Program-made: the position numbers and the translations under genes | Notes under the pieces: generated by a model | The model's database searches: none | Seen by the model: the letters and a program-made list of their open reading frames with translations, nothing else | What the model was told of the DNA's origin: nothing | Virus record (IMG/VR): IMGVR_UViG_3300025828_004167 | Location: 1-64,000 of that record | From: a virus | DNA length: 64,000 nt | Direction: 5' to 3' (one strand) | Part shown: in pieces, positions 1 through 64,000 of the stretch | Numbering within the stretch: the first letter of the stretch is position 1 | How the letters are laid out: every line of letters starts with the position of its first letter

Positions 1-371
1 GAGAAGGACTGGCCGTTAAGTTTATGAATCATCGTAAAATTAGCGGTCAGTTACCTAACCCGTCTGATATCCTGAGCGGTAAAGTAAGAGATCTAAAAAC
101 AAAAGAAATATCAGCGATGTACTCACTCACAGTTTCGTTGTGCTATGAACTACAACAGGCACACCAGAACGGTGACAAGAAGTGGAACGACATGGCTGAC
201 AGGTTCTTCAACTACATGATGGACAACTTCGAGACTGAGTTGGTTGTGATGGGTGCCAAGATAGCACTCACGAACTACAAACTTCCGTTCGATCCTAGCA
301 AGTTGAAATCATTTGATAGGTTCCATAAGAAGTTTGGCAAGTACGTCATAACTGCTATGGAGTCTAAGTAA
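1..371 (+). CDS. C-terminal part of a MoxR-like AAA+ ATPase (5' truncated by the window edge)
   Basis: The frame is open from the window start (EGLAVKFMNHRK...). The helical C-terminus resembles phage AAA ATPases that precede DUF2201-vWA genes, and it is coupled to the next gene by TAATG. Walker motifs are not in the window. Confidence 0.6.
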   Translation, partial: EGLAVKFMNHRKISGQLPNPSDILSGKVRDLKTKEISAMYSLTVSLCYELQQAHQNGDKKWNDMADRFFNYMMDNFETELVVMGAKIALTNYKLPFDPSKLKSFDRFHKKFGKYVITAMESK

Positions 372-1612
372 TGGACTACAGGGAACAGAAGATCATAGAC
401 AAACTGGTAACGGCGCGGATCGCACTGCTACTGAAACATCCGTTCTTTGGCAACCTGGCCACAAGGTTGAAACTTGTGAACGCGGACGACTGGTGTCCAA
501 CTGCCGGAACAGATGGCAGGCACTTCTTCTACAACACCAAGTTCATAGATTCACTGACTCCAAAGGAGGCCGAGTTCCTGTTCGGACACGAGGTGCTACA
601 CAACGTATTCGAACACATGCTGGTGAGGATAGGTGACAGGGATCCACAACTGTGGAACATAGCGGCGGACTATGCCGTTAACCAGATCCTGAAGGACAGC
701 AACATCGGTGACATGCCGAAAGGTGAGAAGGGCGAGAACAAGGGCTTCCAGGACGACAAGTACAAGGACTGGGCTTCAGAAAGAATATACGACGACCTGT
801 ACAAGACTGCCAAGAAGAACGGTAAGAAGTTCCTGGAGAAACTGGGCGAGCTGATGGATGACCACCAGGAGTGGGGCAAGGGTGACGGTGACTCGAAAGA
901 CAAGGGCGAAGGTGATGGCAAGAAAGGTGGCAAGGGCAGACCCGTGTACACCAAGGAAGAATTGAAGAAGATCAGAGACGAAGTCAAAGAAGCGATGGTA
1001 TCAGCGGCACAGTCAACAGGTGCCAGCAACCTACCAGGCGCATTACAGAGACTGGTATCACAACTCACAGAGCCCAAGATGGACTGGAGGGAGATACTGC
1101 AACAACAGATAATGAGCACCATCAAGTCAGACTACACTTGGATGAGACCCAGCAGGAAATCATGGCACACATCAGCGATACTGCCAGGTCAAAACAATGA
1201 CGAGATGATTGATATATGCTTGGCTCTTGACGCATCAGGATCAATCAGCAACGAACAGTGTACCGAGTTCTTGACAGAAGTTAAAAACATAATGGACCAA
1301 TACAAGGACTTCAGGATACATCTTTGGAGTTTTGACACGGAGGTGTTCAACCCTGTGGTGTTCACACCAGACAACGCAGACGAGTTGTTGGACTACAAAC
1401 TGGGTTCAGGTGGTGGCACGGAGTTCGAGTGCAACTGGAAATACATGAAGGACCAAGGCATAGAGCCCAAGAAGTTCGTGATGTTCACGGACGGTTGGCC
1501 TTTTGATTCATGGGGTGATCCTGACTACTGTGACACAATATTCTTAATCAACAATCCATACGAGAGGGACATAGAGGCCCCGTTTGGACTAACGGTGCAG
1601 TACGATGATTAG
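371..1612 (+). CDS. DUF2201-type putative metallopeptidase with C-terminal vWA domain
   Basis: TAGTDG and HEVLH (HExxH) motifs, WNIAADYAVN, a G/D/K-rich linker, then vWA MIDAS motifs DASGS, GGGT and FTDG. Confidence 0.85.
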   Translation: MDYREQKIIDKLVTARIALLLKHPFFGNLATRLKLVNADDWCPTAGTDGRHFFYNTKFIDSLTPKEAEFLFGHEVLHNVFEHMLVRIGDRDPQLWNIAADYAVNQILKDSNIGDMPKGEKGENKGFQDDKYKDWASERIYDDLYKTAKKNGKKFLEKLGELMDDHQEWGKGDGDSKDKGEGDGKKGGKGRPVYTKEELKKIRDEVKEAMVSAAQSTGASNLPGALQRLVSQLTEPKMDWREILQQQIMSTIKSDYTWMRPSRKSWHTSAILPGQNNDEMIDICLALDASGSISNEQCTEFLTEVKNIMDQYKDFRIHLWSFDTEVFNPVVFTPDNADELLDYKLGSGGGTEFECNWKYMKDQGIEPKKFVMFTDGWPFDSWGDPDYCDTIFLINNPYERDIEAPFGLTVQYDD

Positions 1613-1715
1613 AATACTTTGGGAAACATTCAAGGATTGGTTCCTCAACGAGGTGTCCATATCGATAATGTGCTTTGGCCTGTTGGCGATAGCACTGTGG
1701 AGTTACATCACATGA
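1605..1715 (+). CDS. 36-aa predicted membrane peptide (below the ORF-track cutoff)
   Basis: Hand translation MIRILWETFKDWFLNEVSISIMCFGLLAIALWSYIT. It overlaps the vWA stop and its TGA overlaps the next ATG (ATGA). Confidence 0.6.
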   Translation: MIRILWETFKDWFLNEVSISIMCFGLLAIALWSYIT

Positions 1716-1798
1716 GAAATTTTTTCGAGAACCCGATAGTGTTGGCTGTCATAATCGTCAGCATATCACTGTTGATAATGCAGATAGGGATAGGATAA
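1712..1798 (+). CDS. 28-aa predicted membrane peptide (below the ORF-track cutoff)
   Basis: Hand translation MRNFFENPIVLAVIIVSISLLIMQIGIG. ATGA overlap upstream and TAATG overlap with the next gene. Confidence 0.6.
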   Translation: MRNFFENPIVLAVIIVSISLLIMQIGIG

Positions 1799-2040
1799 TG
1801 AGTGACCTTTGGATAGAAGACGTGGAGTACCACAGGGTTAACCTCACCAAGAGATACACACTGGACGAGGAAGACGTCATAAAGGAATTTGGTTCAGTTG
1901 AGAAGTTCAAGGAACTGTTCGACGCCGAAGACGAACGTGCCAGGCAGTACGTGTACGAGGGCGACTACGAGACTGATGAGGACTGGTGGACCGCAAACAA
2001 GGGTGGATACGAGATAGACACCACCACAAGTTGGGAATAG
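1798..2040 (+). CDS. hypothetical acidic protein, 80 aa
   Basis: Translationally coupled ORF with phage-like codon use. Confidence 0.7.
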   Translation: MSDLWIEDVEYHRVNLTKRYTLDEEDVIKEFGSVEKFKELFDAEDERARQYVYEGDYETDEDWWTANKGGYEIDTTTSWE

Positions 2041-2041
2041 T

Positions 2042-2308
2042 ATGAGGATAAACCCCAACAACTTTTTCGACAGAGAGCTGGACATATTACCACCACACTT
2101 CGTGAACACTGTCGTGAAGGCACACGAGGCCGACGTGGAGATGATGCGTAAATGGATCTACGAGAACTGCTCGGGCCGATACTCAATTACCAAGGATGTC
2201 ATATTCGAGGGTGACACCTCAAGATCTGTCACCGTTCTGGGATTCGAGGAACCCGGAGACCTCACCTTGTTCGCACTCAGCGGGGTGGCTCAGAAGTACT
2301 CAAAATAG
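2042..2308 (+). CDS. hypothetical phage protein, 88 aa
   Basis: Abuts the previous stop; the IRKWI..N..GRY-like motif resembles conserved large-myovirus hypothetical proteins. Confidence 0.7.
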   Translation: MRINPNNFFDRELDILPPHFVNTVVKAHEADVEMMRKWIYENCSGRYSITKDVIFEGDTSRSVTVLGFEEPGDLTLFALSGVAQKYSK

Positions 2309-2311
2309 TCG

Positions 2312-2340
2312 TTGCTCACCATAATTAATTTTAGTATAAT
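2312..2340 (+). promoter_or_regulatory. sigma70-type promoter
   Basis: TTGCTC(2312-2317)-N17-TATAAT(2335-2340) in an AT-rich gap; AGGAG Shine-Dalgarno at about 2368-2372 before ATG 2382. Confidence 0.7.
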
Positions 2341-2381
2341 ATACGTATATTAATACCAATTGCAATTAGGAGAAAAACAAA

Positions 2382-2696
2382 ATGGCAACAAAGAAGAAGA
2401 ACTTGAAGAAGCCAAGCAAGGCATCTGCCAAGCCAAAAGCGGCCGCGCAACCGCAACAGGCATCGGCAGGCACACAGGCTCCACAACCGGATCCAACTGC
2501 CCTGTCTATAGGCGATCTTAAGAATCTCTCAACCATACTTGACGTGGCATCCACCAGGGGCGCGTTCAAGGCCAATGAGATGGCGGGTGTGGGGTTCCTT
2601 TACAACAAACTACAGGCGTTCCTGGCCAAGGTGGCACCGGAACAGAAACCTGAGGATGCTAAGGCAGAAGCACCAGCAACCGAGGAGAAGAAATAA
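2382..2696 (+). CDS. hypothetical phage protein with K/A/P-rich disordered ends
   Basis: Strong SD; core LSIGDLKNLSTILDVASTRGAFKANEM. Confidence 0.8.
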   Translation: MATKKKNLKKPSKASAKPKAAAQPQQASAGTQAPQPDPTALSIGDLKNLSTILDVASTRGAFKANEMAGVGFLYNKLQAFLAKVAPEQKPEDAKAEAPATEEKK

Positions 2697-3250
2697 TGGC
2701 AACACTGATGAACGTGAACAACCAGGCCATGCCAATGGGTGACAACACCGGACAGGCGGGTGACGGACAGACTGGTCCAAAAAGACACTTCAAACACATC
2801 GGAGAGTTAGCGGACGGATCAAAAGCCAAAGTGGTGATCCTGTACAGGACTGTGCCAGGCGAGGCGGACAACTGCCTAGTTGTGGGCACCAAGTTCCTGC
2901 CAGACCTATACCACAATGGTCTAATGAAGGCCGTGGAATCAACAGGCGGACAGGAAGCGGATGAACTGGCAGACTACCTAGGTAGGCAGACCTTTGCGGA
3001 TGGCACCAACATGTTGGCCATGCTACACAACGACAACTACATCAAGAAGTTCAAGACCAAGGACATAATGGTCACTTACGGTAATACCGCAGATGGCAGG
3101 ATCCTATTGAACAAGTTGAACGAGATGATAGCCAAGGAGAAGGGCACCACTGTCAAGGAGATGGCCGCGGATCCAGAGGCTTCCAAGGCACCGGCAAAGA
3201 AAGCCAAAAACAAGAAAGCGGATGCCAAAGAGACAGCCGCCAAAGAATAG
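2696..3250 (+). CDS. conserved hypothetical phage protein, 184 aa
   Basis: TAATG coupling to the upstream gene; K/A-rich C-terminal tail. Confidence 0.8.
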   Translation: MATLMNVNNQAMPMGDNTGQAGDGQTGPKRHFKHIGELADGSKAKVVILYRTVPGEADNCLVVGTKFLPDLYHNGLMKAVESTGGQEADELADYLGRQTFADGTNMLAMLHNDNYIKKFKTKDIMVTYGNTADGRILLNKLNEMIAKEKGTTVKEMAADPEASKAPAKKAKNKKADAKETAAKE

Positions 3251-3566
3251 CACTTGGGTACAGTTGACGAAGGACTTCGTCAAGGAATGGCCGGAGGTTT
3301 TGGAGGGACTACAGTTCCAGAACATGCCGGTCAAGTACCTGATGTATATAAACATAATACTCAAGAATAACATCACCATACATTACGACATAGCCAAAGA
3401 ACTGCGTAAAAAGAAGCAGGCCACGATAGCAAAATTTTTGAAAGAAACTATCGAGGCCAACTACCTCAAGATAAAATCTGTGGACCTAAAATTTGACATA
3501 CCTGCCCTGAAAAGAGACATGGAATCTAGGACTTCATTACTAATGGCCAAGACTTTTAAACGATAG
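3222..3566 (+). CDS. hypothetical phage protein, 114 aa
   Basis: Core motif WPEVLEGL..MPVKYL; converges on the DegT gene with an 11-bp 3' overlap. Confidence 0.7.
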   Translation: MPKRQPPKNSTWVQLTKDFVKEWPEVLEGLQFQNMPVKYLMYINIILKNNITIHYDIAKELRKKKQATIAKFLKETIEANYLKIKSVDLKFDIPALKRDMESRTSLLMAKTFKR

Positions 3567-4629
3567 AATTGAATTTTTTAATCACGTAACCGATCTCGTC
3601 ATCAGTCATCAACGGCCAGCAAGGTAGACTCAAAATTGTGTCCGCGACATGTTCCGTGTTTTCCAAATAATTTTTGCTACTATACACAGGTTGTGCATGA
3701 CAGCCTAAAGGCCACATGACTCCTGTCTGTATGCCGGCATCCTGTAATTTATTTTGAATGGTTAACCTGTCTTTTACTTGTATTGTGTACTGATTGTAGA
3801 CATTCTCACACCAATCTGCTGTCTTTACCATGGTGGTTGTTTTTAATTCTTTGTCGTATACAGAAGCGATGCGTCTCCTGTCCTTGTTGTGTGCATCAAT
3901 TTTAGTGATCATGTGATTCAGCACATTTGCCTGTACGGAATCCAACCTCTCATTCCAACCCAGAATTTCGTGTATATATTTGTCTGTGCGACCGTGATCC
4001 CTGGACATGGATATCCTATCTATATAACTTTGATCGCCAACCACAGCACCACCATCACCAAAGCACCACATGTTCTTGGCAGGATAGAAACTGAAACAGG
4101 TGAGATCATTGTATGTTCCGTTCATTTTGCCTTTGTATTTTCCACCAAAACTCTGAGCGGCATCCTGGACCACTGGAATGTTGCCCGCTATACTTTTGAC
4201 TGTGTCCCAGTCACAGGTGTGTCCAAATATGTCCACTCCAACGATTGCCTTTACATTTTTGTTTGCACTCAATATTTCTGCCAAATGATCCGTGTCAATG
4301 GTGTAGTTTTCCTTGTTGCAGTCGGCCCAAATTATTTCAAGTCCCAACTTACTTGCCATCTCTGGTGTGCTAATGAATGTGAAACTTGGAATGACTACCT
4401 TGTCTCCGGGGTTCAATCCAAGGCATTCATAAGCCAAAAGTAGAGCACTCGTACCACTGCTAACTCCAACGGCGGGAGCACCGCAGTACCTGGCTAGGTT
4501 CTTCTCGAATTCTTCAACCTTTGGTCCTTTGATGAACCAACTATTATCAATGCAGTCTTGCACGGCTTTGTCTAATTCTGCCTTTGACTCTTGATATATC
4601 CTGTTTAAATTTGCGTAGGGGACTTCCAT
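3556..4629 (-). CDS. DegT/DnrJ/EryC1/StrS family PLP-dependent sugar aminotransferase (DesV/FdtB-like)
   Basis: SSGTSAL, PSFTFIST, DAAQSFG, FSFYPAKN (PLP lysine), GDGGAV, GWNERLD and LSLP motifs. Confidence 0.92.
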   Translation of the reverse strand: MEVPYANLNRIYQESKAELDKAVQDCIDNSWFIKGPKVEEFEKNLARYCGAPAVGVSSGTSALLLAYECLGLNPGDKVVIPSFTFISTPEMASKLGLEIIWADCNKENYTIDTDHLAEILSANKNVKAIVGVDIFGHTCDWDTVKSIAGNIPVVQDAAQSFGGKYKGKMNGTYNDLTCFSFYPAKNMWCFGDGGAVVGDQSYIDRISMSRDHGRTDKYIHEILGWNERLDSVQANVLNHMITKIDAHNKDRRRIASVYDKELKTTTMVKTADWCENVYNQYTIQVKDRLTIQNKLQDAGIQTGVMWPLGCHAQPVYSSKNYLENTEHVADTILSLPCWPLMTDDEIGYVIKKFNSIV

Positions 4630-5807
4630 TTATTCTCTAATTCTTGTTTCCAATCTAGGCCTTGTGCTTTATATTGTTTCGCTTCGTGTATTAACAAAGT
4701 GGTTGTGTGATCAAAGGCATCAAGAAAACCCACATCAAAAGGTTGTGCTTTGATCCCGGGTCCTTGCAGATGCTGTCTAACGATGTCAGTGACATTGGAG
4801 TTTTTGATGTTTCCAATGATATACCGATCACTGCCTGGTCTATCAAGGAAACCGGTCTCATGGTAAACATAAAGGTTACCCAAACTGTCTATGGATGTCG
4901 CTATCTGTGGCCACCCATGTCGGTCCATTTGTTCGTGCGTGGACATCTTGATAGGACCTGTTGGGTTGCCGTGTCTTACTGAGTGCAAGGCATAGCCATA
5001 GTCTATATGCACATCCGTGTGTTGTTCCACTTCAAGGAAAATCTTATGTAATTTTTCACGTTCCTCATCTGATATGTAGTTGTTGGATTGGGAGAAATCC
5101 TCCCTCAATGTTACAAATGATATCTTGAAATCAGACACACTGTTAATGTCTTTTATCATTCGGAACACACTTCTCACGTCTTCACTGTGCCCTGGCAGTA
5201 TTATCCAATTCACTCCTAATTTTATCTTGCTTCCTGTTGTTGGAACTTTTCTACAGAAGTCCTTTAGGTTCCTGGTAACGATATCAAATGCTTTTTTATT
5301 CTTTGTTACCCTGTAGTAACTTTCCTGGTCATGGCCATATAGGCTTATGCGCATGACTTCTAGATCCAGAATGCCGTGTTGCTTTTCCAAAAAATTTTCA
5401 GACAGAGCATAGCCATTGGTGTACATCTGCATCTTGAATCCTTTGCTGTTGCCGTAACTAATGATCTTGCCTATGTGTGGATTTGTAAGCGGTTCCAGTC
5501 CACCGCTTATCCTAAATCTATCCTGCCAGAATTTTCCTTCCTTGGGATCTTGGTCGATGACCTGTTTGAATACTTCGAAACTATTATCTATGTCCTCCGA
5601 CTGATATTTCGCATTGTAGTTCCTGCCACAGAAAGTGCAGAAGAACTGACAGGTCATTCCCGGATACAAGCCAATCCTGTTAGGGTAAGCGTATGTTCCC
5701 TCCACTGCGTGTTCCAGTGAACCATTGTTCAATAATGGACTAATTGTATTGTTCCAATATCTGTTTGATTCTATTTGATCTTTTTCGTGTTTGTATCCTA
5801 ACCTCAT
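4605..5807 (-). CDS. DesII-like radical SAM enzyme (TDP-4-amino-4,6-dideoxyglucose ammonia-lyase family)
   Basis: GLYPGMTCQFFCTFC (CxxxCxxC), SGGLEPLTNP, YTNGYAL, RISLYG and LREDF match my recollection of Streptomyces DesII; adjacent to a DegT aminotransferase. Confidence 0.75.
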   Translation of the reverse strand: MRLGYKHEKDQIESNRYWNNTISPLLNNGSLEHAVEGTYAYPNRIGLYPGMTCQFFCTFCGRNYNAKYQSEDIDNSFEVFKQVIDQDPKEGKFWQDRFRISGGLEPLTNPHIGKIISYGNSKGFKMQMYTNGYALSENFLEKQHGILDLEVMRISLYGHDQESYYRVTKNKKAFDIVTRNLKDFCRKVPTTGSKIKLGVNWIILPGHSEDVRSVFRMIKDINSVSDFKISFVTLREDFSQSNNYISDEEREKLHKIFLEVEQHTDVHIDYGYALHSVRHGNPTGPIKMSTHEQMDRHGWPQIATSIDSLGNLYVYHETGFLDRPGSDRYIIGNIKNSNVTDIVRQHLQGPGIKAQPFDVGFLDAFDHTTTLLIHEAKQYKAQGLDWKQELENKWKSPTQI

Positions 5808-5815
5808 ATGATTGT

Positions 5816-7108
5816 TTATCCGTGCCTGTCCTCGAAGTATTTTTTTATCCAGTCGAAATCATAACTGCTATAGGGATCGTTGCCCTGCTCTAGGAACTCT
5901 ACGGCATCCAGCGCACCCTTATTGACCCATTCCGCGTTGTCGCCATTGCCTAACGTTAACCATTTTTTCAACCTATATGTGCTTTCCACAGTTGGCTTCT
6001 GCAACTTCAACTTGATTACTTCCCTGAACGCGGTCCTCCAGGCCAACAACGGGGTCTCGTCGAGGTTATTGACAGCACTCAACGTTGGTACTGACTGCAC
6101 CGGTTGGGATAGTGTGAAATCCAATCCCGGCTTGGTTGTTTCTAACACTAATCTTTTATTGTATAGTATGACTCCGTCATGTCCGTACGTGCAGTCAATT
6201 ACACTGTTGTAACAGTCAAAAATGTAATGGCATGGGTGCTTGAGTCTGTCTGGTTGGAAATCAAACTTGAAATCATCTACTACATCAATTTTTGGAAATA
6301 CGGCGAAGAAGTAGTCGGTCTTGCTCATCATCGCGGCCGTCATGTAGGCCAGTGTCTGCCCTTGGACATTCCTGCACCACTGCGTCCTTGGAAATTTGCT
6401 TTTCAGTCTGTTATACCTTTTCTCAGCGCCTGGTTCGTCATATGATATGAATATTATGTCCATGGGTTTAATAGCGTATTGTAGATCAAAGTTCACGTTC
6501 CTGTCTATGTCATAGAATTGTTTCAACCCCTGCCTGTGTGGCACCATCATGATGTCTTTGGTTTGTCCCCATGTGTAAACCTTTTCATCCTCCCAGAAAC
6601 TAGGATAGAAGTCTGGAAGATCTTGATCTTTTAGATCTTTGTTGATCAACCACTGATAGAAAATTTTATTTTTGTAGTATGATTCATAAGGATCACCTAA
6701 CTTGAAATAGGTTTTAGAAATGGGCCTTTGGAAAAGCGTTTCGTGTGGATGATAATTTATGTCTTTGAAATCTCTGAGAAACTTTAAATCTTTCATCTGT
6801 TCCTTGAATTTTTTTGTGGGTATCAACATGACATTCCCTTCTTTGTTGAGTCCTCCCATGGGATGGGTGGTGTACCATACGTGTATCTGGTCACGCTCGT
6901 GCTGTTCAGGAATGTAATCTAGGTCGATGTCGTCTAGTTTGACGAAATTTGAAAAGAACCAGAAGTATTCTGTCTTGACATCACCAACCACAGACTTGAG
7001 GATGTTGAAGTAACTATCGATGAATGGTACAACACGGGTGTTCGCTAGGGGCGATTCTATGTGAGTTGTGTTTTTAAATTTTACCTGTATACTGTCGAAT
7101 CCAGTCAT
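5816..7108 (-). CDS. glycosyltransferase-like protein (two GT-A-like halves, degenerate DxD)
   Basis: C-terminal DIIFISYDEP...YGHDGV...AWRTAFREVIKL; paralogous to 22068..22970. Confidence 0.55.
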   Translation of the reverse strand: MTGFDSIQVKFKNTTHIESPLANTRVVPFIDSYFNILKSVVGDVKTEYFWFFSNFVKLDDIDLDYIPEQHERDQIHVWYTTHPMGGLNKEGNVMLIPTKKFKEQMKDLKFLRDFKDINYHPHETLFQRPISKTYFKLGDPYESYYKNKIFYQWLINKDLKDQDLPDFYPSFWEDEKVYTWGQTKDIMMVPHRQGLKQFYDIDRNVNFDLQYAIKPMDIIFISYDEPGAEKRYNRLKSKFPRTQWCRNVQGQTLAYMTAAMMSKTDYFFAVFPKIDVVDDFKFDFQPDRLKHPCHYIFDCYNSVIDCTYGHDGVILYNKRLVLETTKPGLDFTLSQPVQSVPTLSAVNNLDETPLLAWRTAFREVIKLKLQKPTVESTYRLKKWLTLGNGDNAEWVNKGALDAVEFLEQGNDPYSSYDFDWIKKYFEDRHG

Positions 7109-8033
7109 AGTAACTTTCTAGTCCTTGCCTTAGAGAGAACAGGGGTTTATAACCTAAAAGATCCCTAGCTCTGCTGATGTCCAGAGTGCCACGCATCGGA
7201 TACAATTTGTGCATGCCTATGTCTTTGAGTTCTGACTTGCTCCCAGTTATGTCTATGATGGTCTCCGCCAGCGTCCGGAGGCTTGTGGCGTTTCCCGCCG
7301 TTATGTTGAAACTAGTGTTGGACACCTCTGAGATTGCGGCCTTGATTATGCCATAAGCGGCATCCTGTCTGTATGTGAAGTCCACCTTGTTGTCGCCATT
7401 GTGTAACGTGATGACATCATTGTTCATGGCCCTCTCGAAGAACTTGGATACCACCCTGTCAGGGAGATCGCCTGGCCCGTACACGCCACTGGGTCTAACT
7501 ATCACGTAGTTTAGACCGTCCCGCTGAGCGAACAGTTTGGTCATTCTCTCACCTGTGAGTTTGGCCTCACCGTATATGTTTTGTGGTCTTGTTATGGAAT
7601 CCTCACGAGTGCCATCCTTGAAGTCTCCGTACACCATGCTACTGCTGATGTACACAAATTTCTTGGCGCCAAACTTTGATGCGTGCCATAGTAGATTAGT
7701 TGTGGTATCTATGACTTTAGGTATGCCCAGTATGGGATCCTCGTCCACTATCTTGGCACGTGGATACGTGGCCATATGTATCACGATGTCTGGCGCTGTC
7801 TTAAATGCCCTCAGGCACACATCGCGATCAAGCAGGTCACCGTTGATCACAGAAACGTTCTTGTGGTCCCAGTGACGGGTTCTCCAGGCTATGAGCTTGT
7901 TCAACTCCACAGGCGATATTATACCGTATGTGTCCTTGTTGTCCACACAGATGATGCTGTGCCCTTCCTGTGATAATTTTTCTATGATCTTAGTCCCTAT
8001 GAATCCCAGTCCGCCAGTTATTAAAAATTTCAT
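7074..8033 (-). CDS. NAD-dependent epimerase/dehydratase (extended SDR)
   Basis: ITGGLGFIG Rossmann motif, ISSSMVYG, YGEAK (YxxxK), VRPSGVYGP, DFTY. Confidence 0.92.
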   Translation of the reverse strand: MKFLITGGLGFIGTKIIEKLSQEGHSIICVDNKDTYGIISPVELNKLIAWRTRHWDHKNVSVINGDLLDRDVCLRAFKTAPDIVIHMATYPRAKIVDEDPILGIPKVIDTTTNLLWHASKFGAKKFVYISSSMVYGDFKDGTREDSITRPQNIYGEAKLTGERMTKLFAQRDGLNYVIVRPSGVYGPGDLPDRVVSKFFERAMNNDVITLHNGDNKVDFTYRQDAAYGIIKAAISEVSNTSFNITAGNATSLRTLAETIIDITGSKSELKDIGMHKLYPMRGTLDISRARDLLGYKPLFSLRQGLESYYDWIRQYTGKI

Positions 8034-8182
8034 TAGAATTCCTTCTTTACACCCACAGTTGGATTTTCAACACAACTGTCAGTTATATCTTTAATTGATT
8101 CTTTATCCATATCTATGCTACAACTGGCCGAGGGTTTAATTCCGCAACCAACTAACAATAATAACACAATTAGGTATCTCAT
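8033..8182 (-). CDS. 49-aa predicted lipoprotein (below the ORF-track cutoff)
   Basis: Hand translation MRYLIVLLLLVGCGIKPSASCSIDMDKESIKDITDSCVENPTVGVKKEF. Lipobox LVG-C; ATGA and TAATG coupling to both neighbours. Confidence 0.7.
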   Translation of the reverse strand: MRYLIVLLLLVGCGIKPSASCSIDMDKESIKDITDSCVENPTVGVKKEF

Positions 8183-9651
8183 CCTAGCACTTTCACTCCG
8201 TACTTGCGGGTGAACGCTCGACCATCCTCACGATCATTCACGATAGGCTGTCCCTTTATGTTGAGGCTGGTGTTTAAGAGTATAGGGCAACCGGTCTGCT
8301 TTTTCCATTCTGTGAGCAGTGCGTGGAATCCGGGATTGTCCGTCTTACGCACGGTTTGAACCCTGGATGTGTGATCATGATGTATTATGGCAGGAAACTC
8401 TTTACCATGCGTACACGCCGCTGTAAATTGCATATAAGGGGTGTTTTTGACGGCTTTAGGTAGCTCAAAATAGTCGTTTACATCCTCTTCTAATATGGCC
8501 GGAGCAAACGGTCTAAACTGCTGTCTCTTCTTGATCGAGTTTACCAAATCCTTGATCTCAGGTCCTCGAGGATCTGCTAACAGTGATCTATTACCAAGCG
8601 CCCTAGGTCCAAATTCCGCCCTGCCGCTCGCAACACCAACCATCTTGTTTTCCTTCAATTCTTTGATCAGACTGTCCACGGGATATTCTCCATCTATGTT
8701 GTGTCCCAGGAACGGATGTTGCCAATTGAGGTGTGACTTCTGGTGTGCGGCTATACACCCTAGGCTTGACCCCGCATCACCAGGATTGGGTATGATCCAG
8801 ATGTTGTCAAACAGTCCCATGTCTGCGAGCACCCGGTTGGCGGCACAGTTCAATGCCACTCCTCCAGCATACACCAGATTACGTGATCCGTATCGGCTGG
8901 CTCTCGTCCATAAATCAGCGAGTAGTTCCTCCGTGACTGCTTGTATACTGGCGGCTATGTCCATGACATCCGCGTTTGTCTCCCAGTCACTCAATCCCCT
9001 GTGTAGATTCTTCTTGAGACTGAAAGGTGATTGATTGACAAATTCATCATAGATTTTCTGCTTGTACTTGGGTGTGCCATACGCGGCCATTCCCATCAGG
9101 ATGTACTCCTCTTCCGCCGGTTTCAATCCACAACGATGTGTGAATGCCGAATAAAGTATTCCTATGCTGTGTGGATACTTGATTGTCTCTTTCCTATCGA
9201 TCCATATCTTGTCTGCTGTGGATATAGACACGGTGTCCCACTCACCAATGGCATCCACTGTAAGTATTGTTGCTCCCTCGTCCTTGAACGGTGATGTGAA
9301 ATACCCCGCCGCCGCGTGTGAGTCATGGTGCTTTACGTACTCGTCAATCTTTATGTCAAAGTGATCCAAGTGCCACTGTGGCATCTCGGTATAGCTCATG
9401 GCAAGTCCATACTGTCCCGCGTAGAACTGCCTGGTCTTTTTCAACAATGGCTTCTCGTAGTACACCACCTTGTCGAAAGGTCCAAAGGTACGTGCCTCGT
9501 CCACTATCTTTTGGTTGAGGTAGTGGTCATTCTTGACCTTGCTGTATCTCTCCGCGTGTGCGGCCCACAGGATCTCTCCTATGCCTGAACTATAGTCAAC
9601 CACTGCCATGGCGGCATCATGATTCATGCAGTTAATTCCCAGTATTCTCAT
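8179..9651 (-). CDS. NodU/CmcH/TobZ family carbamoyltransferase
   Basis: HDAAM, HHDSHAA, DAIGE, MGMAAYG, GGVALNC, EFGPRALGNRS, FRPFAP and LNTSLN motifs. Confidence 0.95.
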   Translation of the reverse strand: MRILGINCMNHDAAMAVVDYSSGIGEILWAAHAERYSKVKNDHYLNQKIVDEARTFGPFDKVVYYEKPLLKKTRQFYAGQYGLAMSYTEMPQWHLDHFDIKIDEYVKHHDSHAAAGYFTSPFKDEGATILTVDAIGEWDTVSISTADKIWIDRKETIKYPHSIGILYSAFTHRCGLKPAEEEYILMGMAAYGTPKYKQKIYDEFVNQSPFSLKKNLHRGLSDWETNADVMDIAASIQAVTEELLADLWTRASRYGSRNLVYAGGVALNCAANRVLADMGLFDNIWIIPNPGDAGSSLGCIAAHQKSHLNWQHPFLGHNIDGEYPVDSLIKELKENKMVGVASGRAEFGPRALGNRSLLADPRGPEIKDLVNSIKKRQQFRPFAPAILEEDVNDYFELPKAVKNTPYMQFTAACTHGKEFPAIIHHDHTSRVQTVRKTDNPGFHALLTEWKKQTGCPILLNTSLNIKGQPIVNDREDGRAFTRKYGVKVLG

Positions 9652-9799
9652 CTTCCTCCTTGTGCCAACCTATGTCCTCTATGTTGTCACTGCTACACTT
9701 CGGACAGACGTACCATTCGTTTGCCGAATCGTCTTTGTCTAGTTCGTTAGCCACGCCCTTCCATTTACAATCGTAACAAAGAAAATTCCACCAGGTCAT
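9632..9799 (-). CDS. small zinc-ribbon protein
   Basis: CYDC...CPKC. Likely start is MTWWNF at 9799 (ATGA overlap) rather than 9844. Confidence 0.65.
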   Translation of the reverse strand: MTWWNFLCYDCKWKGVANELDKDDSANEWYVCPKCSSDNIEDIGWHKEEDENTGN

Positions 9800-10359
9800 G
9801 CTATCCTCAAAACCTTTTTGGTTTTCTCCAAATATTTCTCCCACTGCTCCAGCGTGATGTCGTACTCGAAGTTCTGTGTGGTCTCGTTCTTTCTCAAAAG
9901 TTTGGCGCCATTCTTGATGTGGAACCGTTCCGCCATCTCCGTCAAGGGACTCAGCGTCACCAACCTGTCTATGTGATGTTCCCTCTTGAATTTCTTATAT
10001 ACTTCGTTGAGTATGTGTTTGCCACCACCCTTCTTTTTAGCCCATACTGTGTAGGCTATCGCTATCCTGCCCACCAGGCCGCCACGCAGTATGCTCTGGT
10101 TGTAGGCGTCATGTGACATCAACGCCATCTCCTCTACAGTGGCTGGCACATCATTAGTGAACGCTATACATATGATCGCGGCAGTGTCTCCCTCATCGTC
10201 TCGTAGTCCTAGTATGCGTTTGCCATTGCTCTTGCGGAACTCCACGCTCAGTTCTGGCCTCACTGGATCCTCCGTGACATCTATTTCTGTGAGATCCACC
10301 AATTCAAATCGCGGATTTCTTTTGAACAGATCTTTTAACTTCTGTTTTATCTTTTCCAT
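9796..10359 (-). CDS. hypothetical protein, possible GNAT-like fold
   Basis: DPVRP, AIAYTVWA-KKGGG, LVTLSP and FHIKNGA resemble the acyl-CoA-binding elements of GNAT/malonyl-CoA decarboxylase-like proteins. Confidence 0.55.
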   Translation of the reverse strand: MEKIKQKLKDLFKRNPRFELVDLTEIDVTEDPVRPELSVEFRKSNGKRILGLRDDEGDTAAIICIAFTNDVPATVEEMALMSHDAYNQSILRGGLVGRIAIAYTVWAKKKGGGKHILNEVYKKFKREHHIDRLVTLSPLTEMAERFHIKNGAKLLRKNETTQNFEYDITLEQWEKYLEKTKKVLRIA

Positions 10360-10362
10360 GTG

Positions 10363-10467
10363 CTATTTGTATATGAAAGGATCTTTTTTCTTAAGTTCTT
10401 TTAATCTCTTCCTGTACCGAATCTCTTCTCTGATCTTGTTCCACATTCTCTTAAACCATCTGATCAT
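10363..10467 (-). CDS. 34-aa basic peptide (below the ORF-track cutoff)
   Basis: Hand translation MIRWFKRMWNKIREEIRYRKRLKELKKKDPFIYK; GGAGG SD upstream; fills the gap between two genes. Confidence 0.65.
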   Translation of the reverse strand: MIRWFKRMWNKIREEIRYRKRLKELKKKDPFIYK

Positions 10468-11272
10468 TTTTTCCTCCTGTTATTTTTTCAAAAGTTGGTA
10501 ACATTAATTTTACAGCATCCGCATGCGCTTGGTCAAGTGGATGTGTGGTGCCACGTGGGTAGTCATTGAGCAGTGCCCATTGGTTGAAACCCATATAACG
10601 TTCTCCAAAAAAGAACCATTTGGTAAAATCTATCTCAGAATAGAGTGCTTTCATGAAGGGGTCCTGATCTTTGTGTGGTGTCAGTTCGTTATAGAAAAGG
10701 CTGTTATCTGCCAGTGTGAACATGAATGGTATTTTTTTCTTTTCCAATATGTTCTGCAACCATATGATAGATTTCCAACTGAGGTATATCTCGTGGTATT
10801 GGTTTGCCGCATATTTGTAAATGCTTTCGGCGAAATCCCTCACTCCAGTTTCACGGAAAAGTTCTTTCCTCACACGCCACTGTTCTTGTTGTGTCTCCGA
10901 ACTATGCATGGTCCTGAACGCCTCTTCGTTGCCTGCGTTTGTGTCCCATGGTGATATCGATGCCCATCTAGTATCTTCTAATACCTTGTGCCTGGGCATG
11001 GCCCAGTCGTACCTAGACAGAAAACTCCACATCACGACTACACAATCTATACGGTCATTGTTAGCAACAGCATTGAAAGTCCTTCTCGCTATAGCAGAAT
11101 TACCTAATCCGCCAAAAGCGGAGCACAGATACACAGTATCATCGTCGTCCCTAGAAGTTTTGAATAACCTGTGTGCCCATGAGTTCTTTGATGGAGTCTT
11201 GCCGTCCTGATCGTCGCTGAGCTCGTTGCCCAATGTAAAACTGCATCCTCCCGCTATAAATTTCTTAGTCAT
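10451..11272 (-). CDS. SGNH/GDSL-like hydrolase or acyltransferase
   Basis: N-terminal AGGCSFTLG (GxS block I), GGLGN, VVMWS and C-terminal THP...H; paralog of 19972..20715. Confidence 0.5.
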   Translation of the reverse strand: MTKKFIAGGCSFTLGNELSDDQDGKTPSKNSWAHRLFKTSRDDDDTVYLCSAFGGLGNSAIARRTFNAVANNDRIDCVVVMWSFLSRYDWAMPRHKVLEDTRWASISPWDTNAGNEEAFRTMHSSETQQEQWRVRKELFRETGVRDFAESIYKYAANQYHEIYLSWKSIIWLQNILEKKKIPFMFTLADNSLFYNELTPHKDQDPFMKALYSEIDFTKWFFFGERYMGFNQWALLNDYPRGTTHPLDQAHADAVKLMLPTFEKITGGKNDQMV

Positions 11273-12431
11273 ATATCTTCAACACTGTATTTAAAAGTGG
11301 GAACACCTCTCCAAAATTTTCCTTCCTGTACTGGTCCGTCTGTAGTATACGCTGTTTCCTCTGTTCTCTGATCTCGGCTGTGTCCCTGTCCGCGGCGTTC
11401 ATGAAACGTATGCTGGGTTGATAATCTGTGAGCATGTGGTACCTGTCCGTCACTATGTCCTTGATCTGCCGTGGCAGTGTCTGTATGTTGAACACGTCTG
11501 GATCAAAACAGGTGTTCACATAGAAGAACTTGGGCTGATACTGTGCCACCCACAGGGCGATCTTAGCCCAGTTGAACACGTTGAATATCGAGACCGTTGA
11601 ACATATCTGGAAGTCCATGTTCGCAGTCTTCATCTCCTTGAACTTCACAAGGTTGGCGCTGACCTCACGCCAGTTTGCCGGGTGCCTTTGGTACTCAAAT
11701 GGTTCTCCCACGTCGTCTATGCTGAACGCTATTTCTACATGCTTGAAGTAACCCCATAGGTCGAATATGTCCTTGGGTGGTAACTGTGTGCCGTTGGTGT
11801 TGTAGTGTATGTCTATGTTCTTGGCGTAGCCCTTCTCCACACAGTACATCAAGATCTTGAAGTGATCTCGAATCATGAACGGCTCGCCTCCCGTGAACTC
11901 GAAGTACTCCACATGCTTGAGATCTTCCTTGAGGTCCTCGAAGAACTGTGGGTTACGTTTTGGCCATCCACCCTCACGCAGATTTTTCAGTGCCACAGGG
12001 TTCTTTCCGTAGTCCAGTTCCTCTTGTGCCCATTTGCTGGAACTCCAGGAACCGCATATCCTACACTTTAGATTGCAAACGTTGCCTAACTTAAAGTCAA
12101 TGAATTTCAACATTGGCTCGCTATTAGGTGTCCAGTCCGTCAAGCTCTTCTTCATCTTGTATATAGAGTTTTGTCTTTTACTCGTTTTTCCTGCGTCTTC
12201 TTCTTGCCAGCAACTCTGACAACCTACAGGACGTTCTCCTTTACGGAACTGCTCACGTAAATTTTGCATGTATCCAGTATCCTGTATTGATTTGAGGCTT
12301 TGTTTGTAAACTTTGACCTCTGGAACACTACCCTTGTAGAGACAGCAGGGAGATGCACCGCCGTTAACGTCTACTTCTAAGTGGGTCCATGGCAAGGGAC
12401 AAATGTTTGATTTTATATATTTGTCCACCAT
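11265..12431 (-). CDS. radical SAM protein with N-terminal twitch/SPASM domain
   Basis: CPLPW...PCC...CQSCW then CNLKCRIC, GGEP, YNTN. Confidence 0.88.
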   Translation of the reverse strand: MVDKYIKSNICPLPWTHLEVDVNGGASPCCLYKGSVPEVKVYKQSLKSIQDTGYMQNLREQFRKGERPVGCQSCWQEEDAGKTSKRQNSIYKMKKSLTDWTPNSEPMLKFIDFKLGNVCNLKCRICGSWSSSKWAQEELDYGKNPVALKNLREGGWPKRNPQFFEDLKEDLKHVEYFEFTGGEPFMIRDHFKILMYCVEKGYAKNIDIHYNTNGTQLPPKDIFDLWGYFKHVEIAFSIDDVGEPFEYQRHPANWREVSANLVKFKEMKTANMDFQICSTVSIFNVFNWAKIALWVAQYQPKFFYVNTCFDPDVFNIQTLPRQIKDIVTDRYHMLTDYQPSIRFMNAADRDTAEIREQRKQRILQTDQYRKENFGEVFPLLNTVLKIYD

Positions 12432-13732
12432 TCTAGAATTTCCTTGTCTTTGGCTAATATTTTTTTAATGTCAGTTGCCCTCACCCGGTCAAGCCTTTCT
12501 ACTGTTTCTTTTCCTGCTACCAACCCCTCTTTATACTTGTCATGGCCATATGTCTCCTCATATGTTGGTTTTTCCTTTAAATCTTTTAGAGCACTGAAAA
12601 AGTAAATGTGATTTTTAAGTCTTGACTTGTTCTTTTCTAAAAATTCATCCACGATTCTGTTGAGTATTTTACGTGGCAGGCACATCGGAGACCATATGTT
12701 AGTTGGATCAAAACCAAACACCCTTTTGGCCAGAAGATCAATGTCAAGCTCTTCAGCGGCGTCTAACATTTCCTGTAGACCTACCATACCCGGCATTGTC
12801 ATTGTGAGATCCATCCTCAGGTCACGCCTTGTCTTTGTGAACTTCCTTGCGTACTTCATGTTCGCCACCCACTCTTGCCATTTCAATCCTGTACGCACAT
12901 ACTCACCCACTTCGCCTGCACCGTCTATACTGGCAAGTATGCTCCAGTGTTTGAATTTACTCAGGATGTCATCGAACAGATTCATTCCAAAGAAATTGAT
13001 CCTACTCATATTGGAGTTGTACCTGATGCTGACACTGTCATGGTAGTCCAACTCAATTATCCTTTTCATCGACTCCCAATGTATTTTCCACATGAGTGGC
13101 TCTCCTCCACACCAGTAAATCTCTTTGATTGTCTTCGATTCTACAGCATCCTTGAACTCGTGTACAATGACTTTGTCATGGAAACTGTCTATTTCCGCCT
13201 TTATGTCTTTCCGCATCCACATCTGCGAGGGCTTGTTTGGATCCCATTCGCCTGTATCTCTGTTCTCCGCCTCCCAACTAGAGCTTAACATGTCTCCACA
13301 CATCCTACACTTGAAGTTGCAGAGGTTATTGAACCTGTAGTCCCAACTAGTTACTTTCATGTCAGTGTGTCCATCATCTCCTGTCTTTTCATAGGCTTCA
13401 TCAATCTGGGATTCAAACAACTTGTTGAAATGAGTCCTGTATGTTGCGACAGACAACAGTTTGCCATTACACACCTGGCACTGCGGTATCTCCTTGCCTT
13501 GCATAAGATCTACCCTGACCTTCTTCATGTAATCGCTATTCCAATGTTCATCCAGTGTATCTGGAGAGAAAGGCTGTGACTTTTTGTTTAGGTCGATGTA
13601 CTGGTTGAATGTTTTAGAATCCTCACGTGAACTGCAACACAGTCTACGCTCCATCTGTGGCGAAAGATATGTATGTGTCCATGGAGCCATACAAAAAGTT
13701 TTATTGCCTTCGCTGGGTTTAATTCTCTTCAT
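12413..13732 (-). CDS. radical SAM protein with N-terminal twitch/SPASM domain
   Basis: CMAPW...LCC...CQVC then CNFKCRMC, GGEP, YNSN, SIDG. Confidence 0.88.
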   Translation of the reverse strand: MKRIKPSEGNKTFCMAPWTHTYLSPQMERRLCCSSREDSKTFNQYIDLNKKSQPFSPDTLDEHWNSDYMKKVRVDLMQGKEIPQCQVCNGKLLSVATYRTHFNKLFESQIDEAYEKTGDDGHTDMKVTSWDYRFNNLCNFKCRMCGDMLSSSWEAENRDTGEWDPNKPSQMWMRKDIKAEIDSFHDKVIVHEFKDAVESKTIKEIYWCGGEPLMWKIHWESMKRIIELDYHDSVSIRYNSNMSRINFFGMNLFDDILSKFKHWSILASIDGAGEVGEYVRTGLKWQEWVANMKYARKFTKTRRDLRMDLTMTMPGMVGLQEMLDAAEELDIDLLAKRVFGFDPTNIWSPMCLPRKILNRIVDEFLEKNKSRLKNHIYFFSALKDLKEKPTYEETYGHDKYKEGLVAGKETVERLDRVRATDIKKILAKDKEILEWWTNI

Positions 13733-15002
13733 ACAACTCCATCAGTTCTGGGAACACTTCTAACATATTTTCATCTCTAATCGAGTCAAGTTTTTTCATT
13801 GTATCCTTAAACTGCTGTATATCCTTGCTATTATCACGTCTCATCATGTAATCCATTCCTGACTCGTACCCCTTAGTTGCTCTAGTGAGATGATCTAACG
13901 GACGTAACCATTCTAAATGTTTTTCATATTTCTCTTTTACTTTCTGCTTGTAAGATTCCGGCAACAGGTCTATCCTCTGCGCATATGGAAACTGTAAAAG
14001 ATTGAAGTTAAAGTCCTGTGGTTTCAAAAGACCTTGGTCTACCCAATTTCTGTGGAAATCTGGTATGTGTAGTGCATTAATCAGACCCACTGTTGAACTA
14101 ATGTAGAAATCAACTTGTGGACATACCTCTAACATCCTTTTCCTGTTTGCTACCACATCCTCCCAAACAGTACCTTTACGCATCAGTTCTCCTCTTTTGC
14201 CTTCGGCATCTAAACTAGCACCAATCGACACTGAATCAAACTTGTTCCATAATTCAAGAACATCTATATCCTTATATTTGGTCTTTGTGAAATTGGTGTT
14301 GTATATCAGTCTTACATGGTACATCTTGCGCCTATCCAATTCTTTGAGTATCCTGTAGTGTTCCTCCATGATGATCGGTTCGCCGCCAGCAAAATAAAAC
14401 TGCTCTACATGATCAAACTGTTCCAGCATCTGGGTCCAGATGTCGTCACTACTTCTGCCCACCCTCATAATCTTTGCATGATTAGGCGGAGCGCCTGTAA
14501 GTTTCTTGTGATCCTCGTACCAGTTAGAACTGAACCATGTGCCACAACTCCTACACGCAAGATTACAGAGATTGCTGAACCTGATGTCCCAGTACTTGAT
14601 CATGAAGTCGGCCGTGCCGTCTGGTTGTGTGTTGTCCACCATGCCTATGTTGTGTCCGAAATGCTTGTTAGAACTCAATCTCAGACTGAAGAATCCCGAC
14701 TTCTCCTGATCATAGCATTTTGTACAGTGTTTGCTGGGTTTGTTTGCCAGCATGTTATTCCTGATGCCTTTCATCTCGTTGTTGTTGAAAACTTCCGCCA
14801 TTGAATTCTGGTTGAGGTCACCCACTGGATACTTGTCCAACGCGAAACAGCAAGGATACGCCCTGCCGTCTGGAAAGGCGTGTATATGCAACCATGGCAT
14901 CATACAGAAAGTGTCGCTGTCTATCAACAGTTCTTTCTGTCGATCAGTCATGTCCTTGATTTTTAATTTCTCGGGCTCCTTGGCCCCGTAATCATATGCC
15001 AC
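13719..15002 (-). CDS. radical SAM protein with N-terminal twitch/SPASM domain
   Basis: CMMPW...PCC...CTKC then CNLACRSC, GGEP, YNTN. Confidence 0.88.
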   Translation of the reverse strand: MAYDYGAKEPEKLKIKDMTDRQKELLIDSDTFCMMPWLHIHAFPDGRAYPCCFALDKYPVGDLNQNSMAEVFNNNEMKGIRNNMLANKPSKHCTKCYDQEKSGFFSLRLSSNKHFGHNIGMVDNTQPDGTADFMIKYWDIRFSNLCNLACRSCGTWFSSNWYEDHKKLTGAPPNHAKIMRVGRSSDDIWTQMLEQFDHVEQFYFAGGEPIIMEEHYRILKELDRRKMYHVRLIYNTNFTKTKYKDIDVLELWNKFDSVSIGASLDAEGKRGELMRKGTVWEDVVANRKRMLEVCPQVDFYISSTVGLINALHIPDFHRNWVDQGLLKPQDFNFNLLQFPYAQRIDLLPESYKQKVKEKYEKHLEWLRPLDHLTRATKGYESGMDYMMRRDNSKDIQQFKDTMKKLDSIRDENMLEVFPELMELYEEN

Positions 15003-16347
15003 GATACCATTCTCCTATGATCGGGAAAGTCTTTTCAAAATTTTTTCCTCTTCTTTTATCATATTGCACAAAGTAATTTTTGAACCATTTAACCACTTTG
15101 TCTCTATCCTTAATTTGATTAGATTCATTCTTAAGATACTCTATCAGTCTTTCTACTTGTTCCACCTCCATGGCATGAAGCAAGTGTGAATTTCTATTTT
15201 GCGAAAGCCAGTTAGTCAGCTCATCTGCAAATCTTTGTCTCAATTCATGTGGAAGTATCAAACAACTTTGAAAATTTGGAAACCTCAGAATATTTAAAGT
15301 GAATGTGACCGCATCACTACTGTTGGCTTTTTGTTTTATTTCCAAACACCAATCTAAGTAGTCCACTAAACCTTCAAGAGACAATGCGCCAATTGTACAC
15401 ATAGAATGCATTGAGCTGAAAGACTTTGATTCAGCAATCTTGTTGAAATTTTTGACCCACATATTCCAATTCAATCCATCCCTGATGTACTCTGCTTTCT
15501 CTCCCATTGATTCGTTACTGCTATAAATGTGAAGTCCTCGGATAGTCTTTGCCTTTTGTATCAATTTTTCTATGAGTGATTCTTTACTATTTAAATTGGT
15601 GTTGATTGCGAAATAGGAAACGTTCGAATCACCCAACGCCATGAGGTCCAACAACTTCCATGTGTGTTTGCTCATTAAAGGTTCGCCCCCTGTGAGTCTT
15701 AGATGCGTTAGTGTGCGTTTTAGATCTGACTCCCACCATTTGAAGAAGGCCTTTACGTAAGGATTATTGTCCTCATCAAACCTACTAGCGTTGTCATGAG
15801 GATGGCCGTAATGATCATGACCGTTTGGTCCTATGTCTGTATAACCTTTGTTAGTTTTGATGTCCTTTGCCCAAGTGGTGGAAAATGCGGGGTTACAATA
15901 ACTACAAGCAAAATTACAAGTTCTGTCAAAGCTCAATTCCAAGTATCTAAGATCAAAGTCATCCTCCGGATCAGATTCAAATGCTTTTTGTAACTCGTCG
16001 TCTGTGTACAACACAGACTTGTAAACCCTATCGCTTATTTTGTCTGCGTTGAGGTTTTCAACACGCCAGCAATAATCACAACCGTTACACTGGATTCCTT
16101 TCTGCATCTCTGCACGTTCCTTTTTCTTTTGCGGGGTGTTGCTCAGCAGTTTTGGATTTTGTAACACTGCTTCAGCGTCTACCTGGTGTGGCAATGGATG
16201 GTGACACGCCGTTGTCTGTCCTGTATTCAACCAAACCGTGGCGTAATACCATTTGGCTCCACAGAAGGAATTGCTTTTTGTGTCTAGCACTCTTTCTTTA
16301 TACTGAGAAAAACTTTCTCCAGGCAATAAATGTTGATCACTACTCAT
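14992..16347 (-). CDS. radical SAM protein with N-terminal twitch/SPASM domain
   Basis: CGAKW...CHHP...CDYCW then CNFACSYC, GGEP; closest in motif pattern to 20708..22078. Confidence 0.88.
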   Translation of the reverse strand: MSSDQHLLPGESFSQYKERVLDTKSNSFCGAKWYYATVWLNTGQTTACHHPLPHQVDAEAVLQNPKLLSNTPQKKKERAEMQKGIQCNGCDYCWRVENLNADKISDRVYKSVLYTDDELQKAFESDPEDDFDLRYLELSFDRTCNFACSYCNPAFSTTWAKDIKTNKGYTDIGPNGHDHYGHPHDNASRFDEDNNPYVKAFFKWWESDLKRTLTHLRLTGGEPLMSKHTWKLLDLMALGDSNVSYFAINTNLNSKESLIEKLIQKAKTIRGLHIYSSNESMGEKAEYIRDGLNWNMWVKNFNKIAESKSFSSMHSMCTIGALSLEGLVDYLDWCLEIKQKANSSDAVTFTLNILRFPNFQSCLILPHELRQRFADELTNWLSQNRNSHLLHAMEVEQVERLIEYLKNESNQIKDRDKVVKWFKNYFVQYDKRRGKNFEKTFPIIGEWYRGI

Positions 16348-16975
16348 TTGTCAAAAAAACTATTGCCTTTCTTTTTGATCCTGGCGGAAACCATGCACTG
16401 GCATGTAGGTTGACTCGGGGCCAATGTATCGCAGAGCCTACCTCCCAATGCAGAACCTTTTTGAGATTGAAGGGCAGACTGTCTGCCTTTAGATGCGGTA
16501 ACCATTTTTCTTGATCTTGCTTTGACATCGTCGAATTGGATCTAGGTAGATCTACCTGTTCGTAACTTAGTATACCTTTCTGTCCTAGTCCTGTCGCTCC
16601 ATTGTAGGTGATGGCCTTTTCACTCGTTTCTTCAAAAATCAAAGTGGCGTTTTCGCTGTATTCTGATTCCAAAGGTATCAAAAAAGTATAACCTAGTTTG
16701 CCTTTCTCTGGGGTGCTTACCCAGCCATCCGAATGGATGCCACCGGGATGATAATCACTGTATATAGTTGCGTGTGTGATCCAACCAGAATAGTGTGGTT
16801 TTAGAAACTCCTCTAACTTTTGTCTGAACATTTTGCTAAAATCTTGCTCAACAAAAGTATTTGCATTGATTCTCAGCCCATTATCTTTTTTAGGTAGAGA
16901 ACCGAACTTTTCTAAAAGTTCTTGGACCATGTACGAAGGGAAAAAATTATCTATTTTGCCTATTTTATTTTTCAT
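16340..16975 (-). CDS. 2OG-Fe(II) oxygenase-like protein
   Basis: IHSD (HxD), FLIPL and a distal LH-ASA facial triad pattern; resembles 27761..28645. Confidence 0.55.
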   Translation of the reverse strand: MKNKIGKIDNFFPSYMVQELLEKFGSLPKKDNGLRINANTFVEQDFSKMFRQKLEEFLKPHYSGWITHATIYSDYHPGGIHSDGWVSTPEKGKLGYTFLIPLESEYSENATLIFEETSEKAITYNGATGLGQKGILSYEQVDLPRSNSTMSKQDQEKWLPHLKADSLPFNLKKVLHWEVGSAIHWPRVNLHASAWFPPGSKRKAIVFLTNE

Positions 16976-16987
16976 TGTTGTGTGCTA

Positions 16988-16997
16988 TATTTAAATA
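16988..16997. promoter_or_regulatory. palindromic TATTTAAATA, a candidate bidirectional late promoter
   Basis: Perfect palindrome giving TAAATA on both strands inside the 33-bp divergent gap 16976-17008. Confidence 0.5.
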
Positions 16998-17008
16998 CCA
17001 TATAAATC

Positions 17009-18487
17009 ATGAAAGACCAATCTGACATAGTACTTTGTAACATTCCTTTTATGAGTGTTGCTTACGCACCAGCCGGCACTAGCCTTCTTAAAGCATGCCT
17101 GCAGGAACAAGGTTTTACCTGTACAGTAAAAGATTATAACATCAAATTATGGGATAGTCTATCTGATAAAAAAATCATCGATGATCTTGAAAACTATTTC
17201 ACAGTCAATACCTCGCTAGACACAGACACACAGGTTTTAGTTGATCAGTACTATGAACTTATTGTGTCCGAACTGGTTAAACTAGATCCCAAGTGGATAG
17301 GATTCAGTGTATTCACATTCCAATGCCAGAGAGCTACCACAGAGATACTACAGAGGTTGAGGGGTAGATACAGAGGTAAAATAATGGTGGGTGGTGCTGG
17401 AATAAGCACCAGGGGTATAGCAAGTTCAAACGCCGATTATGCCGAAAAACTCATAAAAGACAACCTCATAGATGCCTACATCAAAGGTGATGGAGATATA
17501 GCGTTAATCGAATTACTGAAGGGCAATCTAGAATTTGCAGGTATAAACGGCAATCCATACAAAGGAGTGCCTGACTTAAACGTAATTCCGAAGCCAGACT
17601 GGAGCGATGTAATAGATTTGCCATACAGATACCATGATAGGAAAATTTTGCCTATCACTGGTAGCAGGGGTTGTGTAAGACACTGCACATTCTGTGACAT
17701 ACATGAATTTTGGACAAAATTCAAATTCAGGTCAGGCCAAAATATAGCCGACGAAATGATAGAAAATTACAAAACGCACGGTATCACAGATTTCTATTTC
17801 ATGGACAGTCTCATAAACGGCAGTATGAAAGCATTCAGAGAACTTTGTCATACTTTAGTAAACTATTACAAAGAAAACAACTTGCCCGAAAAATTTTTTA
17901 GATGGGGCGGGCAGTTTATTGTGCGTTCGAAAACACAGATGCTTCCTGAGGATTTTGAAGTGGCGGCGAAAAGTGGATGTGACAACCTTTGCTGGGGTGT
18001 CGAATCTGGCAGTGAAAAAGTTAGGAATCACATGCAGAAACAATTCTCAAACGACGACCTAGACTACTGCATGGAACAAATGAGCAGAGTAGGCATGCAC
18101 TGCTATTTTTTTATGATTATAGGGTATCCAACGGAAACAGAAAAAGATTTCCAAGATAGTCTAGATATGTTCAGCAGATATCAGAAATATGCTATAGAAG
18201 GAACTTTGTACGGAGTAAACCTTGGTGCGTTAGCCAGCATAGACGATGGTACACCACTTTTTAAAAATTCTACCGAGCTAGGATTGACCCCTATACTTCC
18301 GGCAGAACACGCTCATGGATTAAACTGGCAAAGTAAAAAAAATCCAGTAAGTTTAGAAAAAAGAATATTGCGCAGAATATTGATACAGGAACACTGTATC
18401 AAATTGAAATACACCGTGTGGAATGCTGACATGCATTTAAAACGTATTAAAGCAAGTTACGAAAAGATAAAAAACAAAACCTATTAA
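17009..18487 (+). CDS. cobalamin-binding (class B) radical SAM protein, putative methyltransferase
   Basis: N-terminal B12-binding-like domain (APAG..LLKA, IGFSVF, VGGAG, GDGD), SRGCVRHCTFC, DSLING, GVESGS, IIGYPTET. The only + strand gene in the 3.6-64 kb run. Confidence 0.85.
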   Translation: MKDQSDIVLCNIPFMSVAYAPAGTSLLKACLQEQGFTCTVKDYNIKLWDSLSDKKIIDDLENYFTVNTSLDTDTQVLVDQYYELIVSELVKLDPKWIGFSVFTFQCQRATTEILQRLRGRYRGKIMVGGAGISTRGIASSNADYAEKLIKDNLIDAYIKGDGDIALIELLKGNLEFAGINGNPYKGVPDLNVIPKPDWSDVIDLPYRYHDRKILPITGSRGCVRHCTFCDIHEFWTKFKFRSGQNIADEMIENYKTHGITDFYFMDSLINGSMKAFRELCHTLVNYYKENNLPEKFFRWGGQFIVRSKTQMLPEDFEVAAKSGCDNLCWGVESGSEKVRNHMQKQFSNDDLDYCMEQMSRVGMHCYFFMIIGYPTETEKDFQDSLDMFSRYQKYAIEGTLYGVNLGALASIDDGTPLFKNSTELGLTPILPAEHAHGLNWQSKKNPVSLEKRILRRILIQEHCIKLKYTVWNADMHLKRIKASYEKIKNKTY

Positions 18488-19495
18488 TTACCATTCGGTG
18501 GCATGGATCAAATTCCATTTTGCCGATGAACATTTTTCAAAACATTCTTTAGGACCTTCTCCTATTAATAAATCTGTCTGTAATTTTTTCCATTTTTCAT
18601 CCTCAAGAACATCAGGCAATTTCCTATCAAAATCTATGTAATCAAAAAGTTTTTTGTTGTGAGAATATCGTAAACCTGTCCAGCAACAGGGAAAGAACTT
18701 ACCTTCAGCGTTTATATAAAGGCCCTTGTTTCCAATCAAGCATAACGGAACCACACTTCTCTTAGAAACGTCCATCTCATGAAATCTTTTCGTGAAGATA
18801 TCAAGAGTAGAATCTTTCCACTTGCGTGTTGACAAAGATGTAAATTGCCTGGTAAACCTTCCCTGTGCCACATATTCGTCACTGGGTTGTAATGGATCAT
18901 TGGTGGGATATCCACTGTAATTTTTTCCAAACTTTGTGCTTAGGGTAAGTTGGAATCTGTCAAAACGCAAAGCCAGTGCCATTTGCTTCATGTATTCTAT
19001 TTTTTGCTCATTGAATTTAAAAGCAATAGCGGCCCATGTCTTGTATGGTCTGCTCAATTGTTTTATACCATTGACAATAGATTCCCAATTGCAATTGATT
19101 CTATAGATTTCATTTGATTCTTGATCCCAACCATCTAAACTAAAATGCACATTATCGTTTTCATCTAGCAATGAATTTAATTTCATCCACCAATCTCGGG
19201 TTTTGAAACTGCCGTTCGTGACAATAACAAATTGTATCTTTGGATTTTCATTTTTCAACCATTCAATGATCGAAAGCAAATCCTTGGCGTATATCGGATC
19301 GCCGTCGTCTCCACAGAAAGTGATCTTTTTCACATCTTTTGCGAATATAAAATTTTCCTTGAACCATTCCAAGGACAGCTCTTTGTTAACAAACCCAGGC
19401 AATTCTTGTCTGGTGCATCTAGGACATTTCAGTGGACATTTACCACTTATTTCAATGTGCCAATGTTCCAGCGGCCAATTATTGTGATTTTCCAT
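18488..19495 (-). CDS. radical SAM protein with C-terminal twitch/SPASM domain
   Basis: CPLKCPRC, CGDDGDP, TNGS, FSLDG; C-terminal C...PCCW...CFEKC. Likely start is MENHN at 19495. Confidence 0.85.
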   Translation of the reverse strand: MENHNNWPLEHWHIEISGKCPLKCPRCTRQELPGFVNKELSLEWFKENFIFAKDVKKITFCGDDGDPIYAKDLLSIIEWLKNENPKIQFVIVTNGSFKTRDWWMKLNSLLDENDNVHFSLDGWDQESNEIYRINCNWESIVNGIKQLSRPYKTWAAIAFKFNEQKIEYMKQMALALRFDRFQLTLSTKFGKNYSGYPTNDPLQPSDEYVAQGRFTRQFTSLSTRKWKDSTLDIFTKRFHEMDVSKRSVVPLCLIGNKGLYINAEGKFFPCCWTGLRYSHNKKLFDYIDFDRKLPDVLEDEKWKKLQTDLLIGEGPKECFEKCSSAKWNLIHATEW

Positions 19496-19988
19496 CTTGT
19501 TCCTCCACAATTTTGCCAAAGTATTCCTTCATCTCGTACAATAGATCCATGTTGTATGATCCCATGTTGCTACTGACCTTTGCTCCATGGGTATGGTAAT
19601 CTAGCAAGAAGTCTATAACGGGTGACTGCATATTATATTCTATGTAACCATTATGTCCAAGGTACAAATTGGATTCCCATTTGAAGTCATTCTTATCTTG
19701 CCAACTAGGGATCTCAGGTACTTGGGTAGTTTCCCACAACATGTTTTTTATGTCAATGTCGTTAAAGTATATCTTTTTGACTTCTACAAATTTTTCACTT
19801 TCTTTCTTCATATCTTTGCCATAGTGCATGATACAGAATTTGAATGTCCCCTTGCCTACACAAAATTCAAAGTCCTCCGACACATTGTCTCCCACAAAAT
19901 CATGCGCTACCTTGCCATTAACCAACACTTTGCATTTTGGATTTCCAAATGCTTCATAGTCTATCCTACATTTAATTCTTTCTTCCAT
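19479..19988 (-). CDS. hypothetical protein, 169 aa
   Basis: Overlaps both neighbours in the operon; beta-rich; no motif recognised. Confidence 0.65.
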   Translation of the reverse strand: MEERIKCRIDYEAFGNPKCKVLVNGKVAHDFVGDNVSEDFEFCVGKGTFKFCIMHYGKDMKKESEKFVEVKKIYFNDIDIKNMLWETTQVPEIPSWQDKNDFKWESNLYLGHNGYIEYNMQSPVIDFLLDYHTHGAKVSSNMGSYNMDLLYEMKEYFGKIVEEQDGKSQ

Positions 19989-20715
19989 CTTTTCCTTTGA
20001 AGTAATCTTTCAGTTTATTGTATTCATCATCCGGACAGAGGATGTCACTCTTGAACATCACGTCTTTGACCCAGTGGTAGTGTGCTATAGGAGGTGGATG
20101 TGACTCGCCGGGTATGTAGTACTCCTTGTAGTGATCCTCCGCAAATTCCCAGAGTCCTGCCTTGTCCTTGTAGAATAAAAATTTTGTCCAATCGATTTGA
20201 TTATATAAAGCTCGTTCACTCTCACTGTAGAAACTGTCACGTAGAACATCCTTGTTGAATATCATCATCGTATAAGGTATTTGCTTTTTATCTAGTACCA
20301 GTTGTGTCCTTTGTATATGTTCAAGTGTCCTGTAATACTGATGCTCTTCATCCCAGAAATGTCTACGATAGTATTCATGCTTGTCTTTTTCCGGGTGTCC
20401 CCCGTACCAGGTGCTCCACTGAAAGTCCTCGTCCCACACATAGTAAGTCACACGTCCTTTGACCTCATCTGCCCCTTTGTCTTTTGTGATCACTTCGTAC
20501 CTATCTGTGCCCGACCACATGATGTATATGTGATCTACCTGAGTGTGTTTCATCGCACTGTTGATCGCCGCACGTGATATCGTCTCATTGCCGCTACCTG
20601 ACCTGCCCTTGTTCAGCATCGTGATACCACCATTGAACCAAGGCACGAATTTGGGCCAGCATGGCCACGCGTACCTGGTGAAACTGCAACCGTGTGCTAT
20701 GGTCTTGTTATGCAT
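19972..20715 (-). CDS. SGNH/GDSL-like hydrolase or acyltransferase
   Basis: AHGCSFT, GSGN, IMWS and C-terminal SHP...H; paralog of 10451..11272. Confidence 0.5.
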   Translation of the reverse strand: MHNKTIAHGCSFTRYAWPCWPKFVPWFNGGITMLNKGRSGSGNETISRAAINSAMKHTQVDHIYIMWSGTDRYEVITKDKGADEVKGRVTYYVWDEDFQWSTWYGGHPEKDKHEYYRRHFWDEEHQYYRTLEHIQRTQLVLDKKQIPYTMMIFNKDVLRDSFYSESERALYNQIDWTKFLFYKDKAGLWEFAEDHYKEYYIPGESHPPPIAHYHWVKDVMFKSDILCPDDEYNKLKDYFKGKDGRKN

Positions 20716-22078
20716 TCCTACACTCCTCCCAGAACTCCTCCATCTCAGGGAAGGTGTTAAGGAACCTTGTTAGCCGCCTGCGATCGTGTTCGTTGAAGAA
20801 AGCGTAAAAATTCTTTTTATGCTGTACGCTCGCGTCAGCGTTCTCGCGCCAGTAGGCGAGGTTGCGTCGCATCTTTTGTATCTCGAAGTCCTTGAAAATG
20901 TGTAGCCCGTTTTCTTCGCCAGAATTCAGTTCCATGTACTTGATGTTGTCCTCGTGTATGCTCTGGTACGACTCTGGCAGTAGTGTGATCTGTTGCCATG
21001 CGGGTTGGCGTAGTAATGGCACGTCGAACCAAACACGTTGGTATGTCTTGCTATATTTTTTACGCAGATCCAATATCTTCTCCAGCAGTTTATCCATGCT
21101 GGTGATACTCAGGTTGTTGTAGGTGCATATAAACGTTATCGAGTTACGGACAGGAATGCGATCCAGAAACTCCTCCACGTTGTCCATCATGTAGTTGAAA
21201 TCTAATCCATTCCTTATGTATTCGGCTCGTTTGCCAAACGCATCCACAGAAACAAACTGCATCATGTGTTCCACTTTCTCCTCCATGCAGATGTTCTGCA
21301 CCATGTTGAAGTACTTCTTTTTCAGTTTCTCGTCGGCCGGACACATGTTGGATGTGACATTTAGATGTAGGTCCTGTTTGGGGTGGTCCATTATGTACTG
21401 TAGCACCCGGTAGGTGTTGTGATCCATCATGGGCTCGCCCCCGGTCATGCGGAAGTGTTTTAGGTTCTTGTACAGTTCTGGCCACCACTTCCAGAAAGCA
21501 TCAACATATGGGTTGGATTCCCTGTTGGGTATTGGACTCCTACGCCCTTGGAAGTGCTCGGGCGCGTTGTGTGGAGGGGTAGTCGGGTACTCCCCATAGC
21601 GTTCCGTCTCCTTGCCCCAGGTGGTGGAGAACTGTGGCGAACAGTAACTACACTTGAAATTACAAGCGTGGTTGAAGTTGACCTCCACGTACCTGGGTGT
21701 CCATGTCTCAGACAATGGATTCTTAACAATTTCTTCGAAGTCCTGCATGGCCCATGGCTCACCGCTACGATAATGCCTGTCACTCATCTCATTAGCGTCC
21801 TCCAGTTTCCAGCAATAACTACAACCTTTGGGTCTTTCGCCCTTCAACATCTGTTCCCTTTGCTCCAACTTCTCTGAGGTGTTGTGCAGTGCGGCTGGAT
21901 TGCTCTGTAGTTTCGTAGCATCTATCTCGTGCAGTGGCGGGTGGTAGCAGGAATTGGTCAGTCCCGTTGGCAGGTGCAGTGACGTCTGGTTCCATTTGGC
22001 CAGGCACATGGTGGGAGAAACTTGTTTAAGTTTTTCCTTGGCCCGCAGTGCGTCTGATTTGTAATCACTAGTACTCAC
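20708..22078 (-). CDS. radical SAM protein with N-terminal twitch/SPASM domain
   Basis: CLAKW...CYHP...CSYCW then CNFKCSYC, GGEP, SVD. Confidence 0.88.
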   Translation of the reverse strand: MSTSDYKSDALRAKEKLKQVSPTMCLAKWNQTSLHLPTGLTNSCYHPPLHEIDATKLQSNPAALHNTSEKLEQREQMLKGERPKGCSYCWKLEDANEMSDRHYRSGEPWAMQDFEEIVKNPLSETWTPRYVEVNFNHACNFKCSYCSPQFSTTWGKETERYGEYPTTPPHNAPEHFQGRRSPIPNRESNPYVDAFWKWWPELYKNLKHFRMTGGEPMMDHNTYRVLQYIMDHPKQDLHLNVTSNMCPADEKLKKKYFNMVQNICMEEKVEHMMQFVSVDAFGKRAEYIRNGLDFNYMMDNVEEFLDRIPVRNSITFICTYNNLSITSMDKLLEKILDLRKKYSKTYQRVWFDVPLLRQPAWQQITLLPESYQSIHEDNIKYMELNSGEENGLHIFKDFEIQKMRRNLAYWRENADASVQHKKNFYAFFNEHDRRRLTRFLNTFPEMEEFWEECRNA

Positions 22079-22970
22079 GATCTTGCACTCCTTTGTTGAC
22101 GTGCGGTGGCATGCAGTATTTGAAAAAACGACTCTGCTCTGCGTCTAGCTCTGCTACCGGAATATCCAACCGGGTCCTTATACTCTCTCCGTACAATTTT
22201 AATTCTTCATCCAAGTTTGTCATGTGGTCCTGCAGGTTTTGGTCATAGATGTCCTTCATCATGTCGAGATCAGATATCTGATACAGGCTGTCGTCTCCAA
22301 GTGCGGTTTTGTAACAACCAATTCTTGCACCCAACATGGCATACTGACCGTTTTCGACCTCTGCACCCACCGACATCCAAGTTGTGAGAATCTTTAAATT
22401 TGCCGCCCATATCCTTTGTCTGAATTCTGATGGGGAGACCCTCTCCCCCTTCTCCAAACTCATCTTAACACCTTCCCTGTATCCGGCCACAAATGCCTGT
22501 CTTGGCGTGGAATTGATCACTGTCTGCGAATAGCAGTTGTGTAAATTCTCGTGTTTGACTGTCCAGCAGAAATCTAATTTGGCTCTTGAATCTTTTGCGT
22601 TCTCGTGTGTATGCATATTCAAACAAGTTTCCTTGTCCCATCCTACCAAACCACCATTGCCGTACACAAGACCGTTTATGCTGTTTTTTGCCCTCCATCT
22701 GTGCACCGCTTTTTTGTCTGTCTTGGTCCAATCTAGTGTCTCCAACAGGAACTTCTCGTCAATAATGTTGTCACCGTCAATGCTTATGAAGAAGTCGGTC
22801 TCCGCCACGTCGGCCGCGGCCTTGTGTGCGTTGTCGAAGCCGACCACACCGTCCACACGCTTGGCCCAGGGCACCTTGTTCTTGAGGTCCACCCAGTTCT
22901 GTTCCTTGTTGGGTTCCTTGAACGAGATGTACACGAAGTCCAGATCGCTTACTCGTACTCTATCAACCAT
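22068..22970 (-). CDS. glycosyltransferase-like protein (GT-A)
   Basis: DFVYISFKEPN, AHKAAA, IDGDN (DxD), YGNGG, AFVAGYREGVK. Confidence 0.6.
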   Translation of the reverse strand: MVDRVRVSDLDFVYISFKEPNKEQNWVDLKNKVPWAKRVDGVVGFDNAHKAAADVAETDFFISIDGDNIIDEKFLLETLDWTKTDKKAVHRWRAKNSINGLVYGNGGLVGWDKETCLNMHTHENAKDSRAKLDFCWTVKHENLHNCYSQTVINSTPRQAFVAGYREGVKMSLEKGERVSPSEFRQRIWAANLKILTTWMSVGAEVENGQYAMLGARIGCYKTALGDDSLYQISDLDMMKDIYDQNLQDHMTNLDEELKLYGESIRTRLDIPVAELDAEQSRFFKYCMPPHVNKGVQDREY

Positions 22971-23263
22971 GTCTCTCCTCCATTCACTATTCCATTGGGC
23001 CAGTGTATATCGCCCTGTTCAAAACTGTAGCCTTTCCTTGCTTTCTGCAAAACGCTGTAACGTGTTTTGGGTTTGGGTTTGGGTTTGAGAACAAACTCCG
23101 TACCAAGTTCCCCAGTTTTGATTGTGTAATTTTCCTCACCGTGTTGCATTATCTCCAGTTTCTTTTTGAGAGGCACATCGTATTGTTTGCCCTGTATGAT
23201 CACGAAATGTTTCTTCTCCGGTGGTTGCGGTAATCCCTGTAATGCTTCAAGAAACTCTGACAT
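22949..23263 (-). CDS. hypothetical protein, 104 aa
   Basis: In-operon ORF overlapping both neighbours. Confidence 0.6.
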   Translation of the reverse strand: MSEFLEALQGLPQPPEKKHFVIIQGKQYDVPLKKKLEIMQHGEENYTIKTGELGTEFVLKPKPKPKTRYSVLQKARKGYSFEQGDIHWPNGIVNGGETWLIEYE

Positions 23264-24041
23264 TCATCCCCTTATCGAAGTAGTGCCACGCCCTAGAAAC
23301 CCTTTTGTCTCCTAGGTAGAAGGCATCCTGATGTTTGTTTGGGTACAGATAATTGTTTTGATCTTTCATGTTGTCTAGCCCATTGACCGACGGCTTGTGA
23401 TGTAAGAACTTAAACCATTCGTAATCGATCAGTTTTTTGTTTGTGGGATCGATCATCCTGTATGCGAGTGCGAACACCACGTCAGTGCTTGGATATTCGT
23501 CGTGACAGTTTATCAACATGGTTTTCCTGATCTGTTGCCAGTTCTGTGTGATGTGCCGTGTATGCTCAAAGAAGTTTTGTGCCCATTTACTTTTTCTGAA
23601 GTACATCAAACCATTGTAGATGTTTGGCAGGTAATTCCTACGGAATAGACTCCTATAGGGTGTTTGCTTGACCACTTGATCCTTGTAGTTCCTGCAATTC
23701 ACACTGAACACTAGATCATGTTGCCATAGATGATACCACCACCAATCCGTGGTGTCCGTCCATAGTATGTCGGCCTCTAACTTGATCGTGTGGGTGAACG
23801 GGCTCATATAGAAAGCCTTATGTTCGTTGGCCCATTTGATCTCATGATCTACGCTGTCATCCTGTTTTAACACTTTCACAACGTCCACCGATGGGTGTTC
23901 GAACCTGCTCTTTTCATCTGTGATCACACAGATCTGGTTATCTTTATTCCAACGCTTGATGCTCTCCGCGAGTTTTATGCTCAACCCAACATAATCCGTG
24001 GTATCGTTGTTCTGCGCAAACCATAGGAAACCCCTAGACAT
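23247..24041 (-). CDS. glycosyltransferase-like protein (GT-A, GT8/mannosyltransferase-like)
   Basis: RGFLWFAQN, SPFTHTIKLEADIL (ExD variant), NIYNGLMYF, TDVVFA. Confidence 0.6.
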   Translation of the reverse strand: MSRGFLWFAQNNDTTDYVGLSIKLAESIKRWNKDNQICVITDEKSRFEHPSVDVVKVLKQDDSVDHEIKWANEHKAFYMSPFTHTIKLEADILWTDTTDWWWYHLWQHDLVFSVNCRNYKDQVVKQTPYRSLFRRNYLPNIYNGLMYFRKSKWAQNFFEHTRHITQNWQQIRKTMLINCHDEYPSTDVVFALAYRMIDPTNKKLIDYEWFKFLHHKPSVNGLDNMKDQNNYLYPNKHQDAFYLGDKRVSRAWHYFDKGMNVRVS

Positions 24042-24786
24042 CGGCCAACTCCTTGTTCAAAACGTGTACGTCCTGGTGTTCCGTGTAGTTGATCTGATCG
24101 TTGTACTGCCAGGCGATGCCGGTGTCGGTGAATTTTACTACCTTGCAGTCAGACGGCAATGTGGACAACCTAATAGGCAATGTGTCATAACTTATAAATC
24201 CATTCGCCTGTTCTAATGCAATAGCGAACGCATAATCGTTACGGAAGTTTTTGCCATATACTCTGTACATCTCGTTGAAATAATGGTAATACTGTTTGAC
24301 ATATTTCACAGTGTCAAAAATACGTTTGGCCTTTTTGCCCTTACGGAATATGAACACCGTGGCCCACACCATATCTATCATGCTCCAACGCCTCTGATCG
24401 AAACTGTTTCTGTTAGTGAGATCATATGCATCCTTTGATATCAGAAAATCGTAATCAGTGTCCAGGAACTGCCTAAGATTGTCTGTGAATGGGAAATAGT
24501 CGATGTCCATAACGAGTGTGACGTCATAGGGTGACAGTTCGTATGCCATGTGGCGATCCACGTTACGCCATTCAGATCCGTTCTTCCTATTGCCCAATTC
24601 CGGTTCGATGAATTTGTAATTGATGAAGCCTAACGGACGTAATTTTCTATACGTGTCGTAGTTTGTAACCACCGTGATTTCTAACTGTAAATTTTTCTTA
24701 ATTAGGGTTACACACTGCTCCAATATCCTATGATAGGAAACATCCTCTGTGTCAAAACAAAATAATAATACACCCTTGGTCATCAA
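24034..24786 (-). CDS. glycosyltransferase-like protein (GT-A)
   Basis: KGVLLF, AYELSPYDVTLVMDIDY (DxD), WATVFIF, RNDYAF, DVHVLNK; tandem paralog of 23247..24041. Confidence 0.65.
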   Translation of the reverse strand: MMTKGVLLFCFDTEDVSYHRILEQCVTLIKKNLQLEITVVTNYDTYRKLRPLGFINYKFIEPELGNRKNGSEWRNVDRHMAYELSPYDVTLVMDIDYFPFTDNLRQFLDTDYDFLISKDAYDLTNRNSFDQRRWSMIDMVWATVFIFRKGKKAKRIFDTVKYVKQYYHYFNEMYRVYGKNFRNDYAFAIALEQANGFISYDTLPIRLSTLPSDCKVVKFTDTGIAWQYNDQINYTEHQDVHVLNKELADV

Positions 24787-25100
24787 CCACCTCGTTTTCC
24801 AAACGTCTTTGACATTTGGTGATACGTGTTGATGGCTTCTTGATTACGAGAGATCAGCAGTTCCAGAAATTCCGTTGGATCAATTATTTCTACTGGATTG
24901 TCATTCGTGTCCAATACGAAAAATTTTTCCATGGTTTCCTTCAGTGTTCTGACCAGACAGATGGTTTCAGCATCCGCACGGAATATGTGTTCTCGGTACA
25001 CCACAACCATCCGTGAGTGTGCCTTCTCCAGGGCGTTGCGCTTGGCAACGGCTATATCATACGAGAGGTCAGATTGTTTTTTTAGTTCGCCAATGTCCAT
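24783..25100 (-). CDS. hypothetical protein, possibly a fibre-assembly/chaperone-like protein
   Basis: Likely start is MDIGELKK at 25100, 6 nt below a -10 box; VLDTNDNPV motif. The function is a guess from position. Confidence 0.6.
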   Translation of the reverse strand: MDIGELKKQSDLSYDIAVAKRNALEKAHSRMVVVYREHIFRADAETICLVRTLKETMEKFFVLDTNDNPVEIIDPTEFLELLISRNQEAINTYHQMSKTFGKRGG

Positions 25101-25106
25101 ACCACA

Positions 25107-25135
25107 ATTATACAATAATTATGGTGGAAATTCAA
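25107..25135 (-). promoter_or_regulatory. sigma70-type promoter, probably yielding a leaderless mRNA
   Basis: Minus strand TTGAAT(25135-25130)-N17-TATAAT(25112-25107), followed after 6 nt by ATG 25100; no SD. Confidence 0.7.
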
Positions 25136-25148
25136 CCTGGTAAAATTA

Positions 25149-26105
25149 TTACGATGCTGAGTTTGAAACTTCCGTGTTGGAACTAGACTGGATATTCGCG
25201 CTCAATCCCTCGGTGTTGTTGGGATAGAACTCGGTCAAGGTCAACGTCATCTGAGGAGCCTCGTTAGGGTTGGCTGGCACACCTGACGTGTTGGGTGAAG
25301 TGTACGTGGTGTCATCCGCTGGGTCCTGTGCAATTTGTTGTATGGTCAATGTGACTGCTGTACCCACCGCCGCGTCCAGTTTGGCATTTATCTCTAAAGT
25401 GTTTGAATTGTAGTCAGCACCATTGTTTGAAGTTAATTTTAGTAATGTAGTGTATCCCGTTCCTAGGTCATGGAATCCATTGGCCAGACCGTCCGTGGTC
25501 AGTGACTCACCCGATCCCGATCTAGTTGATGCTTGTGACTTGAGATCTATGTTACCAAATCCTGAAGCGAGTTCTGAGAACACGGTGTCCTTGTCACCAT
25601 CCACCGATCCCGTTATCGTGGGTGCGATCCTGATGTAGCCGCCAGCGTTGAAGAAGTGTCTCATAGCGTCCGCTGATGCCCAAGTGATCGATCTCTCAAT
25701 GGTAGAAGTAGTGTTCCATGTGCCGGAGTTGGTCGATGCACCCGCCGCCTGTGAAGAAATAGCCGTTGCGTTTGGTGATCCCGCCGCTACCGAAGCCGCC
25801 AGTGTTGCTAGGTCAGCCTCCACGGCCGCCTTGATGGCTATGGTGTCTCCTGCCGATACCTGTGATCTTGTAGTCAGTGTGTCGTTGGTGTGGTTGGCGA
25901 TGTTGTCCATCGAAGTGAATAAGGTGTTCCAATGTGATGCAAGGATGGTGTCTCCCGCGCCCACTGTTGGTATCGCGGCCTGTCCAAGACCATATACCCC
26001 TGATCCTGTGCCCGCGAAATGGTTGTACCCGTATGGTGAACTTGAACTGTTCACAAACGTGTTGTATTCGTCATCTAAAATTTTTTCTCCTGCTACGTAT
26101 CCCAT
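25149..26105 (-). CDS. S/T/A/G-rich virion structural protein (tail/baseplate-associated)
   Basis: GYGQ-like and HFFNAGG motifs and composition typical of myovirus tail-associated proteins; follows a fibre-like gene. Confidence 0.6.
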   Translation of the reverse strand: MGYVAGEKILDDEYNTFVNSSSSPYGYNHFAGTGSGVYGLGQAAIPTVGAGDTILASHWNTLFTSMDNIANHTNDTLTTRSQVSAGDTIAIKAAVEADLATLAASVAAGSPNATAISSQAAGASTNSGTWNTTSTIERSITWASADAMRHFFNAGGYIRIAPTITGSVDGDKDTVFSELASGFGNIDLKSQASTRSGSGESLTTDGLANGFHDLGTGYTTLLKLTSNNGADYNSNTLEINAKLDAAVGTAVTLTIQQIAQDPADDTTYTSPNTSGVPANPNEAPQMTLTLTEFYPNNTEGLSANIQSSSNTEVSNSAS

Positions 26106-26109
26106 AATG

Positions 26110-27750
26110 TTATTTCACTCCTATCACGCACTCTGTCAGTGCTGTTTCTTCGTTATATTTATGCTTAATCAGCCTGCCCAGGGTGTTAAAAGCGGTGCAT
26201 TCGTCCAGGTTGGCTGTCCTAGCCTCCCCATTGCCTGCTGAAACTATGCGGTCTCCCGCCTGTCCTGTACCCTTGATCTTGACGAAAACACGCCCTTTCA
26301 GTGCTATCATGGGGTGTGTTTCGTTGTTGCCGGCCTGTGCGTTCATTAAAAAAGCCGGAGATTCTGATACGACACCAAACACGGCGTCGTCTAATTCTTT
26401 TGTACACTTGGTTATCTCTGCATGTCCGCCTAAGATCACCACATCTCCCACTGCCAATTCACAATCGGCCTCATAACGCTCGGCCAAGTCAGCGTACTGC
26501 GCCGATGTTGATACCGCATGTACCACGTTGGCCCTGATGTCCACCAGTGTTGGCGCGCCCAGTTCAGTGTCTGTGTTACCGGACTTGAATGCAGTCCAGG
26601 CACCGCCTGCGTTGCCGTAAATGGTTGTTCCGTCGTCTGCGAAGGTCTCGTCCCACACCCAGAAGAGATCCTGTTCCGTAGCACTTGAAGTTTCGCCCCT
26701 GTTGACCTTCAGTCCTGAGTAGTTGGGCATTCCCGCCGCGCTTGATATGTTCCTGTTCAATTCTATGATGTTATCCTCCACTGTCAGCGTTGAAGTGTTG
26801 CTGGTCACAGTGTCGCCGTCTATGGTGAGGTTTCCTGTTATTCTTAAATCTCCTGACATGCTTACATTGCCGGTTGCTCCTGTCATGGTCATCACGGTCT
26901 TTGTGACCCCACCGTCATTTACCTTGAAACTGATGTCTCCGTCCTCCGTGACGTTGGCTATAGAGAAGTTGTCGCCCGACATGGTCATCTCTATGTCATT
27001 GCTGGCACCTATCCTCAATCCATTGTCGTTCTGTATCTCCAGGTGTCCCGTGGTTGAATCGTTCTGGTCAGATCTCAGGAAGTTGGCCACTGCGACGCCT
27101 CCTAACGCATCTGAATCCGTTGCCGTGCCCCTGAACTTGGCGTTAGAAACTGTGCTTGAAAGTTGTATACCCTGAGCCACCGATGAGAATCCTGCCGCTA
27201 TCAAGGCCGCCGCGTTCTCTTCTGTGGCGCTCGGTGTGAACGCAAGGTTTGATATCACGCCCACCACTGTGTCCTGTGTGACTAATTTAAGTATAGACCT
27301 GAATACTCCTGTGTTGTCCTGCACTACTTCTGTCACAACCTGTGTCACACCCGAACCCGCTATGGAAGTTGGACCGATCAAGGTCCACACAGATCCTGTG
27401 TAAACATAGAGTTGATTGTTGGCCGTGTCAAACCATAGGTCACCCTGCACAGCATTCGTTGGTGAAGTTGAGGAGTTGGTAGTTGAACCCACTGGCTTCC
27501 ACTTGGCCCCTGTGTAAACATTGATCTGTTTGTTGGTCTGGTCGAACCACAACTGTCCCTGTATCTTGTTCACAGGCGCTGATGTGTTGTTGAAATTCTC
27601 CAGTACCTTTACGAAGTTTTCGTTCAGTCGTTCACCAAACCCGGCATAGCCCTTACCAAAAAGTGTTAGGTCTGTCGTGGCGGTGTCTATGGTGCCGTCT
27701 GGCAGAGTTACTAATAAAGTACCGAATGTGTTGTTAATTTTGTACGCCAT
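26110..27750 (-). CDS. tail fibre/baseplate protein with C-terminal intramolecular-chaperone-like domain
   Basis: N-terminal TDLTLFGKGYAGFGE..ENF and repeated QGQLWFD/QGDLWFD; C-terminal SAQYADLAERY...IALKGRV (autocleavage chaperone-type motif); paralog of 41518..42735. Confidence 0.75.
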   Translation of the reverse strand: MAYKINNTFGTLLVTLPDGTIDTATTDLTLFGKGYAGFGERLNENFVKVLENFNNTSAPVNKIQGQLWFDQTNKQINVYTGAKWKPVGSTTNSSTSPTNAVQGDLWFDTANNQLYVYTGSVWTLIGPTSIAGSGVTQVVTEVVQDNTGVFRSILKLVTQDTVVGVISNLAFTPSATEENAAALIAAGFSSVAQGIQLSSTVSNAKFRGTATDSDALGGVAVANFLRSDQNDSTTGHLEIQNDNGLRIGASNDIEMTMSGDNFSIANVTEDGDISFKVNDGGVTKTVMTMTGATGNVSMSGDLRITGNLTIDGDTVTSNTSTLTVEDNIIELNRNISSAAGMPNYSGLKVNRGETSSATEQDLFWVWDETFADDGTTIYGNAGGAWTAFKSGNTDTELGAPTLVDIRANVVHAVSTSAQYADLAERYEADCELAVGDVVILGGHAEITKCTKELDDAVFGVVSESPAFLMNAQAGNNETHPMIALKGRVFVKIKGTGQAGDRIVSAGNGEARTANLDECTAFNTLGRLIKHKYNEETALTECVIGVK

Positions 27751-27756
27751 GTACGG

Positions 27757-27764
27757 GTATTTAT
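27757..27764 (-). promoter_or_regulatory. T4-late-like promoter ATAAATAC
   Basis: Minus strand ATAAATAC-ccgtac-ATG(27750); the box contains the upstream gene's TAA stop. Confidence 0.55.
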
Positions 27765-28645
27765 GCTGGAATCAAAGGCTTTGTGTACCTGCTAAACGGA
27801 GTGTAATATCCCTCTAGCCTGTTGTTGTAATTGACATCTCGCTTCATAAGATGCAGAGTGAGGCCTATCTTGTATGAGCAACCGTGCTTACGGTAGTCAG
27901 CGGGTGCGTGTAGCACACTGGCATCATGGACTATGGCACACTTTGGACGCCATGGCAATATCTTCTCTATGCTGAGACCCTCGTAGATGCTCATGGGTAT
28001 GTGTGCGGGCATGATGTCTTCCAAGATCTGTTGATCGCGAGCGCTGTGTTCCAGATTCTCCACGCCATACTCCTCGTAACTCTGGTGGCGGATCACATTA
28101 GCGTAGTTGGCGAAACTGCCTATGTCCCTGCCCCTCATGAAGTGCGTGGCCCTGCCCCTGTAACGCTGATTAAATGTCACGTACTCTGACGCATCGATCT
28201 TGTCCAGTTCCACTGGTATTATTATGTCCTTGTAGGGTCGATATCCCGTGAGGTGTGTCACGGCATCTGTGTGTAATCCATAGGGTTTTACTGATTTGAA
28301 GAACTGATCTCCCACGCTGATGGGATCCGACTGTGCGATGTCACTGTAAAAAATTACGTCATCACCAAAGTGCTCATAGATCTTAGGTCTTACTATGTCC
28401 GATATCTTGGCTATCAACATGGGGTACGTGATGTGTAGTACGTGATCGTTGATTGTATGACCAATTGTGTCAAAATTATCACTAAAGAACGATGCCAATG
28501 TTTCGCATTCGTGATCAGTGATGAAATCGTCCACCACGTATGATTCTTCATTTTGGTCTTTGAACAAAGTCGTGTTTGGATCATGGATTACATCCATTGA
28601 CTTTAATTCTTCCTGAGTGAATGGCCTATCTGTTTTGTATTTCAC
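27761..28645 (-). CDS. 2OG-Fe(II) oxygenase-like protein
   Basis: VVDDFIT, LHTD, IIIPV and a distal LHAP. Confidence 0.55.
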   Translation of the reverse strand: MKYKTDRPFTQEELKSMDVIHDPNTTLFKDQNEESYVVDDFITDHECETLASFFSDNFDTIGHTINDHVLHITYPMLIAKISDIVRPKIYEHFGDDVIFYSDIAQSDPISVGDQFFKSVKPYGLHTDAVTHLTGYRPYKDIIIPVELDKIDASEYVTFNQRYRGRATHFMRGRDIGSFANYANVIRHQSYEEYGVENLEHSARDQQILEDIMPAHIPMSIYEGLSIEKILPWRPKCAIVHDASVLHAPADYRKHGCSYKIGLTLHLMKRDVNYNNRLEGYYTPFSRYTKPLIPA

Positions 28646-29114
28646 TTGGTATCCTCTCTATGATCTCTTGCCATGGATGTCTTATGCAGAACTTTAGCAT
28701 CAGCCTATCGTAGTTGACCGGTTCCACCCAATGTTTCAGTTTGCCATTTTCCAACAAAACACACTCGTAGGGAACCTGCTGGTCCTCTACGACCATCACT
28801 GGTTGCGTGTCGAACAGGTTTATTTGTATGCTTGTCATGTCATCCTCGTCCACGTGTGGAGGCACATCGTTATTAGCGAAAAGATAGGCAAAACGGGGAT
28901 AGGTGTTCATCCCCCATATGCCAAGATCCTGCTCCACTTCCTTTGTGAGGTATCTTATGTCCGATCCGTCTTTCAGGTACACTTTCCACCATGATAATTT
29001 TGGCTCGAACTTCTTCCACTGATACCATTCACCACGTTGGTGAATGTCGTAGAATATTTTCCTGTATTTCTCTTTGTCTATTCTGTAATCAAGATGGATC
29101 AAATTCATAGGCAT
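28626..29114 (-). CDS. small 2OG-Fe(II)/cupin oxygenase-like protein
   Basis: PPHVD...IQINL...HWV...R..L pattern. Confidence 0.6.
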   Translation of the reverse strand: MPMNLIHLDYRIDKEKYRKIFYDIHQRGEWYQWKKFEPKLSWWKVYLKDGSDIRYLTKEVEQDLGIWGMNTYPRFAYLFANNDVPPHVDEDDMTSIQINLFDTQPVMVVEDQQVPYECVLLENGKLKHWVEPVNYDRLMLKFCIRHPWQEIIERIPSEIQNR

Positions 29115-29571
29115 GATCTCCTTTAAAAAATTTTAAACACTTGTAAAATTCAATGCAGTCCTCTATGTCGTCATCAAACGATATGTTCAAATTTATCCGT
29201 TTGTTATTGTTGTTGAATACCGCGTGTCTGACCTGTGTGTTTAGGAACATGGGTTTTGAAATTTCCGCATGCTCAAAACTACAAGGGGCGTAATCCTCAC
29301 TCAGGGGATATATCAAAGCAGTGTTACGTTTGCCACCATCGGTATGCCATTCCTGCACGGCGTTGGGACGTATCATTAAAAGATAACAGTTCCTCCCATG
29401 GAACGTCATGTTTAGATCATAAAAGTTCAGCACAGTAGGTTTCCTGGTCTTCGTGGATTTATGCGTAGTCCAATCCTCGTCTTTGAGACTCATTCCTATT
29501 CTGAGCAGTCTGTCTTTGACTTCAGTATCTAGGAACTCAGGTAACTCATAATGGCTAAGATCACTAGGCAT
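29089..29571 (-). CDS. small 2OG-Fe(II)/cupin oxygenase-like protein
   Basis: WHTD...LIYPL...LNTQVRHAVFN...RINL. Confidence 0.6.
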   Translation of the reverse strand: MPSDLSHYELPEFLDTEVKDRLLRIGMSLKDEDWTTHKSTKTRKPTVLNFYDLNMTFHGRNCYLLMIRPNAVQEWHTDGGKRNTALIYPLSEDYAPCSFEHAEISKPMFLNTQVRHAVFNNNNKRINLNISFDDDIEDCIEFYKCLKFFKGDHAYEFDPS

Positions 29572-30217
29572 CTCTGTAGTCCTTTTCCATCATTTTCTTG
29601 TATGACCTTTCAATTATCTGTGCAGGCACCTTTCCACTGTAAATGATATGTAACCGCTGTTCACTGCTGTTGTTCTCTACCCAGTGTTTATCGTAGAGAT
29701 TCATCATGTTGACCGGATTCGAATCAAAATCAATGATGCCTGCTCTCTCGTTATGGAAATGACATCCACTGGGATTGGTTATGGCGATGTTGGCTCCGTG
29801 CAGGTTACTATGCCGACTATCCCTGTGGACTGCGATCTTTCCTCCCGGCTCTAACAGGCTGAAATAAATCCTTCCCACAAAGTTGTCTTCTCCAAAGGTG
29901 TCCTTGAACCACTGTACGGTAACGGGACACTCATTAGCCACATCCTTCCAGACATGTCTGTCTTTGCTGACGAACCCATTTTTGTCTGAACTGACCGAGG
30001 TTTCAACCGACAGCGGAGCATAAAGTTCGAGGCTATTCCACCCCACGAATCTGGGATCGATCGATCCATCTGTTTTGCGGTGAGGTGATGCTCGATGCTT
30101 GACCGCCTCCCACTCCTTGAAGATCCTTTCCTTTGGAACTTCTATTTCAAGTGGCAAGTGGCTAATGCCACTTTTAAAGATTATCCACTCAGCATCTATA
30201 GTTAGATCACCAGGCAT
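29564..30217 (-). CDS. aspartyl/asparaginyl beta-hydroxylase family oxygenase
   Basis: LEPGGKIAVHRD, NIAITNP, HWVENNS..RLHII. Confidence 0.75.
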   Translation of the reverse strand: MPGDLTIDAEWIIFKSGISHLPLEIEVPKERIFKEWEAVKHRASPHRKTDGSIDPRFVGWNSLELYAPLSVETSVSSDKNGFVSKDRHVWKDVANECPVTVQWFKDTFGEDNFVGRIYFSLLEPGGKIAVHRDSRHSNLHGANIAITNPSGCHFHNERAGIIDFDSNPVNMMNLYDKHWVENNSSEQRLHIIYSGKVPAQIIERSYKKMMEKDYRDA

Positions 30218-30870
30218 CTTTGTAATCCTCTGATACTATTTGTTGGGAACTTGGTATCATGCCATTTGGCATTAAATCTCGCGGCCAGCCAATCGTCGTC
30301 ATAGAACGACCATAACCACTTATCAGTCTTAATGTAGAACACATCATGGCTTTCTATGTCCTCCCACATGTTCGGCTCAAGGTTCTTCCATGTGCATATG
30401 GCATCATAGGAGGGGCGGAATCTATTGGAATAATATGTCAGCAGTACCTGATCACAGTGTTTCTTCAACACATCTATTATGTCTCGAGTTTCCTCGAAAG
30501 TGAAATGCGTGAATACCGAAAAGGCAACACACACATCGTAATGATTTTTTATCGTTGGCACCCGTTCCTGTCCATGTGGATTGTACATGTGATTGTATCC
30601 GTCATAGTGTTCGAACTTGTACTGTGGTAATCGGAATTTATTTTTGTTTATAACCCCTAGATCTATGTCCATTCCTGTATAATTGCCATGTGATTCGAAA
30701 CTGACAAAGTTTGCTTCGCCGCACCCAAAATCCAACACACTCTTGCCTTCGAATTGAATGAATTGCTCAAAATATTTCCTTATCTGTCCCCTACCCCAGT
30801 ACCTGCCATACAGGTCTGTATCGCCGTTAGACATATAAAGATAGTTTGCCTGTAGTCCGGGTTTAGTCAT
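30202..30870 (-). CDS. class I SAM-dependent methyltransferase
   Basis: VLDFGCG, YTGMDID, YNHMYNP, FSVFTH. Confidence 0.85.
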   Translation of the reverse strand: MTKPGLQANYLYMSNGDTDLYGRYWGRGQIRKYFEQFIQFEGKSVLDFGCGEANFVSFESHGNYTGMDIDLGVINKNKFRLPQYKFEHYDGYNHMYNPHGQERVPTIKNHYDVCVAFSVFTHFTFEETRDIIDVLKKHCDQVLLTYYSNRFRPSYDAICTWKNLEPNMWEDIESHDVFYIKTDKWLWSFYDDDWLAARFNAKWHDTKFPTNSIRGLQRCLVI

Positions 30871-31567
30871 CGGTCTCCTTTATGGCAACACCACCTAAAA
30901 ACATATGATCCATCCAAAACGGTTGGATCAAATTAAATCCCGCATCACTCAACATCTGGTCGATTTCCTTCCAGGAGTTAGGTTTTAACATGCTACGCAA
31001 TTTCTTTTCCTTTTCCAATATCTCGTCGGAAGTAAAATGTTTGGATTTGTAATCATAGTAGTTGAATGTGAGCATTTCCTGGAATCTCGCATCACTGCAC
31101 ACAATTTTTTCTGCGAAAATGAAGCATCCTCCCTTATTCAATCCTTTGTATATCTTTTCAATCATCGATGCTCTGTCCTTAACTGGCAAAAACTGGAGTG
31201 TGAAAAGTGACGTGACCAATGAACAGTTTGTGAATTTATAATCCCGTATGTCGCCATGTATGAAGGACAACCTAGTGCTTGGTTGTTTTTTGTAAACTAA
31301 TTGCTTTGTATTATCTAGGGACTTTACAAAATTTTCCTCTATCTCGACGCCAACATACTCACAGTCAATGACATTCTTTGCAAAGATCTCATAAAGTAAT
31401 TTGCCAGTGGAACAACCTATGTCTACAACTGTGGTATTCTGCTCGACGAAATACTGCGATAGATTGACAACGTCTTGTAATAAATTATCGTAACCACGTA
31501 TGGATTTCTTTATGTGTTCGTCAAAATTTTCCGCTTCGCCGTGTCCAAATGTAAACTTATGGTTCAT
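30863..31567 (-). CDS. CmoA-like SAM-binding protein (carboxy-SAM synthase family or methyltransferase)
   Basis: FDEHIKKSIRGY, DIGCSTG, LFTLQFL and GGCFIFAEK parallel CmoA (RSVPGY, DLGCSLG, NFTLQFL, SEK). Confidence 0.75.
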   Translation of the reverse strand: MNHKFTFGHGEAENFDEHIKKSIRGYDNLLQDVVNLSQYFVEQNTTVVDIGCSTGKLLYEIFAKNVIDCEYVGVEIEENFVKSLDNTKQLVYKKQPSTRLSFIHGDIRDYKFTNCSLVTSLFTLQFLPVKDRASMIEKIYKGLNKGGCFIFAEKIVCSDARFQEMLTFNYYDYKSKHFTSDEILEKEKKLRSMLKPNSWKEIDQMLSDAGFNLIQPFWMDHMFLGGVAIKETDD

Positions 31568-32538
31568 ACTGTTTTACCTCCGAGATGACTGACCAAATCG
31601 TTGTATTCCCACGAATGCACCTGATTACAATGTCCGTACTTCTGCATCAAAACAGTTCTACACTTTAGGTCGAAGTGCATTATATTTTCAAAACCCGTTT
31701 GCTTACGCTCCTGTACAATATCAGGAAATCCTTCTTCATATATCTTTTTCTTGCTAAGTTCCACGTCTATCTCTCCCCATTCTCCACATTCTGCTAGGTG
31801 CTTTGTCCATGGATGATGTAAAAATGACAATAGAATTTCTGGTGTGTATATAAAGAACCCAGGCACTGCTGGTTTTTGTTTTAACATTGGATAACGAAAG
31901 ATCGACATGTGTCTTTCGTTCCTTTTGACGTACCAAGGCACTTTTGGATATTCTTTTATTTCGTTTTCGATCACTGTCATAGTCTTTAGATCCCACTTCC
32001 AATATTTTGAAAAATCTCTGTGTACTACGTTTGTGTTGTAACCCAAAACAGGCACTCCCTCAACTTGATCATATAACCATAAAAATAAAAGCATCTGTGG
32101 TGTGGGACAACTTGACAAGTCTGCATATTCAAATGCTTCAGATTCCAAAAACTCTTCAATATCTAGTTTATGTATGATTGGTTTTATTCCGTTTGCATCA
32201 CAGAACTTGTACGCACATCCAACATCCTGCAGGTTGAGATTATCTGCAAATTCTACGACGTTTACATTGACCGGTATGTCTTGTTCTATGAAACTCCTCA
32301 ACATGACCTCACTGTCTGAACCTCCACTGTACAGTACGTCAACAGGCAACGACAGAGCATCTACTCTGTCTTTTATCATTCTGGCAACCCTAAAACATTC
32401 TTCCTTGAATGTTCCAACATTCCTTGACACGGTTCCGTATCCTGCCCAAAACTTGTCATCCTCGTTTTGCCTAGTGTTATATTCTAGACCGTTGTACCCA
32501 AATTTGAAGTGGTTATTTTCTGTGTATTCGAACATCAC
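31564..32538 (-). CDS. PP-loop (adenine nucleotide alpha-hydrolase-like) protein
   Basis: VLYSGGSDSE matches the SGGxDS PP-loop; C-terminal KxTGFE. Confidence 0.6.
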   Translation of the reverse strand: MMFEYTENNHFKFGYNGLEYNTRQNEDDKFWAGYGTVSRNVGTFKEECFRVARMIKDRVDALSLPVDVLYSGGSDSEVMLRSFIEQDIPVNVNVVEFADNLNLQDVGCAYKFCDANGIKPIIHKLDIEEFLESEAFEYADLSSCPTPQMLLFLWLYDQVEGVPVLGYNTNVVHRDFSKYWKWDLKTMTVIENEIKEYPKVPWYVKRNERHMSIFRYPMLKQKPAVPGFFIYTPEILLSFLHHPWTKHLAECGEWGEIDVELSKKKIYEEGFPDIVQERKQTGFENIMHFDLKCRTVLMQKYGHCNQVHSWEYNDLVSHLGGKTV

Positions 32539-33062
32539 GTTAACTCCTCGAACCCGATATCATGGATCCCCATATGAAATACTACTCTCTCTTTTGATGG
32601 AGGCCTTACTCCGTGTGGTTTCTTTGTGTTCAATACCACCATGGAATGATAAAGTATGCTGTCGCTGTTGGTACCGTCGTTAAAGTACAGCTCTCCTGTG
32701 TTTTCCGTTATGGGAATCACAAACGAACACTTACTCTTTTTATCAACGTGTATCGGCAACTCTCCTCCCGCCAGCACCCTGAAGAAATTACATCTGAATT
32801 CCCTGGGTCTGATCCCAAACTCGTTCCATATGTTTTTTATGAGTCTCAACAACTTGCGGTCGAAGTCGTGAATCTCTTGTACATAGAACTTGTTCATTTC
32901 CTTTCCGCCCGTCGCCTCATTAACATATTCGGAGTACAACTGGTTGCTGTCTTCCCACTTGCCGTTGAAATAACCGTTCCAGAAATCAGTAGGAACCTTG
33001 TAATCGGTCTCTATAAACAAGTTTTTATGCCAGTTTTTTTGTATATGCCTTGTCATAATCAA
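32535..33062 (-). CDS. 2OG-Fe(II)/Asp-hydroxylase-like oxygenase
   Basis: GGELPIHVD, FVIPI, LNTKKPHGV...ERV. Confidence 0.65.
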   Translation of the reverse strand: MIMTRHIQKNWHKNLFIETDYKVPTDFWNGYFNGKWEDSNQLYSEYVNEATGGKEMNKFYVQEIHDFDRKLLRLIKNIWNEFGIRPREFRCNFFRVLAGGELPIHVDKKSKCSFVIPITENTGELYFNDGTNSDSILYHSMVVLNTKKPHGVRPPSKERVVFHMGIHDIGFEELT

Positions 33063-33867
33063 ATGCTATCCTGTGGAGTAATCTGTTTTTCATGCCGTCA
33101 AAACTCCATCTTTTGTGTATGCTCAACCATTGCTCGGATATGACAAGATCGTTGTCCTGCCACGCATGATGGTAGATGTACTTTTCCTGTGTACAGTGTT
33201 CCTTGAGTAGTTTGTGTAACTCCTTCCATTCCTCTCTTGTTGCTCCTTCCACTATATCGTACACTTGCTGGAATGGAAAGTAAAGTCCTTTTTTACCCTC
33301 TTTGTTCGTATGAACAAGACTGATAGGGTTTTCATAATTTATTTTTTCCTTTGCTACTGCCATGTTGCTGAACGAACCCACTTTATACCCAGAAGCATAT
33401 TTTATAGTTTCCAGTTTTCTTTTCATTTCCATTGACAGGTCGTTGTATGCCATTTCCTGGTTTATCCAACTTGTACGTGATCCTGCACTGCCCTTAACGG
33501 CGTACAGCCAGACGAATGGGTATCTCTTCACGGCATTGGCATGATGTGTGTGCCAATCCAGTTCCTCGTCGTGACCGAACAGTCCCTTGTCACCTTTAGC
33601 ATTCAACTCTCCTGTGACTCTGATCACGCCTGGTTCGATCAGTATCCGTTCTTTCTCCGCGGCGTCCTTCCCATGATCCAGTTTTACTGTGCCAATGCTC
33701 GAAGCGATTCTCATCTGGTCCTGTATCGTTAGAGTTTGATCTCTGAATATCACCACAAAATGCCTGTTACACAATTTTGCGACTTCATGCAGTTGTGTTA
33801 CAGAAAGGCTGTTGATGTCCTCGTGTATTGTTAGTGTCCAACCGTTACTGTCTATTGATGATTTCAT
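33025..33867 (-). CDS. TauD/TfdA family dioxygenase
   Basis: VVIFRDQTL, LDWHT, GSRTSW, MAYNDL, YHHAWQDNDLVI, HKR, RLLHR. Confidence 0.85.
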   Translation of the reverse strand: MKSSIDSNGWTLTIHEDINSLSVTQLHEVAKLCNRHFVVIFRDQTLTIQDQMRIASSIGTVKLDHGKDAAEKERILIEPGVIRVTGELNAKGDKGLFGHDEELDWHTHHANAVKRYPFVWLYAVKGSAGSRTSWINQEMAYNDLSMEMKRKLETIKYASGYKVGSFSNMAVAKEKINYENPISLVHTNKEGKKGLYFPFQQVYDIVEGATREEWKELHKLLKEHCTQEKYIYHHAWQDNDLVISEQWLSIHKRWSFDGMKNRLLHRIAFDYDKAYTKKLA

Positions 33868-34669
33868 CCAAATCCTGCTGTCCTTGTAATGATATAATGA
33901 TGTGTGACCTGGTTGTTGAACCTTTGTTCCATGCCGAATGCCTCATTCCTTGATTCAAAAACCAGCAGGATCCGGGTTCCATTTTTTGATAAACTTTTTC
34001 ACCAGACTTGTCCACACAGTAGAAACCACATTTATCATTCGTAGTGATAGGTATATGGAAACGCACAGAGTAATCGGTGTTGTAGTCTATGTGTTCGGCC
34101 ACGTATGCTCCGGGATCCATGATCGCTATCCTGGCCCTCGTGGTCTCCGCCTTGAATGATGTGATCACTTCCTCGAGGTAAGTGCCTTTGACCCAATCCT
34201 TGATCTTGTTGTAGTGTCTCTCATCAAGTCTACTCTTGGGTATCTTTTTATCGTATACCCTCGTCTCTTCGTCTGGATTATATTGAGTTAAGGCAATCTG
34301 TTTGTAGGGAGATCCATTGACCTCGTACTTGCCGTTCTCGTCCTTCTGTATGTAATTCTCAAAGGGCTTGACATAGTTCCTGTAGTCCCAAGCCATCCTC
34401 TTGTTGCCCAGTCCCTTGCGCAGTTCTGATTCTTCAACATCGTTGTCCTGTAGGAACTTGTAGGCGTCCTCTATGGAATCAAACTTCAAGCCGAATGCCT
34501 TCTGTAGTTTAGGTGATTTACCCCCAACCCTAACTCCGTATCCATATTTGGTTTTCAGATCATCCTCTGCGACTGGCATGTCCTGTACCACTTTGATCAT
34601 CCTGTCAACGTCAAACGTTTGATCTAGTTTCAAGAAAGGTGGCAGTTCGTATCTAGTCTTTAATTTCAT
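33845..34669 (-). CDS. aspartyl/asparaginyl beta-hydroxylase family oxygenase
   Basis: RARIAIMDPG..HIDY, RFHIPITTN, HSAWN...RSHII. Likely start is MKLKTRY at 34669. Confidence 0.75.
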   Translation of the reverse strand: MKLKTRYELPPFLKLDQTFDVDRMIKVVQDMPVAEDDLKTKYGYGVRVGGKSPKLQKAFGLKFDSIEDAYKFLQDNDVEESELRKGLGNKRMAWDYRNYVKPFENYIQKDENGKYEVNGSPYKQIALTQYNPDEETRVYDKKIPKSRLDERHYNKIKDWVKGTYLEEVITSFKAETTRARIAIMDPGAYVAEHIDYNTDYSVRFHIPITTNDKCGFYCVDKSGEKVYQKMEPGSCWFLNQGMRHSAWNKGSTTRSHIIISLQGQQDLDEIINRQ

Positions 34670-35201
34670 AAGTCCCCTTGTATTGCCAACACGATTCATG
34701 TTTGGGATCACACACCGCAACCTTGCCTTCGTGCATTTTCCATTCCGTGTCAGTTTTTTCGCCCAATTCTATAAAGAGTCTCTTCATAAATCCCGGGTTT
34801 CTACATCTACTGATAAACACTTTATTGTAGCCTGCTTCCTTGGCAAATGTCAACTGATGTTTTACCGTGGCTACTAGGTGTGGCCTGGCGATCAATCTCC
34901 CATTCATCCTAAGTTTTGGATGTTCCCAGTACCTATTTAGAATACGTGCTTCTCCCTCATCATAATACTCAGGACGGTGCCATACAGAACTAAAACCAAG
35001 CACTTCTTTTTCCTTCAGTAGCACAGTGATACAGTCAAAAGCAAACCAATCTATGTTCTCATAGTTGCTGGCTATCTCTTCCGAACCAAAATCTATGTCT
35101 CTCAACTGCTTGAGAATATCTGTACGATCCCCTGGGGCGAAAGTCAGCACATCGCACTCGCTGTTCTTGTTGGCAAAATTTTTATCTCCAGGCGTGAACA
35201 T
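34653..35201 (-). CDS. hypothetical protein, possibly GNAT-like
   Basis: GFSSV, ARILNRYW, AKEAGYNKVFIS, C...CWQ. Likely start is MFTPGD at 35201. Confidence 0.5.
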   Translation of the reverse strand: MFTPGDKNFANKNSECDVLTFAPGDRTDILKQLRDIDFGSEEIASNYENIDWFAFDCITVLLKEKEVLGFSSVWHRPEYYDEGEARILNRYWEHPKLRMNGRLIARPHLVATVKHQLTFAKEAGYNKVFISRCRNPGFMKRLFIELGEKTDTEWKMHEGKVAVCDPKHESCWQYKGTYEIKD

Positions 35202-35766
35202 TGTTCCAGAATTCCTTTTTCTTTTTACCATGCACCAGAAGATGCACACGTTCTTGATCTGAATTGTTCTCAACATAGTGCTCGTAGTGTATGTTTAAAA
35301 CCAACGGCATTCCGGGCACATAATCTACCTGTTTATTGTTTAAAACGAATCTGTTACCTTCGGGATAACTCAGACAGATGTTTAAAGGTTCTAACCAGTT
35401 GCGTTCTGGCACATCTATGTGCTTTGTGATATAACCGTTTGGTTTGATCACAAGGAATCTTATGTCATCTATCCTAGCGTATGGCAAACTCTTTACCCAC
35501 TCTATTGTGCGTGGACAACGTTCGCCAACATCAGTTACACCTGGCTTTTGTTTTTTGCGATCATACTCCCAATGGCTGTTTGTCTTGTCTGAAGCGAATC
35601 CATAAAGGGTCACGGCACACCAATCCTTGTGTCCGTCCTCTGGCCTGTGTATGACTAGCCTATCCTTGATCAGTTCGTATTCCGTCAAAATTTGTTTGAC
35701 CGGGACATCGAAGTCCATCTGCACGTATTCCACACTGCTGTTTCTATCAAATTTTTGAGTGTTCAT
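35182..35766 (-). CDS. aspartyl/asparaginyl beta-hydroxylase family oxygenase
   Basis: RFLVIKPNGYITKHID, LNICL, HYVENNSDQERVHL; paralog of 29564..30217. Likely start near 35766. Confidence 0.75.
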   Translation of the reverse strand: MNTQKFDRNSSVEYVQMDFDVPVKQILTEYELIKDRLVIHRPEDGHKDWCAVTLYGFASDKTNSHWEYDRKKQKPGVTDVGERCPRTIEWVKSLPYARIDDIRFLVIKPNGYITKHIDVPERNWLEPLNICLSYPEGNRFVLNNKQVDYVPGMPLVLNIHYEHYVENNSDQERVHLLVHGKKKKEFWNNVHAWR

Positions 35767-36310
35767 GATGATCCTTGTGGTTCCCTTCAAATGGTGCAAC
35801 CAAATTGATGAGGAATCTGTTTGCAGGACCCTTGGCATCATGTCCGTAAAAATTCAGTATACCAAAACCTACATATGAAAGAATGTATAACATTAGGTTA
35901 ATTATAACTGCATTTACGCCAAAAAGCAATGTTGTTATTATCCAGTGTGCGGCGAAAATAAGTTTGCCGTACCTGTGGAAAAACATCACTCTTGGATTTT
36001 TTATTAGATCGTCAATATATTTTCTTGGTATTTGTTTTACCTTCCATAAACTGAAGAGAATCACATGCCAAGGATGATTCCTAGGACTGTGTGGGTCCTT
36101 GTCTGTGTCTGCATAAGCGTGGTGTATCCTATGAACACCTGCCCAGGTCAATGCACTCCTACCACCGCATAACAATCCAAGATATAGAAGTACGATTTCT
36201 GCCAATGGACTGGCTTTGTAATCACTGTGTGAGAAGTATCTGTGGTATCCGTAGGTTATTCCAACTGCGGCCACAAGCCAATAAATCATGTATCCATATA
36301 ATAATATCAT
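35747..36310 (-). CDS. membrane fatty acid desaturase (delta-9/OLE1-like), compact
   Basis: Three His boxes HRYFSH, HRIHH and HKDHH, plus DPHSP and hydrophobic segments. Confidence 0.85.
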   Translation of the reverse strand: MILLYGYMIYWLVAAVGITYGYHRYFSHSDYKASPLAEIVLLYLGLLCGGRSALTWAGVHRIHHAYADTDKDPHSPRNHPWHVILFSLWKVKQIPRKYIDDLIKNPRVMFFHRYGKLIFAAHWIITTLLFGVNAVIINLMLYILSYVGFGILNFYGHDAKGPANRFLINLVAPFEGNHKDHHEHSKI

Positions 36311-36315
36311 GCTAG

Positions 36316-36323
36316 ATATTTAA
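36316..36323 (-). promoter_or_regulatory. T4-late-like promoter TTAAATAT
   Basis: Minus strand TTAAATAT-ctagc-ATG(36310). Confidence 0.45.
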
Positions 36324-36343
36324 CCGTCATTTCCTTCATGCTT

Positions 36344-36754
36344 TTACGATCCTACAAATCCTTTATTATTATTTGTTGTAATCATAGGTTGACCTGGTAC
36401 ATCATAATGGTACTGTTCCATTTCAGACCAATTTCTTAAATCTTCACCTTCTTCAACACCACATTTTTCTCTACAAGGACGAGGTGCATTATTAGGATCA
36501 TCAAACATAATATCCCAAAATGCTTTCCATTCTTTAGAGTGAGTAATTTCTTTAATATCTTTTACCTTATCAAGATGTAAATGTTCACTATATAATGCTT
36601 CGTGTTCTTTTGTTAATGGTTTTTTAGATTGAAATGCTTTGCTATCGCACCAACAACAAGGTAACAAAAATCCTAAAGCACTATGACCCATAGTAACTCT
36701 ATCCCCCACAACACATTTAGGTACTATCTTATCTATTTTCTTTTGTTTGGACAT
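36344..36754 (-). CDS. stand-alone twitch/SPASM-like Fe-S protein
   Basis: VPKC...PCCWCD...PCREKC, homologous to the C-terminus of 18488..19495; AT-rich. Likely start is MSKQKK at 36754. Confidence 0.6.
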   Translation of the reverse strand: MSKQKKIDKIVPKCVVGDRVTMGHSALGFLLPCCWCDSKAFQSKKPLTKEHEALYSEHLHLDKVKDIKEITHSKEWKAFWDIMFDDPNNAPRPCREKCGVEEGEDLRNWSEMEQYHYDVPGQPMITTNNNKGFVGS

Positions 36755-37391
36755 AATTCTCTTTATTTTTAGGCACACCTGCTTCCATATAATGAAACCT
36801 AGATGACTTTTTAAGTAACAATTTAATTTTTTTATCTTTACAAAATTTTTTTGCGTCTTCTATTTGACGTTCATTAAAAGAAAATATTATAAATTGCCAC
36901 GCTACATTAAAACCTAATTCTTTTAATTTTATCATAGTATCAAATAAAAATTCTGAGTCTTGGTTATGACGGTATATATGACTAACATCTGGAAAACCAT
37001 CTAGTCCTATTTTCCAATATATTCTTTCAGGATATATTTCACTTATTTTTTTATACCAATCAAACTTTTTATTTTTAACGGTTGCGGCTGTGTGTATTGA
37101 TAGATAATTTATTTTATGTTCTTTGGCAATTTCTATAAATTTTGCTAGATTAGGATTAAAAATAGGATCAGATATTTGACCACATAAACATAAATGTTTA
37201 AAATGTTTACATAGTTTTGTCCATTGAGAGATTGAAGTATCGTAACCAGGTATAGGTTTACCTGCAAATCTATTCGTTTGCCTAGAACAAGCAATACATT
37301 CTAAAGTACACTTATTACTAATATCTAAATTTACGCTAGGTCTACTAATAAATCTATTATATAATTGTTTATAATTTTGTGAATGACTCAT
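36729..37391 (-). CDS. radical SAM protein (core only)
   Basis: LDISNKCTLECIAC, CGQISDP, GLDG, WQFIIFSFNE; AT-rich. Likely start is MSHSQN at 37391. Confidence 0.8.
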   Translation of the reverse strand: MSHSQNYKQLYNRFISRPSVNLDISNKCTLECIACSRQTNRFAGKPIPGYDTSISQWTKLCKHFKHLCLCGQISDPIFNPNLAKFIEIAKEHKINYLSIHTAATVKNKKFDWYKKISEIYPERIYWKIGLDGFPDVSHIYRHNQDSEFLFDTMIKLKELGFNVAWQFIIFSFNERQIEDAKKFCKDKKIKLLLKKSSRFHYMEAGVPKNKENYVQTKENR

Positions 37392-38085
37392 AATCTTCCC
37401 AGTCATGTGGTTTATTTGTGGCATGGGTAAAGTGCACCATTTTGATGTCTGGATGAAATTCACCACCCAAATAAACGTAGTCGTTGCCCGTGACCTTGTG
37501 GTACAACTGACTGGTCTTGACCTTCCATTTATTTAAATCAAAATTTTTCACACCAATATCCTCTTTGGCGCACCATCTAGCGACCCAACTGTCAGGCACC
37601 GTGATCAATTCCAGTTCCTCATTGACGTTGTCTTCAACGAAGTACTGCTCCCCATTCACCGGTCCCTTTGCTATGCCCCTCTTGATGTAGTAGCTCTGCC
37701 AGAAGTCTGGGTCTGACATGAACTTGTCATAGATATACCTGCAGTCCTTGGGATAGTACTTGAAGAACCCTCCATTTATCTTGTAGCGTTTCTTTTCTGT
37801 GTCTCTCCACCATCCCGGTATCGAAACAAACTGACCTTTCTTTATGGGATACTCAAAAAGTTCTTTATAGTTGTTGACCAAAAGCACGTCAATGTCCATT
37901 ACAACTATGGGTTCGTCAATGTCTAAAGACATACCATACATTTTATTCCATTGCAGTAATACACCTTCTTTTATTGGCTTTCGTATCCATATAAATTCAT
38001 ACTCCGGCAATTTTTCTTCCAAGTATTTCTCGTACTCTGGACCGTACCTGTCACCTATGCGCACTGCTACAATTTTCATCGCCAT
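37369..38085 (-). CDS. glycosyltransferase-like protein (GT-A)
   Basis: GDRYGPEY, WNKM, VMDIDV (DxD), INGGF, GEQYF, VHFT. Confidence 0.65.
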   Translation of the reverse strand: MAMKIVAVRIGDRYGPEYEKYLEEKLPEYEFIWIRKPIKEGVLLQWNKMYGMSLDIDEPIVVMDIDVLLVNNYKELFEYPIKKGQFVSIPGWWRDTEKKRYKINGGFFKYYPKDCRYIYDKFMSDPDFWQSYYIKRGIAKGPVNGEQYFVEDNVNEELELITVPDSWVARWCAKEDIGVKNFDLNKWKVKTSQLYHKVTGNDYVYLGGEFHPDIKMVHFTHATNKPHDWEDYESFTKL

Positions 38086-38801
38086 TTTATGACCTCATCT
38101 AATGTTGGCTTCGCCACCCAGCTCTTGTGATTGAATCTGTCATAGTCTCCATAGCCTATGCCCATGACGAACGCCAAACCAGATCTCAGTGTGATGTCAT
38201 TGTGTATCGCAGGCTCATAGAAATAACATTTACAGAAAGAAACATCTAATCCCTGTTCCACAGCCAACATCGTTGTGACCATCGCGTTCATGCCCGCCTG
38301 CTGATTGAATTGATCCTTATGGATTTTTTCAACCTTGTCAAAAATTTGTTGTAGTTTTCCGCTTTCCCAGTACTTGCCCTGTTTCTGAGATTTCCTCATT
38401 TTCTGTGTGGCCGGATAGTACGCCAGGAGATATGGAGCCGTGACCTGGTTGTTGAAGTGCCAACTGTCGTCCTTGATGTACTGCTTGGTCTTGTCTCCGT
38501 AATGATAGGCCAACCAGTCATCATATCTCGTTTCCAACTCCTTGGCCATCTCCAGTGTCATGTTGCTCCATCTATTGTGATCATTCTTGTGTTTTCCACA
38601 CACTGTGCTCATGGCCAATTTCTTCTTCTGCGCAGAATGTTCAGGACCATACACATCTATCTCGTAGTGCCAAAAATTGTTCTTGTGTGGTGTCAGCTCT
38701 TTTGCTTTTTCCAGTATTTGCTGTATCAAGGCAACATCGGGTATCCTGTCCTGTTTGAAGAAAGAAATGTTCCTCCTCTTTTTCAGCAGATCTTCTATCA
38801 T
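38076..38801 (-). CDS. nitroreductase-like (FMN-binding) protein
   Basis: LLKKRRNISFF, TPHKNN, TAPYLL, LAVEQGLDVSF, MGIGY. Confidence 0.65.
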   Translation of the reverse strand: MIEDLLKKRRNISFFKQDRIPDVALIQQILEKAKELTPHKNNFWHYEIDVYGPEHSAQKKKLAMSTVCGKHKNDHNRWSNMTLEMAKELETRYDDWLAYHYGDKTKQYIKDDSWHFNNQVTAPYLLAYYPATQKMRKSQKQGKYWESGKLQQIFDKVEKIHKDQFNQQAGMNAMVTTMLAVEQGLDVSFCKCYFYEPAIHNDITLRSGLAFVMGIGYGDYDRFNHKSWVAKPTLDEVIKWR

Positions 38802-39454
38802 ATCTTCGTTCCTATTATCATGAATCTTTTGTATTTGCCGAAATCTTTCTCATAGAACTTGATGTTCCTCAATTTCGACACGTACTGATTCGCGAAATCC
38901 TCCACCGTGTCCACACAATTGATGTGTTGTGTTATTTCCCTGTAGTTGTTGCTCTGCAACACGACCAATGTGTGTTCCTCTAATTTACTTATAGTGTCGT
39001 AGATCATGGATTGATCAAGATGTTCACAGGATGTACATATAACAATGGAATTTTCAAACTTATCTATTTCTTTGATATCCTTTTCAACAAATTTAATGTA
39101 TGTTAGGTAACCATTTTTCAAATTATCAGCATCAACTTTCTGCCATAGTTTTTTAGCCACAGTTTTGGCTTGTGGATCAAAATCTACACAATCTATGTGA
39201 CCTATCTTTTTCAGTGTCAATTTTTTTACCAACATGTGTGCCAACAGTCCATACCAACTGCCTAAAATAGAAACACTGATATTTTTATCCAACGTCTTGC
39301 ATTTGAAATGGTGAGGATATTCATTTAATTTTTCAATCAGCCAGTCTTTACTAGCATACTGATTTGTGCTGAGACTATCAATGACGTCAATTATTCTGTC
39401 TGGACATTTCTCTAACAGTCTCTTTACCGTGTCTAGTGTGTCCCTATCAAACAT
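38798..39454 (-). CDS. class I SAM-dependent methyltransferase-like protein
   Basis: SKDWL, ILGSWYG, VDFD, CTSCEH, LQSNN, RFMIIG. Confidence 0.6.
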   Translation of the reverse strand: MFDRDTLDTVKRLLEKCPDRIIDVIDSLSTNQYASKDWLIEKLNEYPHHFKCKTLDKNISVSILGSWYGLLAHMLVKKLTLKKIGHIDCVDFDPQAKTVAKKLWQKVDADNLKNGYLTYIKFVEKDIKEIDKFENSIVICTSCEHLDQSMIYDTISKLEEHTLVVLQSNNYREITQHINCVDTVEDFANQYVSKLRNIKFYEKDFGKYKRFMIIGTKI

Positions 39455-40025
39455 ATTTTTGATTGTGCAACAGTATTGTGTTGTGTTCCACTCCCTCCTG
39501 CCAGCTGGATATCTGATCTCCTATGAAATAGTTGTATTTGACGTCTTCGTTGTAGATGTATCTGTCTATACCAGAGTACAATCTCACATATAGATCTCTG
39601 TGTTTCATGAACTTTTCAAACACGTGCCGTTGATCGCTCCAACGCATTATCGAAGAGTTCACCAGCGTGTTCTGTGTCACACGGAATTTCAAGGGCGTCT
39701 TCAAAGATTCCTGTTTCCATGCACTGCTGTTGACCAAGGTCAACCCTTCGAAATCACTCGCTAAGAAATCAATGTTATCATTTATGGCTATGTCTAAATC
39801 AAAGAACAAGCACTGTCCCGTGAACTGTAGTAGGGATAACTTATGGAACACACCACGCAGTTCGGGGTGCGTGACTGGAATATCATACTCCTTCTCTGGT
39901 CTATCTGTGAGACATCTAAATGTGTGATCTAATGTGAGATGTTCTGCGACAGAGTTTTTTAACTTTTTATCAAAGTCTCTGGTGTATTTCGTTCCGACGT
40001 TAACACAGTATACATCAATCATCAA
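39447..40025 (-). CDS. glycosyltransferase-like protein (GT-A)
   Basis: CVNVGTKY, CLTD, LFFDLDI (DxD), NSSIMRW, GIDRY; paralog of 37369..38085. Confidence 0.65.
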   Translation of the reverse strand: MMIDVYCVNVGTKYTRDFDKKLKNSVAEHLTLDHTFRCLTDRPEKEYDIPVTHPELRGVFHKLSLLQFTGQCLFFDLDIAINDNIDFLASDFEGLTLVNSSAWKQESLKTPLKFRVTQNTLVNSSIMRWSDQRHVFEKFMKHRDLYVRLYSGIDRYIYNEDVKYNYFIGDQISSWQEGVEHNTILLHNQKYV

Positions 40026-40485
40026 AGTTATTGTAGGCCACCAACAGCTCGAGCGGTGTCTTTGCTGATCTTAGTTGAGATTTCTTTTCCTTGTCGGTAG
40101 ACCCCTTCACTTTTTCTGTTTCAAATATTTCCACCTTGGTGGTGAACAACATTTCCTTACACTGTGCGTCGTTTGGATCAAAGTTCAGTATGCACTTGAC
40201 GAAGTCCTCCACAGATACACGTTGTTTGATATCTGTTTTTGACTTTATGCCAGCGTCCACTATGTCGCTCAGTTGCTGTGCGTATCTCCTGTTCCGGGCG
40301 ATCGTGGCCTCCGCTATCTTGTCCGTGCTGTATTCCGACACGAGGTCCTTGAAGTCTTGGTTGTTGTAATCAACCGGGAGATAATGATTTATCGCCCGCT
40401 TGCCGTCCTCATAGATCACCTCGACTGTGTTGTTTTCTGAATTTGCGAAATACGCCTCTATTATTTTTCCACTGAATATTGCCAT
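40015..40485 (-). CDS. hypothetical protein, 156 aa
   Basis: AAGGA SD and its own promoter; first gene of the enzyme run. Confidence 0.7.
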   Translation of the reverse strand: MAIFSGKIIEAYFANSENNTVEVIYEDGKRAINHYLPVDYNNQDFKDLVSEYSTDKIAEATIARNRRYAQQLSDIVDAGIKSKTDIKQRVSVEDFVKCILNFDPNDAQCKEMLFTTKVEIFETEKVKGSTDKEKKSQLRSAKTPLELLVAYNNFDD

Positions 40486-40508
40486 TTTTAATCCTTTGTT
40501 GCTGTGTT

Positions 40509-40537
40509 ATTGTAGCAGAACAACATCAAAAAGTCAA
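40509..40537 (-). promoter_or_regulatory. sigma70-type promoter
   Basis: Minus strand TTGACT(40537-40532)-N17-TACAAT(40514-40509). Confidence 0.7.
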
Positions 40538-41470
40538 TTATGATTTCAGTATCTTGAATGTGTAGGTGTTTACAGTTGTGGGTGTTCCGTCTGGGAATTC
40601 CTGTGCCCGGTAGTCGTTGGAATTGACGAATCTGGTCTGGTAATTTCCACTTCCGCCAGTGAGCTGTGTGTTCACTATGGCTGTGCCCCTGGCCGTACCA
40701 CTTCCGTCTATGTTGTATGAGATCTGGTATCCTGTCGAGGAGTTAACCACTTGATCTTTGATGTATTCCTGTAGCAGTACACCGATCTCCGCGCCCGAAT
40801 ACTGTTTGAGATTGTTAGACGCATCTATGTACACGGGAGGATTGTAGGTGGGTAACACCCCATCGATGACATGTAGGTAATAGTTGGTTATGGTCTGTGG
40901 CTGGTCCTGTGGCTCGCTTATATCAGCGGCCGAATACGCCGAGGTGTCTGCCCTGGTGTCAGTGAATATCGGTGTCGATGATACCAGTGTCGCTCCTGTA
41001 ACAGAAGTAGATGTCGAAACGAAATATGTTCCTGCCTGGGCACTCGTTGTATCGCCCAATGACATTTGATTTATGGTTGGATACACGAATGTATCTATGA
41101 AATCCTGTTCGGTCATGGCCTGTACCTGTGTGCCATTCCAGTAGATTGGGAAGGTCTTGCCCGTATCTGTGGTGGTTATAGATGCTGATCCTGTGACCTG
41201 TGTGATACGTTGGAACGAAGTCGTGACCACGCTGGGTTCATCTGTTGTTGCTTCAGACGGATAACCTCCACTTGCCGACAATCCCGCGCCTGCCTGTAGC
41301 CTAGTGTCGTCGATTGATGTTAGATTTCCCCCCGAACCAGACACTGTCAGTGTCCTTGAAGGTGATAATGAATAGTAATATGCGCCGAGGGTGTATATGT
41401 TGGTCAGATCACTGCTCTTCATCTGCTGAAGTTGTGCGCCGTTGTATATTAAAGGTGTTCTAACAGTCAT
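40538..41470 (-). CDS. S/T-rich virion structural protein
   Basis: Three internal P(L/I/V)Y.....(L/V)Q.M-like repeats, FTDTRAD, YRAQEFP; very T/S-rich. Confidence 0.6.
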   Translation of the reverse strand: MTVRTPLIYNGAQLQQMKSSDLTNIYTLGAYYYSLSPSRTLTVSGSGGNLTSIDDTRLQAGAGLSASGGYPSEATTDEPSVVTTSFQRITQVTGSASITTTDTGKTFPIYWNGTQVQAMTEQDFIDTFVYPTINQMSLGDTTSAQAGTYFVSTSTSVTGATLVSSTPIFTDTRADTSAYSAADISEPQDQPQTITNYYLHVIDGVLPTYNPPVYIDASNNLKQYSGAEIGVLLQEYIKDQVVNSSTGYQISYNIDGSGTARGTAIVNTQLTGGSGNYQTRFVNSNDYRAQEFPDGTPTTVNTYTFKILKS

Positions 41471-41480
41471 ATGATTAGTT

Positions 41481-41509
41481 ATTATAAAACATTCCTAGGA
41501 ACATTTCAA
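41481..41509 (-). promoter_or_regulatory. sigma70-type promoter with a palindromic spacer
   Basis: Minus strand TTGAAA(41509-41504)-N17-TATAAT(41486-41481); the spacer contains TTCCTAGGAA (41492-41501). Confidence 0.65.
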
Positions 41510-41517
41510 CCATAAAA

Positions 41518-42735
41518 TTACGCTCCTGCGCCGTATATGGTCTTTAGTACCGTTCCCGTACTGCTCAGGATTTGTAATGATGTGCTTGATGCGAACATGG
41601 TCGATGTCACTGTGCCAGTGTCTCCAGTCGTTACCACTGTACCTGTGACGTTTGGTATGGTAATGGTCCTGTCCGCAGTTGGGTTGGCCACTGTGATCGT
41701 GGTTTCGAAAGCGTCATCTGATGATCCTTCGAAGATGATTGTACCACTGGTTGTGAGTTGTATGCCCGACGTTGTTACAGCACCTGTTAATGGTCCTGTG
41801 AAAGCGGTCGCGTTCACAGTGCCCGCCACATCCAGTTTGGTACTAGGAGTTACTGTGCCTATACCTACCCTAGACTCGGCTCCATCGATGGTCATCACCG
41901 TAGTGCTGGTTCCACCATCATTGACCTTGAACGTGATGTCTGTGTTCTGTGCCGTGTTTGACAATATCACACCGTTGCTGTCAACTGTGATAGAAAGGTC
42001 ATTGTCAGCACCCACGGTAATACCTGAGTCATTGACAATACCCAGTGTGCCTGTTGTGGTGTCGTTGGCGTCTGATCTGAGGAACGATGCCGCCGCTATG
42101 CCGCCAAGTTTATCTGCGTCTGTGGCAGTACCGTTTAATTTGATTCCTGAAGGTGAAGTTGTGAATGTTATTCCCTTGTACACAGTTGGGAAACCTGTTA
42201 TCGCTGTCTGTGGCGTAAACTCCGTGTCCGAAACTATGGCTATCAGCGTGCCATCACTGTACCATTTGGTTATGGGTTGACTAGCTGTGGTGGAATCTGT
42301 GACTGCTTCATACACGAAACCATTTAACGAACCTGTTGAAGTTGGTGGACCGACCAGCACACTCTGAGATCCGTCATAGTAGAACAGTTGTCCTACATCT
42401 GAATCTATCCAGAGGTCTCCCTGTTGTATACCACTTGGTTGTGTGGATTGGTAGGGAATGTTACCCCCGGCAGGAACGAAAAGGTTCCCTGTGTAGACTT
42501 TCAATCTGTCAACGTCACTGTCATACCAGAGTTGCCCTTGTACTGGTTTGGTCGGTGCCGAATCGTTGGCAAAATTTTCCAGTAGATGGAGGAAATTCTC
42601 CGCTATCAGCTCTCCATAACCCGCATAACCCTTACCAATGAAACTGAGATCCGTCTGTGTGTTGACCACACCGTCCTGTACTATGTACTGGTTAGGTGAA
42701 GCGGCGCTGTTTGTCTTGTTTACTGTGTAAGCCAT
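41518..42735 (-). CDS. tail fibre/baseplate protein
   Basis: GKGYAGYGE..ENF, QGQLWYD/QGDLWID, RVGIGT..P..KLDV, PTADRTITIP; paralog of 26110..27750. Confidence 0.75.
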   Translation of the reverse strand: MAYTVNKTNSAASPNQYIVQDGVVNTQTDLSFIGKGYAGYGELIAENFLHLLENFANDSAPTKPVQGQLWYDSDVDRLKVYTGNLFVPAGGNIPYQSTQPSGIQQGDLWIDSDVGQLFYYDGSQSVLVGPPTSTGSLNGFVYEAVTDSTTASQPITKWYSDGTLIAIVSDTEFTPQTAITGFPTVYKGITFTTSPSGIKLNGTATDADKLGGIAAASFLRSDANDTTTGTLGIVNDSGITVGADNDLSITVDSNGVILSNTAQNTDITFKVNDGGTSTTVMTIDGAESRVGIGTVTPSTKLDVAGTVNATAFTGPLTGAVTTSGIQLTTSGTIIFEGSSDDAFETTITVANPTADRTITIPNVTGTVVTTGDTGTVTSTMFASSTSLQILSSTGTVLKTIYGAGA

Positions 42736-42738
42736 CCG

Positions 42739-43464
42739 TTAGTATCCTGTGTTACCACCTGCTGTAGTTCCACTCACTGTATTCGAAGTTGACAGTGCTG
42801 TCGAGCTCGTCTCAGTGAACGTTGTTAAACTTTGAATTCTCAGTGTGTAGTCGATCTGTATCAACCGGTTAAGTGATTTCTGTACTGGGTGGAAGATCAC
42901 GTGTGTCAGTAACTTGTTGGTCGCTCCGTTCTCAGATCCTTCCCATGACTTGAGACCCAGTTCATCAAACACATAGTCACCGTTGAAGTTGGTCGTGTTG
43001 TCGAATGACGCCTGTCCTGTGGGTTCACCGTAGTCCAGTGTACATGTACACACGATGTCAGTGAATTTATTTCCTGTGATATGTCTCACTTCCATCTTGT
43101 TCCTTGTAGTATCTTTGTTTGTTGCGGAGTTGTTGTCGATGACTTTGTAATAGGTCTGGTTATATAGAGTGGCGTTTGTTCCAGTAGAGTTGGGTGTGAG
43201 GTAAGTTATGATACCTGTTGGGTCGACTGAAGTACCACCATTTCCAAAGGCCATCTCATGTATGAATCCCGTGCTCTTGTTGGCCAGCGAGTTGGCCATG
43301 GCCTGACTCATGTTCTCATAGTGTATGGCGTTGCGCTTGTCCACTATGACCTCACCCGTCTCTGGATCGAAAATCTTGATGTGCCCAGTCATCATCACTC
43401 CGGTGTGATCCTGTGGCTTCTTGTTCTCTTCTTTTGATTCTTGTGATTTGTTTTCCTGTGTCAT
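42739..43464 (-). CDS. virion structural protein (baseplate/tail-associated)
   Basis: NAIHYENM, FGNGG, LDYGEP, FDELGL, HVIFHPVQKSLNR; sits in the baseplate module behind a late promoter. Confidence 0.65.
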   Translation of the reverse strand: MTQENKSQESKEENKKPQDHTGVMMTGHIKIFDPETGEVIVDKRNAIHYENMSQAMANSLANKSTGFIHEMAFGNGGTSVDPTGIITYLTPNSTGTNATLYNQTYYKVIDNNSATNKDTTRNKMEVRHITGNKFTDIVCTCTLDYGEPTGQASFDNTTNFNGDYVFDELGLKSWEGSENGATNKLLTHVIFHPVQKSLNRLIQIDYTLRIQSLTTFTETSSTALSTSNTVSGTTAGGNTGY

Positions 43465-43469
43465 CTAGT

Positions 43470-43477
43470 GTATTTAT
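43470..43477 (-). promoter_or_regulatory. T4-late-like promoter ATAAATAC
   Basis: Minus strand ATAAATAC-actag-ATG(43464); contains the TAA stop of the giant gene. Confidence 0.55.
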
Positions 43478-46400
43478 TCAGGTGCGTTTGTGGGCTCCTC
43501 TGCTATGAATTGGGCCTGTTGTGATGTAGAACCCTGTAGTCCTTTACCATCAGCAGGATTACCATCCTTCGCAGTGTACCATACCTGTCCTCTCTTGTGT
43601 AATATCTTGATCTGTACGGCGTCAGCGGGTGCTGTGCTCAAAGTGACAACATTGGTGCTTCCGTCCACAGAATAGTTGATAGTTGATCCATCCTCGCTAG
43701 TGAGCAACAATCGTTGGCCACCAATGAATATGTCTAACTCACTAGCGAATGATGGGGTTTGTGATAGAGTGAACGCAATCGTACTGCCATCACCTGTGAA
43801 GGTGTTGGTGTATATCGTGTCCACGTAAGGGATGGTTTGAGTACCAGACGCGTCTACCACTGCTGTGCCTGATCCATGCTCCTTGACTCCTGTTCCCAAC
43901 GTACCACGCTTGATCTGTCCAAGTTGGTTGTTGGTCTTTGTAAAGTATTCGATTCTCTCCTTGCCTATGAACACCACTCCCGGTATTATGGTGCTAACCG
44001 TGGACCCGTCTAGACCAATCACAGTCTGTGGGTTGGCCAATACTGACCCATCCGCCACCGTTATGGTCTCGTCATCCACTGATAAAGTCTGCGTCAGTTC
44101 CGTGGTGTGTGTCTTAGAGATACGCTTGTAGAAAGTCCTGTTCATCATGTCCTTGAATATCCTGTAACCGGTTGCGCCCGTGGCAGTCTCTAATGCGAAG
44201 TACATCACATCTAATCTGTCAGATGACACGATTGTCTTGCCTGATATTGTGATAGTGCTTCCTGAAAGTGTGTAGTCGAATCCCTGTGCTAATTGCTGAC
44301 CGTTCAACCACACGAACATGTATGAAGAGTTCAGTGGTGTGTAGTACAGTTCATGTACACCGCTCGGTCTCCCCTCCAGCACTTCTCTCCTCATCTTAGT
44401 TCCAAGAGCATTATTAAAAGTAGTCACCCTCAACACGGAACCGTTCGTAAGTGTGTGACCGTCTGCGGCGATTTGAGCAGTGTCTAGAACTAGTGCTGAT
44501 GAACTGTCCCCGCCGTCGATCGTATAATGTTTATCAACCAAGGTCGTTATGGCTATCACATCTCCCTCCACTGCACCTGTACCTTGCATATGCACAGTCT
44601 GTGTCACAAGATCAACTTCATAGTTTCCCTCCTGAGCCACGGTGCCCTCTACTAATTTCCTTCCGTTGTAGTGTACCTCGATCTGATCTTTACTGGTGAT
44701 CACCTTGGCGGGATCCACCGTCGAACCATCACTCAGTCCAGATGTTACACCAAATGAGTATGTGGTTCCGTCACCCACGTAATATGTGGTGTCTGGCCCT
44801 CTTAAAACTTTTCCGTCCAGTTCCACTATTGTGAGTGCGTGGAAAGGCGAGACCGATCCCGGTGGGAATGTCATCGGCAAGGTTGTTGTGGAACCGTCGT
44901 ATATTATGTCCTCAGCTCTGATCTGTGCCACGCTCCTGGATATGCCTGTTTTCTGGAAACCTGCCACTTGTATGAAATCTCCTGCCGCTGGCGGTTCAAC
45001 GAATGTTATTGTCAAAGTGTTTGAGAAACTGCTTCCAGAAGACACGGTCGATGTGAACGCCGTTGTAGGTAATCCATTCTTGGTCACGTAGATCTCAGAC
45101 GCTGTTGAATCTATGTTGAAGTCTTCCCTCACAGATGTTGCGAACTCCACAGTCGATCCATCACCCGTGTACTGATCCAACACCCTGTAATTCTGTCCCG
45201 ATATAGCAAACACTTTTGTTGTGATGATGCTAGTGTTTGCTGGTGCTGACGTGAATGTGATGGTCTTGGCCGCTACATCCACTGTGTAGTCTGCCGCTGT
45301 CGAACCATCCAACGAAACTTTTTTAGTTACTCCGTCAACTGTCACCATGACTGATGCCAATGATCCTGGATATTCCCCTATAGAATAAGTGGTTGTGCTA
45401 CCATTACCTATGTAAGTTTTCTCTGTGATGAAAGGTACGCCCGATTCCGGTGAAGTGTACACCTTGATGTCCACTGTGTCAAAGATCTGTCCTGGCACGA
45501 CTTCCTCCGGTGCGTAACTGGTTGTGGGAGATAGGAACTCATCGCCATCCACGTTGATGTCTGAAGGTGCTGATCCCAGCGCCGAAGCATACAGTCCATC
45601 CTTGGTGAACAGTCCGCCTTTGATTATGGAATCAAGTGTCCTATCGTCCGTTGGTGTTAACACACCGTCGTCATCCGCTGGTATGAATTCTACTAGTGCG
45701 TTCTCGTCTGGTGTAGTGCTCAAAGTGAATGTTGTCGTGCTACCGTCTCCCGTGATCACATCTGACAGTTTGGTTCTTGTGCTGTCATCTTTTGATGTGT
45801 AAACGTAATACACTGATCCACTGGCCGGAGCCGTCGGGAAGGTATATGAGTTAGTTGATCCATCTGCTAGGAACGGCACCGTCCTTGATAATCCGTAATT
45901 GTCCCATGGGTAGTCATACCAAGCCGACTGATCCCAGCCCTGGCTCTGTGTGAATAATAGTCCTGTGACCATGGTTCCACCGTAGTCCACTCCCGACATT
46001 ACCTGTGAAAGTTCGTTGCCCGGCATTCCCGCCGCCGGTGTGTAGAATCCCTTGATCCTGTCCGCCGCCGTCAATCCTGACTCATCACCATAGTACTTGC
46101 TGACAGCACCTATGTTGTCGTCGAAGTCGGTGGTGGATGTGAAAGGACTGACCGCCTTGTACAATTCGTTGTCGTATCTGATCTTGTCACCGTAGGCGTA
46201 ACTGGTGTTGGCCGCCCAGTTGACCACTGTTGACGTGCTGGCTATCCTATCAAACTTGATTGTGGTGTTGAAATCCCTCACCAGGTCATTGCCTAGATTA
46301 GCATAGGCCTTGGCCACGTCTGTTGGTGTTGAACCGTCCGCCTTACCACCTGTTATGGTCACCGTTGGTGTGGTACTATAACCAAATCCTATACCCGTCA

Positions 46401-49400
46401 CAGTGATTGAAGTCACCGCGCCACCACTTATGGTCGCCGTTGCTGTGGCAGATGTTGAGTCATCGCCAGTGATTGTTACTGTGGGTGCCACTTCATATCC
46501 GGATCCACCGTAAAACACAGTTATAGATTGTACGTGCTTCCTGTGGTAGTCATACCACAACTGCCATGGGTACTGCGTGAGCCTGGTGGTCTCTGTGGCT
46601 GGGTTGATGGATCTTATCTTGCCAATGCTCTCGTCATAGAACGGTGGATTGTCGAAATCGGTTATGACACCATCGTGCTGTTCCGGCGCGTTGTAGCCCA
46701 GTTTGTACTCTCTTAATTTTGTGTGGAAAGGTTTGACCTCATTGATGTAGCTCTCTATCCAGTCATCCGTTCCCGTGGTGTATGTTTTCCTCTGGTCGAA
46801 CTGCCTCACCTTGTTGACCGCTGTTATGAAACTGGTCTTGAACATCCAATCAACATAGGTCTGTTCTTCCAGCACCTTCCTCAATCCCGTGAAGAACAGT
46901 GTGTTGTACTCGAATTTAAGGTCACCTATGAACAGGTCATCCCTCAATGCCGTCAATATCTTTCTCGTCTCAGTAACCGGTTCTTGGTCAAAGGTGTTGT
47001 CATCAAAGTTGTCCTCACCATCATAACCTGTGGCGTCTTGTGAATAATCATAGAGCTTAGTGCTCAATCTAATTGTGCCGTTTTCCGTGCCCACGTTTTC
47101 CCATCCTGTGGCCGTCCTCATGAACAGTTTCCACCCACCAGTGTCTGCACTGGTCACTTTCACATGTTTTCCAACTGCTAGGTCGAGGGCGTCAAGTTCG
47201 TACTCGAAGGTCACTTGTTTGTCGATCACGGTGTTCTCGTCGTGTACCATGTCGCCGTCGGTCTTATACCAGTCAGTGTAACTCCAGTAGTTTGATGTGT
47301 TGTATGTCTGTATCCTCGTCCTAGACCATTCCGTGCCATCCCATTGGTATATCGCCCAGTAGTTGTTTGCGGTCTCGTCTGATTTCACGAGGTAGTTCAC
47401 TGTTCCTGACAGGTCTCCTGTGTTCAAGTATCCCAACTCAGCATAGGTATCCACCTGCCCGTCCCATAGACCGCTGGCGCTGGTCGGCTCTGGCTCCTTG
47501 GCGTCAAGATTTGTTAGGCTTATCTGTCCCACCAGTTGGTTCTTCTTGAGAACCGAATTAGCGTAATCGATTATCTCCTTAAGTGCTGAGAATCTATCCA
47601 CGTACCAACTCTGTCTTGGTCTGATGTTGTTTCCATATTTCTGGTTCAAAGATAGATCCACGTCCGGAACGGCATCCCCCGAGATATTCTTACCACACAG
47701 TGAATCCCACCAACGAGACTCGATCTGGTGTCCTGGCCTGTAGTCCGGATCTCCTTCTCGTACTAGTTTCCATACCGAGTGTGCGTCTCCGTCAAATGAG
47801 TTGGTTCTGATGTCCACGTTCAACACGATATCGCTGTTGACGAGATCGTTCACGCCATTTATGATCAATTTGTTGGTGTCTGTTACCGAGTAATATTTCA
47901 TGCCTGAGTTTTCCGGGTTCCTGATCAGGTTCGCCACCAATGCCGTGGTGTTCTTCCTGTTCACCACCGAGTTTGACGGGATCGATGACCTGTTCTTGAC
48001 CCAAAAGTAGTACCTGTTCACAAATGTATCTACTCTAGAATCGTATTTCTGCACCACTGTGAAGTTTTCAGATGCCTCTCCTGTCACTGATGAGAATGCA
48101 CCCTCCTGTGTGCCTGACAGCGTGTTCCATTCAGTTGGAGTAAACTGAGATTCCGTCCATTCGTAAATGTCTATGCTGGATCCTGGGAAAGTTTTGCCCC
48201 AGTTGTTGACCTTGTATTCCTGCGTGCCTTGTTCGTACCATAACCATTTCACTGTTGAAAGGTCCCACCATACCTCACCAATGTGGTTTTCGGCCCATGG
48301 TGTCTTGGTGTTGGCATTGTCACCGGTATTGTACACTGCCGGATCCCATGGAGACTTGATGTTGATTTCTCTATCTGCCACTCCCAGTATCCTACCTTTC
48401 ATTGGATCATATAAATCGTAGTAATCCCTGATCTGCTTGGTCTTGTTATCAAAGTCAAATACCTGTCCAAGTTTGGCTATGTCTACTAATACCGTTTCTG
48501 TTGTGATGTTCTTCCATGCGTACTCGTCCTCTACCTTTAGGTCATAACAATATACTGTACCGTCATTGGTCAAGCCAGTATTGCCCTCGTCCTTTGGTGC
48601 TCCTATGAACAGGTTGTTGTCGATCATGCACACGCCCCTACCGAAGTCGTCGTTCTCCGAAACGTTATCTGATATTATTCTGTCATCCAATACAAACTTG
48701 GTATTGTACACCGTGGCAGTGTATGCCGCACCAGAACCTGTGTTGAGGTCAATTATATTAGTGTCTTGTAGGTCGAAAGTGGTCTCACCTGAATCAAATT
48801 TCATTGGTCTAGGATTGGCTGATTTCTCAGCACCTATGATCAATCTGGTTCCCGATTGGTTCATTGACAACGATGAACCGAACTTGGCATCAGAAATGTC
48901 CCCAGGCTCGTTTATGGTCTGATCCAATGTGTAGGTGTTGGTCGATCCATCCCTGTTCCATTTGTATATGTAGACTGCGCCCGCGTCGGCCTGATCTGCG
49001 TTATCCACTCCTGGTGCGCCTATGGCCAGTGTCGTACCGTCCTTGCTCATCGCAATCGACTCACCGAACGACGTATTCAAAGTTGAACCATCTTGTTCAA
49101 CACCTGTCAATGTCTGTGCCAGTGCGAATGAGTTGATCGTGCTCTCGTCATTTGCCTGTGATGTCCTCACGAATATCTCGACCTTGCCGGCATTGCCTGA
49201 CGCCACGGAACTCACGACAAGTATGTCGCCGTTGTCATTGACTTCTAGTTTGTGTCCAAACCTCTGTCCCGAACCACCCGCTGGAGCATCTATAATTAAA
49301 TCCTGTGTCCATGTGTCATATGTAGAACCATCAGCGCCAATGCCCCAGGTGTACATGTACACCCTACCTGTGTCGTTGTTGTGTCCTGGTGCTGTCACAA

Positions 49401-52400
49401 ACAGATATTTCTGGTTGGTGCTTCTAGTTGAACTTGTTGTTGGTTCAGCAATCTTGTGTGCCCATCCAAAATTCAGATCTTCATTTGCTGTGGATCCGTC
49501 TGTGGGTGCAGTCAATGTTGAAAGAGGACCATACTTGAATGTGTCTGGATCCCATACGTAAATCTTGATTAGCCCTTCGTTGTAATACCTAGTGCTTCCG
49601 TCATTGGTCAGTACATTCGTGTATGGTGCACCTGCGATCACGAAGTTCTCGTCTGTGCTGATCGACAATGATTCACCCAACCTGCTGGTGTTGTCATCGT
49701 TGTCGGTCATCGTGGTGGTGGCCTGTACGGAATATTCCGTACCAGCACTGTGACTAGATCTGAATAAGAAGTGTATTTCGCCTTGTCCTTTGCCTGGTGC
49801 CGATATGACTGCTGTCCTTCCGTCGTTACGCGCCACTACACGGTATCCGAAATCTTGATCTGCGGTCGTTGTGTCTGGGGACAGCGTCCTAAATTCTGTG
49901 TATGGATCCTGCTTCTCATAAACACGCCACAGCCCTGAACTGTCCGCGTCAGCGAAAACCTTGTCGCCCTCTACCTTGACCTGTTGGTTCTCATCCTTGT
50001 CATTGTAAACATTGTAGTTGATCCTGTCATTAACATTGTCCATCGAACTTAACCTCACGGAAACAAACTTGTAAACGTTGCCGTAACTGTCCGCCGTTGA
50101 ACCGTCCGCCAGGGTCGGTATGAAGTCAACATTGTCATCGTAGTCCACTATCACGGTCTTGTGGTCCGGCACGCTGGCCACCTGGAACACCCTGTTCAGT
50201 GTCGTGGCCTCACTGTTTGAGATCGCGAAGTAGTCGGCCTCGGTGGTGTTTGATCCTGCTGACAGTCCATGTGAACCTGTGAACTGTATCAACAGTCTCG
50301 TGGCATTCTCTGAAGTGCTAAGTTGATCTATCTTGATTCCGGCACTGGTCAGCCTGAACACGTCCCAGTCCTTGTTCTGCTTGTTGGCGACCCATATGAG
50401 ATCATTCTTTGTGATCGAGTTGATGTCAAGGTTCAGTAGGTCTGATATGTCAAACGCCGTGTGCTGTACCTGTTCCGTTTGTGGATAACCCGCTGTCTTG
50501 TACACCTGTGCCTTGTCCCTGTCCACCCCGGCCTTGGTATAGTCTAGGAGTGAGAAAGTGCTGGCGGCCGTATACTCCACAGGTTTCCTGTAAAGAGTTT
50601 CCTTGATTACCGCCAATGATCTTCGATATTCTTTCGTGTCTGCTGTGTTATCTAATAACTCGATGCTCTGGGGATCTGCATTAACTTGATCATCACTCAA
50701 GGTGATCTGTATGTTTTCCACGGAGTCTGTGTTGCCGAACACACCGGTCCTGATCATCCATTCTGGGTAGAGGCTTAGATTGATGTCTGAATTTTCATAC
50801 TTGGCCTTGAGCAATTTATCGATCGCGGCCTGTGTGCCCTTCTCTCTGATGTATCCTTGATAAAACTTGTACTGTGATACGTCATTCACAAACAAGTTCT
50901 CTAGGTAATCCCTCGATTGGTAACCTATCAGCCTCTGTGCCAACTGTTGTTGTGATTCGTCGAAGTTGTTGGTCTCGAGATTGTAGAAATCATTGAACTG
51001 AGATATCTTGTAGTCGAAGTTGGGTATCAGTTGCGGTGCTGGCTTGTCTGCTTTCAGCGTCCAATTAGTGCTGTCAAATGTACCAGTCGAGTTATGATTG
51101 ATCTTCGCAACATAGAACTTGCCTTGGTACTCTACAGAATCACCTATCCTATAATTGGTGTTGTCTTCCCAGTACGTGACCTGCGCGGCGTCGAAAACAA
51201 AACCTGGTGCGTAATAGTCGCCATTCCAGTTTGCTGTTTTCCAGCCCACTAGTTTCAACCTCTGTTGTCTGAATCCCGTGAATGGTTCATATATTATGTC
51301 TGAGAACACTGTGCTGTTGTCAAATATCAACACATGTTCCTTCTGAACTGTGTTTAATGAAATATTGTATAACCCGATGTCTTGGGATTTGACACTCAAG
51401 TCAAAAGTTTTACCAACACGTTTTGTTGATATCTCACGTATGTCTATCTTCCTACCTCCAGCGTCTAACAATGAGTAGTCGCCTGCAAGGTTCCTTAACC
51501 TACCAACTATGCTGTTGTTGGTATCTAATTCAAAACCGTCCGCGGCCGGTGACACTGTAATTGCCGAACCAGGTGACCACTCTTGTGTGGTCCAGAACAG
51601 GAATTCTCTGACTGCGTTGGTCCAGTTGAGTGTCTCCTTTATCTCATTCGAATATTTGTTGAATCGGAAACTCTGCGATTCTAACCAGTGTCCATATCCC
51701 AGTAGGAAATCCGCCACGTCCTGAATGGTGCTGAACACATAACCATAAGGTATGGTCTGCACGGTCTCTTGATAATTCTTGTATTGTGAAACAGCCACTG
51801 ACCCTGTTACAGATAATGTGCCAGCGACAGTGGATTTTGCTGGATAGTTGAACTTGAAGTAAGGTTTTGTTGTTGAGTAACCCAGCACTTTGTATCCTCC
51901 CAACAGTGTCGACCCGTCTACACCTATGTCCGTGTTTTTTTCGATCAACACGCCTGAGTAGTTAAAGCTCTCAACCGGATTGGATGTTCTAAACAGAATC
52001 TTGTAGTTCTCGTCTGGTATGAATTTAGATCCCGAGGTGGATCCCGGAGAAACAGAATCGGTCAGTACCTTGATGTTGTCCTTGTCAGTGAACCCTCCCA
52101 ACTTGTAGGCCAACTGCACATTCAAGTTTTTCATCTTGTCATAATAGAATGTTTTTGGATCTAGGTTCTTGGCCACCATGTGGTTTACCACAAAAACTTG
52201 GTACCCCGCTGTCTGATATCTCGTTGTTATTCCCGTGTTGTTGTCCGTCAAAGTTTCGAGGTGATATTTCGCGTTCGAAAGTTGTTTCCTTATTCCCGTG
52301 TCGGCGTATATCTGGTTCCCGGCAACGTTTGTGGATAACCTGGAAACATCAAAGAAGTTCGAGAAGAACTTGGCCGGTTTTGTTATGGCCAGTGTCTTCA

Positions 52401-55400
52401 TGACCGTGAAAGGGTATGCTGACGACCTTCTCCATGCCGTCTCCGCTGGTGCTTGGTCACCAAACTTCCAAGGCTGTCTCCTGCTTGGTATGTCAAAATT
52501 ATCTATCAGTCTCGCCGCGATCGGATCGAGCAAGTTACCCGAAGCGTCCACTGGTAGATAGTTGGCGATGCCTGGCTTGCCATACCTGCCGGCCGCTGTG
52601 GCAACCGCGTTCCATAGTATGTCATTGCCAGAAGTGTAGGGTGCTGGTCCGTAGGTGTCATCCCATGTGCTTGGTTTCTCGGAGTACCCCAACATCTCCC
52701 ATGGTCTAGTGTGTGGTGCGTCTGTGTCGTAGTGGTACTTGTAGATGGCCCTCCAGTGTCCTGGCAGTTTAGCACCAGTCAGTCTGCCCGTCGAGTTGGC
52801 ATAGTTGTAAGTGAACGGAGATCCCTCCGAGAACGTTGTGTTATTGATGTACTGCACACTGTTACGTCCCGCCCACACATAGAAGTCAGTGCCCATGATG
52901 TCATCTATCTCTACGAGGGTGTAATCTGTAGATTTAAACGCACTTGGTAGGACATCATGTATGTCTAACAACGTGCTGTCGTATGCTGTCTTGCAGTTGT
53001 TGTATATCCTCTTTTCGAGTTCCAGTATCAGATCATCACGTTCATCACCGTAGGCCTTGATTATAGATCCGTCGTGTCTTCTTATTACTGTAGTGTTGGT
53101 TGTGTATGTGTCATCCGTGAATAACTCGGGTTTGAATTTTGGATACATTCCCAACTTGGTAGGCGTTGGCGGTATGTAACTTCCAGTTGTGTCGGCGTAA
53201 TCCTTGATCACTATTGTGTCGCCCACTGCAAGTGCTTTTGATATGTTTATACTATCGTCGGTTGTGCTGAATGTGTAATCTGTGCCCAATACAAGTTGTG
53301 TGTCATTAAGATAAACGTATACCGCCCTGTTACTCAGTGTTGTGACATTGTGCTGTGAATCCATAGCGTAATCTTTTTGGGAAGTGCCCTGTACCGTGTA
53401 TGTCCTTGTTGAGACGTTTTGTCCCCAACCCACCATATCCTCGTAGAAAAACGGAAATGAACTGTTCTTGCCTACGTTAATACTTTCGATTATCTCATCC
53501 ACACGATCTCTAGCCACACCCTCGTATGCCGTTCCGATTGCTTTTGTCAAGAATGCGTTGTACCATTTCTCGTATTCCTGGTTGACGTAGTCAATGGCCG
53601 CGATGGCGTTTGCTTCCTGGTCCACTAGATTGAATATCGCTGGCACCAACGGTGCCTCGTGTTGGTGTATAGTACCACCTTTCAATCTCGCTTCCGGTAT
53701 GTCCCTGAGATTCGTAGCACCTGGGACCGCGCCTGTGAGATCTTGGTTCTTGTCAAATATGTCAGTGACATGTTTCAGTATCTGTCCATACGTGAACGTG
53801 CCTATGGTCTGGTTTAAACTGTTCGTTGAGAGGTTCTCGGGTATCTCATAGATGCCCTTGTTAGTGACCTTGATGGCACTGCTGTAGCCGGCTATCCTGA
53901 TTTGATCATTGACTTTCAGTTCTTTGACGAATCTCACATACTTGTTGGTTGTGCCGTTGACCAAGGTGTAGTCCGTGGTCAGTGTCTTCCTCACACCATT
54001 CACTGACACACTTATCTCCAGATCCGTTAATGACGCGGAGTTGGTGTAGAAATCAATTGGAAAGAGTCTCTTCTCTGTGTCATCGACTATATGCGTCCTG
54101 ATCACACGCTGTTTGCTCTCGTTGGTACGCTTGATCCAAGCACTCTTGCTATTGTGCGTGGTCCTGCCTGTTGTGTAGTGTAGGTGTCCCTCGGCCAAGT
54201 TCTTGGTCACTGTCTTGCCATCCACTTGATATGTGAACGTTCCTGACGTATGATCAGATTCGAAAACCATGTCTCCCACGTTATTGATGGTGTTGTACTT
54301 GACCTTTATACCCAGCACCGTGTCTGTGGTCGCAGTGTCTGACGTGGCATAGGCAAATACTTTGGCTCCTGCGAATGACGAGTTGGGATACGCCGTGGCG
54401 TCGTCGAAACTGGTGTGGTTGTTGTCGTACATGTTGAACAACGGCTGTTGGTTCAACGCTGTCTTCTGTTGTGTAATTTTCCATGTTGTGGAAGCGGCAT
54501 CATAGTAGTATGACTTACCCTTGTTGTTAACTCCACCTTTGACAAACACCGTGTCCTTGTCCAGTGCCGTGCCGTTAGTGTCCTCGTTCAATGTCAACGA
54601 CAGCACCGTGGAATCACCTGCGTCGACGAAGTTGGCCACGTATACCTTACTCCTCACCAACGGATCGGTGTCCGCCGAGAATATGATCCTCATGCCGTCT
54701 GTTATGGCAGTCTCGTCACAGAAGTATCCAAACTGTCCTGAGACCTGACTGAACGCGTCCCTGGTGGTCGTGTCGAAGAGGTCCACTGGATTCTTGGCCA
54801 CTGTTCCTGAGTTGTACAGTGACAGTCCCGAATCAAATTCAATTATGGGTCTCTTGGCCCTGTCCGTCTCATCAAGAACCGTGCTTGTTCCATTTACCTG
54901 CGACGCTTTTTCTATCACGGATCTGTGGAACCACCTGTTGTATCTTGACCATGCGTTGTGATCTAGTGAATCCCTCTTGATTGTTATGTAATCCTTATCC
55001 ACCGGAGAACCATCCGTGGCGTAGCTCTCTGGAGTGGCCAGCACCGTGGTATCGGTCAAGGTGATTGCATCTCCAACCCCCTCTACGTAGTATTCCTTGT
55101 TCCTGTACGCGGCTGGGACCTTGCTGGAACTGAACTTGATCTTCATGCCGTTTGAAAATGCCAGTGTCCTCAATTTGTAATTCTTGACTCCCACTATGTC
55201 GTCGGCCACGTTGATCTGTGATGTGGAGGCCACTGTCCTTATGTGTAGTATTCCGTACATGCCGTCATGATTACCACACTGGTAATATAAAGTGTCGGGT
55301 GCTCCGTCTGGCACCACAAATGTCACAGTGCCCTGATCAGCACCGTTGTTGGTCACACCAGATGTGTACAACACCGATGTTGACCCATCAGCGCCAATAC

Positions 55401-56112
55401 CGTCCCTGCTGGGCTCGGTCATTATGTAGAATGGATGTCCCTGTGCTTCCACTGTGAACTTGTAGGTGTTGCCCCTCCAGAGCGTCATGTCTGGATTCCT
55501 CTCGTTCTCGAGATGTCGGAAAGTGTATGCCCTTCCGGAAGATCCGTCATCGGGTAGTGCTTCCACCTTGTATTCCGCTACCGCACCTGTGCCGACTGAA
55601 TCAATTTCTATGGCGCTCGGTCCATTGGGTAGCCAGTAGTATTCTCTGTAGTTGACCAACTTGTCGTAGTCTATGGCCGGGTTCCAACTGTACACGGTCT
55701 CCTTGTTGAGCCTGTCATGGTTGTCGACCTTGCCTCCTAGGTACTGGATCTGATTGATGTAGTCGTCATACGTTCCTGTGAACTTGACCTGGTCCTCTGG
55801 ATTCACCGAAGTTGTGTCTCTGTCCGTGTATGTCACGGCTGGTTCCAATTGATATGCGAACCTATCCCTGCTGGTGGCGCCTATGTATCTGTCTGTGATC
55901 TGCCTGGTGTAAGCGTCCTGCCTTCCTACGAACCCGTCTAATCTCTCCAGTTGACCTTTCTGTACTAGTGGATCTAAAGTGCTGGCCAGGAAACGCTGGT
56001 TGGTGTCGGTCCTGTAAAACGCTGGTAGGTGCTGTACCGTCCTACGATACTCGTTCGTGCCCTGCTTGACGACTTCGTTGTTGGTCAGTGCGTTAATTGG
56101 ATCGTCGGCCAT
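43474..56112 (-). CDS. 4212-aa giant virion protein (baseplate wedge/gp7-position protein with beta-propeller and GDGST repeats)
   Basis: Directly follows gp6-like gene; [16 protein letters not shown]-like repeats (FG...IGAP...G.VY), a cupredoxin-like segment, and C-terminal ERI.Y...RGTLGT. Confidence 0.75.
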
Positions 56113-59100
56113 TAATATCCTGCCCCACTACTGCCGGTGCTTGAACCGGAACCTGTTGTAGTAGAGCCTGATACCGCTGATCCTGTGGTGGTGTTGATAG
56201 TGGCAGTTGATGTTGATGTGACCACAGTTCCCGAAGCCTCAAGTTGATTGGCTCCAAGCGCTGTTATTATTGACACATCATCAACGGTGGCCCCACTGAT
56301 GAAAATCTCGTCTGCCGCTGAGTTTATCTGAAACAGAGACCCAAAACCCTGTCCTGATTGGTTTGGTACTATCACAACCGTCAGTAAGTCTGGTGCTAAC
56401 TGGTTGTGTACATATGCGGCTAATTCTGTGAAATAGAAAGTGTCTCCGAAGTCCCAGTTGTCTAAGGCAAAGAACTCGTTTATAGCGGCGATCACCCTGG
56501 TCTTGATCACTGCGTCTGTGACATTGGTTTTTGAGTTCTTCACGACCTTGAATGTTGCTTGAAGTTCTTCATTGGCACTTGTTCCAAATAATATCTTGTA
56601 CTTGACCGGATGATACACTATCTGATCGGACAGAGATTTCAATGGGTTTAACACACCCGAATAGTTTATACGCAGTGTGTCTGAAGTAGATGTTGTGGGT
56701 TTTGATCCACCGTCCTGTAGCCAAATCCTGAATAGGTTGTCATAGGTCCTCTCCAATAGGTAGACATCCACTATGTTTGAAACGCTAGGATCTATCCTGG
56801 TCTCTTGTCCTGCGTGGTGTTTGTACTGGAAGTCTATAGAACTTCTGCCTCTCCTCGCATAGTAATCTGTGGTTGTTGTCAAAATGTTTGTGGTTGAACT
56901 GTACTTCTTGACAACATTTTCCGTGTCTGCGTAAAAATAAAATAGTTGTCCGTCGGTGTATGTTGTTGTGTTTAGATTGATGTCAGTTTCGTTCTGTGTC
57001 ACCACGAAGTTACTCGCCGCGTAAGGTCGGAATCTTTCTATGGTGTCATATGAGATATACTTCTCGAAGAACACGAATTTTGTAGACACCGATGTGTCTG
57101 GTTCCACGAATATATCAAACAGTTCTGGGTTGTCTACGACGCCGTCGTCGTCACGGTCATAGAAACCAACCTTGATCTTCCTGTTGTCTTGGAATCCGTC
57201 GGCTTCGGTCACTGTGTCCGTGACCTGCCATGTGATGGGATGACCTATTGCGTTTCCTGAAGATAAAATAGAATTTGTCTTTAAAATTTTAACCGTATCT
57301 TTGACCACATTACCGGTCTTGTAATCGTAGATTCTTTCCTCCGTGTCATAATGGAATTTGTTCTGTGATTCTGATTCAAAAATGTAGTCCAGTTTTCTGT
57401 AGTGCACTGTGTAGGTGTTGCCGTCATTGGTGAATTTGAACCACCAACTGGCGTCTAGATTGGTGCCAGCAGTACTACCAGTGTTTGCTAGACTGAACAC
57501 AGTGCTGGTGCTTAGGTTGGTAGTTGTTATAACTCTCCATTCTTCGCTGTCCACATCATATCTAAGACCAAAGTCCTCATAGTTTTCTATCCTGTCTATG
57601 ATATCTGCCTCCAGCACAGTCGAAAAAGCAGTTGTGAAACTCGGGATCACCGCATTCAACACAGCACCGTTGGGTATAATATCATTCAGTGTGATAGGTC
57701 CCACTCCTGTGGAAAGATTACCTTGTCCGTTGTTCGAACCATCTCCCACAACGTCTGATATCTTAGCCCAGGCTCTGTCCTCGGCGTTGTCTGTACCTGA
57801 TGTCACTAGTGTTCCGTTCAAGAACTTTCTAGTGTCTGGTGATGTAAATTTTATCAGAGCACCTTCCTTGGCATATTTGAGATTAGATGTTGCAAAATTT
57901 CCCACAGCCAACGCACCGCCCGATGTGAAGTACCCAGTGTTAGTGTTGGTCGTGGTTGTTGTGGAATTCCATGTCGCTGTCAGTGACGTCAGGCTTTTGG
58001 CATCGTACTTGTCATAATAGAACTGCCTGGCATACGCTTCTTTTAATTTTGTTTCAACAGAACCATCAAGGACTGATTGTATTTCGCTCCTGTTGTTGAA
58101 GGTAAATGTGAATGTTGGTGTGCTCTCTTCCCTGTAGAGAATTCCGTCCTCAGCGAACACTGAAACGTTTGAATATGCCCCTGTTGGATCCAGTATCTCC
58201 TTGGCCCTTGAGATTCCCGAAGCGCTTCTGTTCACAGATCTAACCTTGACGATTTCTTGTGATGCCGACAATGGCACAACTTGGTAGTCTTCCGCTGTGA
58301 TCATCCTGTTCTGAGAGTAGTAAACCTGTGCCGCTTTTTCTCTGATCGAGTCATTTGATTCCGTCGCGGCCGAATTATAAACCGATTGTTTAAGACTCAA
58401 GGTAATCGTCAAAGTCTGTTGTGAACCATTAGCGTCTATGTAAGGAACAGATAATGATACCGCCTGCATGTCGGCAGGTTGTATTGCATACTTGGCGTTG
58501 TCGCTGATCCTGTAGTATGTTCTAAAGTTGCCCAATGGTAGATTAGAGAAGTTGCCGTCGCCAAACACAAGATCTATCGTGTCGTTGTTTTTTGTGACAA
58601 CATTGTAAATATTCCTTATATCTTTTGATAAAGAATTATAGATGGCGTTGTTGCCTGTCAGTGCTGGTACCTTGGTCCACTGTTCCGCAATCTGTCCAAA
58701 CTGATCCAATCTATACAACCATACATCGGTATTGTTAACATTACTGGTATCAAAACTTTTAACATAGTTTGTTATGGCGGTGTCTACAGAAAACTCCTGT
58801 CTCTCTATAGTTCCTTGTTTGAAAAGGAAAAAGAATCCTGTGCTGTTGGAACTATCTCCTGCTCCATCCGACCTATATGTGTATGTCAATCCGGTTCCGG
58901 GTACTGGAGACGATTCATAGATCGACTCCGAATCTGTTATAGTACTCGACACTATTTCAAATGCCCTTGTTGTTCCACCAATGCTTTTACTGAAAGTGAA
59001 TATCGGCAAATCCAGTTGATTGGAACTTAAAGTGTATACCTCTGTATCGACTCCACCTATCTTGTTTGCTTCTCTAGGACTGCCGAACAGTTGTCCGGTC

Positions 59101-59594
59101 TGGTTGGCCGCGTTCAATATAGCAATAAATTGTTCTCTGTAATTGGAGTTGGCGGAATCATTCCAAATTATAGTTTGGTTCGCTAAGTTTGTTCCCGAAC
59201 TGTCATTGACATTCTGTGTAGTAGATATAGAATCTACTTTTAATAGTCCTGTGGCTGGAAGGTTTCTCTTTGCGTTGTAGTTGATCAGACGTGCAAGCCT
59301 TAAAATAGAATTCCTCCTCTCGGCTGTCTCTAGGAAGTTCTCCCTTGCGTTGAGATCAACCCTGAATGACAGGGCCTGTGCTATGTAGGCTATCAGATCT
59401 ATGAGGGCCACATACTCAGAACTCTCAACGAAATCATTGAAGTCATCTGGATAGTTCTCCTGAAGATACGCCACCATAGTTCTCCTCAGTGTCTCGAAGT
59501 CGTAACTTTTGAAGTCTGCCTGTTGGAAAGCCTGGTAGATCTTACGCCAATCCTCGGCTACTAGTAATCTGTTCTGTCTATCTGTTGTGGCCAT
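56112..59594 (-). CDS. baseplate wedge subunit (T4 gp6-like)
   Basis: DFETLR, DF.ESS, ENFLETA, FGDG, ES..SIR..A...[12 protein letters not shown]; follows a gp25-like gene. Confidence 0.85.
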
Positions 59595-59607
59595 TGTATA
59601 TACAACG

Positions 59608-59616
59608 GTATTTATA
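59608..59616 (-). promoter_or_regulatory. T4-type late promoter TATAAATA
   Basis: Minus strand TATAAATAC, an exact T4 gp55 consensus, 13 nt before the gp6-like ATG. Confidence 0.65.
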
Positions 59617-59636
59617 TGCGAGGAAATGTGCGTATA

Positions 59637-60041
59637 TTAAGATAGACGTAGAAGCGAGTTCTCATCAAAGTTGAACCTCAGTTTCTCAGTGATGTTCAGG
59701 GGCACATATGTTATAGTGGCCTGTATAGCCAAGCCCTTATCGGCTTCTGTGACCAGTATCTCCTGTGTGCTGATACGTGGATCCGCGTTAAGGTTTGCTG
59801 TGACATCCTCCACTATAGCCTCTTTCAATGCTTCCGTGAAGGGCTCAAACAACGCATCATATATTATAGTTCCAAACTCAGGATTCTCCACACGCTCGCC
59901 TTTCCTGACGGAAAGCCTGTTGATGAGGTCCTGTTTGGCAACCTCGAAGTCGTACAGTTTGAAGTTTTGCTTATCCGCACGGCTACTGAAACCCTTGAAG
60001 GTCACTTTCCTGTTTGATAGGTCTTGGTTCTTCTCTGCCAT
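59637..60041 (-). CDS. baseplate wedge/sheath initiator (T4 gp25-like)
   Basis: KGERVENPEFGT, LFEP, DPRI. Confidence 0.88.
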   Translation of the reverse strand: MAEKNQDLSNRKVTFKGFSSRADKQNFKLYDFEVAKQDLINRLSVRKGERVENPEFGTIIYDALFEPFTEALKEAIVEDVTANLNADPRISTQEILVTEADKGLAIQATITYVPLNITEKLRFNFDENSLLRLS

Positions 60042-62494
60042 TAGTTCAATCTCCTAAATTCCACGTCCACTTTATTATAGTCAACCATGTAGAATCCCGT
60101 GTCGGTTATAACACTGGCCCACGGCACCTCTTGTGCCATCACGCCCTGGTATGTGCCCGGCAACTGCTTGTATTTAAACTCGTAGATGTTGATTCCCTGT
60201 GCGGATCTGCCGATTAATTTTATGTCTTCCTTCAATCTTTGGTCACTGAATTTAAATCCACTGAAGAAATTCTTGACCACACCACCTATGGCACCTATCT
60301 TGCTGGATAGATTCACTCCCACGTTCTGTAGGAAACTCTGTCCCAATCTAGAGGCGTCCCTGGCGTTGAACAGTCCCGCCTTGCTGGCCAGGCTCTTGAC
60401 CTGGTTCATGCCCACTATCTTGCCACCTACAACACTTGAGTACGTCTGAGTTATACTGCTTAGGTTAGATATGCTTGGCACTATGTTGCCCGCTGAAAGA
60501 TTCTTTGTGAGACCTTGAACAGAGTTCAAGGCGTTATTGGCCAAATCAATGTTGCCAGAAATTCCAGACAGTGTGTTATTACCCAGTGTGAACAGTTCAC
60601 CTGCTTGATTGACGAAAACGTTGTCCTTGAACAGTTCCGTGCTCTTGCCCGTGAACGACTCCACCACCTGTGACGTTAGATTTGATGTCAGATTCTTAAC
60701 ATCTGTGTTGAATTCGAATCCTTTGATCTTCTCTGATATACTGTCCTTGATGTCGAAAGGTAGATTTATTTTATTTGTTATTCCGTAGATGTCATTGTAC
60801 TTAGATCCGAAGTCGGTGAGTAGTTGTTTGGCTTTGACTGCATTGGTGCTCGATCCCATCTTCTGTTTCACGTACTCCAGTGCGTCCGCTTGGTATTGCG
60901 CATCTCTAATCGCGCTGTTCTCACTCAGCCTGTTCTGCTGGTTGACGAATTCGGCCGTACCTGGTGTGTTGGCCAACTGGCTCCATCTCTTCTTGTCATC
61001 ACTGTCCACCGGTATGATTCCATCATTACCGATCACGCTGGCCCTGAACATGGGTTCGTGTGTGACGAATCTGTGTACTGTGGTCTTGGTCTTCCTTGTG
61101 AACTGTTCTAGAGGTTTGATGCCTTTCTGTGTGAGCTCCACATCTCCCTCGTCCCTCAACTGCATTCCTGCTTTTTCTGGTGTGAGCCAATTTGGCCCCC
61201 ACGTTGGGCTCGCGCTGGTCGAGTTGAAGTGAACCTGCGATCCCGCTAGGTGTATCTGTCCGGAAGCGCCATGTAACTGTGTGCCACCGGTGAATGATGA
61301 TATTCCGTCCCTAGCATAGTCTCTTACAGATCCCGCCTGCGAACTATTAAGTATGCCCTTCTCTCCGAGGTTCAACAGTAGGTCAGCAGAGTGTATCATC
61401 TCCTTGGCCGAACTGAATCTTACCTGTCCGTTGGCATGCATGTTGATGTTGCTGTCTGAGTGCAGGTTGAAGTCTCCCTCTGTCCTCATATTGATACCAC
61501 CCACTCCGGAGTATAGATCTATCCTACCGTTGCTCTGCATCTCTATCCAGGCGTTTCCCGAACCGTTTGCTATGTACACAACACCCTCGGTGTCGTGCAT
61601 CAAAAGTTGATGTCCCGAAGCAGTTCTTAACCTTGTCAGTTGGTTCGTACCGTTAACGGCACCGTCGTCCATAACAAACGTGTGACCTGTGGTCCTTGTC
61701 ACGTAGTCGGTGGCTTCTGAATCTTTTGAACCCACTTTCTTCTTTGGTGTGCCGGTATCTTTCCTACCCGGTGTGCTTATACCAAACACCTGACTGGGTG
61801 TCTCTCTCCTGGCCGACGACGTCGTTGTTCCCCTAATTGGATCAGCTATCAAGCCCTGTTTCAACAACACATCCGCGAAAGGATGTATAGGTTTTGGGGT
61901 TGACTCATAATTACCATTGGCGAGAGCACCAGGTGTGTTCCTGTTAAGTTCACCGGCTGGTACTGTTTTTGTTCCGTAATTTTTTTGCTTGTCGATTAAA
62001 TCTTGTTGTGCGCCCGGGGGGCCTTCCTGTTCCCCGGTCACTTTGTCCCAAGTGTTGGCACTGGCCGCTATTCCCGGTGTCATGTGGTTGGTGTAGGGAT
62101 CCTGAACACAACCTATCCAATAGGCCTGGTCCATCTTGCCCTCGGCAAATATGACGAGAACCTTGGTGTCTAGGTCAGGTGGCACCGCCCAGAAACCATA
62201 CGAATGTTGACTGTCCTCGAACTCCCTGGAAACACCGTTGGTGTACTGTGCGCCCTTGGCACCATAGAAAGGTGATAGGTAGTCACAGGTTATCAACTGC
62301 TTCTCTGTGGGGTTCTCTGTCTTTACTAGGCTTGGTATGAAAACCTTGAGCCTTCCCATCCTGGCTGGGTCCTTGTTGCCCTTGACTATGCCAAGGTAGG
62401 GTCCGGAGTTAGTGACCGACCATTCCTGGTTCCAGTTACTGCCCGACGGTTTGGGTGTCGAAGCGTGTCCTTTCAAATAATCTCTCTGTGCCAT
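60041..62494 (-). CDS. gp5/VgrG-like baseplate hub spike with C-terminal peptidase S74-type chaperone
   Basis: OB-fold DPARMGRLKV, YGFWAVPPD..VLVIF; GHTFVMDD, RTASGHQ beta-helix; C-terminal SDQRLKEDI...YQGVMAQEV...VDY. Confidence 0.8.
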   Translation of the reverse strand: MAQRDYLKGHASTPKPSGSNWNQEWSVTNSGPYLGIVKGNKDPARMGRLKVFIPSLVKTENPTEKQLITCDYLSPFYGAKGAQYTNGVSREFEDSQHSYGFWAVPPDLDTKVLVIFAEGKMDQAYWIGCVQDPYTNHMTPGIAASANTWDKVTGEQEGPPGAQQDLIDKQKNYGTKTVPAGELNRNTPGALANGNYESTPKPIHPFADVLLKQGLIADPIRGTTTSSARRETPSQVFGISTPGRKDTGTPKKKVGSKDSEATDYVTRTTGHTFVMDDGAVNGTNQLTRLRTASGHQLLMHDTEGVVYIANGSGNAWIEMQSNGRIDLYSGVGGINMRTEGDFNLHSDSNINMHANGQVRFSSAKEMIHSADLLLNLGEKGILNSSQAGSVRDYARDGISSFTGGTQLHGASGQIHLAGSQVHFNSTSASPTWGPNWLTPEKAGMQLRDEGDVELTQKGIKPLEQFTRKTKTTVHRFVTHEPMFRASVIGNDGIIPVDSDDKKRWSQLANTPGTAEFVNQQNRLSENSAIRDAQYQADALEYVKQKMGSSTNAVKAKQLLTDFGSKYNDIYGITNKINLPFDIKDSISEKIKGFEFNTDVKNLTSNLTSQVVESFTGKSTELFKDNVFVNQAGELFTLGNNTLSGISGNIDLANNALNSVQGLTKNLSAGNIVPSISNLSSITQTYSSVVGGKIVGMNQVKSLASKAGLFNARDASRLGQSFLQNVGVNLSSKIGAIGGVVKNFFSGFKFSDQRLKEDIKLIGRSAQGINIYEFKYKQLPGTYQGVMAQEVPWASVITDTGFYMVDYNKVDVEFRRLN

Positions 62495-64000
62495 TAACTA
62501 AAAAATCCTTTTATTTTAGAAATCAAGTCAGTGAACTTTCTTCCTATGTTACTTACATCCTTGTACACACCCTGCAGTTCGGTAACGAGTTTCTGTGCCT
62601 CACTGAAGGTTTTTACTTCAGATGTAGTGCCGTCTTTTGATAACACAACAGATGTGGGCACAGGGTTAGATATAGTCACTCCTTGATTGTTAAATCTTGT
62701 TATCTGTAATACGTTGGTGTATTTGCCGTCCGAGAAATTGTGTTCCACTCCGATCACCCTGTACAGTCCGCTGAACTCGGCCGACTGATCACTCTGGAGG
62801 TCATACACCCCTGTCCTGTCATTGAGATCTGTGGGCATCCTGAAATTCAGGAGCACGATGGGTTCCGCCACGTCGGGATTGTAGCAACGGAACTCATCGT
62901 TCCATATCCTGTTCCTGGCACTCTGCCAGTAGTCCATGTCTGTGTCCCTGTGTATGCGTTTGGTACCAAATAATTCAGGACTCACTGGTATGAACTGGCT
63001 CTGTCCCAGCCATGCGGGATCGCCCAGTATCTCCATCCTGATGTTGACCATGTCCGCCAACGGGTGTGTCAACGTGTCAAGGAACGCGTCCAGTTCTGTG
63101 GGCGTGCCTCCGGTCTTGCCCGTGCCCGGGCTGGAGAATATGGTGGACTCGGTCTTCAGTAGTAGATTGCCATCTCCGAAATGTTCTTGTGCCGTCGTCC
63201 CTCCCGTGGGCTGACCCCTGACATTCTCCACCGTGTTCTTCCTGGTGTTGGTGGCCTGCACGTCCTTGAGTGCGCCTTGGTAATAAGCCACCCTGTAGTT
63301 GATGTTTAGGTCCAACACATCCACGTTGTCGCCCGTGAATATGTAGTTGTAGGTCTTGAACACGAAGTTCTTGAAGTTCTTTCCTGTGCTCACCCCTGGT
63401 ATGGACAACGAGTAGGCGTGTATCTTGTAGGGCTCTATGGTGAACTTGATTATCTTGGGATTGGTCGCACGTTTCAAATCAAAATTGCTGTCGTCGGGTA
63501 TCACACTGGATTTTATCCTGAAGTATTTGAAATAGAATTCCTCGGCTTGTTCCAGCACCGCCTGTGCGCCACCCTTGAACTGTGCCAGGCCCAACTCCCT
63601 GGATGCTTTCTGTCGGAACTCTTTGTATTTCTTTTCAGTGAAATCCGGATGTCCCTTCATTATCTCCTCGAGTACCTTGATGATGTTGTTTCCTGTGTTG
63701 ACCTTCATGAATTCCACCGGAACGTCTCCTGTGTCCACCACACCAACCACCTCGGTCTGTTGCTTGTACATTCCTGTCTGATCTATGCTACTGACATCGA
63801 ATGTCTTCTCAGGATTGAGATCCTCGTGTATGGAAATCTGATACTTGTCTGGTATACCGATCTTGCCCGCCGCTCGATCATCCTCCGCCCCTTGGTTCAT
63901 GAGGTCCTCCAGCGCTTTGACAACATCCGCGACGGTCTTGCCCTGTGGGTAGAGACTGCCCGACGTCTTCAACTCCGTGTAGGTGTTGACGAACCCGAAC
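62494..64000 (-). CDS. baseplate hub-like virion protein (5' part outside the window)
   Basis: Frame open to the window end; Y.YIFTG.N, M.ILGDP.W, SGLYRVI.VEHNFSDGKYT (gp27/late control D-like C-terminus); precedes the gp5-like gene. Confidence 0.65.
   Translation of the reverse strand, partial: FGFVNTYTELKTSGSLYPQGKTVADVVKALEDLMNQGAEDDRAAGKIGIPDKYQISIHEDLNPEKTFDVSSIDQTGMYKQQTEVVGVVDTGDVPVEFMKVNTGNNIIKVLEEIMKGHPDFTEKKYKEFRQKASRELGLAQFKGGAQAVLEQAEEFYFKYFRIKSSVIPDDSNFDLKRATNPKIIKFTIEPYKIHAYSLSIPGVSTGKNFKNFVFKTYNYIFTGDNVDVLDLNINYRVAYYQGALKDVQATNTRKNTVENVRGQPTGGTTAQEHFGDGNLLLKTESTIFSSPGTGKTGGTPTELDAFLDTLTHPLADMVNIRMEILGDPAWLGQSQFIPVSPELFGTKRIHRDTDMDYWQSARNRIWNDEFRCYNPDVAEPIVLLNFRMPTDLNDRTGVYDLQSDQSAEFSGLYRVIGVEHNFSDGKYTNVLQITRFNNQGVTISNPVPTSVVLSKDGTTSEVKTFSEAQKLVTELQGVYKDVSNIGRKFTDLISKIKGFFS

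Follow-up and report, generated by a model that had tools for sequence, protein, structure and literature searches.

What does a block of enzymes some 39 kb long do directly behind the tail-fibre genes of an uncultured giant aquatic phage? We have analysed a window of 64,000 nt (the whole stretch of DNA considered here) from a Rak2/Atu_ph07-like jumbo myovirus that carries a fibre-linked operon of soluble enzymes; the contig covers ~21% of the phage genome. A first-pass annotation had proposed a single 34-kb pathway that makes unusual sugars and modifies the tail proteins, or the host surface, with them. The enzymes most likely do assemble and modify an unusual sugar coat, probably on the phage's own fibres, and the block is better described as a conserved core with variable cassettes.

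The features of the locus are collected in Table 1, and genes are named below by their lower coordinate. The segment 3556-42735 holds 49 genes (46 ORFs that reach 100 aa and 3 small ones), of which 48 lie on the minus strand, as do the structural genes. The tight packing first described holds up (neighbouring genes overlap at 38 of 48 junctions and are 0-15 nt apart at 5 others, and 0.994 of the sequence is coding), as does the siting among and right behind fibre and baseplate genes. The gene families are intact, and a Pfam scan at E<=0.01 matched 19 of the 46 ORFs and left 27 without a match. The word TATAAATA of T4 late promoters is not enriched (one occurrence, 1.5 expected), so that late timing of the operon is suggested by position only. 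Contigs from four RNA libraries match parts of the enzyme and fibre genes with no mismatches, which places the sequences in such libraries and does not prove transcription.

Table 1. Coordinates of the enzyme, fibre and structural genes; fractions are numbers of related loci with the gene.
Feature	Coordinates	Strand	Evidence and occurrence
DegT/PseC-like sugar aminotransferase	3556..4629	-	PF01041, 296.6 bits
DesII-like radical SAM (NDP-4-amino-4,6-dideoxyhexose deaminase type)	4605..5807	-	TIGR04426, 317.1 bits
430-aa protein, C-terminal half paralogous to GT-A 22068	5816..7108	-	blastp 5.7e-12; 47/58
Extended SDR, NDP-sugar dehydratase/epimerase type	7074..8033	-	PF01370, 145 bits
49-aa ORF, lipoprotein-like signal	8033..8182	-	lipobox LVGC; 11/58
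NodU/CmcH/TobZ-type carbamoyltransferase	8179..9651	-	PF16861, 186.5 bits; PF02543, 148.2 bits
55-aa zinc-ribbon-like ORF	9632..9799	-	CxxC...CxxC; overlaps carbamoyltransferase start; 7/58
187-aa protein	9796..10359	-	GNAT-like by motif only; 35/58
34-aa basic peptide ending KKKDPFIYK	10363..10467	-	translation
SGNH-like protein	10451..11272	-	motif GCSF; paralog of 19972; 52/58
Four tandem N-terminal-twitch radical SAM paralogs	11265..16347 (11265-12431, 12413-13732, 13719-15002, 14992-16347)	-	NF033640, 366.5, 317.5, 415.4, 286.7 bits; 56-58/58
Cassette II (four genes below)	16340..19988	mixed	Pfam, NCBIfam
HxD protein	16340
B12-binding radical SAM	17009-18487	+
Radical SAM/SPASM	18488-19519
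Protein without assigned family	19479-19988
Second SGNH-like protein	19972..20715	-	blastp match to 10451; 28/58, coverage >0.5
Fifth N-twitch radical SAM, deep-core type	20708..22078	-	NF033640, 320.8 bits; 58/58
GT-A-fold glycosyltransferase-like protein	22068..22970	-	invariant D65-G-D67; model pLDDT 85.9; 57/58
104-aa conserved protein	22949..23263	-	49/58
Two paralogous GT8/GT6-like GT-A proteins	23247..24786 (23247-24041, 24034-24786)	-	fold, hhalign; 55/58 and 54/58
110-aa conserved protein beside fibre genes	24783..25115	-	53/58; RsoM2USA homolog
S/T-rich fibre-like protein	25149-26105	-	S+T 24.8%; 53/58
Fibre protein	26110-27750	-	S+T 18.7%; 52/58
Cassette I, 20 genes	27761..40485	-	Pfam; GC 0.346-0.44
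Split radical SAM (36729-37466) and SPASM-like piece (36344-36778)	36344..37466	-	PF04055, 30.1 bits
S/T-rich fibre-like protein	40538-41470	-
Second fibre gene	41518-42735	-	N-terminus 41.6% identical to 26110; 76/80
Core baseplate/structural protein, S/T-rich C-terminal tail	42739..43464	-	at least 596 IMG/VR relatives
Giant 4212-aa structural protein, 1160-aa wedge protein, gp25-like protein, gp5-like hub	43474..62494	-	Pfam FG-GAP, CBM_5_12, GPW_gp25, Phage_base_V

Comparison with relatives did not bear out a single pathway. Instead, at least 50 of 58 metagenomic relatives have a core of ~21 kb behind the fibre genes, and low-GC cassettes come and go (16340-19988, 27761-40485, 36344-37466 and 4605-5807). 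The core comprises fibre genes, GT-A genes, five NF033640 paralogs, SGNH-like genes, the carbamoyltransferase, the SDR and the aminotransferase, in the recurring order fibre, 25149, 24783, two GT8, 22949, GT-A, radical SAM and, further on, carbamoyltransferase, SDR, 5816, DegT. Core genes each occur in 43-58 of the 58 loci, except 9796, 19972 and the DegT gene; the last is a window-specific allele whose counterpart in 33 loci is only 24-38% identical. In the cultured Ralstonia phage RsoM2USA the genes for the wedge and giant proteins are followed by a mini module. It contains an SDR, a fibre gene, a 24783-like gene, two GT8-like genes, a GT-A protein (41% identical to 22068), an N-twitch radical SAM (ORF349, 34% identical to 20708) and a second GT-A; among 50,697 phage records, RsoM2USA alone has homologues of the GT-A and N-twitch proteins. 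Loss of linkage to structural genes in related genomes would have counted against the decoration proposal; the enzymes stay linked to fibre genes in at least those 50 relatives and in one cultured phage.

On the structural side, the 42739 product is 52-56% identical to its Atu_ph07 and Phosso counterparts, 26110 resembles Atu_ph07 gp176 at both its N- and its C-terminus, and 43474..62494 is syntenic with Atu_ph07. The RsoM2USA counterpart of 42739, ORF356, has been confirmed in the virion by mass spectrometry (PMC8504454). The S/T-richness noted earlier for the tail proteins is real: S and T together make up 22-27% of the fibre-type proteins, where the median is 11%.

Pfam confirmed the carbamoyltransferase, the DegT aminotransferase, the SDR and the FA_desaturase. 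At the level of NCBIfam, the best match of the aminotransferase was PseC (193.6 bits, short of the 423.5 cut-off), with DesI at 128.6; the SDR, which carries GxxGxxG and YxxxK motifs, matched dTDP-glucose 4,6-dehydratase (98.7 bits) and GalE (92.7), both under cut-off. The carbamoyltransferase, conserved in 47 of 58 loci at a median identity of 83%, scored 150.7 bits against the NodU model and did not reach its cut-off of 1000. The assignment of two SGNH-like proteins depends on the GCSF motif and paralogy, Pfam giving no match for 10451. Protein 9796, whose motif we take to be that of a GNAT enzyme, had no Pfam match and a faint one to the MCD C-terminal domain (E 0.14). No sugar nucleotidyltransferase was found.

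No Pfam glycosyltransferase model matched any of the GT-like proteins, even at E<=10. Of the roughly six first listed, fold and profile evidence points to four GT-A glycosyltransferases (22068, 23247, 24034 and the C-terminal half of 5816), 37369 in cassette I is a lead (Atlas score 0.95 to nucleotide-diphospho-sugar transferase clusters), and 39447 was not confirmed. The top Foldseek matches of the 22068 model, SunS, TarS and PBCV-1 A64R, are weak (E 6e-4 to 1e-2, TM ~0.3). Protein 5816, which has no match in Pfam, aligns with 22068 over residues 213-400 (hhalign 99.2%). The GT8/GT6-like model (pLDDT 85.5) has glycogenin as its top match (E 3e-7) and at least 500 matches at E<=1e-3; hhalign relates 23247 to 24034 at 97%. 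Their small neighbour 22949 gave no match in family searches.

All nine proposed radical SAM proteins were confirmed by profile. Six pass the PF04055 cut-off, the other three pass NF033640 (287-415 bits against a cut-off of 170), and CX3CX2C is kept in all nine. The four tandem paralogs also have four invariant N-terminal Cys, and 20708 has a median identity of 80% among its relatives. Our literature search found no paper with an assayed reaction for any NF033640 member. The DesII-like 4605, with CX3CX2C at residue 53, scores below the equivalog cut-off of 450 and belongs to a variable cassette, occurring in 1 of 58 loci. Sugar-nucleotide chemistry stands for part of the block, namely DegT, the DesII-like radical SAM, the SDR, the carbamoyltransferase and the GT-A folds.

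The cassettes 16340-19988, 27761-40485 and 4605-5807 could be independent cargo of a hypervariable fibre region, outside the core pathway, which we think unlikely though a serious contender. Few relatives have them (0-7 of 80 and 0-3 of 58), against more than 50 for the core, and their GC is lower (0.35-0.41). Cassette II genes are found in 0-3 of 58 loci (GC 0.368 at 18-20 kb), and cassette I in four close relatives (L137-L140) and in 0-5 of 80 other loci. Nested within the latter, the insertion 36344-37466 (GC 0.346; blastp match to 18488) is missing from the closest relatives L137 and L139. Cassette I has a mixed content: three Asp/Asn-hydroxylase-family proteins, TauD, two MTases, a desaturase, a PP-loop-motif protein, the split radical SAM, GT-like leads and proteins without assigned family. 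About nine 2OG-Fe(II) oxygenases had been counted; four stand (Asp_Arg_Hydrox 29564, 33845 and 35182, and TauD 33025), and 16340, 27761, 28626, 29089 and 32535 have an HxD motif only. Likewise, MTases 30202 and 30863 were recognised by Pfam and 38798 was not, PP-loop 31564 has SGGSDS at residue 71 with a Pfam E of only 0.24, and 38076 was not confirmed as nitroreductase-like. Hypervariable clusters of pelagimyophages gather mixed genes too (PMC7029224). Against cargo, the cassettes are translationally packed within the same operon, cassette I includes the GT-like lead 37369 and shares its 38798-type gene with the RsoM2USA mini module, and the DesII-like gene is paired with an aminotransferase in a manner resembling DesI/DesII.

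Remodelling of the host envelope is a distinctly unlikely reading. Odd NDP-sugars and soluble transferases would feed the host LPS or capsule machinery, and host lipids would be hydroxylated or desaturated; if so, superinfection would be blocked or the surface of the dying cell altered. The Asp_Arg_Hydrox proteins, of the family that includes LpxO, and the membrane FA_desaturase of cassette I could act on lipids rather than glycans, and ORF 8033-8182 is lipoprotein-like. The same idea has been put forward to explain cassettes with GT8 and radical SAM genes in the host recognition cluster of pelagimyophages (PMC7029224). However, flippase, polymerase and ligase are absent; the Pfam scan and membrane-helix survey found no Wzx, Wzy or priming transferase in the contig, and helices were predicted in only 1 of its 66 proteins, the desaturase-like one. 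Even in relatives as distant as RsoM2USA the genes also keep their place in the structural operon, directly after the fibre genes, which would be unusual for exclusion functions, although it is not proof.

Quite improbable is a RiPP-like system in which the conserved 34-residue peptide, or a different one, would be the substrate of the radical SAMs, the carbamoyltransferase and the GTs. Peptide maturation is the best-known role of twitch/SPASM radical SAMs. The peptide is present in 51 of 52 loci covering the SGNH gene, always in the order SGNH, peptide, (GNAT), carbamoyltransferase, and its last 17 residues do not vary although many of their codons differ synonymously, indicating purifying selection. 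Glycocin S-glycosyltransferases are the top, weak fold matches of 22068. A predicted carbamoyltransferase-peptide complex adds slight support, with a median score of 0.33 against 0.00 for the best of three controls (partner pLDDT >=60, 91% or more of contacts shared between runs). When the tool was calibrated, 58 of 80 solved complexes and 2 of 110 mismatches attained the mark; at scores <=0.60 only 7 of the 80 did so, along with both mismatches. However, among 80 IMG/VR loci with KKKDPFIYK, in all of which a stop codon comes next, 7 contain no operon gene; their peptide ORF is found in the interval from portal to scaffold/capsid genes, behind a primase gene, next to RNR or ahead of an Mtd_N fibre gene. 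Its presence in unrelated phage modules weakens the RiPP reading. In addition, the RsoM2USA mini module has GTs and a radical SAM and lacks the peptide, Pfam and NCBIfam scans found an RRE/PqqD domain on none of the enzymes, and the invariant part contains no Cys, Ser or Thr.

Phages glycosylate and hypermodify DNA with aminotransferases, radical SAM enzymes and GTs, and with the contig being so small a part of the genome, hallmark genes could lie elsewhere. That these sugars and tailoring groups go onto phage DNA bases is nevertheless very improbable. As first reported, nucleotide-modification families are lacking: a Pfam scan of 56 proteins from the window and the contig gave none. A complete 328-kb relative bearing the operon (direct terminal repeats, CheckV 100%) has ThyX and no match to PF00303 (ThyA/hydroxymethylase) or PF01702 (TGT/DpdA). 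Neither family was matched in four partial relatives (29-55% complete), and the operon sits in the structural module, not among replication genes. Slimmest is the chance that the phage makes and releases a free small molecule, for instance one like an aminoglycoside or a nucleoside: the DesI/DesII-like pair, the TobZ/NodU-type carbamoyltransferase, the B12 radical SAM and the 2OG oxygenases resemble antibiotic sugar tailoring, and similar cyanophage genes are labelled antibiotic-synthesis genes in PMC12801897, but Pfam and membrane-helix scans found no scaffold-forming enzyme (cyclitol synthase, NRPS, PKS) or exporter, and strict fibre-gene linkage is left unexplained.

We favour a glycan that is made and modified in the host cytoplasm, with transfer to the S/T-rich fibre proteins as candidate acceptor, and rate this full scheme at slightly under an even chance. 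Host NDP-hexoses would be converted by the SDR and the DegT aminotransferase, joined in this phage by the DesII-like radical SAM, and the GNAT-like protein may add an N-acyl group. At least four GT-A enzymes would then pass the sugars to a cytoplasmic acceptor, most likely the fibre-type proteins encoded immediately upstream. The glycan could be edited by O-carbamoylation, SGNH-type (de)acylation and the five N-terminal-twitch radical SAMs, which are putative editing enzymes. In this phage the cassettes may contribute methylation, Fe/2OG hydroxylation and more radical SAM chemistry; since such cassettes come and go, the decoration would be diversified among these phages.

The block at 3556-42735 forms one densely packed operon whose products probably build and edit a glycan. 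It holds 46 ORFs of at least 100 aa and three small ORFs; 38 of the 48 junctions overlap, 48 of the 49 ORFs lie on the minus strand, and the coding fraction is 99.4%. The tight packing described in the first-pass annotation is thus correct. Pfam matches were found for 19 of the 46 larger ORFs. All nine of the predicted radical SAM proteins hold, six scoring over the Pfam cut-off and the other three over that of NF033640, and the CX3CX2C motif is kept in each of them. The aminotransferase, the SDR and the carbamoyltransferase were borne out as members of the DegT, extended SDR and NodU/TobZ-type families, and the desaturase as an FA_desaturase fragment with three helices.

Other family assignments stood in part. 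About nine 2OG oxygenases had been proposed; four (three of the Asp/Asn-hydroxylase family and one TauD) are confirmed by a curated family match together with the HxD/E...H triad, and the further five candidates carry the HxD motif only. Among about six GT-like proteins, there is GT-A support for 22068, 23247, 24034 and the C-terminal half of 5816 (window genes are named by start coordinate), while 37369 is an Atlas lead only. Two of the three MTases are SAM methyltransferases and the third candidate is unconfirmed, as is the nitroreductase-like protein, 38076, for which a single-sequence PDB search gave nothing significant. For the SGNH pair and the PP-loop protein, support goes as far as the motifs (GCSF and SGGSDS). 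Alignment to anchors by hhalign paired even known oxygenases at only 2-8%, and among the cassette genes, whose alignments are shallow, it paired only 29564 with 35182 (98.4%). The method is therefore too insensitive here, and the extra oxygenase, GT and MTase candidates are neither confirmed nor excluded by it. PDB profile searches with three alignments and single-sequence searches of 38076, 31564, 27761 and 37369 gave no significant match (best E values 0.0087-0.37), and a PHROGs search of 10 unannotated proteins matched only families without a function.

Coordinates of features in and beside the block (window positions except where the contig is named)
Feature	Coordinates	Strand	Remarks
DUF2201 metallopeptidase/VWA-like protein	371-1612	+	opposite strand, just outside the block
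Aminotransferase and DesII-like radical SAM pair	3556-5807	-	adjacent, overlapping genes
49-aa ORF	8033-8182	-	lipoprotein-type signal (lipobox LVGC); between carbamoyltransferase and SDR genes; in 11/58 relatives
Carbamoyltransferase	8179-9651	-	
55-aa ORF	9632-9799	-	CxxC...CxxC, zinc-ribbon-like; overlaps carbamoyltransferase gene start; in 7/58 relatives
34-aa peptide	10363-10467	-	conserved ORF
B12-binding radical SAM	17009-18487	+	only plus-strand gene of the block; in a low-GC cassette
Small core structural protein (42739)	42739-43464		
Giant structural protein, 4212 aa	43474-56112	-	FG-GAP repeats and CBM_5_12 modules
gp5-like hub, gp25-like protein, 1160-aa wedge protein, 4212-aa giant protein, 42739	right part of window		
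~100-aa ORF	64723-65024 (contig)	-	occupies what looks like a gap of 302 bp before the 742-aa baseplate gene (upstream side)

The sugar-nucleotide part of the operon is its best-grounded part. The nearest models are dTDP-glucose 4,6-dehydratase and GalE for the SDR and PseC and LegC for the DegT aminotransferase, in each case below the equivalog cut-offs (DesI, 128.6 bits against 650). The best NCBIfam match of the DesII-like radical SAM 4605 is TIGR04426, at 317.1 bits against an equivalog cut-off of 450. The adjacency and overlap of these two genes resemble the DesI/DesII pair of desosamine synthesis (TIGR04427/TIGR04426), but both are below the cut-offs, the aminotransferase is nearer to PseC/LegC, and 4605, and with it the pair, occurs in one of 58 relatives. 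The carbamoyltransferase has both Pfam domains of the NodU/CmcH/TobZ O-carbamoyltransferases, although its first 103 residues fall off the N-domain profile and its score is 150.7 bits against a NodU cut-off of 1000. The product of 9796 is GNAT-like by motif only.

Evidence for the glycosyltransferases comes from structure prediction. No Pfam GT family matched 5816, 22068, 23247 or 24034 at E<=10, and a PDB sequence-profile search of the GT candidates gave no match. AlphaFold models of 22068 and 23247 (pLDDT 85.9 and 85.5) both have GT-A folds. The 23247 model matches glycogenin/GT6 strongly (E 3e-7, at least 500 matches), and that of 22068 matches SunS, TarS and PBCV-1 A64R weakly (E 6e-4 to 1e-2). 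By hhalign, 24034 is a paralog of 23247 (97%) and the C-terminal half of 5816 a paralog of 22068 (99.2%). Acidic motifs are present as an invariant D65-G-D67 in 22068 and D94-I-D96 in 24034; 23247 has E89-x-D91, which is not DxD.

The window covers the first 64 kb of a linear viral contig 72.8 kb long. CheckV puts the contig at 21% completeness, which implies a genome near 350 kb. The nearest cultured phages, judged by protein identity of the hub (30-37%) and of 42739 (47-56%), are jumbo myoviruses of the Rak2/Atu_ph07/PA5oct type, and the contig and Atu_ph07 agree in gene order (gp25, wedge, giant protein, 42739, fibre). The giant protein is syntenic with a 4449-aa virion protein of Atu_ph07 and with the 2541-aa ORF361 of Ralstonia phage RsoM2USA. 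No relatives at the DNA level were found among 50,697 GenBank phage records: megablast of 24 kb gave no match, and distant blastn of the baseplate region gave a single match of 122 bp. Matches in IMG/VR are plentiful: one radical SAM is found at 58 loci (73-93% identity), the hub at 78 and 42739 at no fewer than 596; the same radical SAM matched 6620 protein clusters at E<=1e-10 among 8000 candidates scored.

Contigs from four freshwater-labelled metatranscriptome libraries match pieces of 9000-28999 with 0 mismatches, in enzyme and fibre genes alike (for example 9656-10159, 16420-16735, 20868-21137, 23407-23681, 25097-25836 and 26319-27738). Such RNA libraries may contain DNA, and the contigs attest presence only, not transcription, timing or level. 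Some bins of the 20-kb stretch are uncovered in some runs (18338-19004 in all four), but gaps between contigs do not mean silence, and contig depth cannot rank genes. A shared late promoter is unsupported, the T4 late-promoter word TATAAATA occurring once (upstream of 56112) against 1.53 expected. A protein 93% identical to a window protein stems from a marine survey source; with the freshwater-labelled contigs, this suggests that the lineage spans salinities.

All window proteins were compared by tblastn with the fetched loci, which extend only 10 kb to each side and in some cases stop at contig ends. A common order recurs behind the fibre genes: the 26110 fibre, the S/T-rich fibre-like 25149, 24783, 24034, 23247, 22949, 22068 and the radical SAM 20708; then the SGNH-like 19972, the radical SAMs 14992, 13719, 12413 and 11265, the SGNH-like 10451, the 34-aa peptide and 9796; and finally the carbamoyltransferase 8179, the SDR 7074, 5816 and the aminotransferase. 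Most of these core genes are present in 43-58 of the 58 loci. Other parts are rare. Cassette II (16340-19988) is found in 0-3 of 58 loci, and cassette I, a 20-gene stretch at 27761-40485, is present in four close relatives only, its genes turning up in 0-5 of 80 further loci. Nested inside it, the piece at 36344-37466 is absent even from the closest relatives (L137 and L139). The rare pieces have a GC content of 0.35-0.41 against 0.42-0.51, and cassette I is flanked by two fibre genes with N-termini 41.6% identical. The block thus consists of a conserved core and variable cassettes. The B12-binding radical SAM of cassette II resembles PhpK/RiPP C-methyltransferase with scores well below the cut-offs, and a 33-bp AT-rich spacer separates it from 16340, which it faces.

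Five of the radical SAM proteins (11265, 12413, 13719, 14992 and 20708) belong to the N-twitch family NF033640 (N_Twi_rSAM), scoring 286.7-415.4 bits against a cut-off of 170 and covering model positions 1-398. They share with the family the full model and an N-terminal Cys cluster ahead of the core (invariant C33, C52, C93 and C96, then C146/C150/C153, with CX3CX2C in all five), and differ from it in occurring as five paralogs within one phage operon. These are old paralogs; their mutual identity is 21-29%, and ortholog medians are 48-80%. The Atlas clusters nearest to them are 93-100% viral. Our literature search found no assayed reaction for NF033640, nor any paper on its enzymology, on this operon or on the peptide motif. 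In a complete 328-kb relative with terminal repeats (G005, the record of L182) 11 matches exceed the NF033640 cut-off; five of them belong to the fibre-linked operon, and the other six are scattered round the genome. The cultured 255-kb Vibrio phage K566 (L231) has five N-twitch-type radical SAM genes among hypotheticals at 161.5-179 kb, a region in which the window GT genes have no match. Atu_ph07 (L232) carries three radical SAM genes of another type (gp165-gp172) about 3.5 kb behind a fibre gene, in the position equivalent to the operon; these gave no match to N-twitch HMMs at E<=1e-3.

The sole match for 20708 and 22068 among the 50,697 phage records is RsoM2USA, where the genes for the wedge and giant proteins are followed by a syntenic mini module, ORF346-358 (MG752970). 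It encodes an SDR, a fibre protein, a protein similar to 24783, two GT8-like proteins and a GT-A (41%), as well as an N-twitch radical SAM (34% identical to 20708), another GT-A and a protein similar to 38798. The module has one radical SAM, against five in the window, and is without the carbamoyltransferase, the SGNH protein, the peptide and the oxygenase cassette. A fibre, GT-A enzymes and one N-twitch radical SAM thus make up the deepest conserved unit. All genes of the module are annotated as hypothetical and the radical SAM goes unmentioned in the accessible part of PMC8504454, according to which mass spectrometry identified ORF356 and ORF361 as proteins of the virion.

We class the operon, which centres on radical SAM chemistry, among the virus-encoded systems for glycan decoration. 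Few systems of virus-encoded virion glycosylation are known, each with a handful of transferases. Freeman et al. are said to have described it for mycobacteriophages in 2023, and chlorovirus PBCV-1 has a virion glycosylation system (A64R). These resemble the window in having virus-encoded GT-A enzymes beside structural genes, and A64R is among the fold matches of 22068; they differ in their small number of GTs and are not known to include tailoring by radical SAM enzymes, carbamoylation or oxygenases. The closest description in print, going by the available text of Zaragoza-Solas et al. 2020 (PMC7029224), is the hypervariable host recognition cluster of pelagimyophages and cyanomyophages, which lies downstream of a giant structural protein and combines radical SAM cassettes with genes for tail fibres, GT8-type transferases and LPS-type sugars. 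The region type and the gene mix are shared with the window. These phages are, however, T4-like and of ~150 kb, whereas the window contig has a jumbo-type hub and baseplate and a ~21-kb core conserved in order.

In a hydropathy scan of 66 contig proteins, membrane helices were found only in the desaturase-like 35747 (the giant protein has one borderline hydrophobic segment, unconvincing as a helix). Pfam and hydropathy revealed no flippase, polymerase, ligase or priming transferase of Und-P-dependent assembly among the block proteins. With one membrane protein and no assembly genes, the product must either be assembled in the cytoplasm, with a soluble acceptor, or draw on the machinery of the host. 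The enzyme genes share strand and operon with the fibre genes, and the fibre-type proteins are the most S/T-rich of the contig (26.5, 25.7, 24.8 and 22.4%, against a median of 11.4%). The sugar genes, the lack of membrane assembly, the fibre linkage and the S/T-rich fibres together are our grounds for regarding glycan synthesis and editing as likely; the full reading, with the fibre proteins as its acceptor, stands a little short of an even chance.

The enzymes could instead remodel the host surface, which we consider unlikely. The cassette I hydroxylases are of the Asp_Arg_Hydrox family, which includes LpxO, and such a role would suit these together with the desaturase and lipoprotein-like genes, but export and assembly genes are absent. 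A similar role was proposed for the pelagimyophage cluster, where modification of the host O-chain is put forward without a test in the accessible part of PMC7029224.

The 34-aa peptide, which ends in KKKDPFIYK, raises the alternative of a dedicated RiPP precursor matured by the operon. Of the 52 loci that span the adjacent SGNH gene, 51 have the peptide, always in the order SGNH, peptide, (9796), carbamoyltransferase. Its C-terminal 17 residues are invariant and encoded by many synonymous codons, which marks it as a genuine gene. When it was paired with the carbamoyltransferase in complex prediction, the median score was 0.33 (best of three controls, 0.00), the partner pLDDT was 60 or more and the runs had at least 91% of their contacts in common; passes at such low scores are more often wrong than right unless the complex is likely beforehand, and the prediction lends weak support to a possible carbamoyltransferase-peptide complex. 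A degenerate-pattern (IUPAC) scan found KKKDPFIYK-stop in 97 IMG/VR stretches, and the stop follows the motif in all 80 that were fetched. Seven of the 80 are without any operon gene (L237, L243, L247, L265, L266, L271 and L278). There the peptide is 27-74 aa long, and in two versions its N-terminal part is rich in Cys/His. It follows a Toprim primase, precedes an Mtd_N fibre gene, adjoins an RNR small chain or stands between the portal and scaffold/capsid genes. The mini-gene ending in KKKDPFIYK-stop is widespread among phages, and its occurrence in unrelated modules argues against a dedicated RiPP precursor. An RRE/PqqD-like domain is also absent from all 46 proteins (Pfam, NCBIfam), and we regard peptide maturation as improbable. 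A Tyr-glycosylated peptide, considered on account of the glycogenin top fold match and two invariant Tyr residues, was dropped as a main reading because the peptide is found in unrelated modules.

Hypermodification of the DNA is more improbable still: the complete 328-kb operon-bearing relative has ThyX only and no ThyA-like or TGT/DpdA-like gene, and PF00303 and PF01702 are absent from all five relatives searched, that genome included, the window's own genome being ~21% present. A free metabolite is the least probable product, since scaffold enzyme and exporter are absent.

Returning to a glycan on the fibres, it is possible, though more speculative than the acceptor assignment, that abundant jumbo phages of aquatic habitats cover their own tail fibres with a glycan which is rewritten by the five N-twitch radical SAMs and then diversified by swappable oxygenase, methylase and radical SAM cassettes. 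If so, a carbohydrate radical chemistry new to enzymology would tune the surface by which the virion recognises its host. The operon gives NF033640 a defined genetic context, with candidate sugar-nucleotide inputs, GT partners and candidate acceptors, and its cassette structure offers a view of the natural diversification of such pathways. This highly abundant phage lineage devotes 20-40 kb to soluble enzymes of sugar and radical chemistry that are linked to its fibres; should the product reside on the fibres, it would represent a new layer of host-range control, and at least five new radical SAM reactions would have carbohydrates as their substrates.

What the first reader, a model, noticed from the sequence alone, without database searches (positions are those of the whole stretch)
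3556..9651. DesII-like radical SAM plus DesV-type aminotransferase, SDR, GT and carbamoyltransferase: desosamine-like chemistry in a phage
Seen: adjacent genes for carbamoyltransferase, SDR, GT-like protein, DesII-like rSAM and DegT aminotransferase. Known: DesII comes from actinomycete macrolide clusters. It deaminates TDP-4-amino-4,6-dideoxyglucose to a 3-keto sugar and can also oxidise TDP-quinovose at C3, after which DesV aminates C3. The DegT motif here (FSFYPAKN..GDGG) is DesV/FdtB-like, and no DesI-type 4-aminotransferase is in the window. The SDR has SSSMVYG rather than the STDEVYG of 4,6-dehydratases. Inference: the phage makes a 3-amino-deoxy sugar, possibly carbamoylated, by a variant route in which the rSAM acts as a dehydrogenase/dehydratase or uses a host 4-amino sugar.
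Basis: partly seen in the sequence, partly recalled or inferred. Interest (0 to 1): 0.8.

Follow-up and report, generated by a model that had tools for sequence, protein, structure and literature searches.

The report
Phage radical-SAM amino-sugar gene cassette
A giant aquatic phage carries a conserved set of five enzymes, including a relative of the antibiotic-pathway enzyme DesII, that most likely turns a host sugar nucleotide into an unusual amino sugar for decorating the virus or the host surface.

Summary
Five co-oriented minus-strand genes lie at the stated coordinates. They encode a DegT aminotransferase, a DesII-family radical SAM enzyme, a two-domain GT-A-like protein, a non-dehydratase SDR and an O-carbamoyltransferase.

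The rSAM is a clear DesII homologue (PDB 8HZV, E 1.7e-67). It keeps every cluster, SAM-binding and proposed acid/base residue named for DesII. But it scores 317 bits against an equivalog cut-off of 450, lacks about 88 N-terminal residues, and falls in a separate clade from authentic DesII.

The aminotransferase is nearest to the 3-aminotransferases QdtB and WbpE. The record holds no second DegT gene.

The cassette recurs in 16 of 16 related IMG/VR jumbo-phage loci. Nine of these have an aminotransferase on both sides of the rSAM. Other metagenome loci replace the aminotransferase with a Gfo/Idh/MocA domain fused to the rSAM.

Best reading: a host NDP-sugar is converted by a radical step to a keto sugar, then transaminated, carbamoylated and transferred. 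The product, the regiochemistry and the acceptor are all inferred.

The scan noted a similar island earlier on other DNA (e1-6063355). I class it as a new variant of a known kind, of moderate interest.

The parts
3556..4629 (-). DegT-family PLP sugar aminotransferase (357 aa), of the downstream 'AT2' type
   Evidence: PF01041 296.6 bits. The best solved relatives are 7b0d 251.6, 8e75 220.9, 2oga 206, WbpE 199.5 and QdtB 198.2 bits. Perosamine synthetase scores 132.5, ArnB 112 and 2po3 94.4. The Schiff-base Lys K185 lies in FSFYPAKN. It is 39-42% identical to the AT downstream of the rSAM in relatives.
4605..5807 (-). DesII-family radical SAM enzyme (400 aa), N-terminally shortened phage subfamily
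   Evidence: TIGR04426 317.1 bits against a cut-off of 450. DesII structure 8hzv: E 1.7e-67, residues 15-384 aligned to 103-477. C53/C57/C60, G102-E105, R153/S155/Y157, D237, E317 and D363 match the residues named for DesII, and F238 stands at DesII Y324; all are invariant in 16 homologues. It lies in a separate clade from authentic DesII.
5816..7108 (-). Two-domain protein with nucleotide-sugar-transferase (GT-A-like) folds (430 aa); candidate glycosyltransferase
   Evidence: No Pfam, NCBIfam, PHROG or PDB sequence match. AF2 model pLDDT 89.3, pTM 0.83. Foldseek top hits are all GT-A glycosyltransferases at E about 1e-4. VIA-align gives Z 9-11 for residues 213-351 against B4GALNT1, ThuS and SpsA, and Z about 9 for residues 1-131 against sugar-1-P nucleotidyltransferases. 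1211 homologous clusters were found.
7074..8033 (-). Extended SDR of the NDP-sugar epimerase/oxidoreductase type (319 aa), not a canonical 4,6-dehydratase
   Evidence: PF01370 145.1 bits. TIGR01181 98.7 bits against a cut-off of 365. The best solved relatives are UDP-hexose and UDP-GlcA 4-epimerases at about 95-105 bits. SSS[MN]VYG and YxxxK are conserved in 16 orthologues, with no Asp/Glu pair after the Ser/Thr.
8179..9651 (-). O-carbamoyltransferase of the NodU/NovN/TobZ type (490 aa)
   Evidence: PF16861 186.5 and PF02543 148.2 bits. phrog_1601 315.8 bits. PDB: NovN 189.6, GdmN 165.9 and TobZ 151 bits. dN/dS is 0.096 against the L002 orthologue.
10451..11272 (-). Island context: SGNH/GDSL-fold hydrolase or acyl-esterase-like protein (273 aa); paralogue at 19972-20715
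   Evidence: No Pfam family. AF2 pLDDT 76.9. Foldseek top hits are all GDSL, TesA or acetyl-xylan esterases, E 3e-4, probability 1.0. The paralogy is shown.
11265..16347 (-). Island context: four tandem N-terminal-twitch radical SAM genes
   Evidence: NF033640 scores 366.5, 317.5, 415.4 and 286.7 bits against a cut-off of 170.
17009..22970 (.). Island context: a further block of tailoring genes. B12-binding rSAM (17009-18487, +); rSAM/SPASM (18488-19519, -); SGNH paralogue (19972-20715, -); fifth N-twitch rSAM (20708-22078, -); 300-aa paralogue of the GT-A-like C-domain (22068-22970, -)
   Evidence: Pfam. NF033640 320.7 bits for 20732-22018. The unkC profile hits 22068-22970 at E 3.7e-27.

Best explanation
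The five genes form a nucleotide-sugar tailoring cassette of an aquatic jumbo myophage. It sits inside a roughly 20-kb island with eight radical SAM genes, next to the tail-fibre genes.

Proposed pathway:
1. The phage takes an activated sugar from the host. It has no nucleotidyltransferase of its own.
2. The SDR, an epimerase/oxidoreductase type rather than a 4,6-dehydratase, adjusts that sugar.
3. The DesII-family radical SAM enzyme abstracts the hydrogen at the carbinol carbon next to C4. It expels the C4 substituent and leaves a 3-keto-4-deoxy sugar. In relatives with two aminotransferases the leaving group is an amino group. In this phage it is either a 4-amino group supplied from elsewhere or a hydroxyl.
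4. The translationally coupled DegT aminotransferase converts the keto sugar into a 3-amino sugar.
5. The carbamoyltransferase O-carbamoylates a remaining hydroxyl.
6. The GT-A-like protein transfers the sugar to a glycan on the virion or on the host envelope.

Shown here: the homologies, the conserved catalytic residues, the conserved synteny and the alternative partners.
Inferred: the substrate, the regiochemistry, the order of steps, the product and the acceptor.
For: - The rSAM is a DesII homologue with all named catalytic and SAM-binding residues conserved.
- The AT overlaps the rSAM by 25 nt and is closest to the 3-aminotransferases QdtB and WbpE. It keeps the Schiff-base Lys.
- The cassette is conserved with rSAM identity down to 47%: AT in 16 of 16 loci, SDR in 15 of 16, GT-A-like gene in 15 of 16, CT in 11 of 16.
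- Nine of 16 loci have an AT-rSAM-AT arrangement, which matches the DesI-DesII-DesV logic.
- In other metagenome loci the rSAM is instead fused or adjacent to a Gfo/Idh/MocA oxidoreductase, beside the same CT, SDR and GT-A-like genes, with no AT within 6 kb. This fits an rSAM product that is a keto sugar, which is then either aminated or reduced.
- The nearest non-phage-type relative examined (L037) sits among GT4 glycosyltransferases, a DegT gene and a PMT_2 transferase.
- No nucleotidyltransferase was found in 0 of 5 related records, including records 99% and 95% complete.
- Nonsynonymous divergence from the closest relative is low: dN 0.07 for the rSAM, 0.09 for the AT, and CT dN/dS 0.096.
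- RNA-library contigs with 0-2 mismatches lie on each of the five genes. This is only a weak hint, because such libraries can contain DNA.
Against: - The protein fails the DesII equivalog cut-off (317 against 450) and lies outside the clade of authentic DesII.
- It lacks about 88 N-terminal residues of the DesII helical domain, whose role in substrate binding is unknown.
- The window and its 72.8-kb record have no second AT, no 4,6-dehydratase-type SDR and no nucleotidyltransferase.
- The upstream ATs of relatives are also closest to 3-aminotransferases, not to DesI or other 4-aminotransferases. Their role as the 4-aminating enzyme is therefore unsupported by sequence.
- The GT-A-like protein has no sequence family and no evident canonical DxD motif.
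- No experiment links any of these genes to a sugar.
Confidence: 0.5

Rival explanations
1. The rSAM acts only as a C3 dehydrogenase, as DesII does in vitro on TDP-quinovose. A host NDP-hexose is oxidised to the 3-keto sugar without loss of the C4 substituent. The AT then makes a 3-amino-3-deoxy sugar, so no deoxygenation occurs.
For: DesII dehydrogenates TDP-D-quinovose (PMC11434129, read). The window, L003/L004, L006 and L010/L011 have a single AT of the 3-aminotransferase-like type and no cassette-encoded source of a 4-amino sugar. E317 and D363 are compatible with either outcome.
Against: No family member is known to use dehydrogenation physiologically (recalled). Cells normally use Gfo/Idh/MocA or ketoisomerase enzymes for this step, which makes an oxygen-sensitive rSAM a costly choice (established knowledge). 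The AT-rSAM-AT sandwiches in 9 of 16 relatives are better explained by a lyase step.
Confidence: 0.2
2. The cassette belongs to a small-molecule pathway, an aminoglycoside- or nucleoside-antibiotic-like natural product made during infection. It does not build a glycan on a virion or cell surface.
For: The carbamoyltransferase is closest to the antibiotic-tailoring enzymes NovN, GdmN and TobZ. The island holds B12-rSAM and SPASM/twitch rSAM genes. Locus L014 also carries a tryptophan-halogenase-family gene and an AMP-binding enzyme beside the cassette.
Against: A GT-A-like transferase is conserved in 15 of 16 loci, and the island abuts tail-fibre genes. No scaffold-forming enzyme (cyclitol synthase, PKS or NRPS) was seen among the ORFs scanned in the window up to 28.6 kb or in L014. 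The nearest cellular-type context examined is a GT-rich glycan locus.
Confidence: 0.1
3. The sugar is destined for the phage DNA, as a hypermodified base glycosylation.
For: Large phages often glycosylate DNA (general knowledge). A ThyX gene lies near the cassette in L014.
Against: No thymidylate-synthase-family hydroxymethylase was found in 0 of 5 records, including records 99% and 95% complete. The island is embedded in the tail and baseplate region.
Confidence: 0.05
4. In this particular phage the pathway is decaying. The upstream AT present in the closest relative L002 is absent here, so the rSAM and AT are remnants without a substrate.
For: L002 has an extra DegT gene between the SDR and the GT-A-like gene that the window lacks. 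L002's own downstream AT carries an in-frame TAA.
Against: All five window genes are intact, with catalytic residues kept and low dN. Single-AT cassettes recur in three other lineages. Near-identical copies occur in at least 7 DNA runs.
Confidence: 0.05

Closest known systems
DesII (dTDP-4-amino-4,6-dideoxy-D-glucose ammonia-lyase) with DesI and DesV of the desosamine pathway, Streptomyces venezuelae
   Same: Same superfamily, at E 1.7e-67 to PDB 8HZV. The CX3CX2C, GGE, ribose and beta-6 motifs and the E408 and D456 equivalents are conserved. A DegT aminotransferase of the DesV/QdtB-like group lies immediately downstream. Many relatives have an AT on both sides.
   Different: - Below the equivalog cut-off and in a separate clade.
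- About 88 N-terminal residues are missing.
- No DesI-like AT by sequence, no RmlA/RmlB-type genes and no N-methyltransferase were seen.
- It is partnered with a carbamoyltransferase and a GT-A-like protein.
- It is encoded by a phage. The roles of DesI and DesV are recalled knowledge.
QdtB/FdtB/WbpE-type routes to 3-amino sugars
   Same: The window AT is closest to QdtB (198 bits) and WbpE (199.5 bits) among the named solved enzymes.
   Different: Those routes make the 3-keto sugar with a 3,4-ketoisomerase or a Gfo/Idh/MocA dehydrogenase (recalled). Here a radical SAM enzyme sits in that position.
AprD4/AprD3-type radical SAM diol dehydratase plus reductase (apramycin C3' deoxygenation)
   Same: A radical SAM lyase makes a keto intermediate that a second enzyme then processes. 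AprD4 is cited as a radical SAM dehydratase in PMC11434129. The Gfo/Idh/MocA::DesII-like fusions found here would fit the same logic.
   Different: No sequence relationship to AprD4 was tested. In the window the partner is an aminotransferase, not a reductase.
Host recognition cluster / 'LPS gene' islands of aquatic T4-like myophages (pelagimyophages, cyanomyophages; PMC7029224)
   Same: A variable island beside the tail-fibre genes holds glycosyltransferases and radical SAM cassettes (passages read). The earlier scan finding e1-6063355 describes such an island in another giant aquatic phage.
   Different: That paper names no DesII-like enzyme, aminotransferase or carbamoyltransferase; 'aminotransferase' and 'carbamoyl' each occur 0 times in its main text. 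The present phage belongs to a different lineage, an Atu_ph07/PA5oct-like jumbo phage.
O-carbamoyltransferases NodU, TobZ, NovN and GdmN
   Same: Both Pfam domains score above cut-off, and PDB matches reach 151-190 bits.
   Different: The window protein is 490 aa, against 576-702 aa for the solved enzymes. Its acceptor is unknown. That NodU and TobZ act on a hexose 6-OH is recalled knowledge.

Membership tests
DesII equivalog (TIGR04426, dTDP-4-amino-4,6-dideoxy-D-glucose ammonia-lyase) | Score at or above NCBIfam's curated cut-off (450 bits) | tested here: not met
   317.1 bits. Phage relatives score 314-351. Authentic DesII-type P0151 scores 722.7.
DesII equivalog (TIGR04426) | Placement in the clade of authentic DesII in a family tree | tested here: not met
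   In a quick IQ-TREE of 56 rows, the window lies in a 22-row clade (SH-aLRT 99). P0151 nests with the Gfo/Idh/MocA fusion forms in another 22-row group (SH-aLRT 83). Only one authentic DesII representative was in the tree.
DesII superfamily | CX3CX2C cluster motif and the GGE, ribose and beta-6 SAM-binding motifs | tested here: met
   C53/C57/C60, G102-G103-L104-E105, R153/S155/Y157 and D237/F238 align to C141/C145/C148, G187-E190, R238/S240/Y242 and D323/Y324. All are invariant in 16 sequences.
DesII superfamily | Proposed acid/base residues E408 and D456 (D456A is inactive) | tested here: met
   E317 and D363 align to them and are invariant.
DesII superfamily | Three-domain architecture with an N-terminal six-helix domain (residues 1-131) | tested here: not met
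   The alignment starts at DesII residue 103. The 400-aa protein begins 8 nt after the upstream gene (stop to start), so the first ~88 residues are truly absent. The 455-466-aa phage relatives keep more of this domain.
DesII pathway | Companion 4-aminotransferase, 4,6-dehydratase and nucleotidyltransferase | tested here: not met
   The 72.8-kb record has one DegT gene, one SDR without the dehydratase motif, and no PF00483 hit. The record is only 21% complete.
DesII pathway | Deamination of a 4-amino-4,6-dideoxy NDP-hexose | not testable with these tools
   This needs anaerobic enzymology.
DegT/DnrJ/EryC1 sugar aminotransferases, 3-aminotransferase group | Pfam PF01041 above cut-off and the Schiff-base lysine | tested here: met
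   296.6 bits against a cut-off of 19.8. K185 is present.
DegT/DnrJ/EryC1 sugar aminotransferases, 3-aminotransferase group | Closer to characterised 3-aminotransferases than to 4-aminotransferases | tested here: met
   QdtB 198.2 and WbpE 199.5 bits, against perosamine synthetase 132.5, ArnB 112 and dTDP-4-amino-4,6-dideoxygalactose transaminase 93.6. This rests on bit scores only, not on a curated tree. Regiospecificity itself cannot be tested here.
NDP-hexose 4,6-dehydratases (RmlB type) | Asp/Glu pair after the catalytic Thr (the TDE motif, recalled) and the TIGR01181 cut-off | tested here: not met
   SSSMVYG is found in the window and SSS[MN]VYG in all 16 orthologues. TIGR01181 scores 98.7 bits against 365.1.
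O-carbamoyltransferases (Carbam_trans_N + Carbam_trans_C) | Both Pfam domains above cut-off | tested here: met
   148.2 and 186.5 bits. NodU equivalog scores 150.7 bits against a cut-off of 1000, so it is not NodU itself.
GT-A fold glycosyltransferases (the 430-aa protein) | GT-A fold | tested here: met
   AF2 pLDDT 89.3. Foldseek top hits are all GT-A enzymes at E about 1e-4. VIA-align gives Z 9.5-10.9 with 135-181 aligned residues for residues 213-351, only modestly above the tool's stated noise level of Z 7-8.
GT-A fold glycosyltransferases (the 430-aa protein) | Membership of a sequence family, and a DxD metal/nucleotide motif | tested here: inconclusive
   No Pfam family for the protein or for 7 orthologues. 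By eye the consensus has FPKxD where GT2 enzymes have DxD. IspD-like and nucleotidyltransferase folds score nearly as well.

The most novel reading that the evidence does not exclude
A widespread clade of aquatic jumbo phages has recruited a DesII-type radical SAM enzyme as a general 'make a 3-keto-4-deoxy sugar' module. It works directly on host NDP-hexoses as a diol dehydratase, with no 4-amino intermediate. The module is plugged combinatorially into either an aminotransferase (amino sugar) or a fused Gfo/Idh/MocA reductase (deoxy sugar). Together with 5-9 twitch-type rSAM enzymes per record or genome, a carbamoyltransferase and SGNH enzymes, it would build a hypermodified glycan on the tail fibres that sets host range.
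Probability: 0.15. Interest if true: 0.8.

Novelty: new variant of a known kind. Interest (0 to 1): 0.55.

Why it matters
DesII is the textbook radical SAM sugar deaminase, and it is known from macrolide antibiotic clusters. Three things follow from finding a conserved sister subfamily in abundant aquatic jumbo phages.

First, radical deoxy-amino-sugar chemistry would extend to viruses. The phage enzymes are paired with aminotransferases, carbamoyltransferases and GT-A-like transferases, and elsewhere fused to Gfo/Idh/MocA reductases.

Second, this supplies natural variants for asking what decides among deamination, dehydration and dehydrogenation. They include an N-terminally truncated form, single-AT and double-AT contexts, and reductase fusions.

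Third, these phages may invest heavily in oxygen-sensitive Fe-S enzymes to build an unusual glycan next to their host-recognition genes.

I found no paper that links DesII or its enzyme name with phages. Automatic JGI annotation already uses the name for some of these metagenome proteins.

Tried and rejected
- **Cultured phages.** A blastn search of 3000-10500 against 50,697 phage records gave one 134-nt hit. A tblastn search with the rSAM gave no match.
- **Single-protein scan of viral contigs.** It found nothing. The alignment-based scan was needed.
- **Genome-contig scan.** It returned only two 24%-identical rSAM hits because the patterns were narrow. This says nothing about bacteria.
- **Promoter and terminator scan.** 26 promoter-like sites against 16.4 ± 4.6 expected, and 6 terminator-like sites against 7.0 ± 2.6. 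No usable operon boundary emerged.
- **dN/dS against L002.** Synonymous sites were saturated for 4 of 5 genes, so only dN values and the CT ratio are usable.
- **Literature look-up of PDB codes.** Searching 8E75, 7N63, 8VR2, 7B0D and 5U1Z gave nothing relevant. The identities of those entries are not used. That 2oga is DesV and 2po3 is DesI is recalled.
- **Pfam on the long orthologues of the 430-aa protein.** Nothing above noise.
- **Atlas search.** It returned only unnamed viral clusters and a 0.85 lead to Glycos_transf_2.
- **DNA-modification reading.** Weakened by 0 of 5 records with a thymidylate-synthase-family gene.
- **Place look-up in earlier findings.** Empty.
- **RNA-library contigs.** They cover parts of all five genes, but many bins have no cover. 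These are contigs, so neither strand nor expression level can be read.
- **Not opened.** Supplements of PMC11434129 (docking figures, mutant data) and part 3 of that paper were not read. They may list further substrate-binding residues.

Full report
**What is in the sequence**

The region 3556-9651 holds five minus-strand ORFs at exactly the coordinates given.
- A 490-aa carbamoyltransferase: Carbam_trans_N 148 bits, Carbam_trans_C 186 bits.
- A 319-aa extended SDR: Epimerase family, 145 bits.
- A 430-aa protein with no Pfam, NCBIfam, PHROG or PDB sequence match.
- A 400-aa radical SAM protein.
- A 357-aa DegT aminotransferase, 296.6 bits.

The genes are tightly packed. The AT and rSAM overlap by 25 nt, and the SDR and the 430-aa gene overlap by 35 nt. 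The quoted motifs are real: CQFFCTFC, FSFYPAKN..GDGG and SSSMVYG.

The window is the first 64 kb of a 72.8-kb IMG/VR virus record that CheckV rates 21% complete. It carries baseplate, hub and tail-fibre genes. Its baseplate wedge is 35-42% identical to those of jumbo phages Atu_ph07, Phosso, SCTP-2 and PA5oct. The host is unknown. Near-identical DNA occurs in 7 runs labelled freshwater metagenome (86-95% of sampled words). Runs labelled salt marsh hold 31-49%.

**The radical SAM enzyme**

Its best NCBIfam match is TIGR04426 rSAM_desII, at 317.1 bits and E 1.8e-94. The next family scores 47.6 bits. The curated equivalog cut-off is 450.

Against the PDB it matches only DesII: 8hzv at E 1.7e-67, with residues 15-384 aligned to 103-477.

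I read parts 1 and 2 of 3 of the DesII structure paper (PMC11434129). It names these residues:
- the cluster cysteines C141, C145 and C148;
- the GGE motif G187-E190;
- the ribose motif R238/S240/Y242;
- the beta-6 residues D323/Y324;
- E408, which is proposed to hydrogen-bond the C3'-OH and the C4'-NH3+ (the E408A and E408Q mutants remain active);
- D456, whose D456A mutant is inactive.

In the HMMER alignment these map to C53/C57/C60, G102-E105, R153/S155/Y157, D237/F238, E317 and D363. All are invariant in an alignment of 16 homologues that goes down to 48% identity.

The phage protein lacks about the first 88 residues of DesII's N-terminal six-helix domain. This is genuine, because the ORF starts 8 nt after the upstream gene's stop.

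**How the family looks at large**

A full HMMER scan of 1.84 billion cluster representatives found only 50 with E ≤ 1e-30. Of the 34 best that I scanned with Pfam, 19 are 753-905-aa fusions. These have an N-terminal Gfo/Idh/MocA oxidoreductase domain and a C-terminal DesII-like domain.

Among the 32 proteins scored against TIGR04426, one unfused 486-aa representative (P0151, 722.7 bits) and two fusions (P0154, 627.4; P0128, 453.8) pass the cut-off. Five phage-type proteins score 314-351.

I built a quick IQ-TREE of 56 rows. It held 16 phage-type sequences, 35 representatives (the fusion proteins cut to the rSAM part) and 5 outgroups. All phage-type sequences fall in one 22-row clade (SH-aLRT 99). 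P0151 pairs with a fusion form deep inside a different 22-row group (SH-aLRT 83). The tool flagged long branches and compositional bias, and only one authentic DesII representative was present.

The window protein is therefore a member of the DesII superfamily but not of the DesII clade proper.

**The partners in the window**

The AT's best solved relatives are 7b0d (251.6 bits), 8e75 (220.9), 2oga (206), WbpE (199.5) and QdtB (198.2). The named 4-aminotransferases score much lower: perosamine synthetase 132.5, ArnB 112, dTDP-4-amino-4,6-dideoxygalactose transaminase 93.6. 2po3 scores 94.4. QdtB and WbpE are C3 aminotransferases (established knowledge). That 2oga is DesV and 2po3 is DesI is recalled.

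The SDR scores about 95-105 bits to UDP-hexose and UDP-GlcA 4-epimerases, and similarly to one dehydratase. Its SSS[MN]VYG motif lacks the Asp/Glu pair of 4,6-dehydratases, and this holds in all 16 orthologues.

The carbamoyltransferase matches NovN, GdmN and TobZ at 151-190 bits.

The 430-aa protein folds with high confidence: pLDDT 89.3, pTM 0.83, from an alignment of 18 sequences. It has two nucleotide-sugar-transferase-like domains. Foldseek's top hits are all GT-A glycosyltransferases (K4CP, SunS, ThuS, RmlT) at E about 1e-4. VIA-align gives Z 9.5-10.9 for residues 213-351 against B4GALNT1, ThuS, SunS and SpsA. It gives Z about 9 for residues 1-131 against GlmU-, HddC- and RfbF-type nucleotidyltransferases. 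IspD-type folds score nearly as high. 'GT-like' is thus supported at the fold level only.

**Conservation of the cassette**

An alignment-based scan of IMG/VR gave 16 loci with rSAM identity of 47-88%, on contigs of up to 345 kb. They include near-identical pairs, so they represent about 9-10 lineages.

A tblastn search with the window's proteins found the following next to the rSAM:
- an AT in 16 of 16 loci;
- the SDR in 15 of 16;
- the 430-aa homologue in 15 of 16;
- the carbamoyltransferase in 11 of 16;
- N-twitch rSAM genes in 12 of 16;
- the divergently placed DUF2201 metallopeptidase/VWA gene in 14 of 16.

The misses lie at contig or locus ends.

The aminotransferase content varies.
- Nine loci have a DegT gene on both sides of the rSAM or cassette: L002, L007, L009 and L012-L017. 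In L014, from a 99%-complete 345-kb genome, the order is SDR, AT1, rSAM, AT2.
- The window, L003/L004, L006 and L010/L011 have one AT.
- L005 and L008 are cut.

The window's AT groups with the downstream AT2 type (39-42% identity). The upstream ATs fall into three mutually distant types (identity 31% or less). All 12 ATs compared keep the Schiff-base lysine.

The closest relative, L002, has an extra DegT gene between the SDR and the 430-aa gene, which the window lacks. L002's own AT2 carries an in-frame TAA.

The upstream ATs of L014 and L002 are also closest to QdtB, 2oga and WbpE among solved structures. Sequence therefore does not identify them as DesI-like 4-aminotransferases.

**What the phage genomes lack or add**

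No sugar-1-phosphate nucleotidyltransferase (PF00483) is found in the window's record. None is found in 0 of 5 related records either, including records 99% and 95% complete. The starting sugar nucleotide must therefore come from the host.

The complete relative encodes, far from the cassette, a GDP-mannose 4,6-dehydratase-like protein (408.2 bits, cut-off 415) and a GalE (285.5 bits, cut-off 262.3).

No thymidylate-synthase-family gene occurs in 0 of 5 records. This weakens a DNA-glycosylation reading.

**A wider survey of contexts**

A metagenome scan with the non-phage-labelled members of the clade returned 79 loci. In a tblastn survey with my phage-derived queries, most distant loci showed no recognisable neighbour, and that is uninformative. 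The informative contexts were these:
- SDR-AT-rSAM-AT-430-aa homologue (L050, L051), and AT-rSAM-AT (L108).
- SDR-rSAM-AT-430-aa homologue-CT (L046, on a 179-kb contig; L048 and L049 are partial).
- CT, then Gfo/Idh/MocA plus rSAM, then SDR, then a homologue of the 430-aa C-domain, then an N-twitch rSAM, with no AT within 6 kb (L060, L061, L062, L064, L068; L067 and L079 are partial).

Pfam confirmed that L064 has a 771-aa Gfo/Idh/MocA::rSAM fusion directly after the carbamoyltransferase. No DegT was found among the 14 ORFs of that locus that I scanned (of 21 listed).

L037, a relative 70% identical to P0125, sits in a cellular-looking glycan locus. Its neighbours are a PMT_2 transferase, an FAD oxidoreductase, a Gfo/Idh/MocA gene, two GT4 glycosyltransferases and a DegT gene at 407.8 bits.

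Gfo/Idh/MocA enzymes include NDP-sugar 3-ketoreductases and 3-dehydrogenases (recalled). This pattern fits an rSAM product that is a keto sugar, which is then either transaminated or reduced.

**The surrounding island**

Beyond the five genes, the minus strand continues with:
- a 187-aa unknown;
- an SGNH/GDSL-fold protein (10451-11272; pLDDT 76.9; Foldseek top hits all GDSL, TesA or acetyl-xylan esterases);
- four tandem N-terminal-twitch rSAM genes (NF033640, 287-415 bits);
- a B12-binding rSAM on the plus strand;
- an rSAM/SPASM protein;
- a second SGNH paralogue;
- a fifth N-twitch rSAM;
- a 300-aa paralogue of the GT-A-like C-domain.

Tail-fibre-like genes follow. The earlier scan finding e1-6063355 describes a comparable island in another genome, and my data agree with it.

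**Most likely mechanism**

Shown: the homologies, the conserved residues, the synteny and the alternative partners.

Inferred:
1. A host NDP-hexose is adjusted by the SDR.
2. The rSAM abstracts H-3 and expels the C4 substituent, giving a 3-keto-4-deoxy sugar.
3. The AT makes the 3-amino sugar.
4. The carbamoyltransferase modifies a remaining hydroxyl.
5. The GT-A-like protein transfers the sugar.

My rough odds for the rSAM step are:
- lyase on a 4-amino sugar, as in DesII: about 0.35 to 0.4;
- dehydratase on a 4-hydroxy sugar: about 0.2;
- dehydrogenase only: about 0.2;
- something else: the rest.

The double-AT sandwiches favour the first option. The single-AT and AT-less (Gfo fusion) cassettes, together with the 3-aminotransferase-like character of the upstream ATs, favour the second and third. 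The acceptor is untested. It could be virion, host envelope, a small molecule or DNA. The position beside the tail fibres and the conserved transferase make a glycan the best guess.

**Expression and constraint**

Contigs from four metatranscriptome libraries lie on each of the five genes. They are 180-630 nt long with 0-2 mismatches. The tool warns that DNA can be present in RNA libraries, so this is only a hint.

Against L002, nonsynonymous divergence is low: dN 0.073 for the rSAM, 0.086 for the AT, and CT dN/dS 0.096. Synonymous sites are saturated for the other genes.

**Literature**

The 'DesII' plus 'phage' search listed 5 of 6 papers, and none of their titles or abstract starts concerns a phage enzyme. 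The enzyme name plus 'phage' gave 0 papers.

PMC7029224 describes host recognition clusters with glycosyltransferases and rSAM cassettes in pelagimyophages (passages read). PMC5332604 notes a T4-like marine viral genome with 12 rSAM genes (passage read). JGI's automatic annotation already labels some of these metagenome proteins as the DesII reaction.

**Verdict**

The enzyme works like, and descends with, DesII but is not a member of the DesII clade. The 'missing DesI' is a feature of this variant and of an incomplete record, not of the lineage as a whole. I class the cassette as a new variant of a known kind, of moderate interest (0.55).

Noticed in passing
window 11265-16347, 17009-19519 and 20708-22078: Seven further radical SAM genes lie within 11 kb of the cassette. 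Five are N-terminal-twitch type (NF033640, 287-415 bits), one is B12-binding and one is SPASM. Near-complete relatives carry about 9 NF033640 genes above cut-off. Their substrates are unknown.
   Followed up: partly
proteins P0124-P0154 (environmental); L064:5125-7440: Most environmental DesII-family representatives are 750-905-aa fusions of a Gfo/Idh/MocA oxidoreductase domain with the rSAM domain. The authentic DesII-type sequence nests among them in the tree. This may be a widespread 4-deoxygenation module that has not been characterised.
   Followed up: partly
L003:6918-9920, L006:5598-9017, L015:11188-14094, L007:11230-13824: Orthologues of the 430-aa GT-A-like protein are 537-1139 aa long. 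They carry 1-9 N-terminal tandem copies of a sub-module of about 55-85 aa that matches positions 40-95 of the N-domain profile.
   Followed up: partly
window 371-1612 (+): A DUF2201 metallopeptidase plus VWA-like protein, which PHROGs labels 'HNH endonuclease', sits divergently beside the cassette in 14 of 16 related loci.
   Followed up: no
window 43474-56112 (-): A single 4212-aa ORF lies directly upstream of the baseplate wedge gene.
   Followed up: no
L014:16188-18897, L014:3131-3808, L014:5586-6767: In the 345-kb relative, the cassette is flanked by a tryptophan-halogenase-family gene (306 bits), an AMP-binding enzyme, a ThyX and a Na+/H+ exchanger-family membrane protein.
   Followed up: no
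L002:10179-11252 (G005:C1:33595-34608): In the closest relative, the orthologue of the window's aminotransferase carries one in-frame TAA, while an extra upstream DegT gene is intact. It may be a real pseudogene or an assembly error.
   Followed up: partly
window 10451-11272 and 19972-20715: Two paralogous SGNH/GDSL-fold proteins have no Pfam match. They are candidate sugar O-acyl esterases or transferases.
   Followed up: partly
L024:2678-3388 and L024:1423-2472: The closest relative's record encodes a GTP cyclohydrolase I (FolE, 181.8 bits) next to a GalE (333.7 bits).
   Followed up: no

Follow-up and report, generated by a model that had tools for sequence, protein, structure and literature searches.

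A conserved DGST tetrapeptide, probably a structural turn motif, recurs in loops of a giant jumbo-phage baseplate protein from an uncultured marine virus

Why would a single tetrapeptide recur throughout one very large virion protein? The question is raised by a giant baseplate protein from an uncultured marine jumbo phage, known from a contig of 72,804 bases. The window, i.e., the whole stretch of DNA that was analysed, comprises 64,000 nucleotides (positions 1 to 64,000 of the IMG/VR record IMGVR_UViG_3300025828_004167). A sequence-only reading of this window had counted 19 copies of DGST in the protein and regarded them as a surface tag selected at the protein level, for example for hydroxylation or glycosylation by neighbouring enzymes, with a generic beta-turn or a Ca-binding motif as the alternative.

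The gene and its recognizable modules are the following:

Giant virion protein gene: 43474..56112, minus strand. It is an ORF of 4212 aa that is translated without a stop.

Propeller module: 48523..49965, minus strand. An FG-GAP/integrin-alpha-like beta-propeller at about residues 2050-2530, recognized by Pfam (FG-GAP_2), AF2, and Foldseek.

CBM_5_12: 46126..46221, minus strand. A carbohydrate-binding module at residues 3298-3329 (Pfam, E 4.6e-11).

C-terminal region: 43537..45900, minus strand. Residues 3405-4192 with the Ig-like beta-sandwich units U1-U7, delimited with AF2, Foldseek, and hhalign.

The protein belongs to PHROG 10938, "virion structural protein" (E 0). Its gene directly follows gp5-like, gp25-like, and gp6-like baseplate genes and thus occupies the position of gp7, the T4 baseplate wedge protein; a counterpart after a baseplate wedge gene is also found in PA5oct, Atu_ph07, PBECO4, and Vibrio phage 2.275.O. 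The likeness to gp7 is one of synteny. No gp7 family match was obtained for the giant, and the fold search, which covered the C-terminal model, gave no better than E 0.018 for a chain of the T4 baseplate (Foldseek). Over the whole giant, Pfam reports FG-GAP_2 and CBM_5_12 only (E<=0.01). The FG-GAP_2 match (E 2.3e-14; 53.7 bits, with the cut-off at 23) places the propeller in that family, and its AF2 model (pTM 0.72) matches integrin alpha chains in Foldseek at E ~2e-14 (prob 1.00, TM 0.45-0.64). The best Foldseek match of the C-terminal model is chain U of the cyanophage A4 portal-tail complex (E 1.6e-8), and the N-terminus of CBA120 TSP4 is matched with prob 0.99. We take the Ig-like units to resemble the N-terminus of the T7 tail fibre, a likeness only weakly echoed by Pfam: U3 matches Phage_T7_tail (PF03906) with 15.3 bits, below the gathering cut-off of 25.2 (E 0.016), and DUF2460 matches in the same region are sub-threshold as well (E 0.009 and 0.11). 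The array is interrupted by a different domain at about residues 3870-4097.

Our recount agrees with the 19 exact copies (residues 242, 1399, 2003, 2171, 2205, 2261, 2341, 2388, 3259, 3417, 3456, 3602, 3651, 3739, 3795, 4035, 4108, 4141, and 4150). Expected are 0.23 copies from composition and 1.4 from a first-order model. In 2000 residue shuffles, the enrichment check proposed with the original count, DGST reached a maximum of 3 and the commonest 4-mer of any kind a maximum of 6; the next-commonest real 4-mers that do not overlap with the motif have three copies each. The tetrapeptide acts as a unit, as Thr follows 19 of the 23 DGS and Asp precedes 19 of the 23 GST. The near variants that had been listed are all present (DDST twice; GDST, DEST, DGSS, and NGST once each), and so are the three copies in the GDGST..F repeat (three GDGS). 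Mixed codons are used at all four positions (GAT/GAC, GGN, TCN/AGC/AGT, and ACN), as had been noticed before.

Next, the copies were followed through related proteins. In 41 IMG/VR orthologs, DGST stands at fixed columns, with 8-19 copies per protein and freely varying codons. The window's 19 copies are retained over these orthologs at 0.69 vs 0.40 for all 4-mers (P ~1e-4) and vs local 4-mer means of 0.15-0.50, and synonymous codons are saturated at the DGST sites. The motif is therefore under selection at the protein level, as the sequence-only reading had supposed. Within the clade, conservation amounts to 93.5% for D, 90.9% for G, 88.9% for S, and 86.3% for T; the motif Ser is retained at 0.85 vs 0.63 for other Ser, and the substitutions at motif sites (DGSS, DGTT, DDST, DEST, and DSST) are ones that a turn can accommodate. 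The sister locus L143 (55% identity) has 13 DGST; nine coincide with the window's own sites, and two others with columns where other orthologs have the motif, which marks these sites as ancient and stable in position. L109 carries extra copies in a stretch that cannot be aligned to the window protein.

The positions are described one by one below, with counts out of 42 (the window's giant plus the 41 orthologs). Two AF2 models cover 17 of the 19 copies, i.e., all but 242 and 1399; secondary structure was assigned by DSSP. Distant representatives are taken from the wider family (914 matches in all), in which 150 representatives of 50%-identity clusters were compared.

DGST 242: 55378..55389, minus strand, in an N-terminal insert. 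It is exact in 37/42 and also present in L143 and L109; the preceding stretch is gapped relative to Atu_ph07.

DGST 1399: 51907..51918, minus strand, in a loop that is gapped in PA5oct, Atu_ph07, PBECO4, and the Vibrio phage. It is exact in 39/42.

DGST 2003: 50095..50106, minus strand, in the domain preceding the propeller. It is exact in 39/42 and modelled as coil between E61 and E67 (pLDDT <50).

DGST 2171: 49591..49602, minus strand, in the connection of propeller strands 2 and 3. It is exact in 42/42 and lies in coil 230-235 between E227-229 and E236-239.

DGST 2205: 49489..49500, minus strand, where strand 4 connects to the following blade. It is exact in 17/42, with DGSS in 14, and is coil after E254-262.

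DGST 2261: 49321..49332, minus strand, in a propeller strand 3-4 hairpin. It is exact in 42/42 and occupies loop 320-324 between E310-319 and E325-336.

DEST 2322: 49138..49149, minus strand, a near variant in the 3-4 hairpin of the next blade. The site reads DGST in 27/42 and lies in loop 378-389 between E371-377 and E390-397.

DGST 2341: 49081..49092, minus strand, where strand 4 connects to the following blade. It is exact in 13/42, with DGSS in 29, and falls in coil 400-405 (pLDDT <50).

DGST 2388: 48940..48951, minus strand, in a propeller strand 3-4 hairpin. It is exact in 31/42, the other 11 being DDST, DSST, or DDSS, and sits in loop 447-454 between E440-446 and E455-462 (pLDDT ~90).

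DGST 3259: 46327..46338, minus strand, in the linker between a small beta domain and CBM_5_12. It is exact in 25/42, with DGTT in 12, and is coil after E51-55.

DGST 3417: 45853..45864, minus strand, in U1, where it resembles the canonical first-strand turn. It is exact in 30/42, is coil between E213-216 and E223-225, and reads DGST in 18/24 aligned distant representatives. U1 is only weakly homologous to the other units (hhalign prob at most 45%).

DGST 3456: 45736..45747, minus strand, in the canonical first-strand turn of U2 (GDGST..F). It is exact in 36/42 and coil between E247-255 and E262-264; 47/62 aligned distant representatives have DGxx.

NGST 3570: 45394..45405, minus strand, a near variant at the canonical position of U3. 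Here, 72/136 aligned distant representatives have DGxx.

DGST 3602: 45298..45309, minus strand, at the second position in U3, a loop before the "DYTVD" strand. It is exact in 8/42, aligns with DGST 4141 of U7, and is part of coil 402-409.

DGST 3651: 45151..45162, minus strand, in the canonical turn of U4. It is exact in 36/42 and coil between E443-450 and E457-461. Of 132 aligned distant representatives, 37 have DGST and 89 DGxx, with D in 98 and G in 106.

DGST 3739: 44887..44898, minus strand, in a canonical-like turn of U5. It is exact in 37/42, is coil between E532-538 and E545-548, and reads DGST in 30/119 aligned representatives. U5 gave no significant hhalign match to the other units.

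DGTT 3781: 44761..44772, minus strand, at the canonical position of U6. The site is DGST in 32/42.

DGST 3795: 44719..44730, minus strand, in an insertion within U6 relative to U3 and U7. It is exact in 12/42, with DDST in 22, and the loop is long and of low confidence.

DGST 4035: 43999..44010, minus strand, in a hairpin of the different domain, which is shared with PA5oct. It is exact in 15/42, gapped in 25 and in PA5oct, and forms a loop between E830-833 and E839-844.

DGST 4108: 43780..43791, minus strand, in the canonical turn of U7. It is exact in 34/42 and coil between E901-907 and E914-916. Among 119 aligned distant representatives, DGST is found in 32 and DGxx in 75, with D in 82 and G in 84.

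DGST 4141: 43681..43692, minus strand, at the second position in U7. It is exact in 33/42, aligns with 3602, and falls in coil 940-945.

DGST 4150: 43654..43665, minus strand, at the third position in U7, a tight hairpin. It is exact in 28/42 and occupies loop 951-955 between E948-950 and E956-959.

The propeller module thus carries DGST 2171, 2205, 2261, 2341, and 2388 together with DEST 2322, and the C-terminal region carries 10 DGST together with NGST 3570 and DGTT 3781. In all 17 modelled copies, D, G, and S are coil, although several of these loops have pLDDT <50. For 15 of these copies, the preceding strand stops 1-3 residues ahead of D, and another strand or bridge begins 0-4 residues past T; only 3259 and 3795 deviate from this. 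The flanks are hairpin-like, with mainly hydrophobic or aromatic residues at -3, +6, and +8. The copies spread over at least 10 different contexts within the FG-GAP propeller, the Ig-like units, and loops without a counterpart in distant homologs, which bears out the earlier impression of unrelated contexts as opposed to one position of one repeat. The ortholog alignment, also suggested at the outset, places the copies either in lineage-specific modules, where they occupy loops, or in insertions missing from distant homologs. Residues ~2030-2530, for instance, align to none of the five jumbo-phage homologs.

Could the repetition be a historical accident, with the copies left over from internal duplication and subject to ordinary domain conservation only? 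Ig-like units and propeller blades are internal repeats, and some copies do occupy homologous columns: homology links U3, U4, U6, and U7 to one another and U2 to U7 (hhalign prob 82-96%), with the canonical motif in one column, and 2261, 2388, and DEST 2322 fall in the equivalent 3-4 hairpin of successive blades. However, the unit array is colinear with that of relatives at 30-40% identity, hence the duplications are old, yet the retention of the 4-mer exceeds its surroundings by the margin given above, and synonymous sites are saturated. In addition, 242, 1399, 2003, 3259, 3795, and 4035 lie outside the repeat units. The excess of conservation largely refutes this explanation, to which we give only a slim chance of being right.

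We consider it fairly probable that DGST is a structural turn motif, similar to the Asp-box, which was amplified in this clade. The motif probably has its root in DGxT, the signature shown at the turn after the first strand by Ig-like units, which occur in many phage fibre and baseplate proteins. DGST 3456, 3651, and 4108 share one column with NGST 3570 and DGTT 3781, and 3417 and 3739 are similar in appearance, though their units give only weak alignments or none. This canonical column is DGxT in hundreds of relatives; in the 150 representatives, the canonical positions are mostly DG-x-T with x being S, T, V, N, A, I, or E, and DGST or DGxT also persists at the canonical places in a consensus of 21 giants with 31-45% identity. 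The signature differs from DGST in that this position accounts for only 5 of the 19 exact copies, x is fixed as Ser in the clade, and the tetrapeptide is also found in other loops and in another fold. In the marine jumbo-phage clade, the third residue of DGxT would have become fixed as Ser, and DGST would then also have been fixed at propeller 3-4 hairpins, blade-to-blade links, other Ig-unit loops, and inserted core loops.

The Asp-box (BNR repeat) has the consensus S-x-D-x-G-x-T-W and is described as a surface-exposed hairpin motif that occurs in different folds, among them in the 3-4 loops of propeller blades, and whose conserved residues support the structure and are unlikely to bind ligand (PMC2716378). 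Similarly, DGST 2261, DGST 2388, and DEST 2322 are in propeller 3-4 hairpins and other copies in beta-sandwich units. Unlike the Asp-box, D and G are adjacent in DGST, there is no Ser at D-2, and no conserved Trp follows. Moreover, the giant's propeller is FG-GAP/integrin-like, and copies are also on its blade-to-blade and 2-3 links. Membership in the Asp-box/BNR family was rejected because the 19 contexts read x-D-G-S-T-x with no conserved aromatic residue right after T; Pfam BNR had no match on the whole giant (E<=0.01) or on ten segments of it (E<=1). The resemblance concerns the mode of action, not membership.

As a turn motif, DGST would act as a micro-scaffold in the exposed connections of the giant's peripheral modules, where it would cap the end of one beta-strand and begin another. 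Asp would cap the turn, Gly would adopt the backbone angles of a tight turn, and Ser and Thr would form hydrogen bonds to the main chain and initiate the next strand. The benefit would presumably be in folding or stability, and no enzyme would be necessary.

Alternatively, the loops might be repeated weak sites for a metal ion such as Ca2+ or for a host-surface glycan on adhesin-like modules. The carrier modules are indeed of the adhesion type (integrin-alpha-like propeller, fibre/tailspike-like Ig units, CBM_5_12), DGST is confined to a single protein, whose expected place is the baseplate periphery, and Asp together with Ser/Thr side chains can ligate cations. An identical tetrapeptide in at least 10 structural settings is, however, unlikely to form equivalent sites. 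Integrin Ca2+ loops sit in 1-2 hairpins, from which the DGST positions differ, and the integrin Ca2+-loop pattern does not fit. The Asp-box, the closest analogue, is judged highly unlikely to bind ligand (PMC2716378). We therefore regard binding loops as improbable. The generic beta-turn that the sequence-only reading had offered as an alternative fits better than a link to enzymes: the canonical position is DGxT in distant relatives without such an enzyme in their flanks.

Some observations run counter to a turn role. The Ser is 89% conserved in the clade though the wider family accepts many residues there, and a pure turn role does not obviously need it. DGST was not found in any other ORF of at least 80 aa in six frames of the 72,804-base contig; 66 other non-overlapping ORFs (20,053 aa) have 0 copies vs 0.40 expected. 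The beta-rich gp6-like protein, the adjacent 1160-aa protein for which this absence had already been reported, and the fibre-like proteins of the contig are included here. Since the five cultured jumbo-phage homologs have no DGST either, neither these phages nor this fold can be said to use the motif generally. Its recurrence in at least 10 non-homologous contexts, several of which are insertions, together with the extra copies of L109, looks like selection for the tetrapeptide itself. Hydroxylase-family genes are near most of the clade loci that could be resolved and were found neither in the DGST-free jumbo phages nor in the flanks of distant loci.

Finally, we consider modification. In this reading, DGST is a sequon for Asp beta-hydroxylation by PF05118-family oxygenases, or for Ser/Thr O-glycosylation with a phage-made sugar, which would decorate the baseplate periphery. 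The neighbouring hydroxylases that had been invoked do exist, 7.6-14 kb downstream of the giant gene (all by Pfam):

35182-35841: PF05118 Asp_Arg_Hydrox ORF.

33845-34720: PF05118 Asp_Arg_Hydrox ORF.

29564-30217: PF05118 Asp_Arg_Hydrox ORF.

33025-33867: TauD-family ORF.

The window also encodes sugar-nucleotide enzymes (DegT aminotransferase, epimerase/dehydratase, and carbamoyltransferase). The neighbouring glycosyltransferases that had also been invoked, by contrast, did not turn up: no such family was above the Pfam threshold in the 52 window ORFs besides the giant, NCBIfam added nothing for the 10 ORFs that Pfam left unannotated, and the sole trace is a sub-threshold Glyco_transf_61 match inside the TauD protein.

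Among the clade loci that could be resolved, 15/19 have at least one hydroxylase gene among fibre-like genes 4.5-14 kb downstream. Their mean DGST count is 17.0 vs 13.8 in the four without, but the two groups overlap in range, and phylogeny confounds the comparison. PF05118 was found in 0/5 of the jumbo phages with DGST-free homologs and a hydroxylase in the flanks of 0/78 distant loci. The conservation of all four residues, the higher retention of the motif Ser, and the location of the sites in loops of peripheral, lineage-specific modules are also in favour of a sequon.

Nevertheless, a link of the motif to the neighbouring enzymes finds no support. In the relatives L033, L041, L056, and L063, the downstream island closes without a hydroxylase gene, and 16, 15, 14, and 10 DGST are kept; L027, likewise closed, has 15 in a partial protein. 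As the clade contigs are ~25% complete, this absence applies to the locus only and cannot be shown for the genomes. The hydroxylase HMM was built from this clade, and the genome search missed one known positive. The 14-kb enzyme cassette, whose co-variation with the motif had been put forward as a check, was found in only 9/68 related loci, with eight of the nine belonging to the 41 aligned orthologs, and DGST copy number does not follow it. Pelagibacter phage Mosig, a pelagimyophage, has the same enzyme set in its host-recognition cluster (hydroxylases, FA desaturase, TauD, methylase, carbamoyltransferase, DegT-like, radical SAM, and epimerase). Its 90 kb contain four DGST, and its giant protein, VrlC (2045 aa), has none. 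For the pelagimyophage cluster, the LPS-related genes, mainly glycosyltransferases and sugar-synthesis enzymes, are read as acting on the host O-chain (PMC7029224). The hydroxylase gene neighbourhood in the window looks like a sugar or lipid pathway. PF05118 also includes the lipid A hydroxylase LpxO. Further points against a sequon are that no other virion protein on the contig has DGST and that canonical DGxT or DGST sites are found in distant relatives without a hydroxylase in the flanks.

The known modification systems do not match closely either. Loop hydroxylation of repeat domains by 2OG oxygenases, such as that of EGF domains by Asp/Asn beta-hydroxylase or of ankyrin repeats by FIH, is similar in its repeated Asp loop motif, with PF05118 genes nearby, and would be the working model if DGST were a sequon. 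Characterised Asp hydroxylase substrates have a disulfide-bounded EGF context with the consensus C-x-D/N-x4-F/Y-x-C-x-C. This context is absent here because none of the 19 copies has a Cys within -12 to +16 (the whole giant has six Cys), and enzyme presence does not track DGST. An EGF-type substrate was accordingly rejected; the hydrophobic or aromatic peaks are at +6 and +8, with the aromatic residue at +6 and not at +5. The general O-glycosylation sequon of Bacteroidetes, D-(S/T)-(A/I/L/V/M/T), was rejected as well since Gly separates D and S in DGST; D-S-T is found only in minority ortholog variants (DDST, EDST, and LDST). Mycobacteriophages provide a precedent for phage enzymes that decorate virion proteins, with the difference that their glycans are located on capsid and tail-tube subunits at the C-terminus (Freeman et al. 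2023, as cited in PMC12619734) and not on a dispersed tetrapeptide, and that the giant's window has no detected glycosyltransferase. Modification of DGST by phage enzymes is weakly supported, and we regard a sequon as unlikely.

Hence, a turn motif is what we favour for the giant. It is rather doubtful that DGST is a virus-encoded modification code in which the oxygenases among the fibre genes, and possibly the sugar pathway, would hydroxylate or glycosylate exposed turns. If this were nonetheless true, the phage would gain a chemically altered surface relevant to host range or defence, and DGST would be the first sequon to be reported in a structural protein of a phage.

The tetrapeptide Asp-Gly-Ser-Thr (DGST) occurs 19 times in the giant virion protein, which is encoded as follows (copies are named by residue number).

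43474-56112, minus strand: giant virion protein ORF, 4212 aa

The sequence-only reading had arrived at the same count by hand, and the near variants and the three copies within GDGST that it listed are correct. Composition predicts 0.23 copies and a first-order model 1.4; the count is significant. The comparison with shuffled sequence, which that reading had suggested, gave at most 3 copies of DGST in 2000 shuffles, and no 4-mer of any kind exceeded 6. Chance or composition as the source is thereby ruled out. DGS is followed by T in 19 of 23 cases, and GST is preceded by D in 19 of 23. The codons vary among the copies, which rules out a repeat at the DNA level. The other 66 ORFs of the contig (20,053 aa; 0.40 expected) contain no DGST. 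No paper on such a motif in phages was found in the parts of the literature that were available.

Orthologs of the giant protein were found at 68 loci in an IMG/VR scan; 41 of them are essentially full length and have 8-19 DGST each. In an alignment of 42 sequences (67-93% identity to the window protein), a DGST starts at 28 distinct columns, and the window's copies are mostly exact in 28-42 of the 42. Mean retention is 0.69 for the window's DGST versus 0.40 for all 4-mers (P about 1e-4), with local backgrounds of 0.15-0.50. Residue frequencies at the recurrent sites are 93.5% for D, 90.9% for G, 88.9% for S, and 86.3% for T, and the variants found there are DGSS, DGTT, DDST, DEST, and DSST. 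Where the residue is kept, codon usage is near saturation (codons used: D 2.0, G 3.7, S 4.2, T 3.8), and selection therefore acts on the protein. The earlier proposal of protein-level selection is thus borne out by both retention and codon usage.

Upstream of the giant gene are a gp5-like gene (Phage_base_V with a Peptidase_S74 end), a gp25 gene, and the 1160-aa gp6-like wedge gene; hence, the giant gene lies in the slot of gp7 in T4-type phages. It belongs to phrog_10938, annotated in PHROGs as “virion structural protein,” and its only Pfam matches are an FG-GAP_2 repeat and a CBM_5_12 module. A tblastn search with the first 3000 residues gave homologs in the jumbo phages PA5oct, Atu_ph07, SCTP-2, PBECO4, and Vibrio phage 2.275.O, with 25-30% identity, lengths of 3300-4450 aa, and the same gene position. 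Megablast of the giant gene against cultured phage records gave no match. The contig holding the window is viral and 72.8 kb long. Since completeness is put at about 25% for related contigs of 79-96 kb, the phage is probably a marine jumbo phage of ~350 kb. Two further genes in the window were noted.

60041-62494, minus strand: gp5-like hub protein with a C-terminal Peptidase_S74 domain (intramolecular chaperone of endosialidase), suggesting that the central spike bears a C-terminal, self-cleaving chaperone
371-1612, plus strand: DUF2201 putative metallopeptidase with a VWA-like domain, at the left end and on the strand opposite to most genes

Residues 3200-4212 (mean pLDDT 61.7, domains 70-88) and 1940-2570 (mean pLDDT 71.7, pTM 0.72) were modelled with 38-sequence alignments as input. 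D, G, and S are assigned as coil by DSSP in all 17 modelled copies. Except for DGST 3259 and 3795, each of these (15 of 17) lies close between two strands: the preceding strand stops 1-3 residues ahead of D, and another strand or bridge starts 0-4 residues past T. Five loops have pLDDT below 50, namely those at 2003, 2341, 3602, and 3795 and, in part, 4035. Foldseek identifies the middle module (residues about 2050-2530, five copies) as a propeller of the integrin-alpha-like FG-GAP type (E about 2e-14). Toward the C-terminus (residues about 3405-4212, 10 copies), Ig-like units (U1-U7) form an array, for which Foldseek gives chain U of the cyanophage A4 portal-tail complex as the best match (E 1.6e-8) and also finds the N-terminus of CBA120 TSP4 (prob 0.99). 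A profile of this region against PDB sequences had no meaningful match; the hits were a chitinase CBM of 45 aa and a designed barrel (E 0.29-0.72). By profile-profile comparison, U3, U4, U6, and U7 and the pair U2-U7 are homologous (prob 82-96%). The canonical motif, in the first-strand turn, is one column across the homologous units, and 3602 aligns with 4141.

Positions of DGST copies in the modelled regions
Propeller, 3-4 hairpin: DGST 2261 and 2388, and DEST 2322
Propeller, link from strand 4 to the next blade: DGST 2205 and 2341
Propeller, 2-3 link: DGST 2171 and a column near window residue 2512 (DGST in 20 of 42 sequences, a gap in the window protein)
Ig-like units, canonical first-strand turn: DGST 3456, 3651, and 4108, less surely 3417 and 3739; near variants NGST 3570 and DGTT 3781
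Second position: DGST 3602 and 4141
Third position: DGST 4150
Insertion: DGST 3795
Hairpin in a different domain: DGST 4035
Linker: DGST 3259

The models and the unit comparison rule out that all copies occupy one position of one repeat. The several contexts described from the sequence are real and amount to at least 10 non-homologous positions in two folds. Surface exposure of the copies is plausible. An N-terminal insert around DGST 242 (55228-55545, minus strand; residues about 190-295) resembles a cupredoxin copper site by eye, with GHPF upstream and a 12-residue pattern downstream. This cupredoxin reading is unsupported, as no Pfam family matches the insert at E<=1.

Residues about 24-2025 and 2535-3190 form the core that the giant protein has in common with its five jumbo-phage homologs; the propeller does not align, nor does the C-terminal array save for a small part. 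The homologs are gapped at DGST 1399, 2003, and 4035 and immediately ahead of 242, and each of the five contains 0 DGST. A full HMMER scan with residues 3400-4212 gave 914 representative proteins, many of them giants of 4000-6000 aa with 30-40% identity. Those with roughly 40% identity or less have 0-7 DGST each, above the 0.1-0.25 expected. In this wider family, the canonical columns are mostly DG-x-T with a variable third residue. Column 3651 has D in 98, G in 106, and DGST in 37 of 132 aligned sequences, and column 4108 has DGST in 32 of 119. The non-canonical DGST columns are mostly gapped or unconserved.

A second IMG/VR scan, for which an alignment of 21 distant giants served as the query, added 78 loci with 0-5 DGST each, except the sister locus L143 (13) and the distant relative L109 (9). 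In L143 (55% identity), nine copies are at the window's own sites and two at columns that are DGST in other orthologs. In L109, shared columns account for three copies, and four of the remaining six fall in a part of the protein unaligned to the window protein (residues 2375-2725 of its giant ORF, about 35% identity). At least two of these four have flanks like those of Ig units, e.g., “ftaDGSTtsfslsf” and “ysvDGSTsnitfseap.” This pattern points to an independent spread of DGST in L109. From the sharing and the L109 and L143 patterns, we infer that the canonical sites acquired the motif long ago, that it had been multiplied ahead of the 55% split, and that it arose anew elsewhere.

The simplest account, and a rather probable one, takes DGST as a structural turn motif. 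It would have come from the DGxT turn that phage Ig-like units carry, by amplification and the fixation of Ser, and the same turn may have been reused at other exposed strand-to-strand connections. The best-documented analogue is the Asp-box, a hairpin motif with structural conserved residues that is known from several folds and from propellers, where it sits in the 3-4 loops (PMC2716378). DGST is not an Asp-box, as it departs from the consensus and BNR gives no match.

A modification sequon, read by the neighbouring enzymes, had been proposed as well. Downstream of the giant gene, the region is arranged as follows.

Downstream of the giant gene: conserved gene, 241 aa
41518-42735, downstream of the giant gene: fibre-like gene
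27761-41470, minus strand: enzyme island of roughly 14 kb, between two paralogous fibre-like genes
26110-27750, on the other side of the island: paralogous fibre-like gene

The hydroxylases named in that proposal are present: the island holds three PF05118 Asp_Arg_Hydrox ORFs and a TauD-family ORF, together with two methyltransferases, a radical SAM ORF, a fatty-acid-desaturase-like ORF, and many unannotated ORFs. The neighbouring glycosyltransferases are not borne out, as no glycosyltransferase family was detected in the window. Beyond the island are many radical SAM/SPASM genes, a carbamoyltransferase, an epimerase/dehydratase, and a DegT aminotransferase, in part as follows.

4605-22078, both strands: at least nine ORFs with Radical_SAM matches, some sub-threshold, an unusual density
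11265-16347: four tandem radical SAM paralogs, three with an N-terminal SPASM domain; the fourth (14992-16347) has a weak Radical_SAM match only
17009-18487, plus strand: B12-binding-type radical SAM ORF
3556-4629, 7074-8033, and 8179-9651, minus strand: sugar-nucleotide tailoring genes (DegT/DnrJ aminotransferase, E 3.6e-88; NAD epimerase/dehydratase; carbamoyltransferase); no glycosyltransferase that would use their product was detected

The island is common to nine related loci, seven others have only one hydroxylase gene in its slot, and the rest have nothing there. Pfam searches of the slots in L014, L057, and L062 found the hydroxylase to be followed by a short-chain dehydrogenase in the first two; the L062 sequence stops at the hydroxylase. 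In L033, L041, L056, L063, and the partial L027, the region is closed without a hydroxylase. The slot is a hypervariable one in the host-recognition region. Fibre-region proteins with Hint/intein-type domains occupy it in L033 (26523-28604, plus strand; Hom_end_hint E 7.6e-14) and L014 (26169-27593, plus strand; weak match), where other loci have the hydroxylase gene.

DGST copies by hydroxylase class (every contig of the clade is fragmentary, and either detection method is known or likely to miss genes)
With hydroxylase: 15 loci, 14-19 DGST, mean 17.0
Closed, no hydroxylase: 4 loci, 10-16 DGST, mean 13.8
Unresolved: 23 loci, 8-19 DGST, mean 14.9

The core set of DGST sites is identical in all three classes. 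Co-variation lends no support to a link between motif and enzymes, since the closed loci without a hydroxylase keep 10-16 DGST. No PF05118 was found in the five DGST-free jumbo phages by a profile search of records that is known to miss positives; among five records of the clade, it detected one and missed the L057 gene (hmmscan Asp_Arg_Hydrox E 6.6e-11). None was found in the flanks of the 78 distant loci either, 18 of which continue for 9 kb or more beyond the giant gene on its downstream side. Hydroxylase 1 and the L014-type hydroxylase gave no tblastn match in phage records. At the level of the clade, many DGST coincide with nearby hydroxylases, which is about one evolutionary contrast.

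A search for weak homologs led to Pelagibacter phage Mosig EXVC030M (MT647606.1, 34704-75075). Like the window, its host-recognition cluster contains Asp_Arg_Hydrox, FA_desaturase, TauD, a methylase, a carbamoyltransferase, a DegT-like aminotransferase, a MoaA-like radical SAM, and an epimerase, and it adjoins tail-fibre genes. The common repertoire suggests a mobile pathway shared among marine myophages. In 90 kb of Mosig, there are four DGST, all in tail-fibre proteins, and none in the 2045-aa VrlC protein. Work on pelagimyophages describes such host-recognition clusters, gives the hydroxylase as core to all pelagimyophages, and reads the LPS-related genes in and around the clusters, mainly glycosyltransferases, as acting on the host O-chain (PMC7029224).

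The turn account leaves three features without an explanation: why Ser became fixed in this clade, why the motif is confined to one protein, and why it appears repeatedly in inserted loops. Because of these, both the sequon and a role of the DGST loops in binding are kept in consideration. We regard the sequon as unlikely; no copy has a cysteine framework, which speaks against a classical Asp-hydroxylase substrate. Binding loops appear quite improbable.

If the structural turn is the right reading, the protein would be a clean natural example of one tetrapeptide recruited repeatedly as a turn module, at 10 or more non-homologous positions in two folds of one 4212-residue protein and under selection across the whole clade of uncultured marine jumbo phages. 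Such an example would help in understanding the construction of giant fibre and baseplate proteins and in designing loops. Were the sequon true, a substrate would be known for the Asp/Asn-hydroxylase-family genes, which are widespread in marine myophages and for which no assigned target was found in the available part of the pelagimyophage literature (PMC7029224). On either reading, the 19 defined peptides are a simple handle on a family annotated only as “virion structural protein.”
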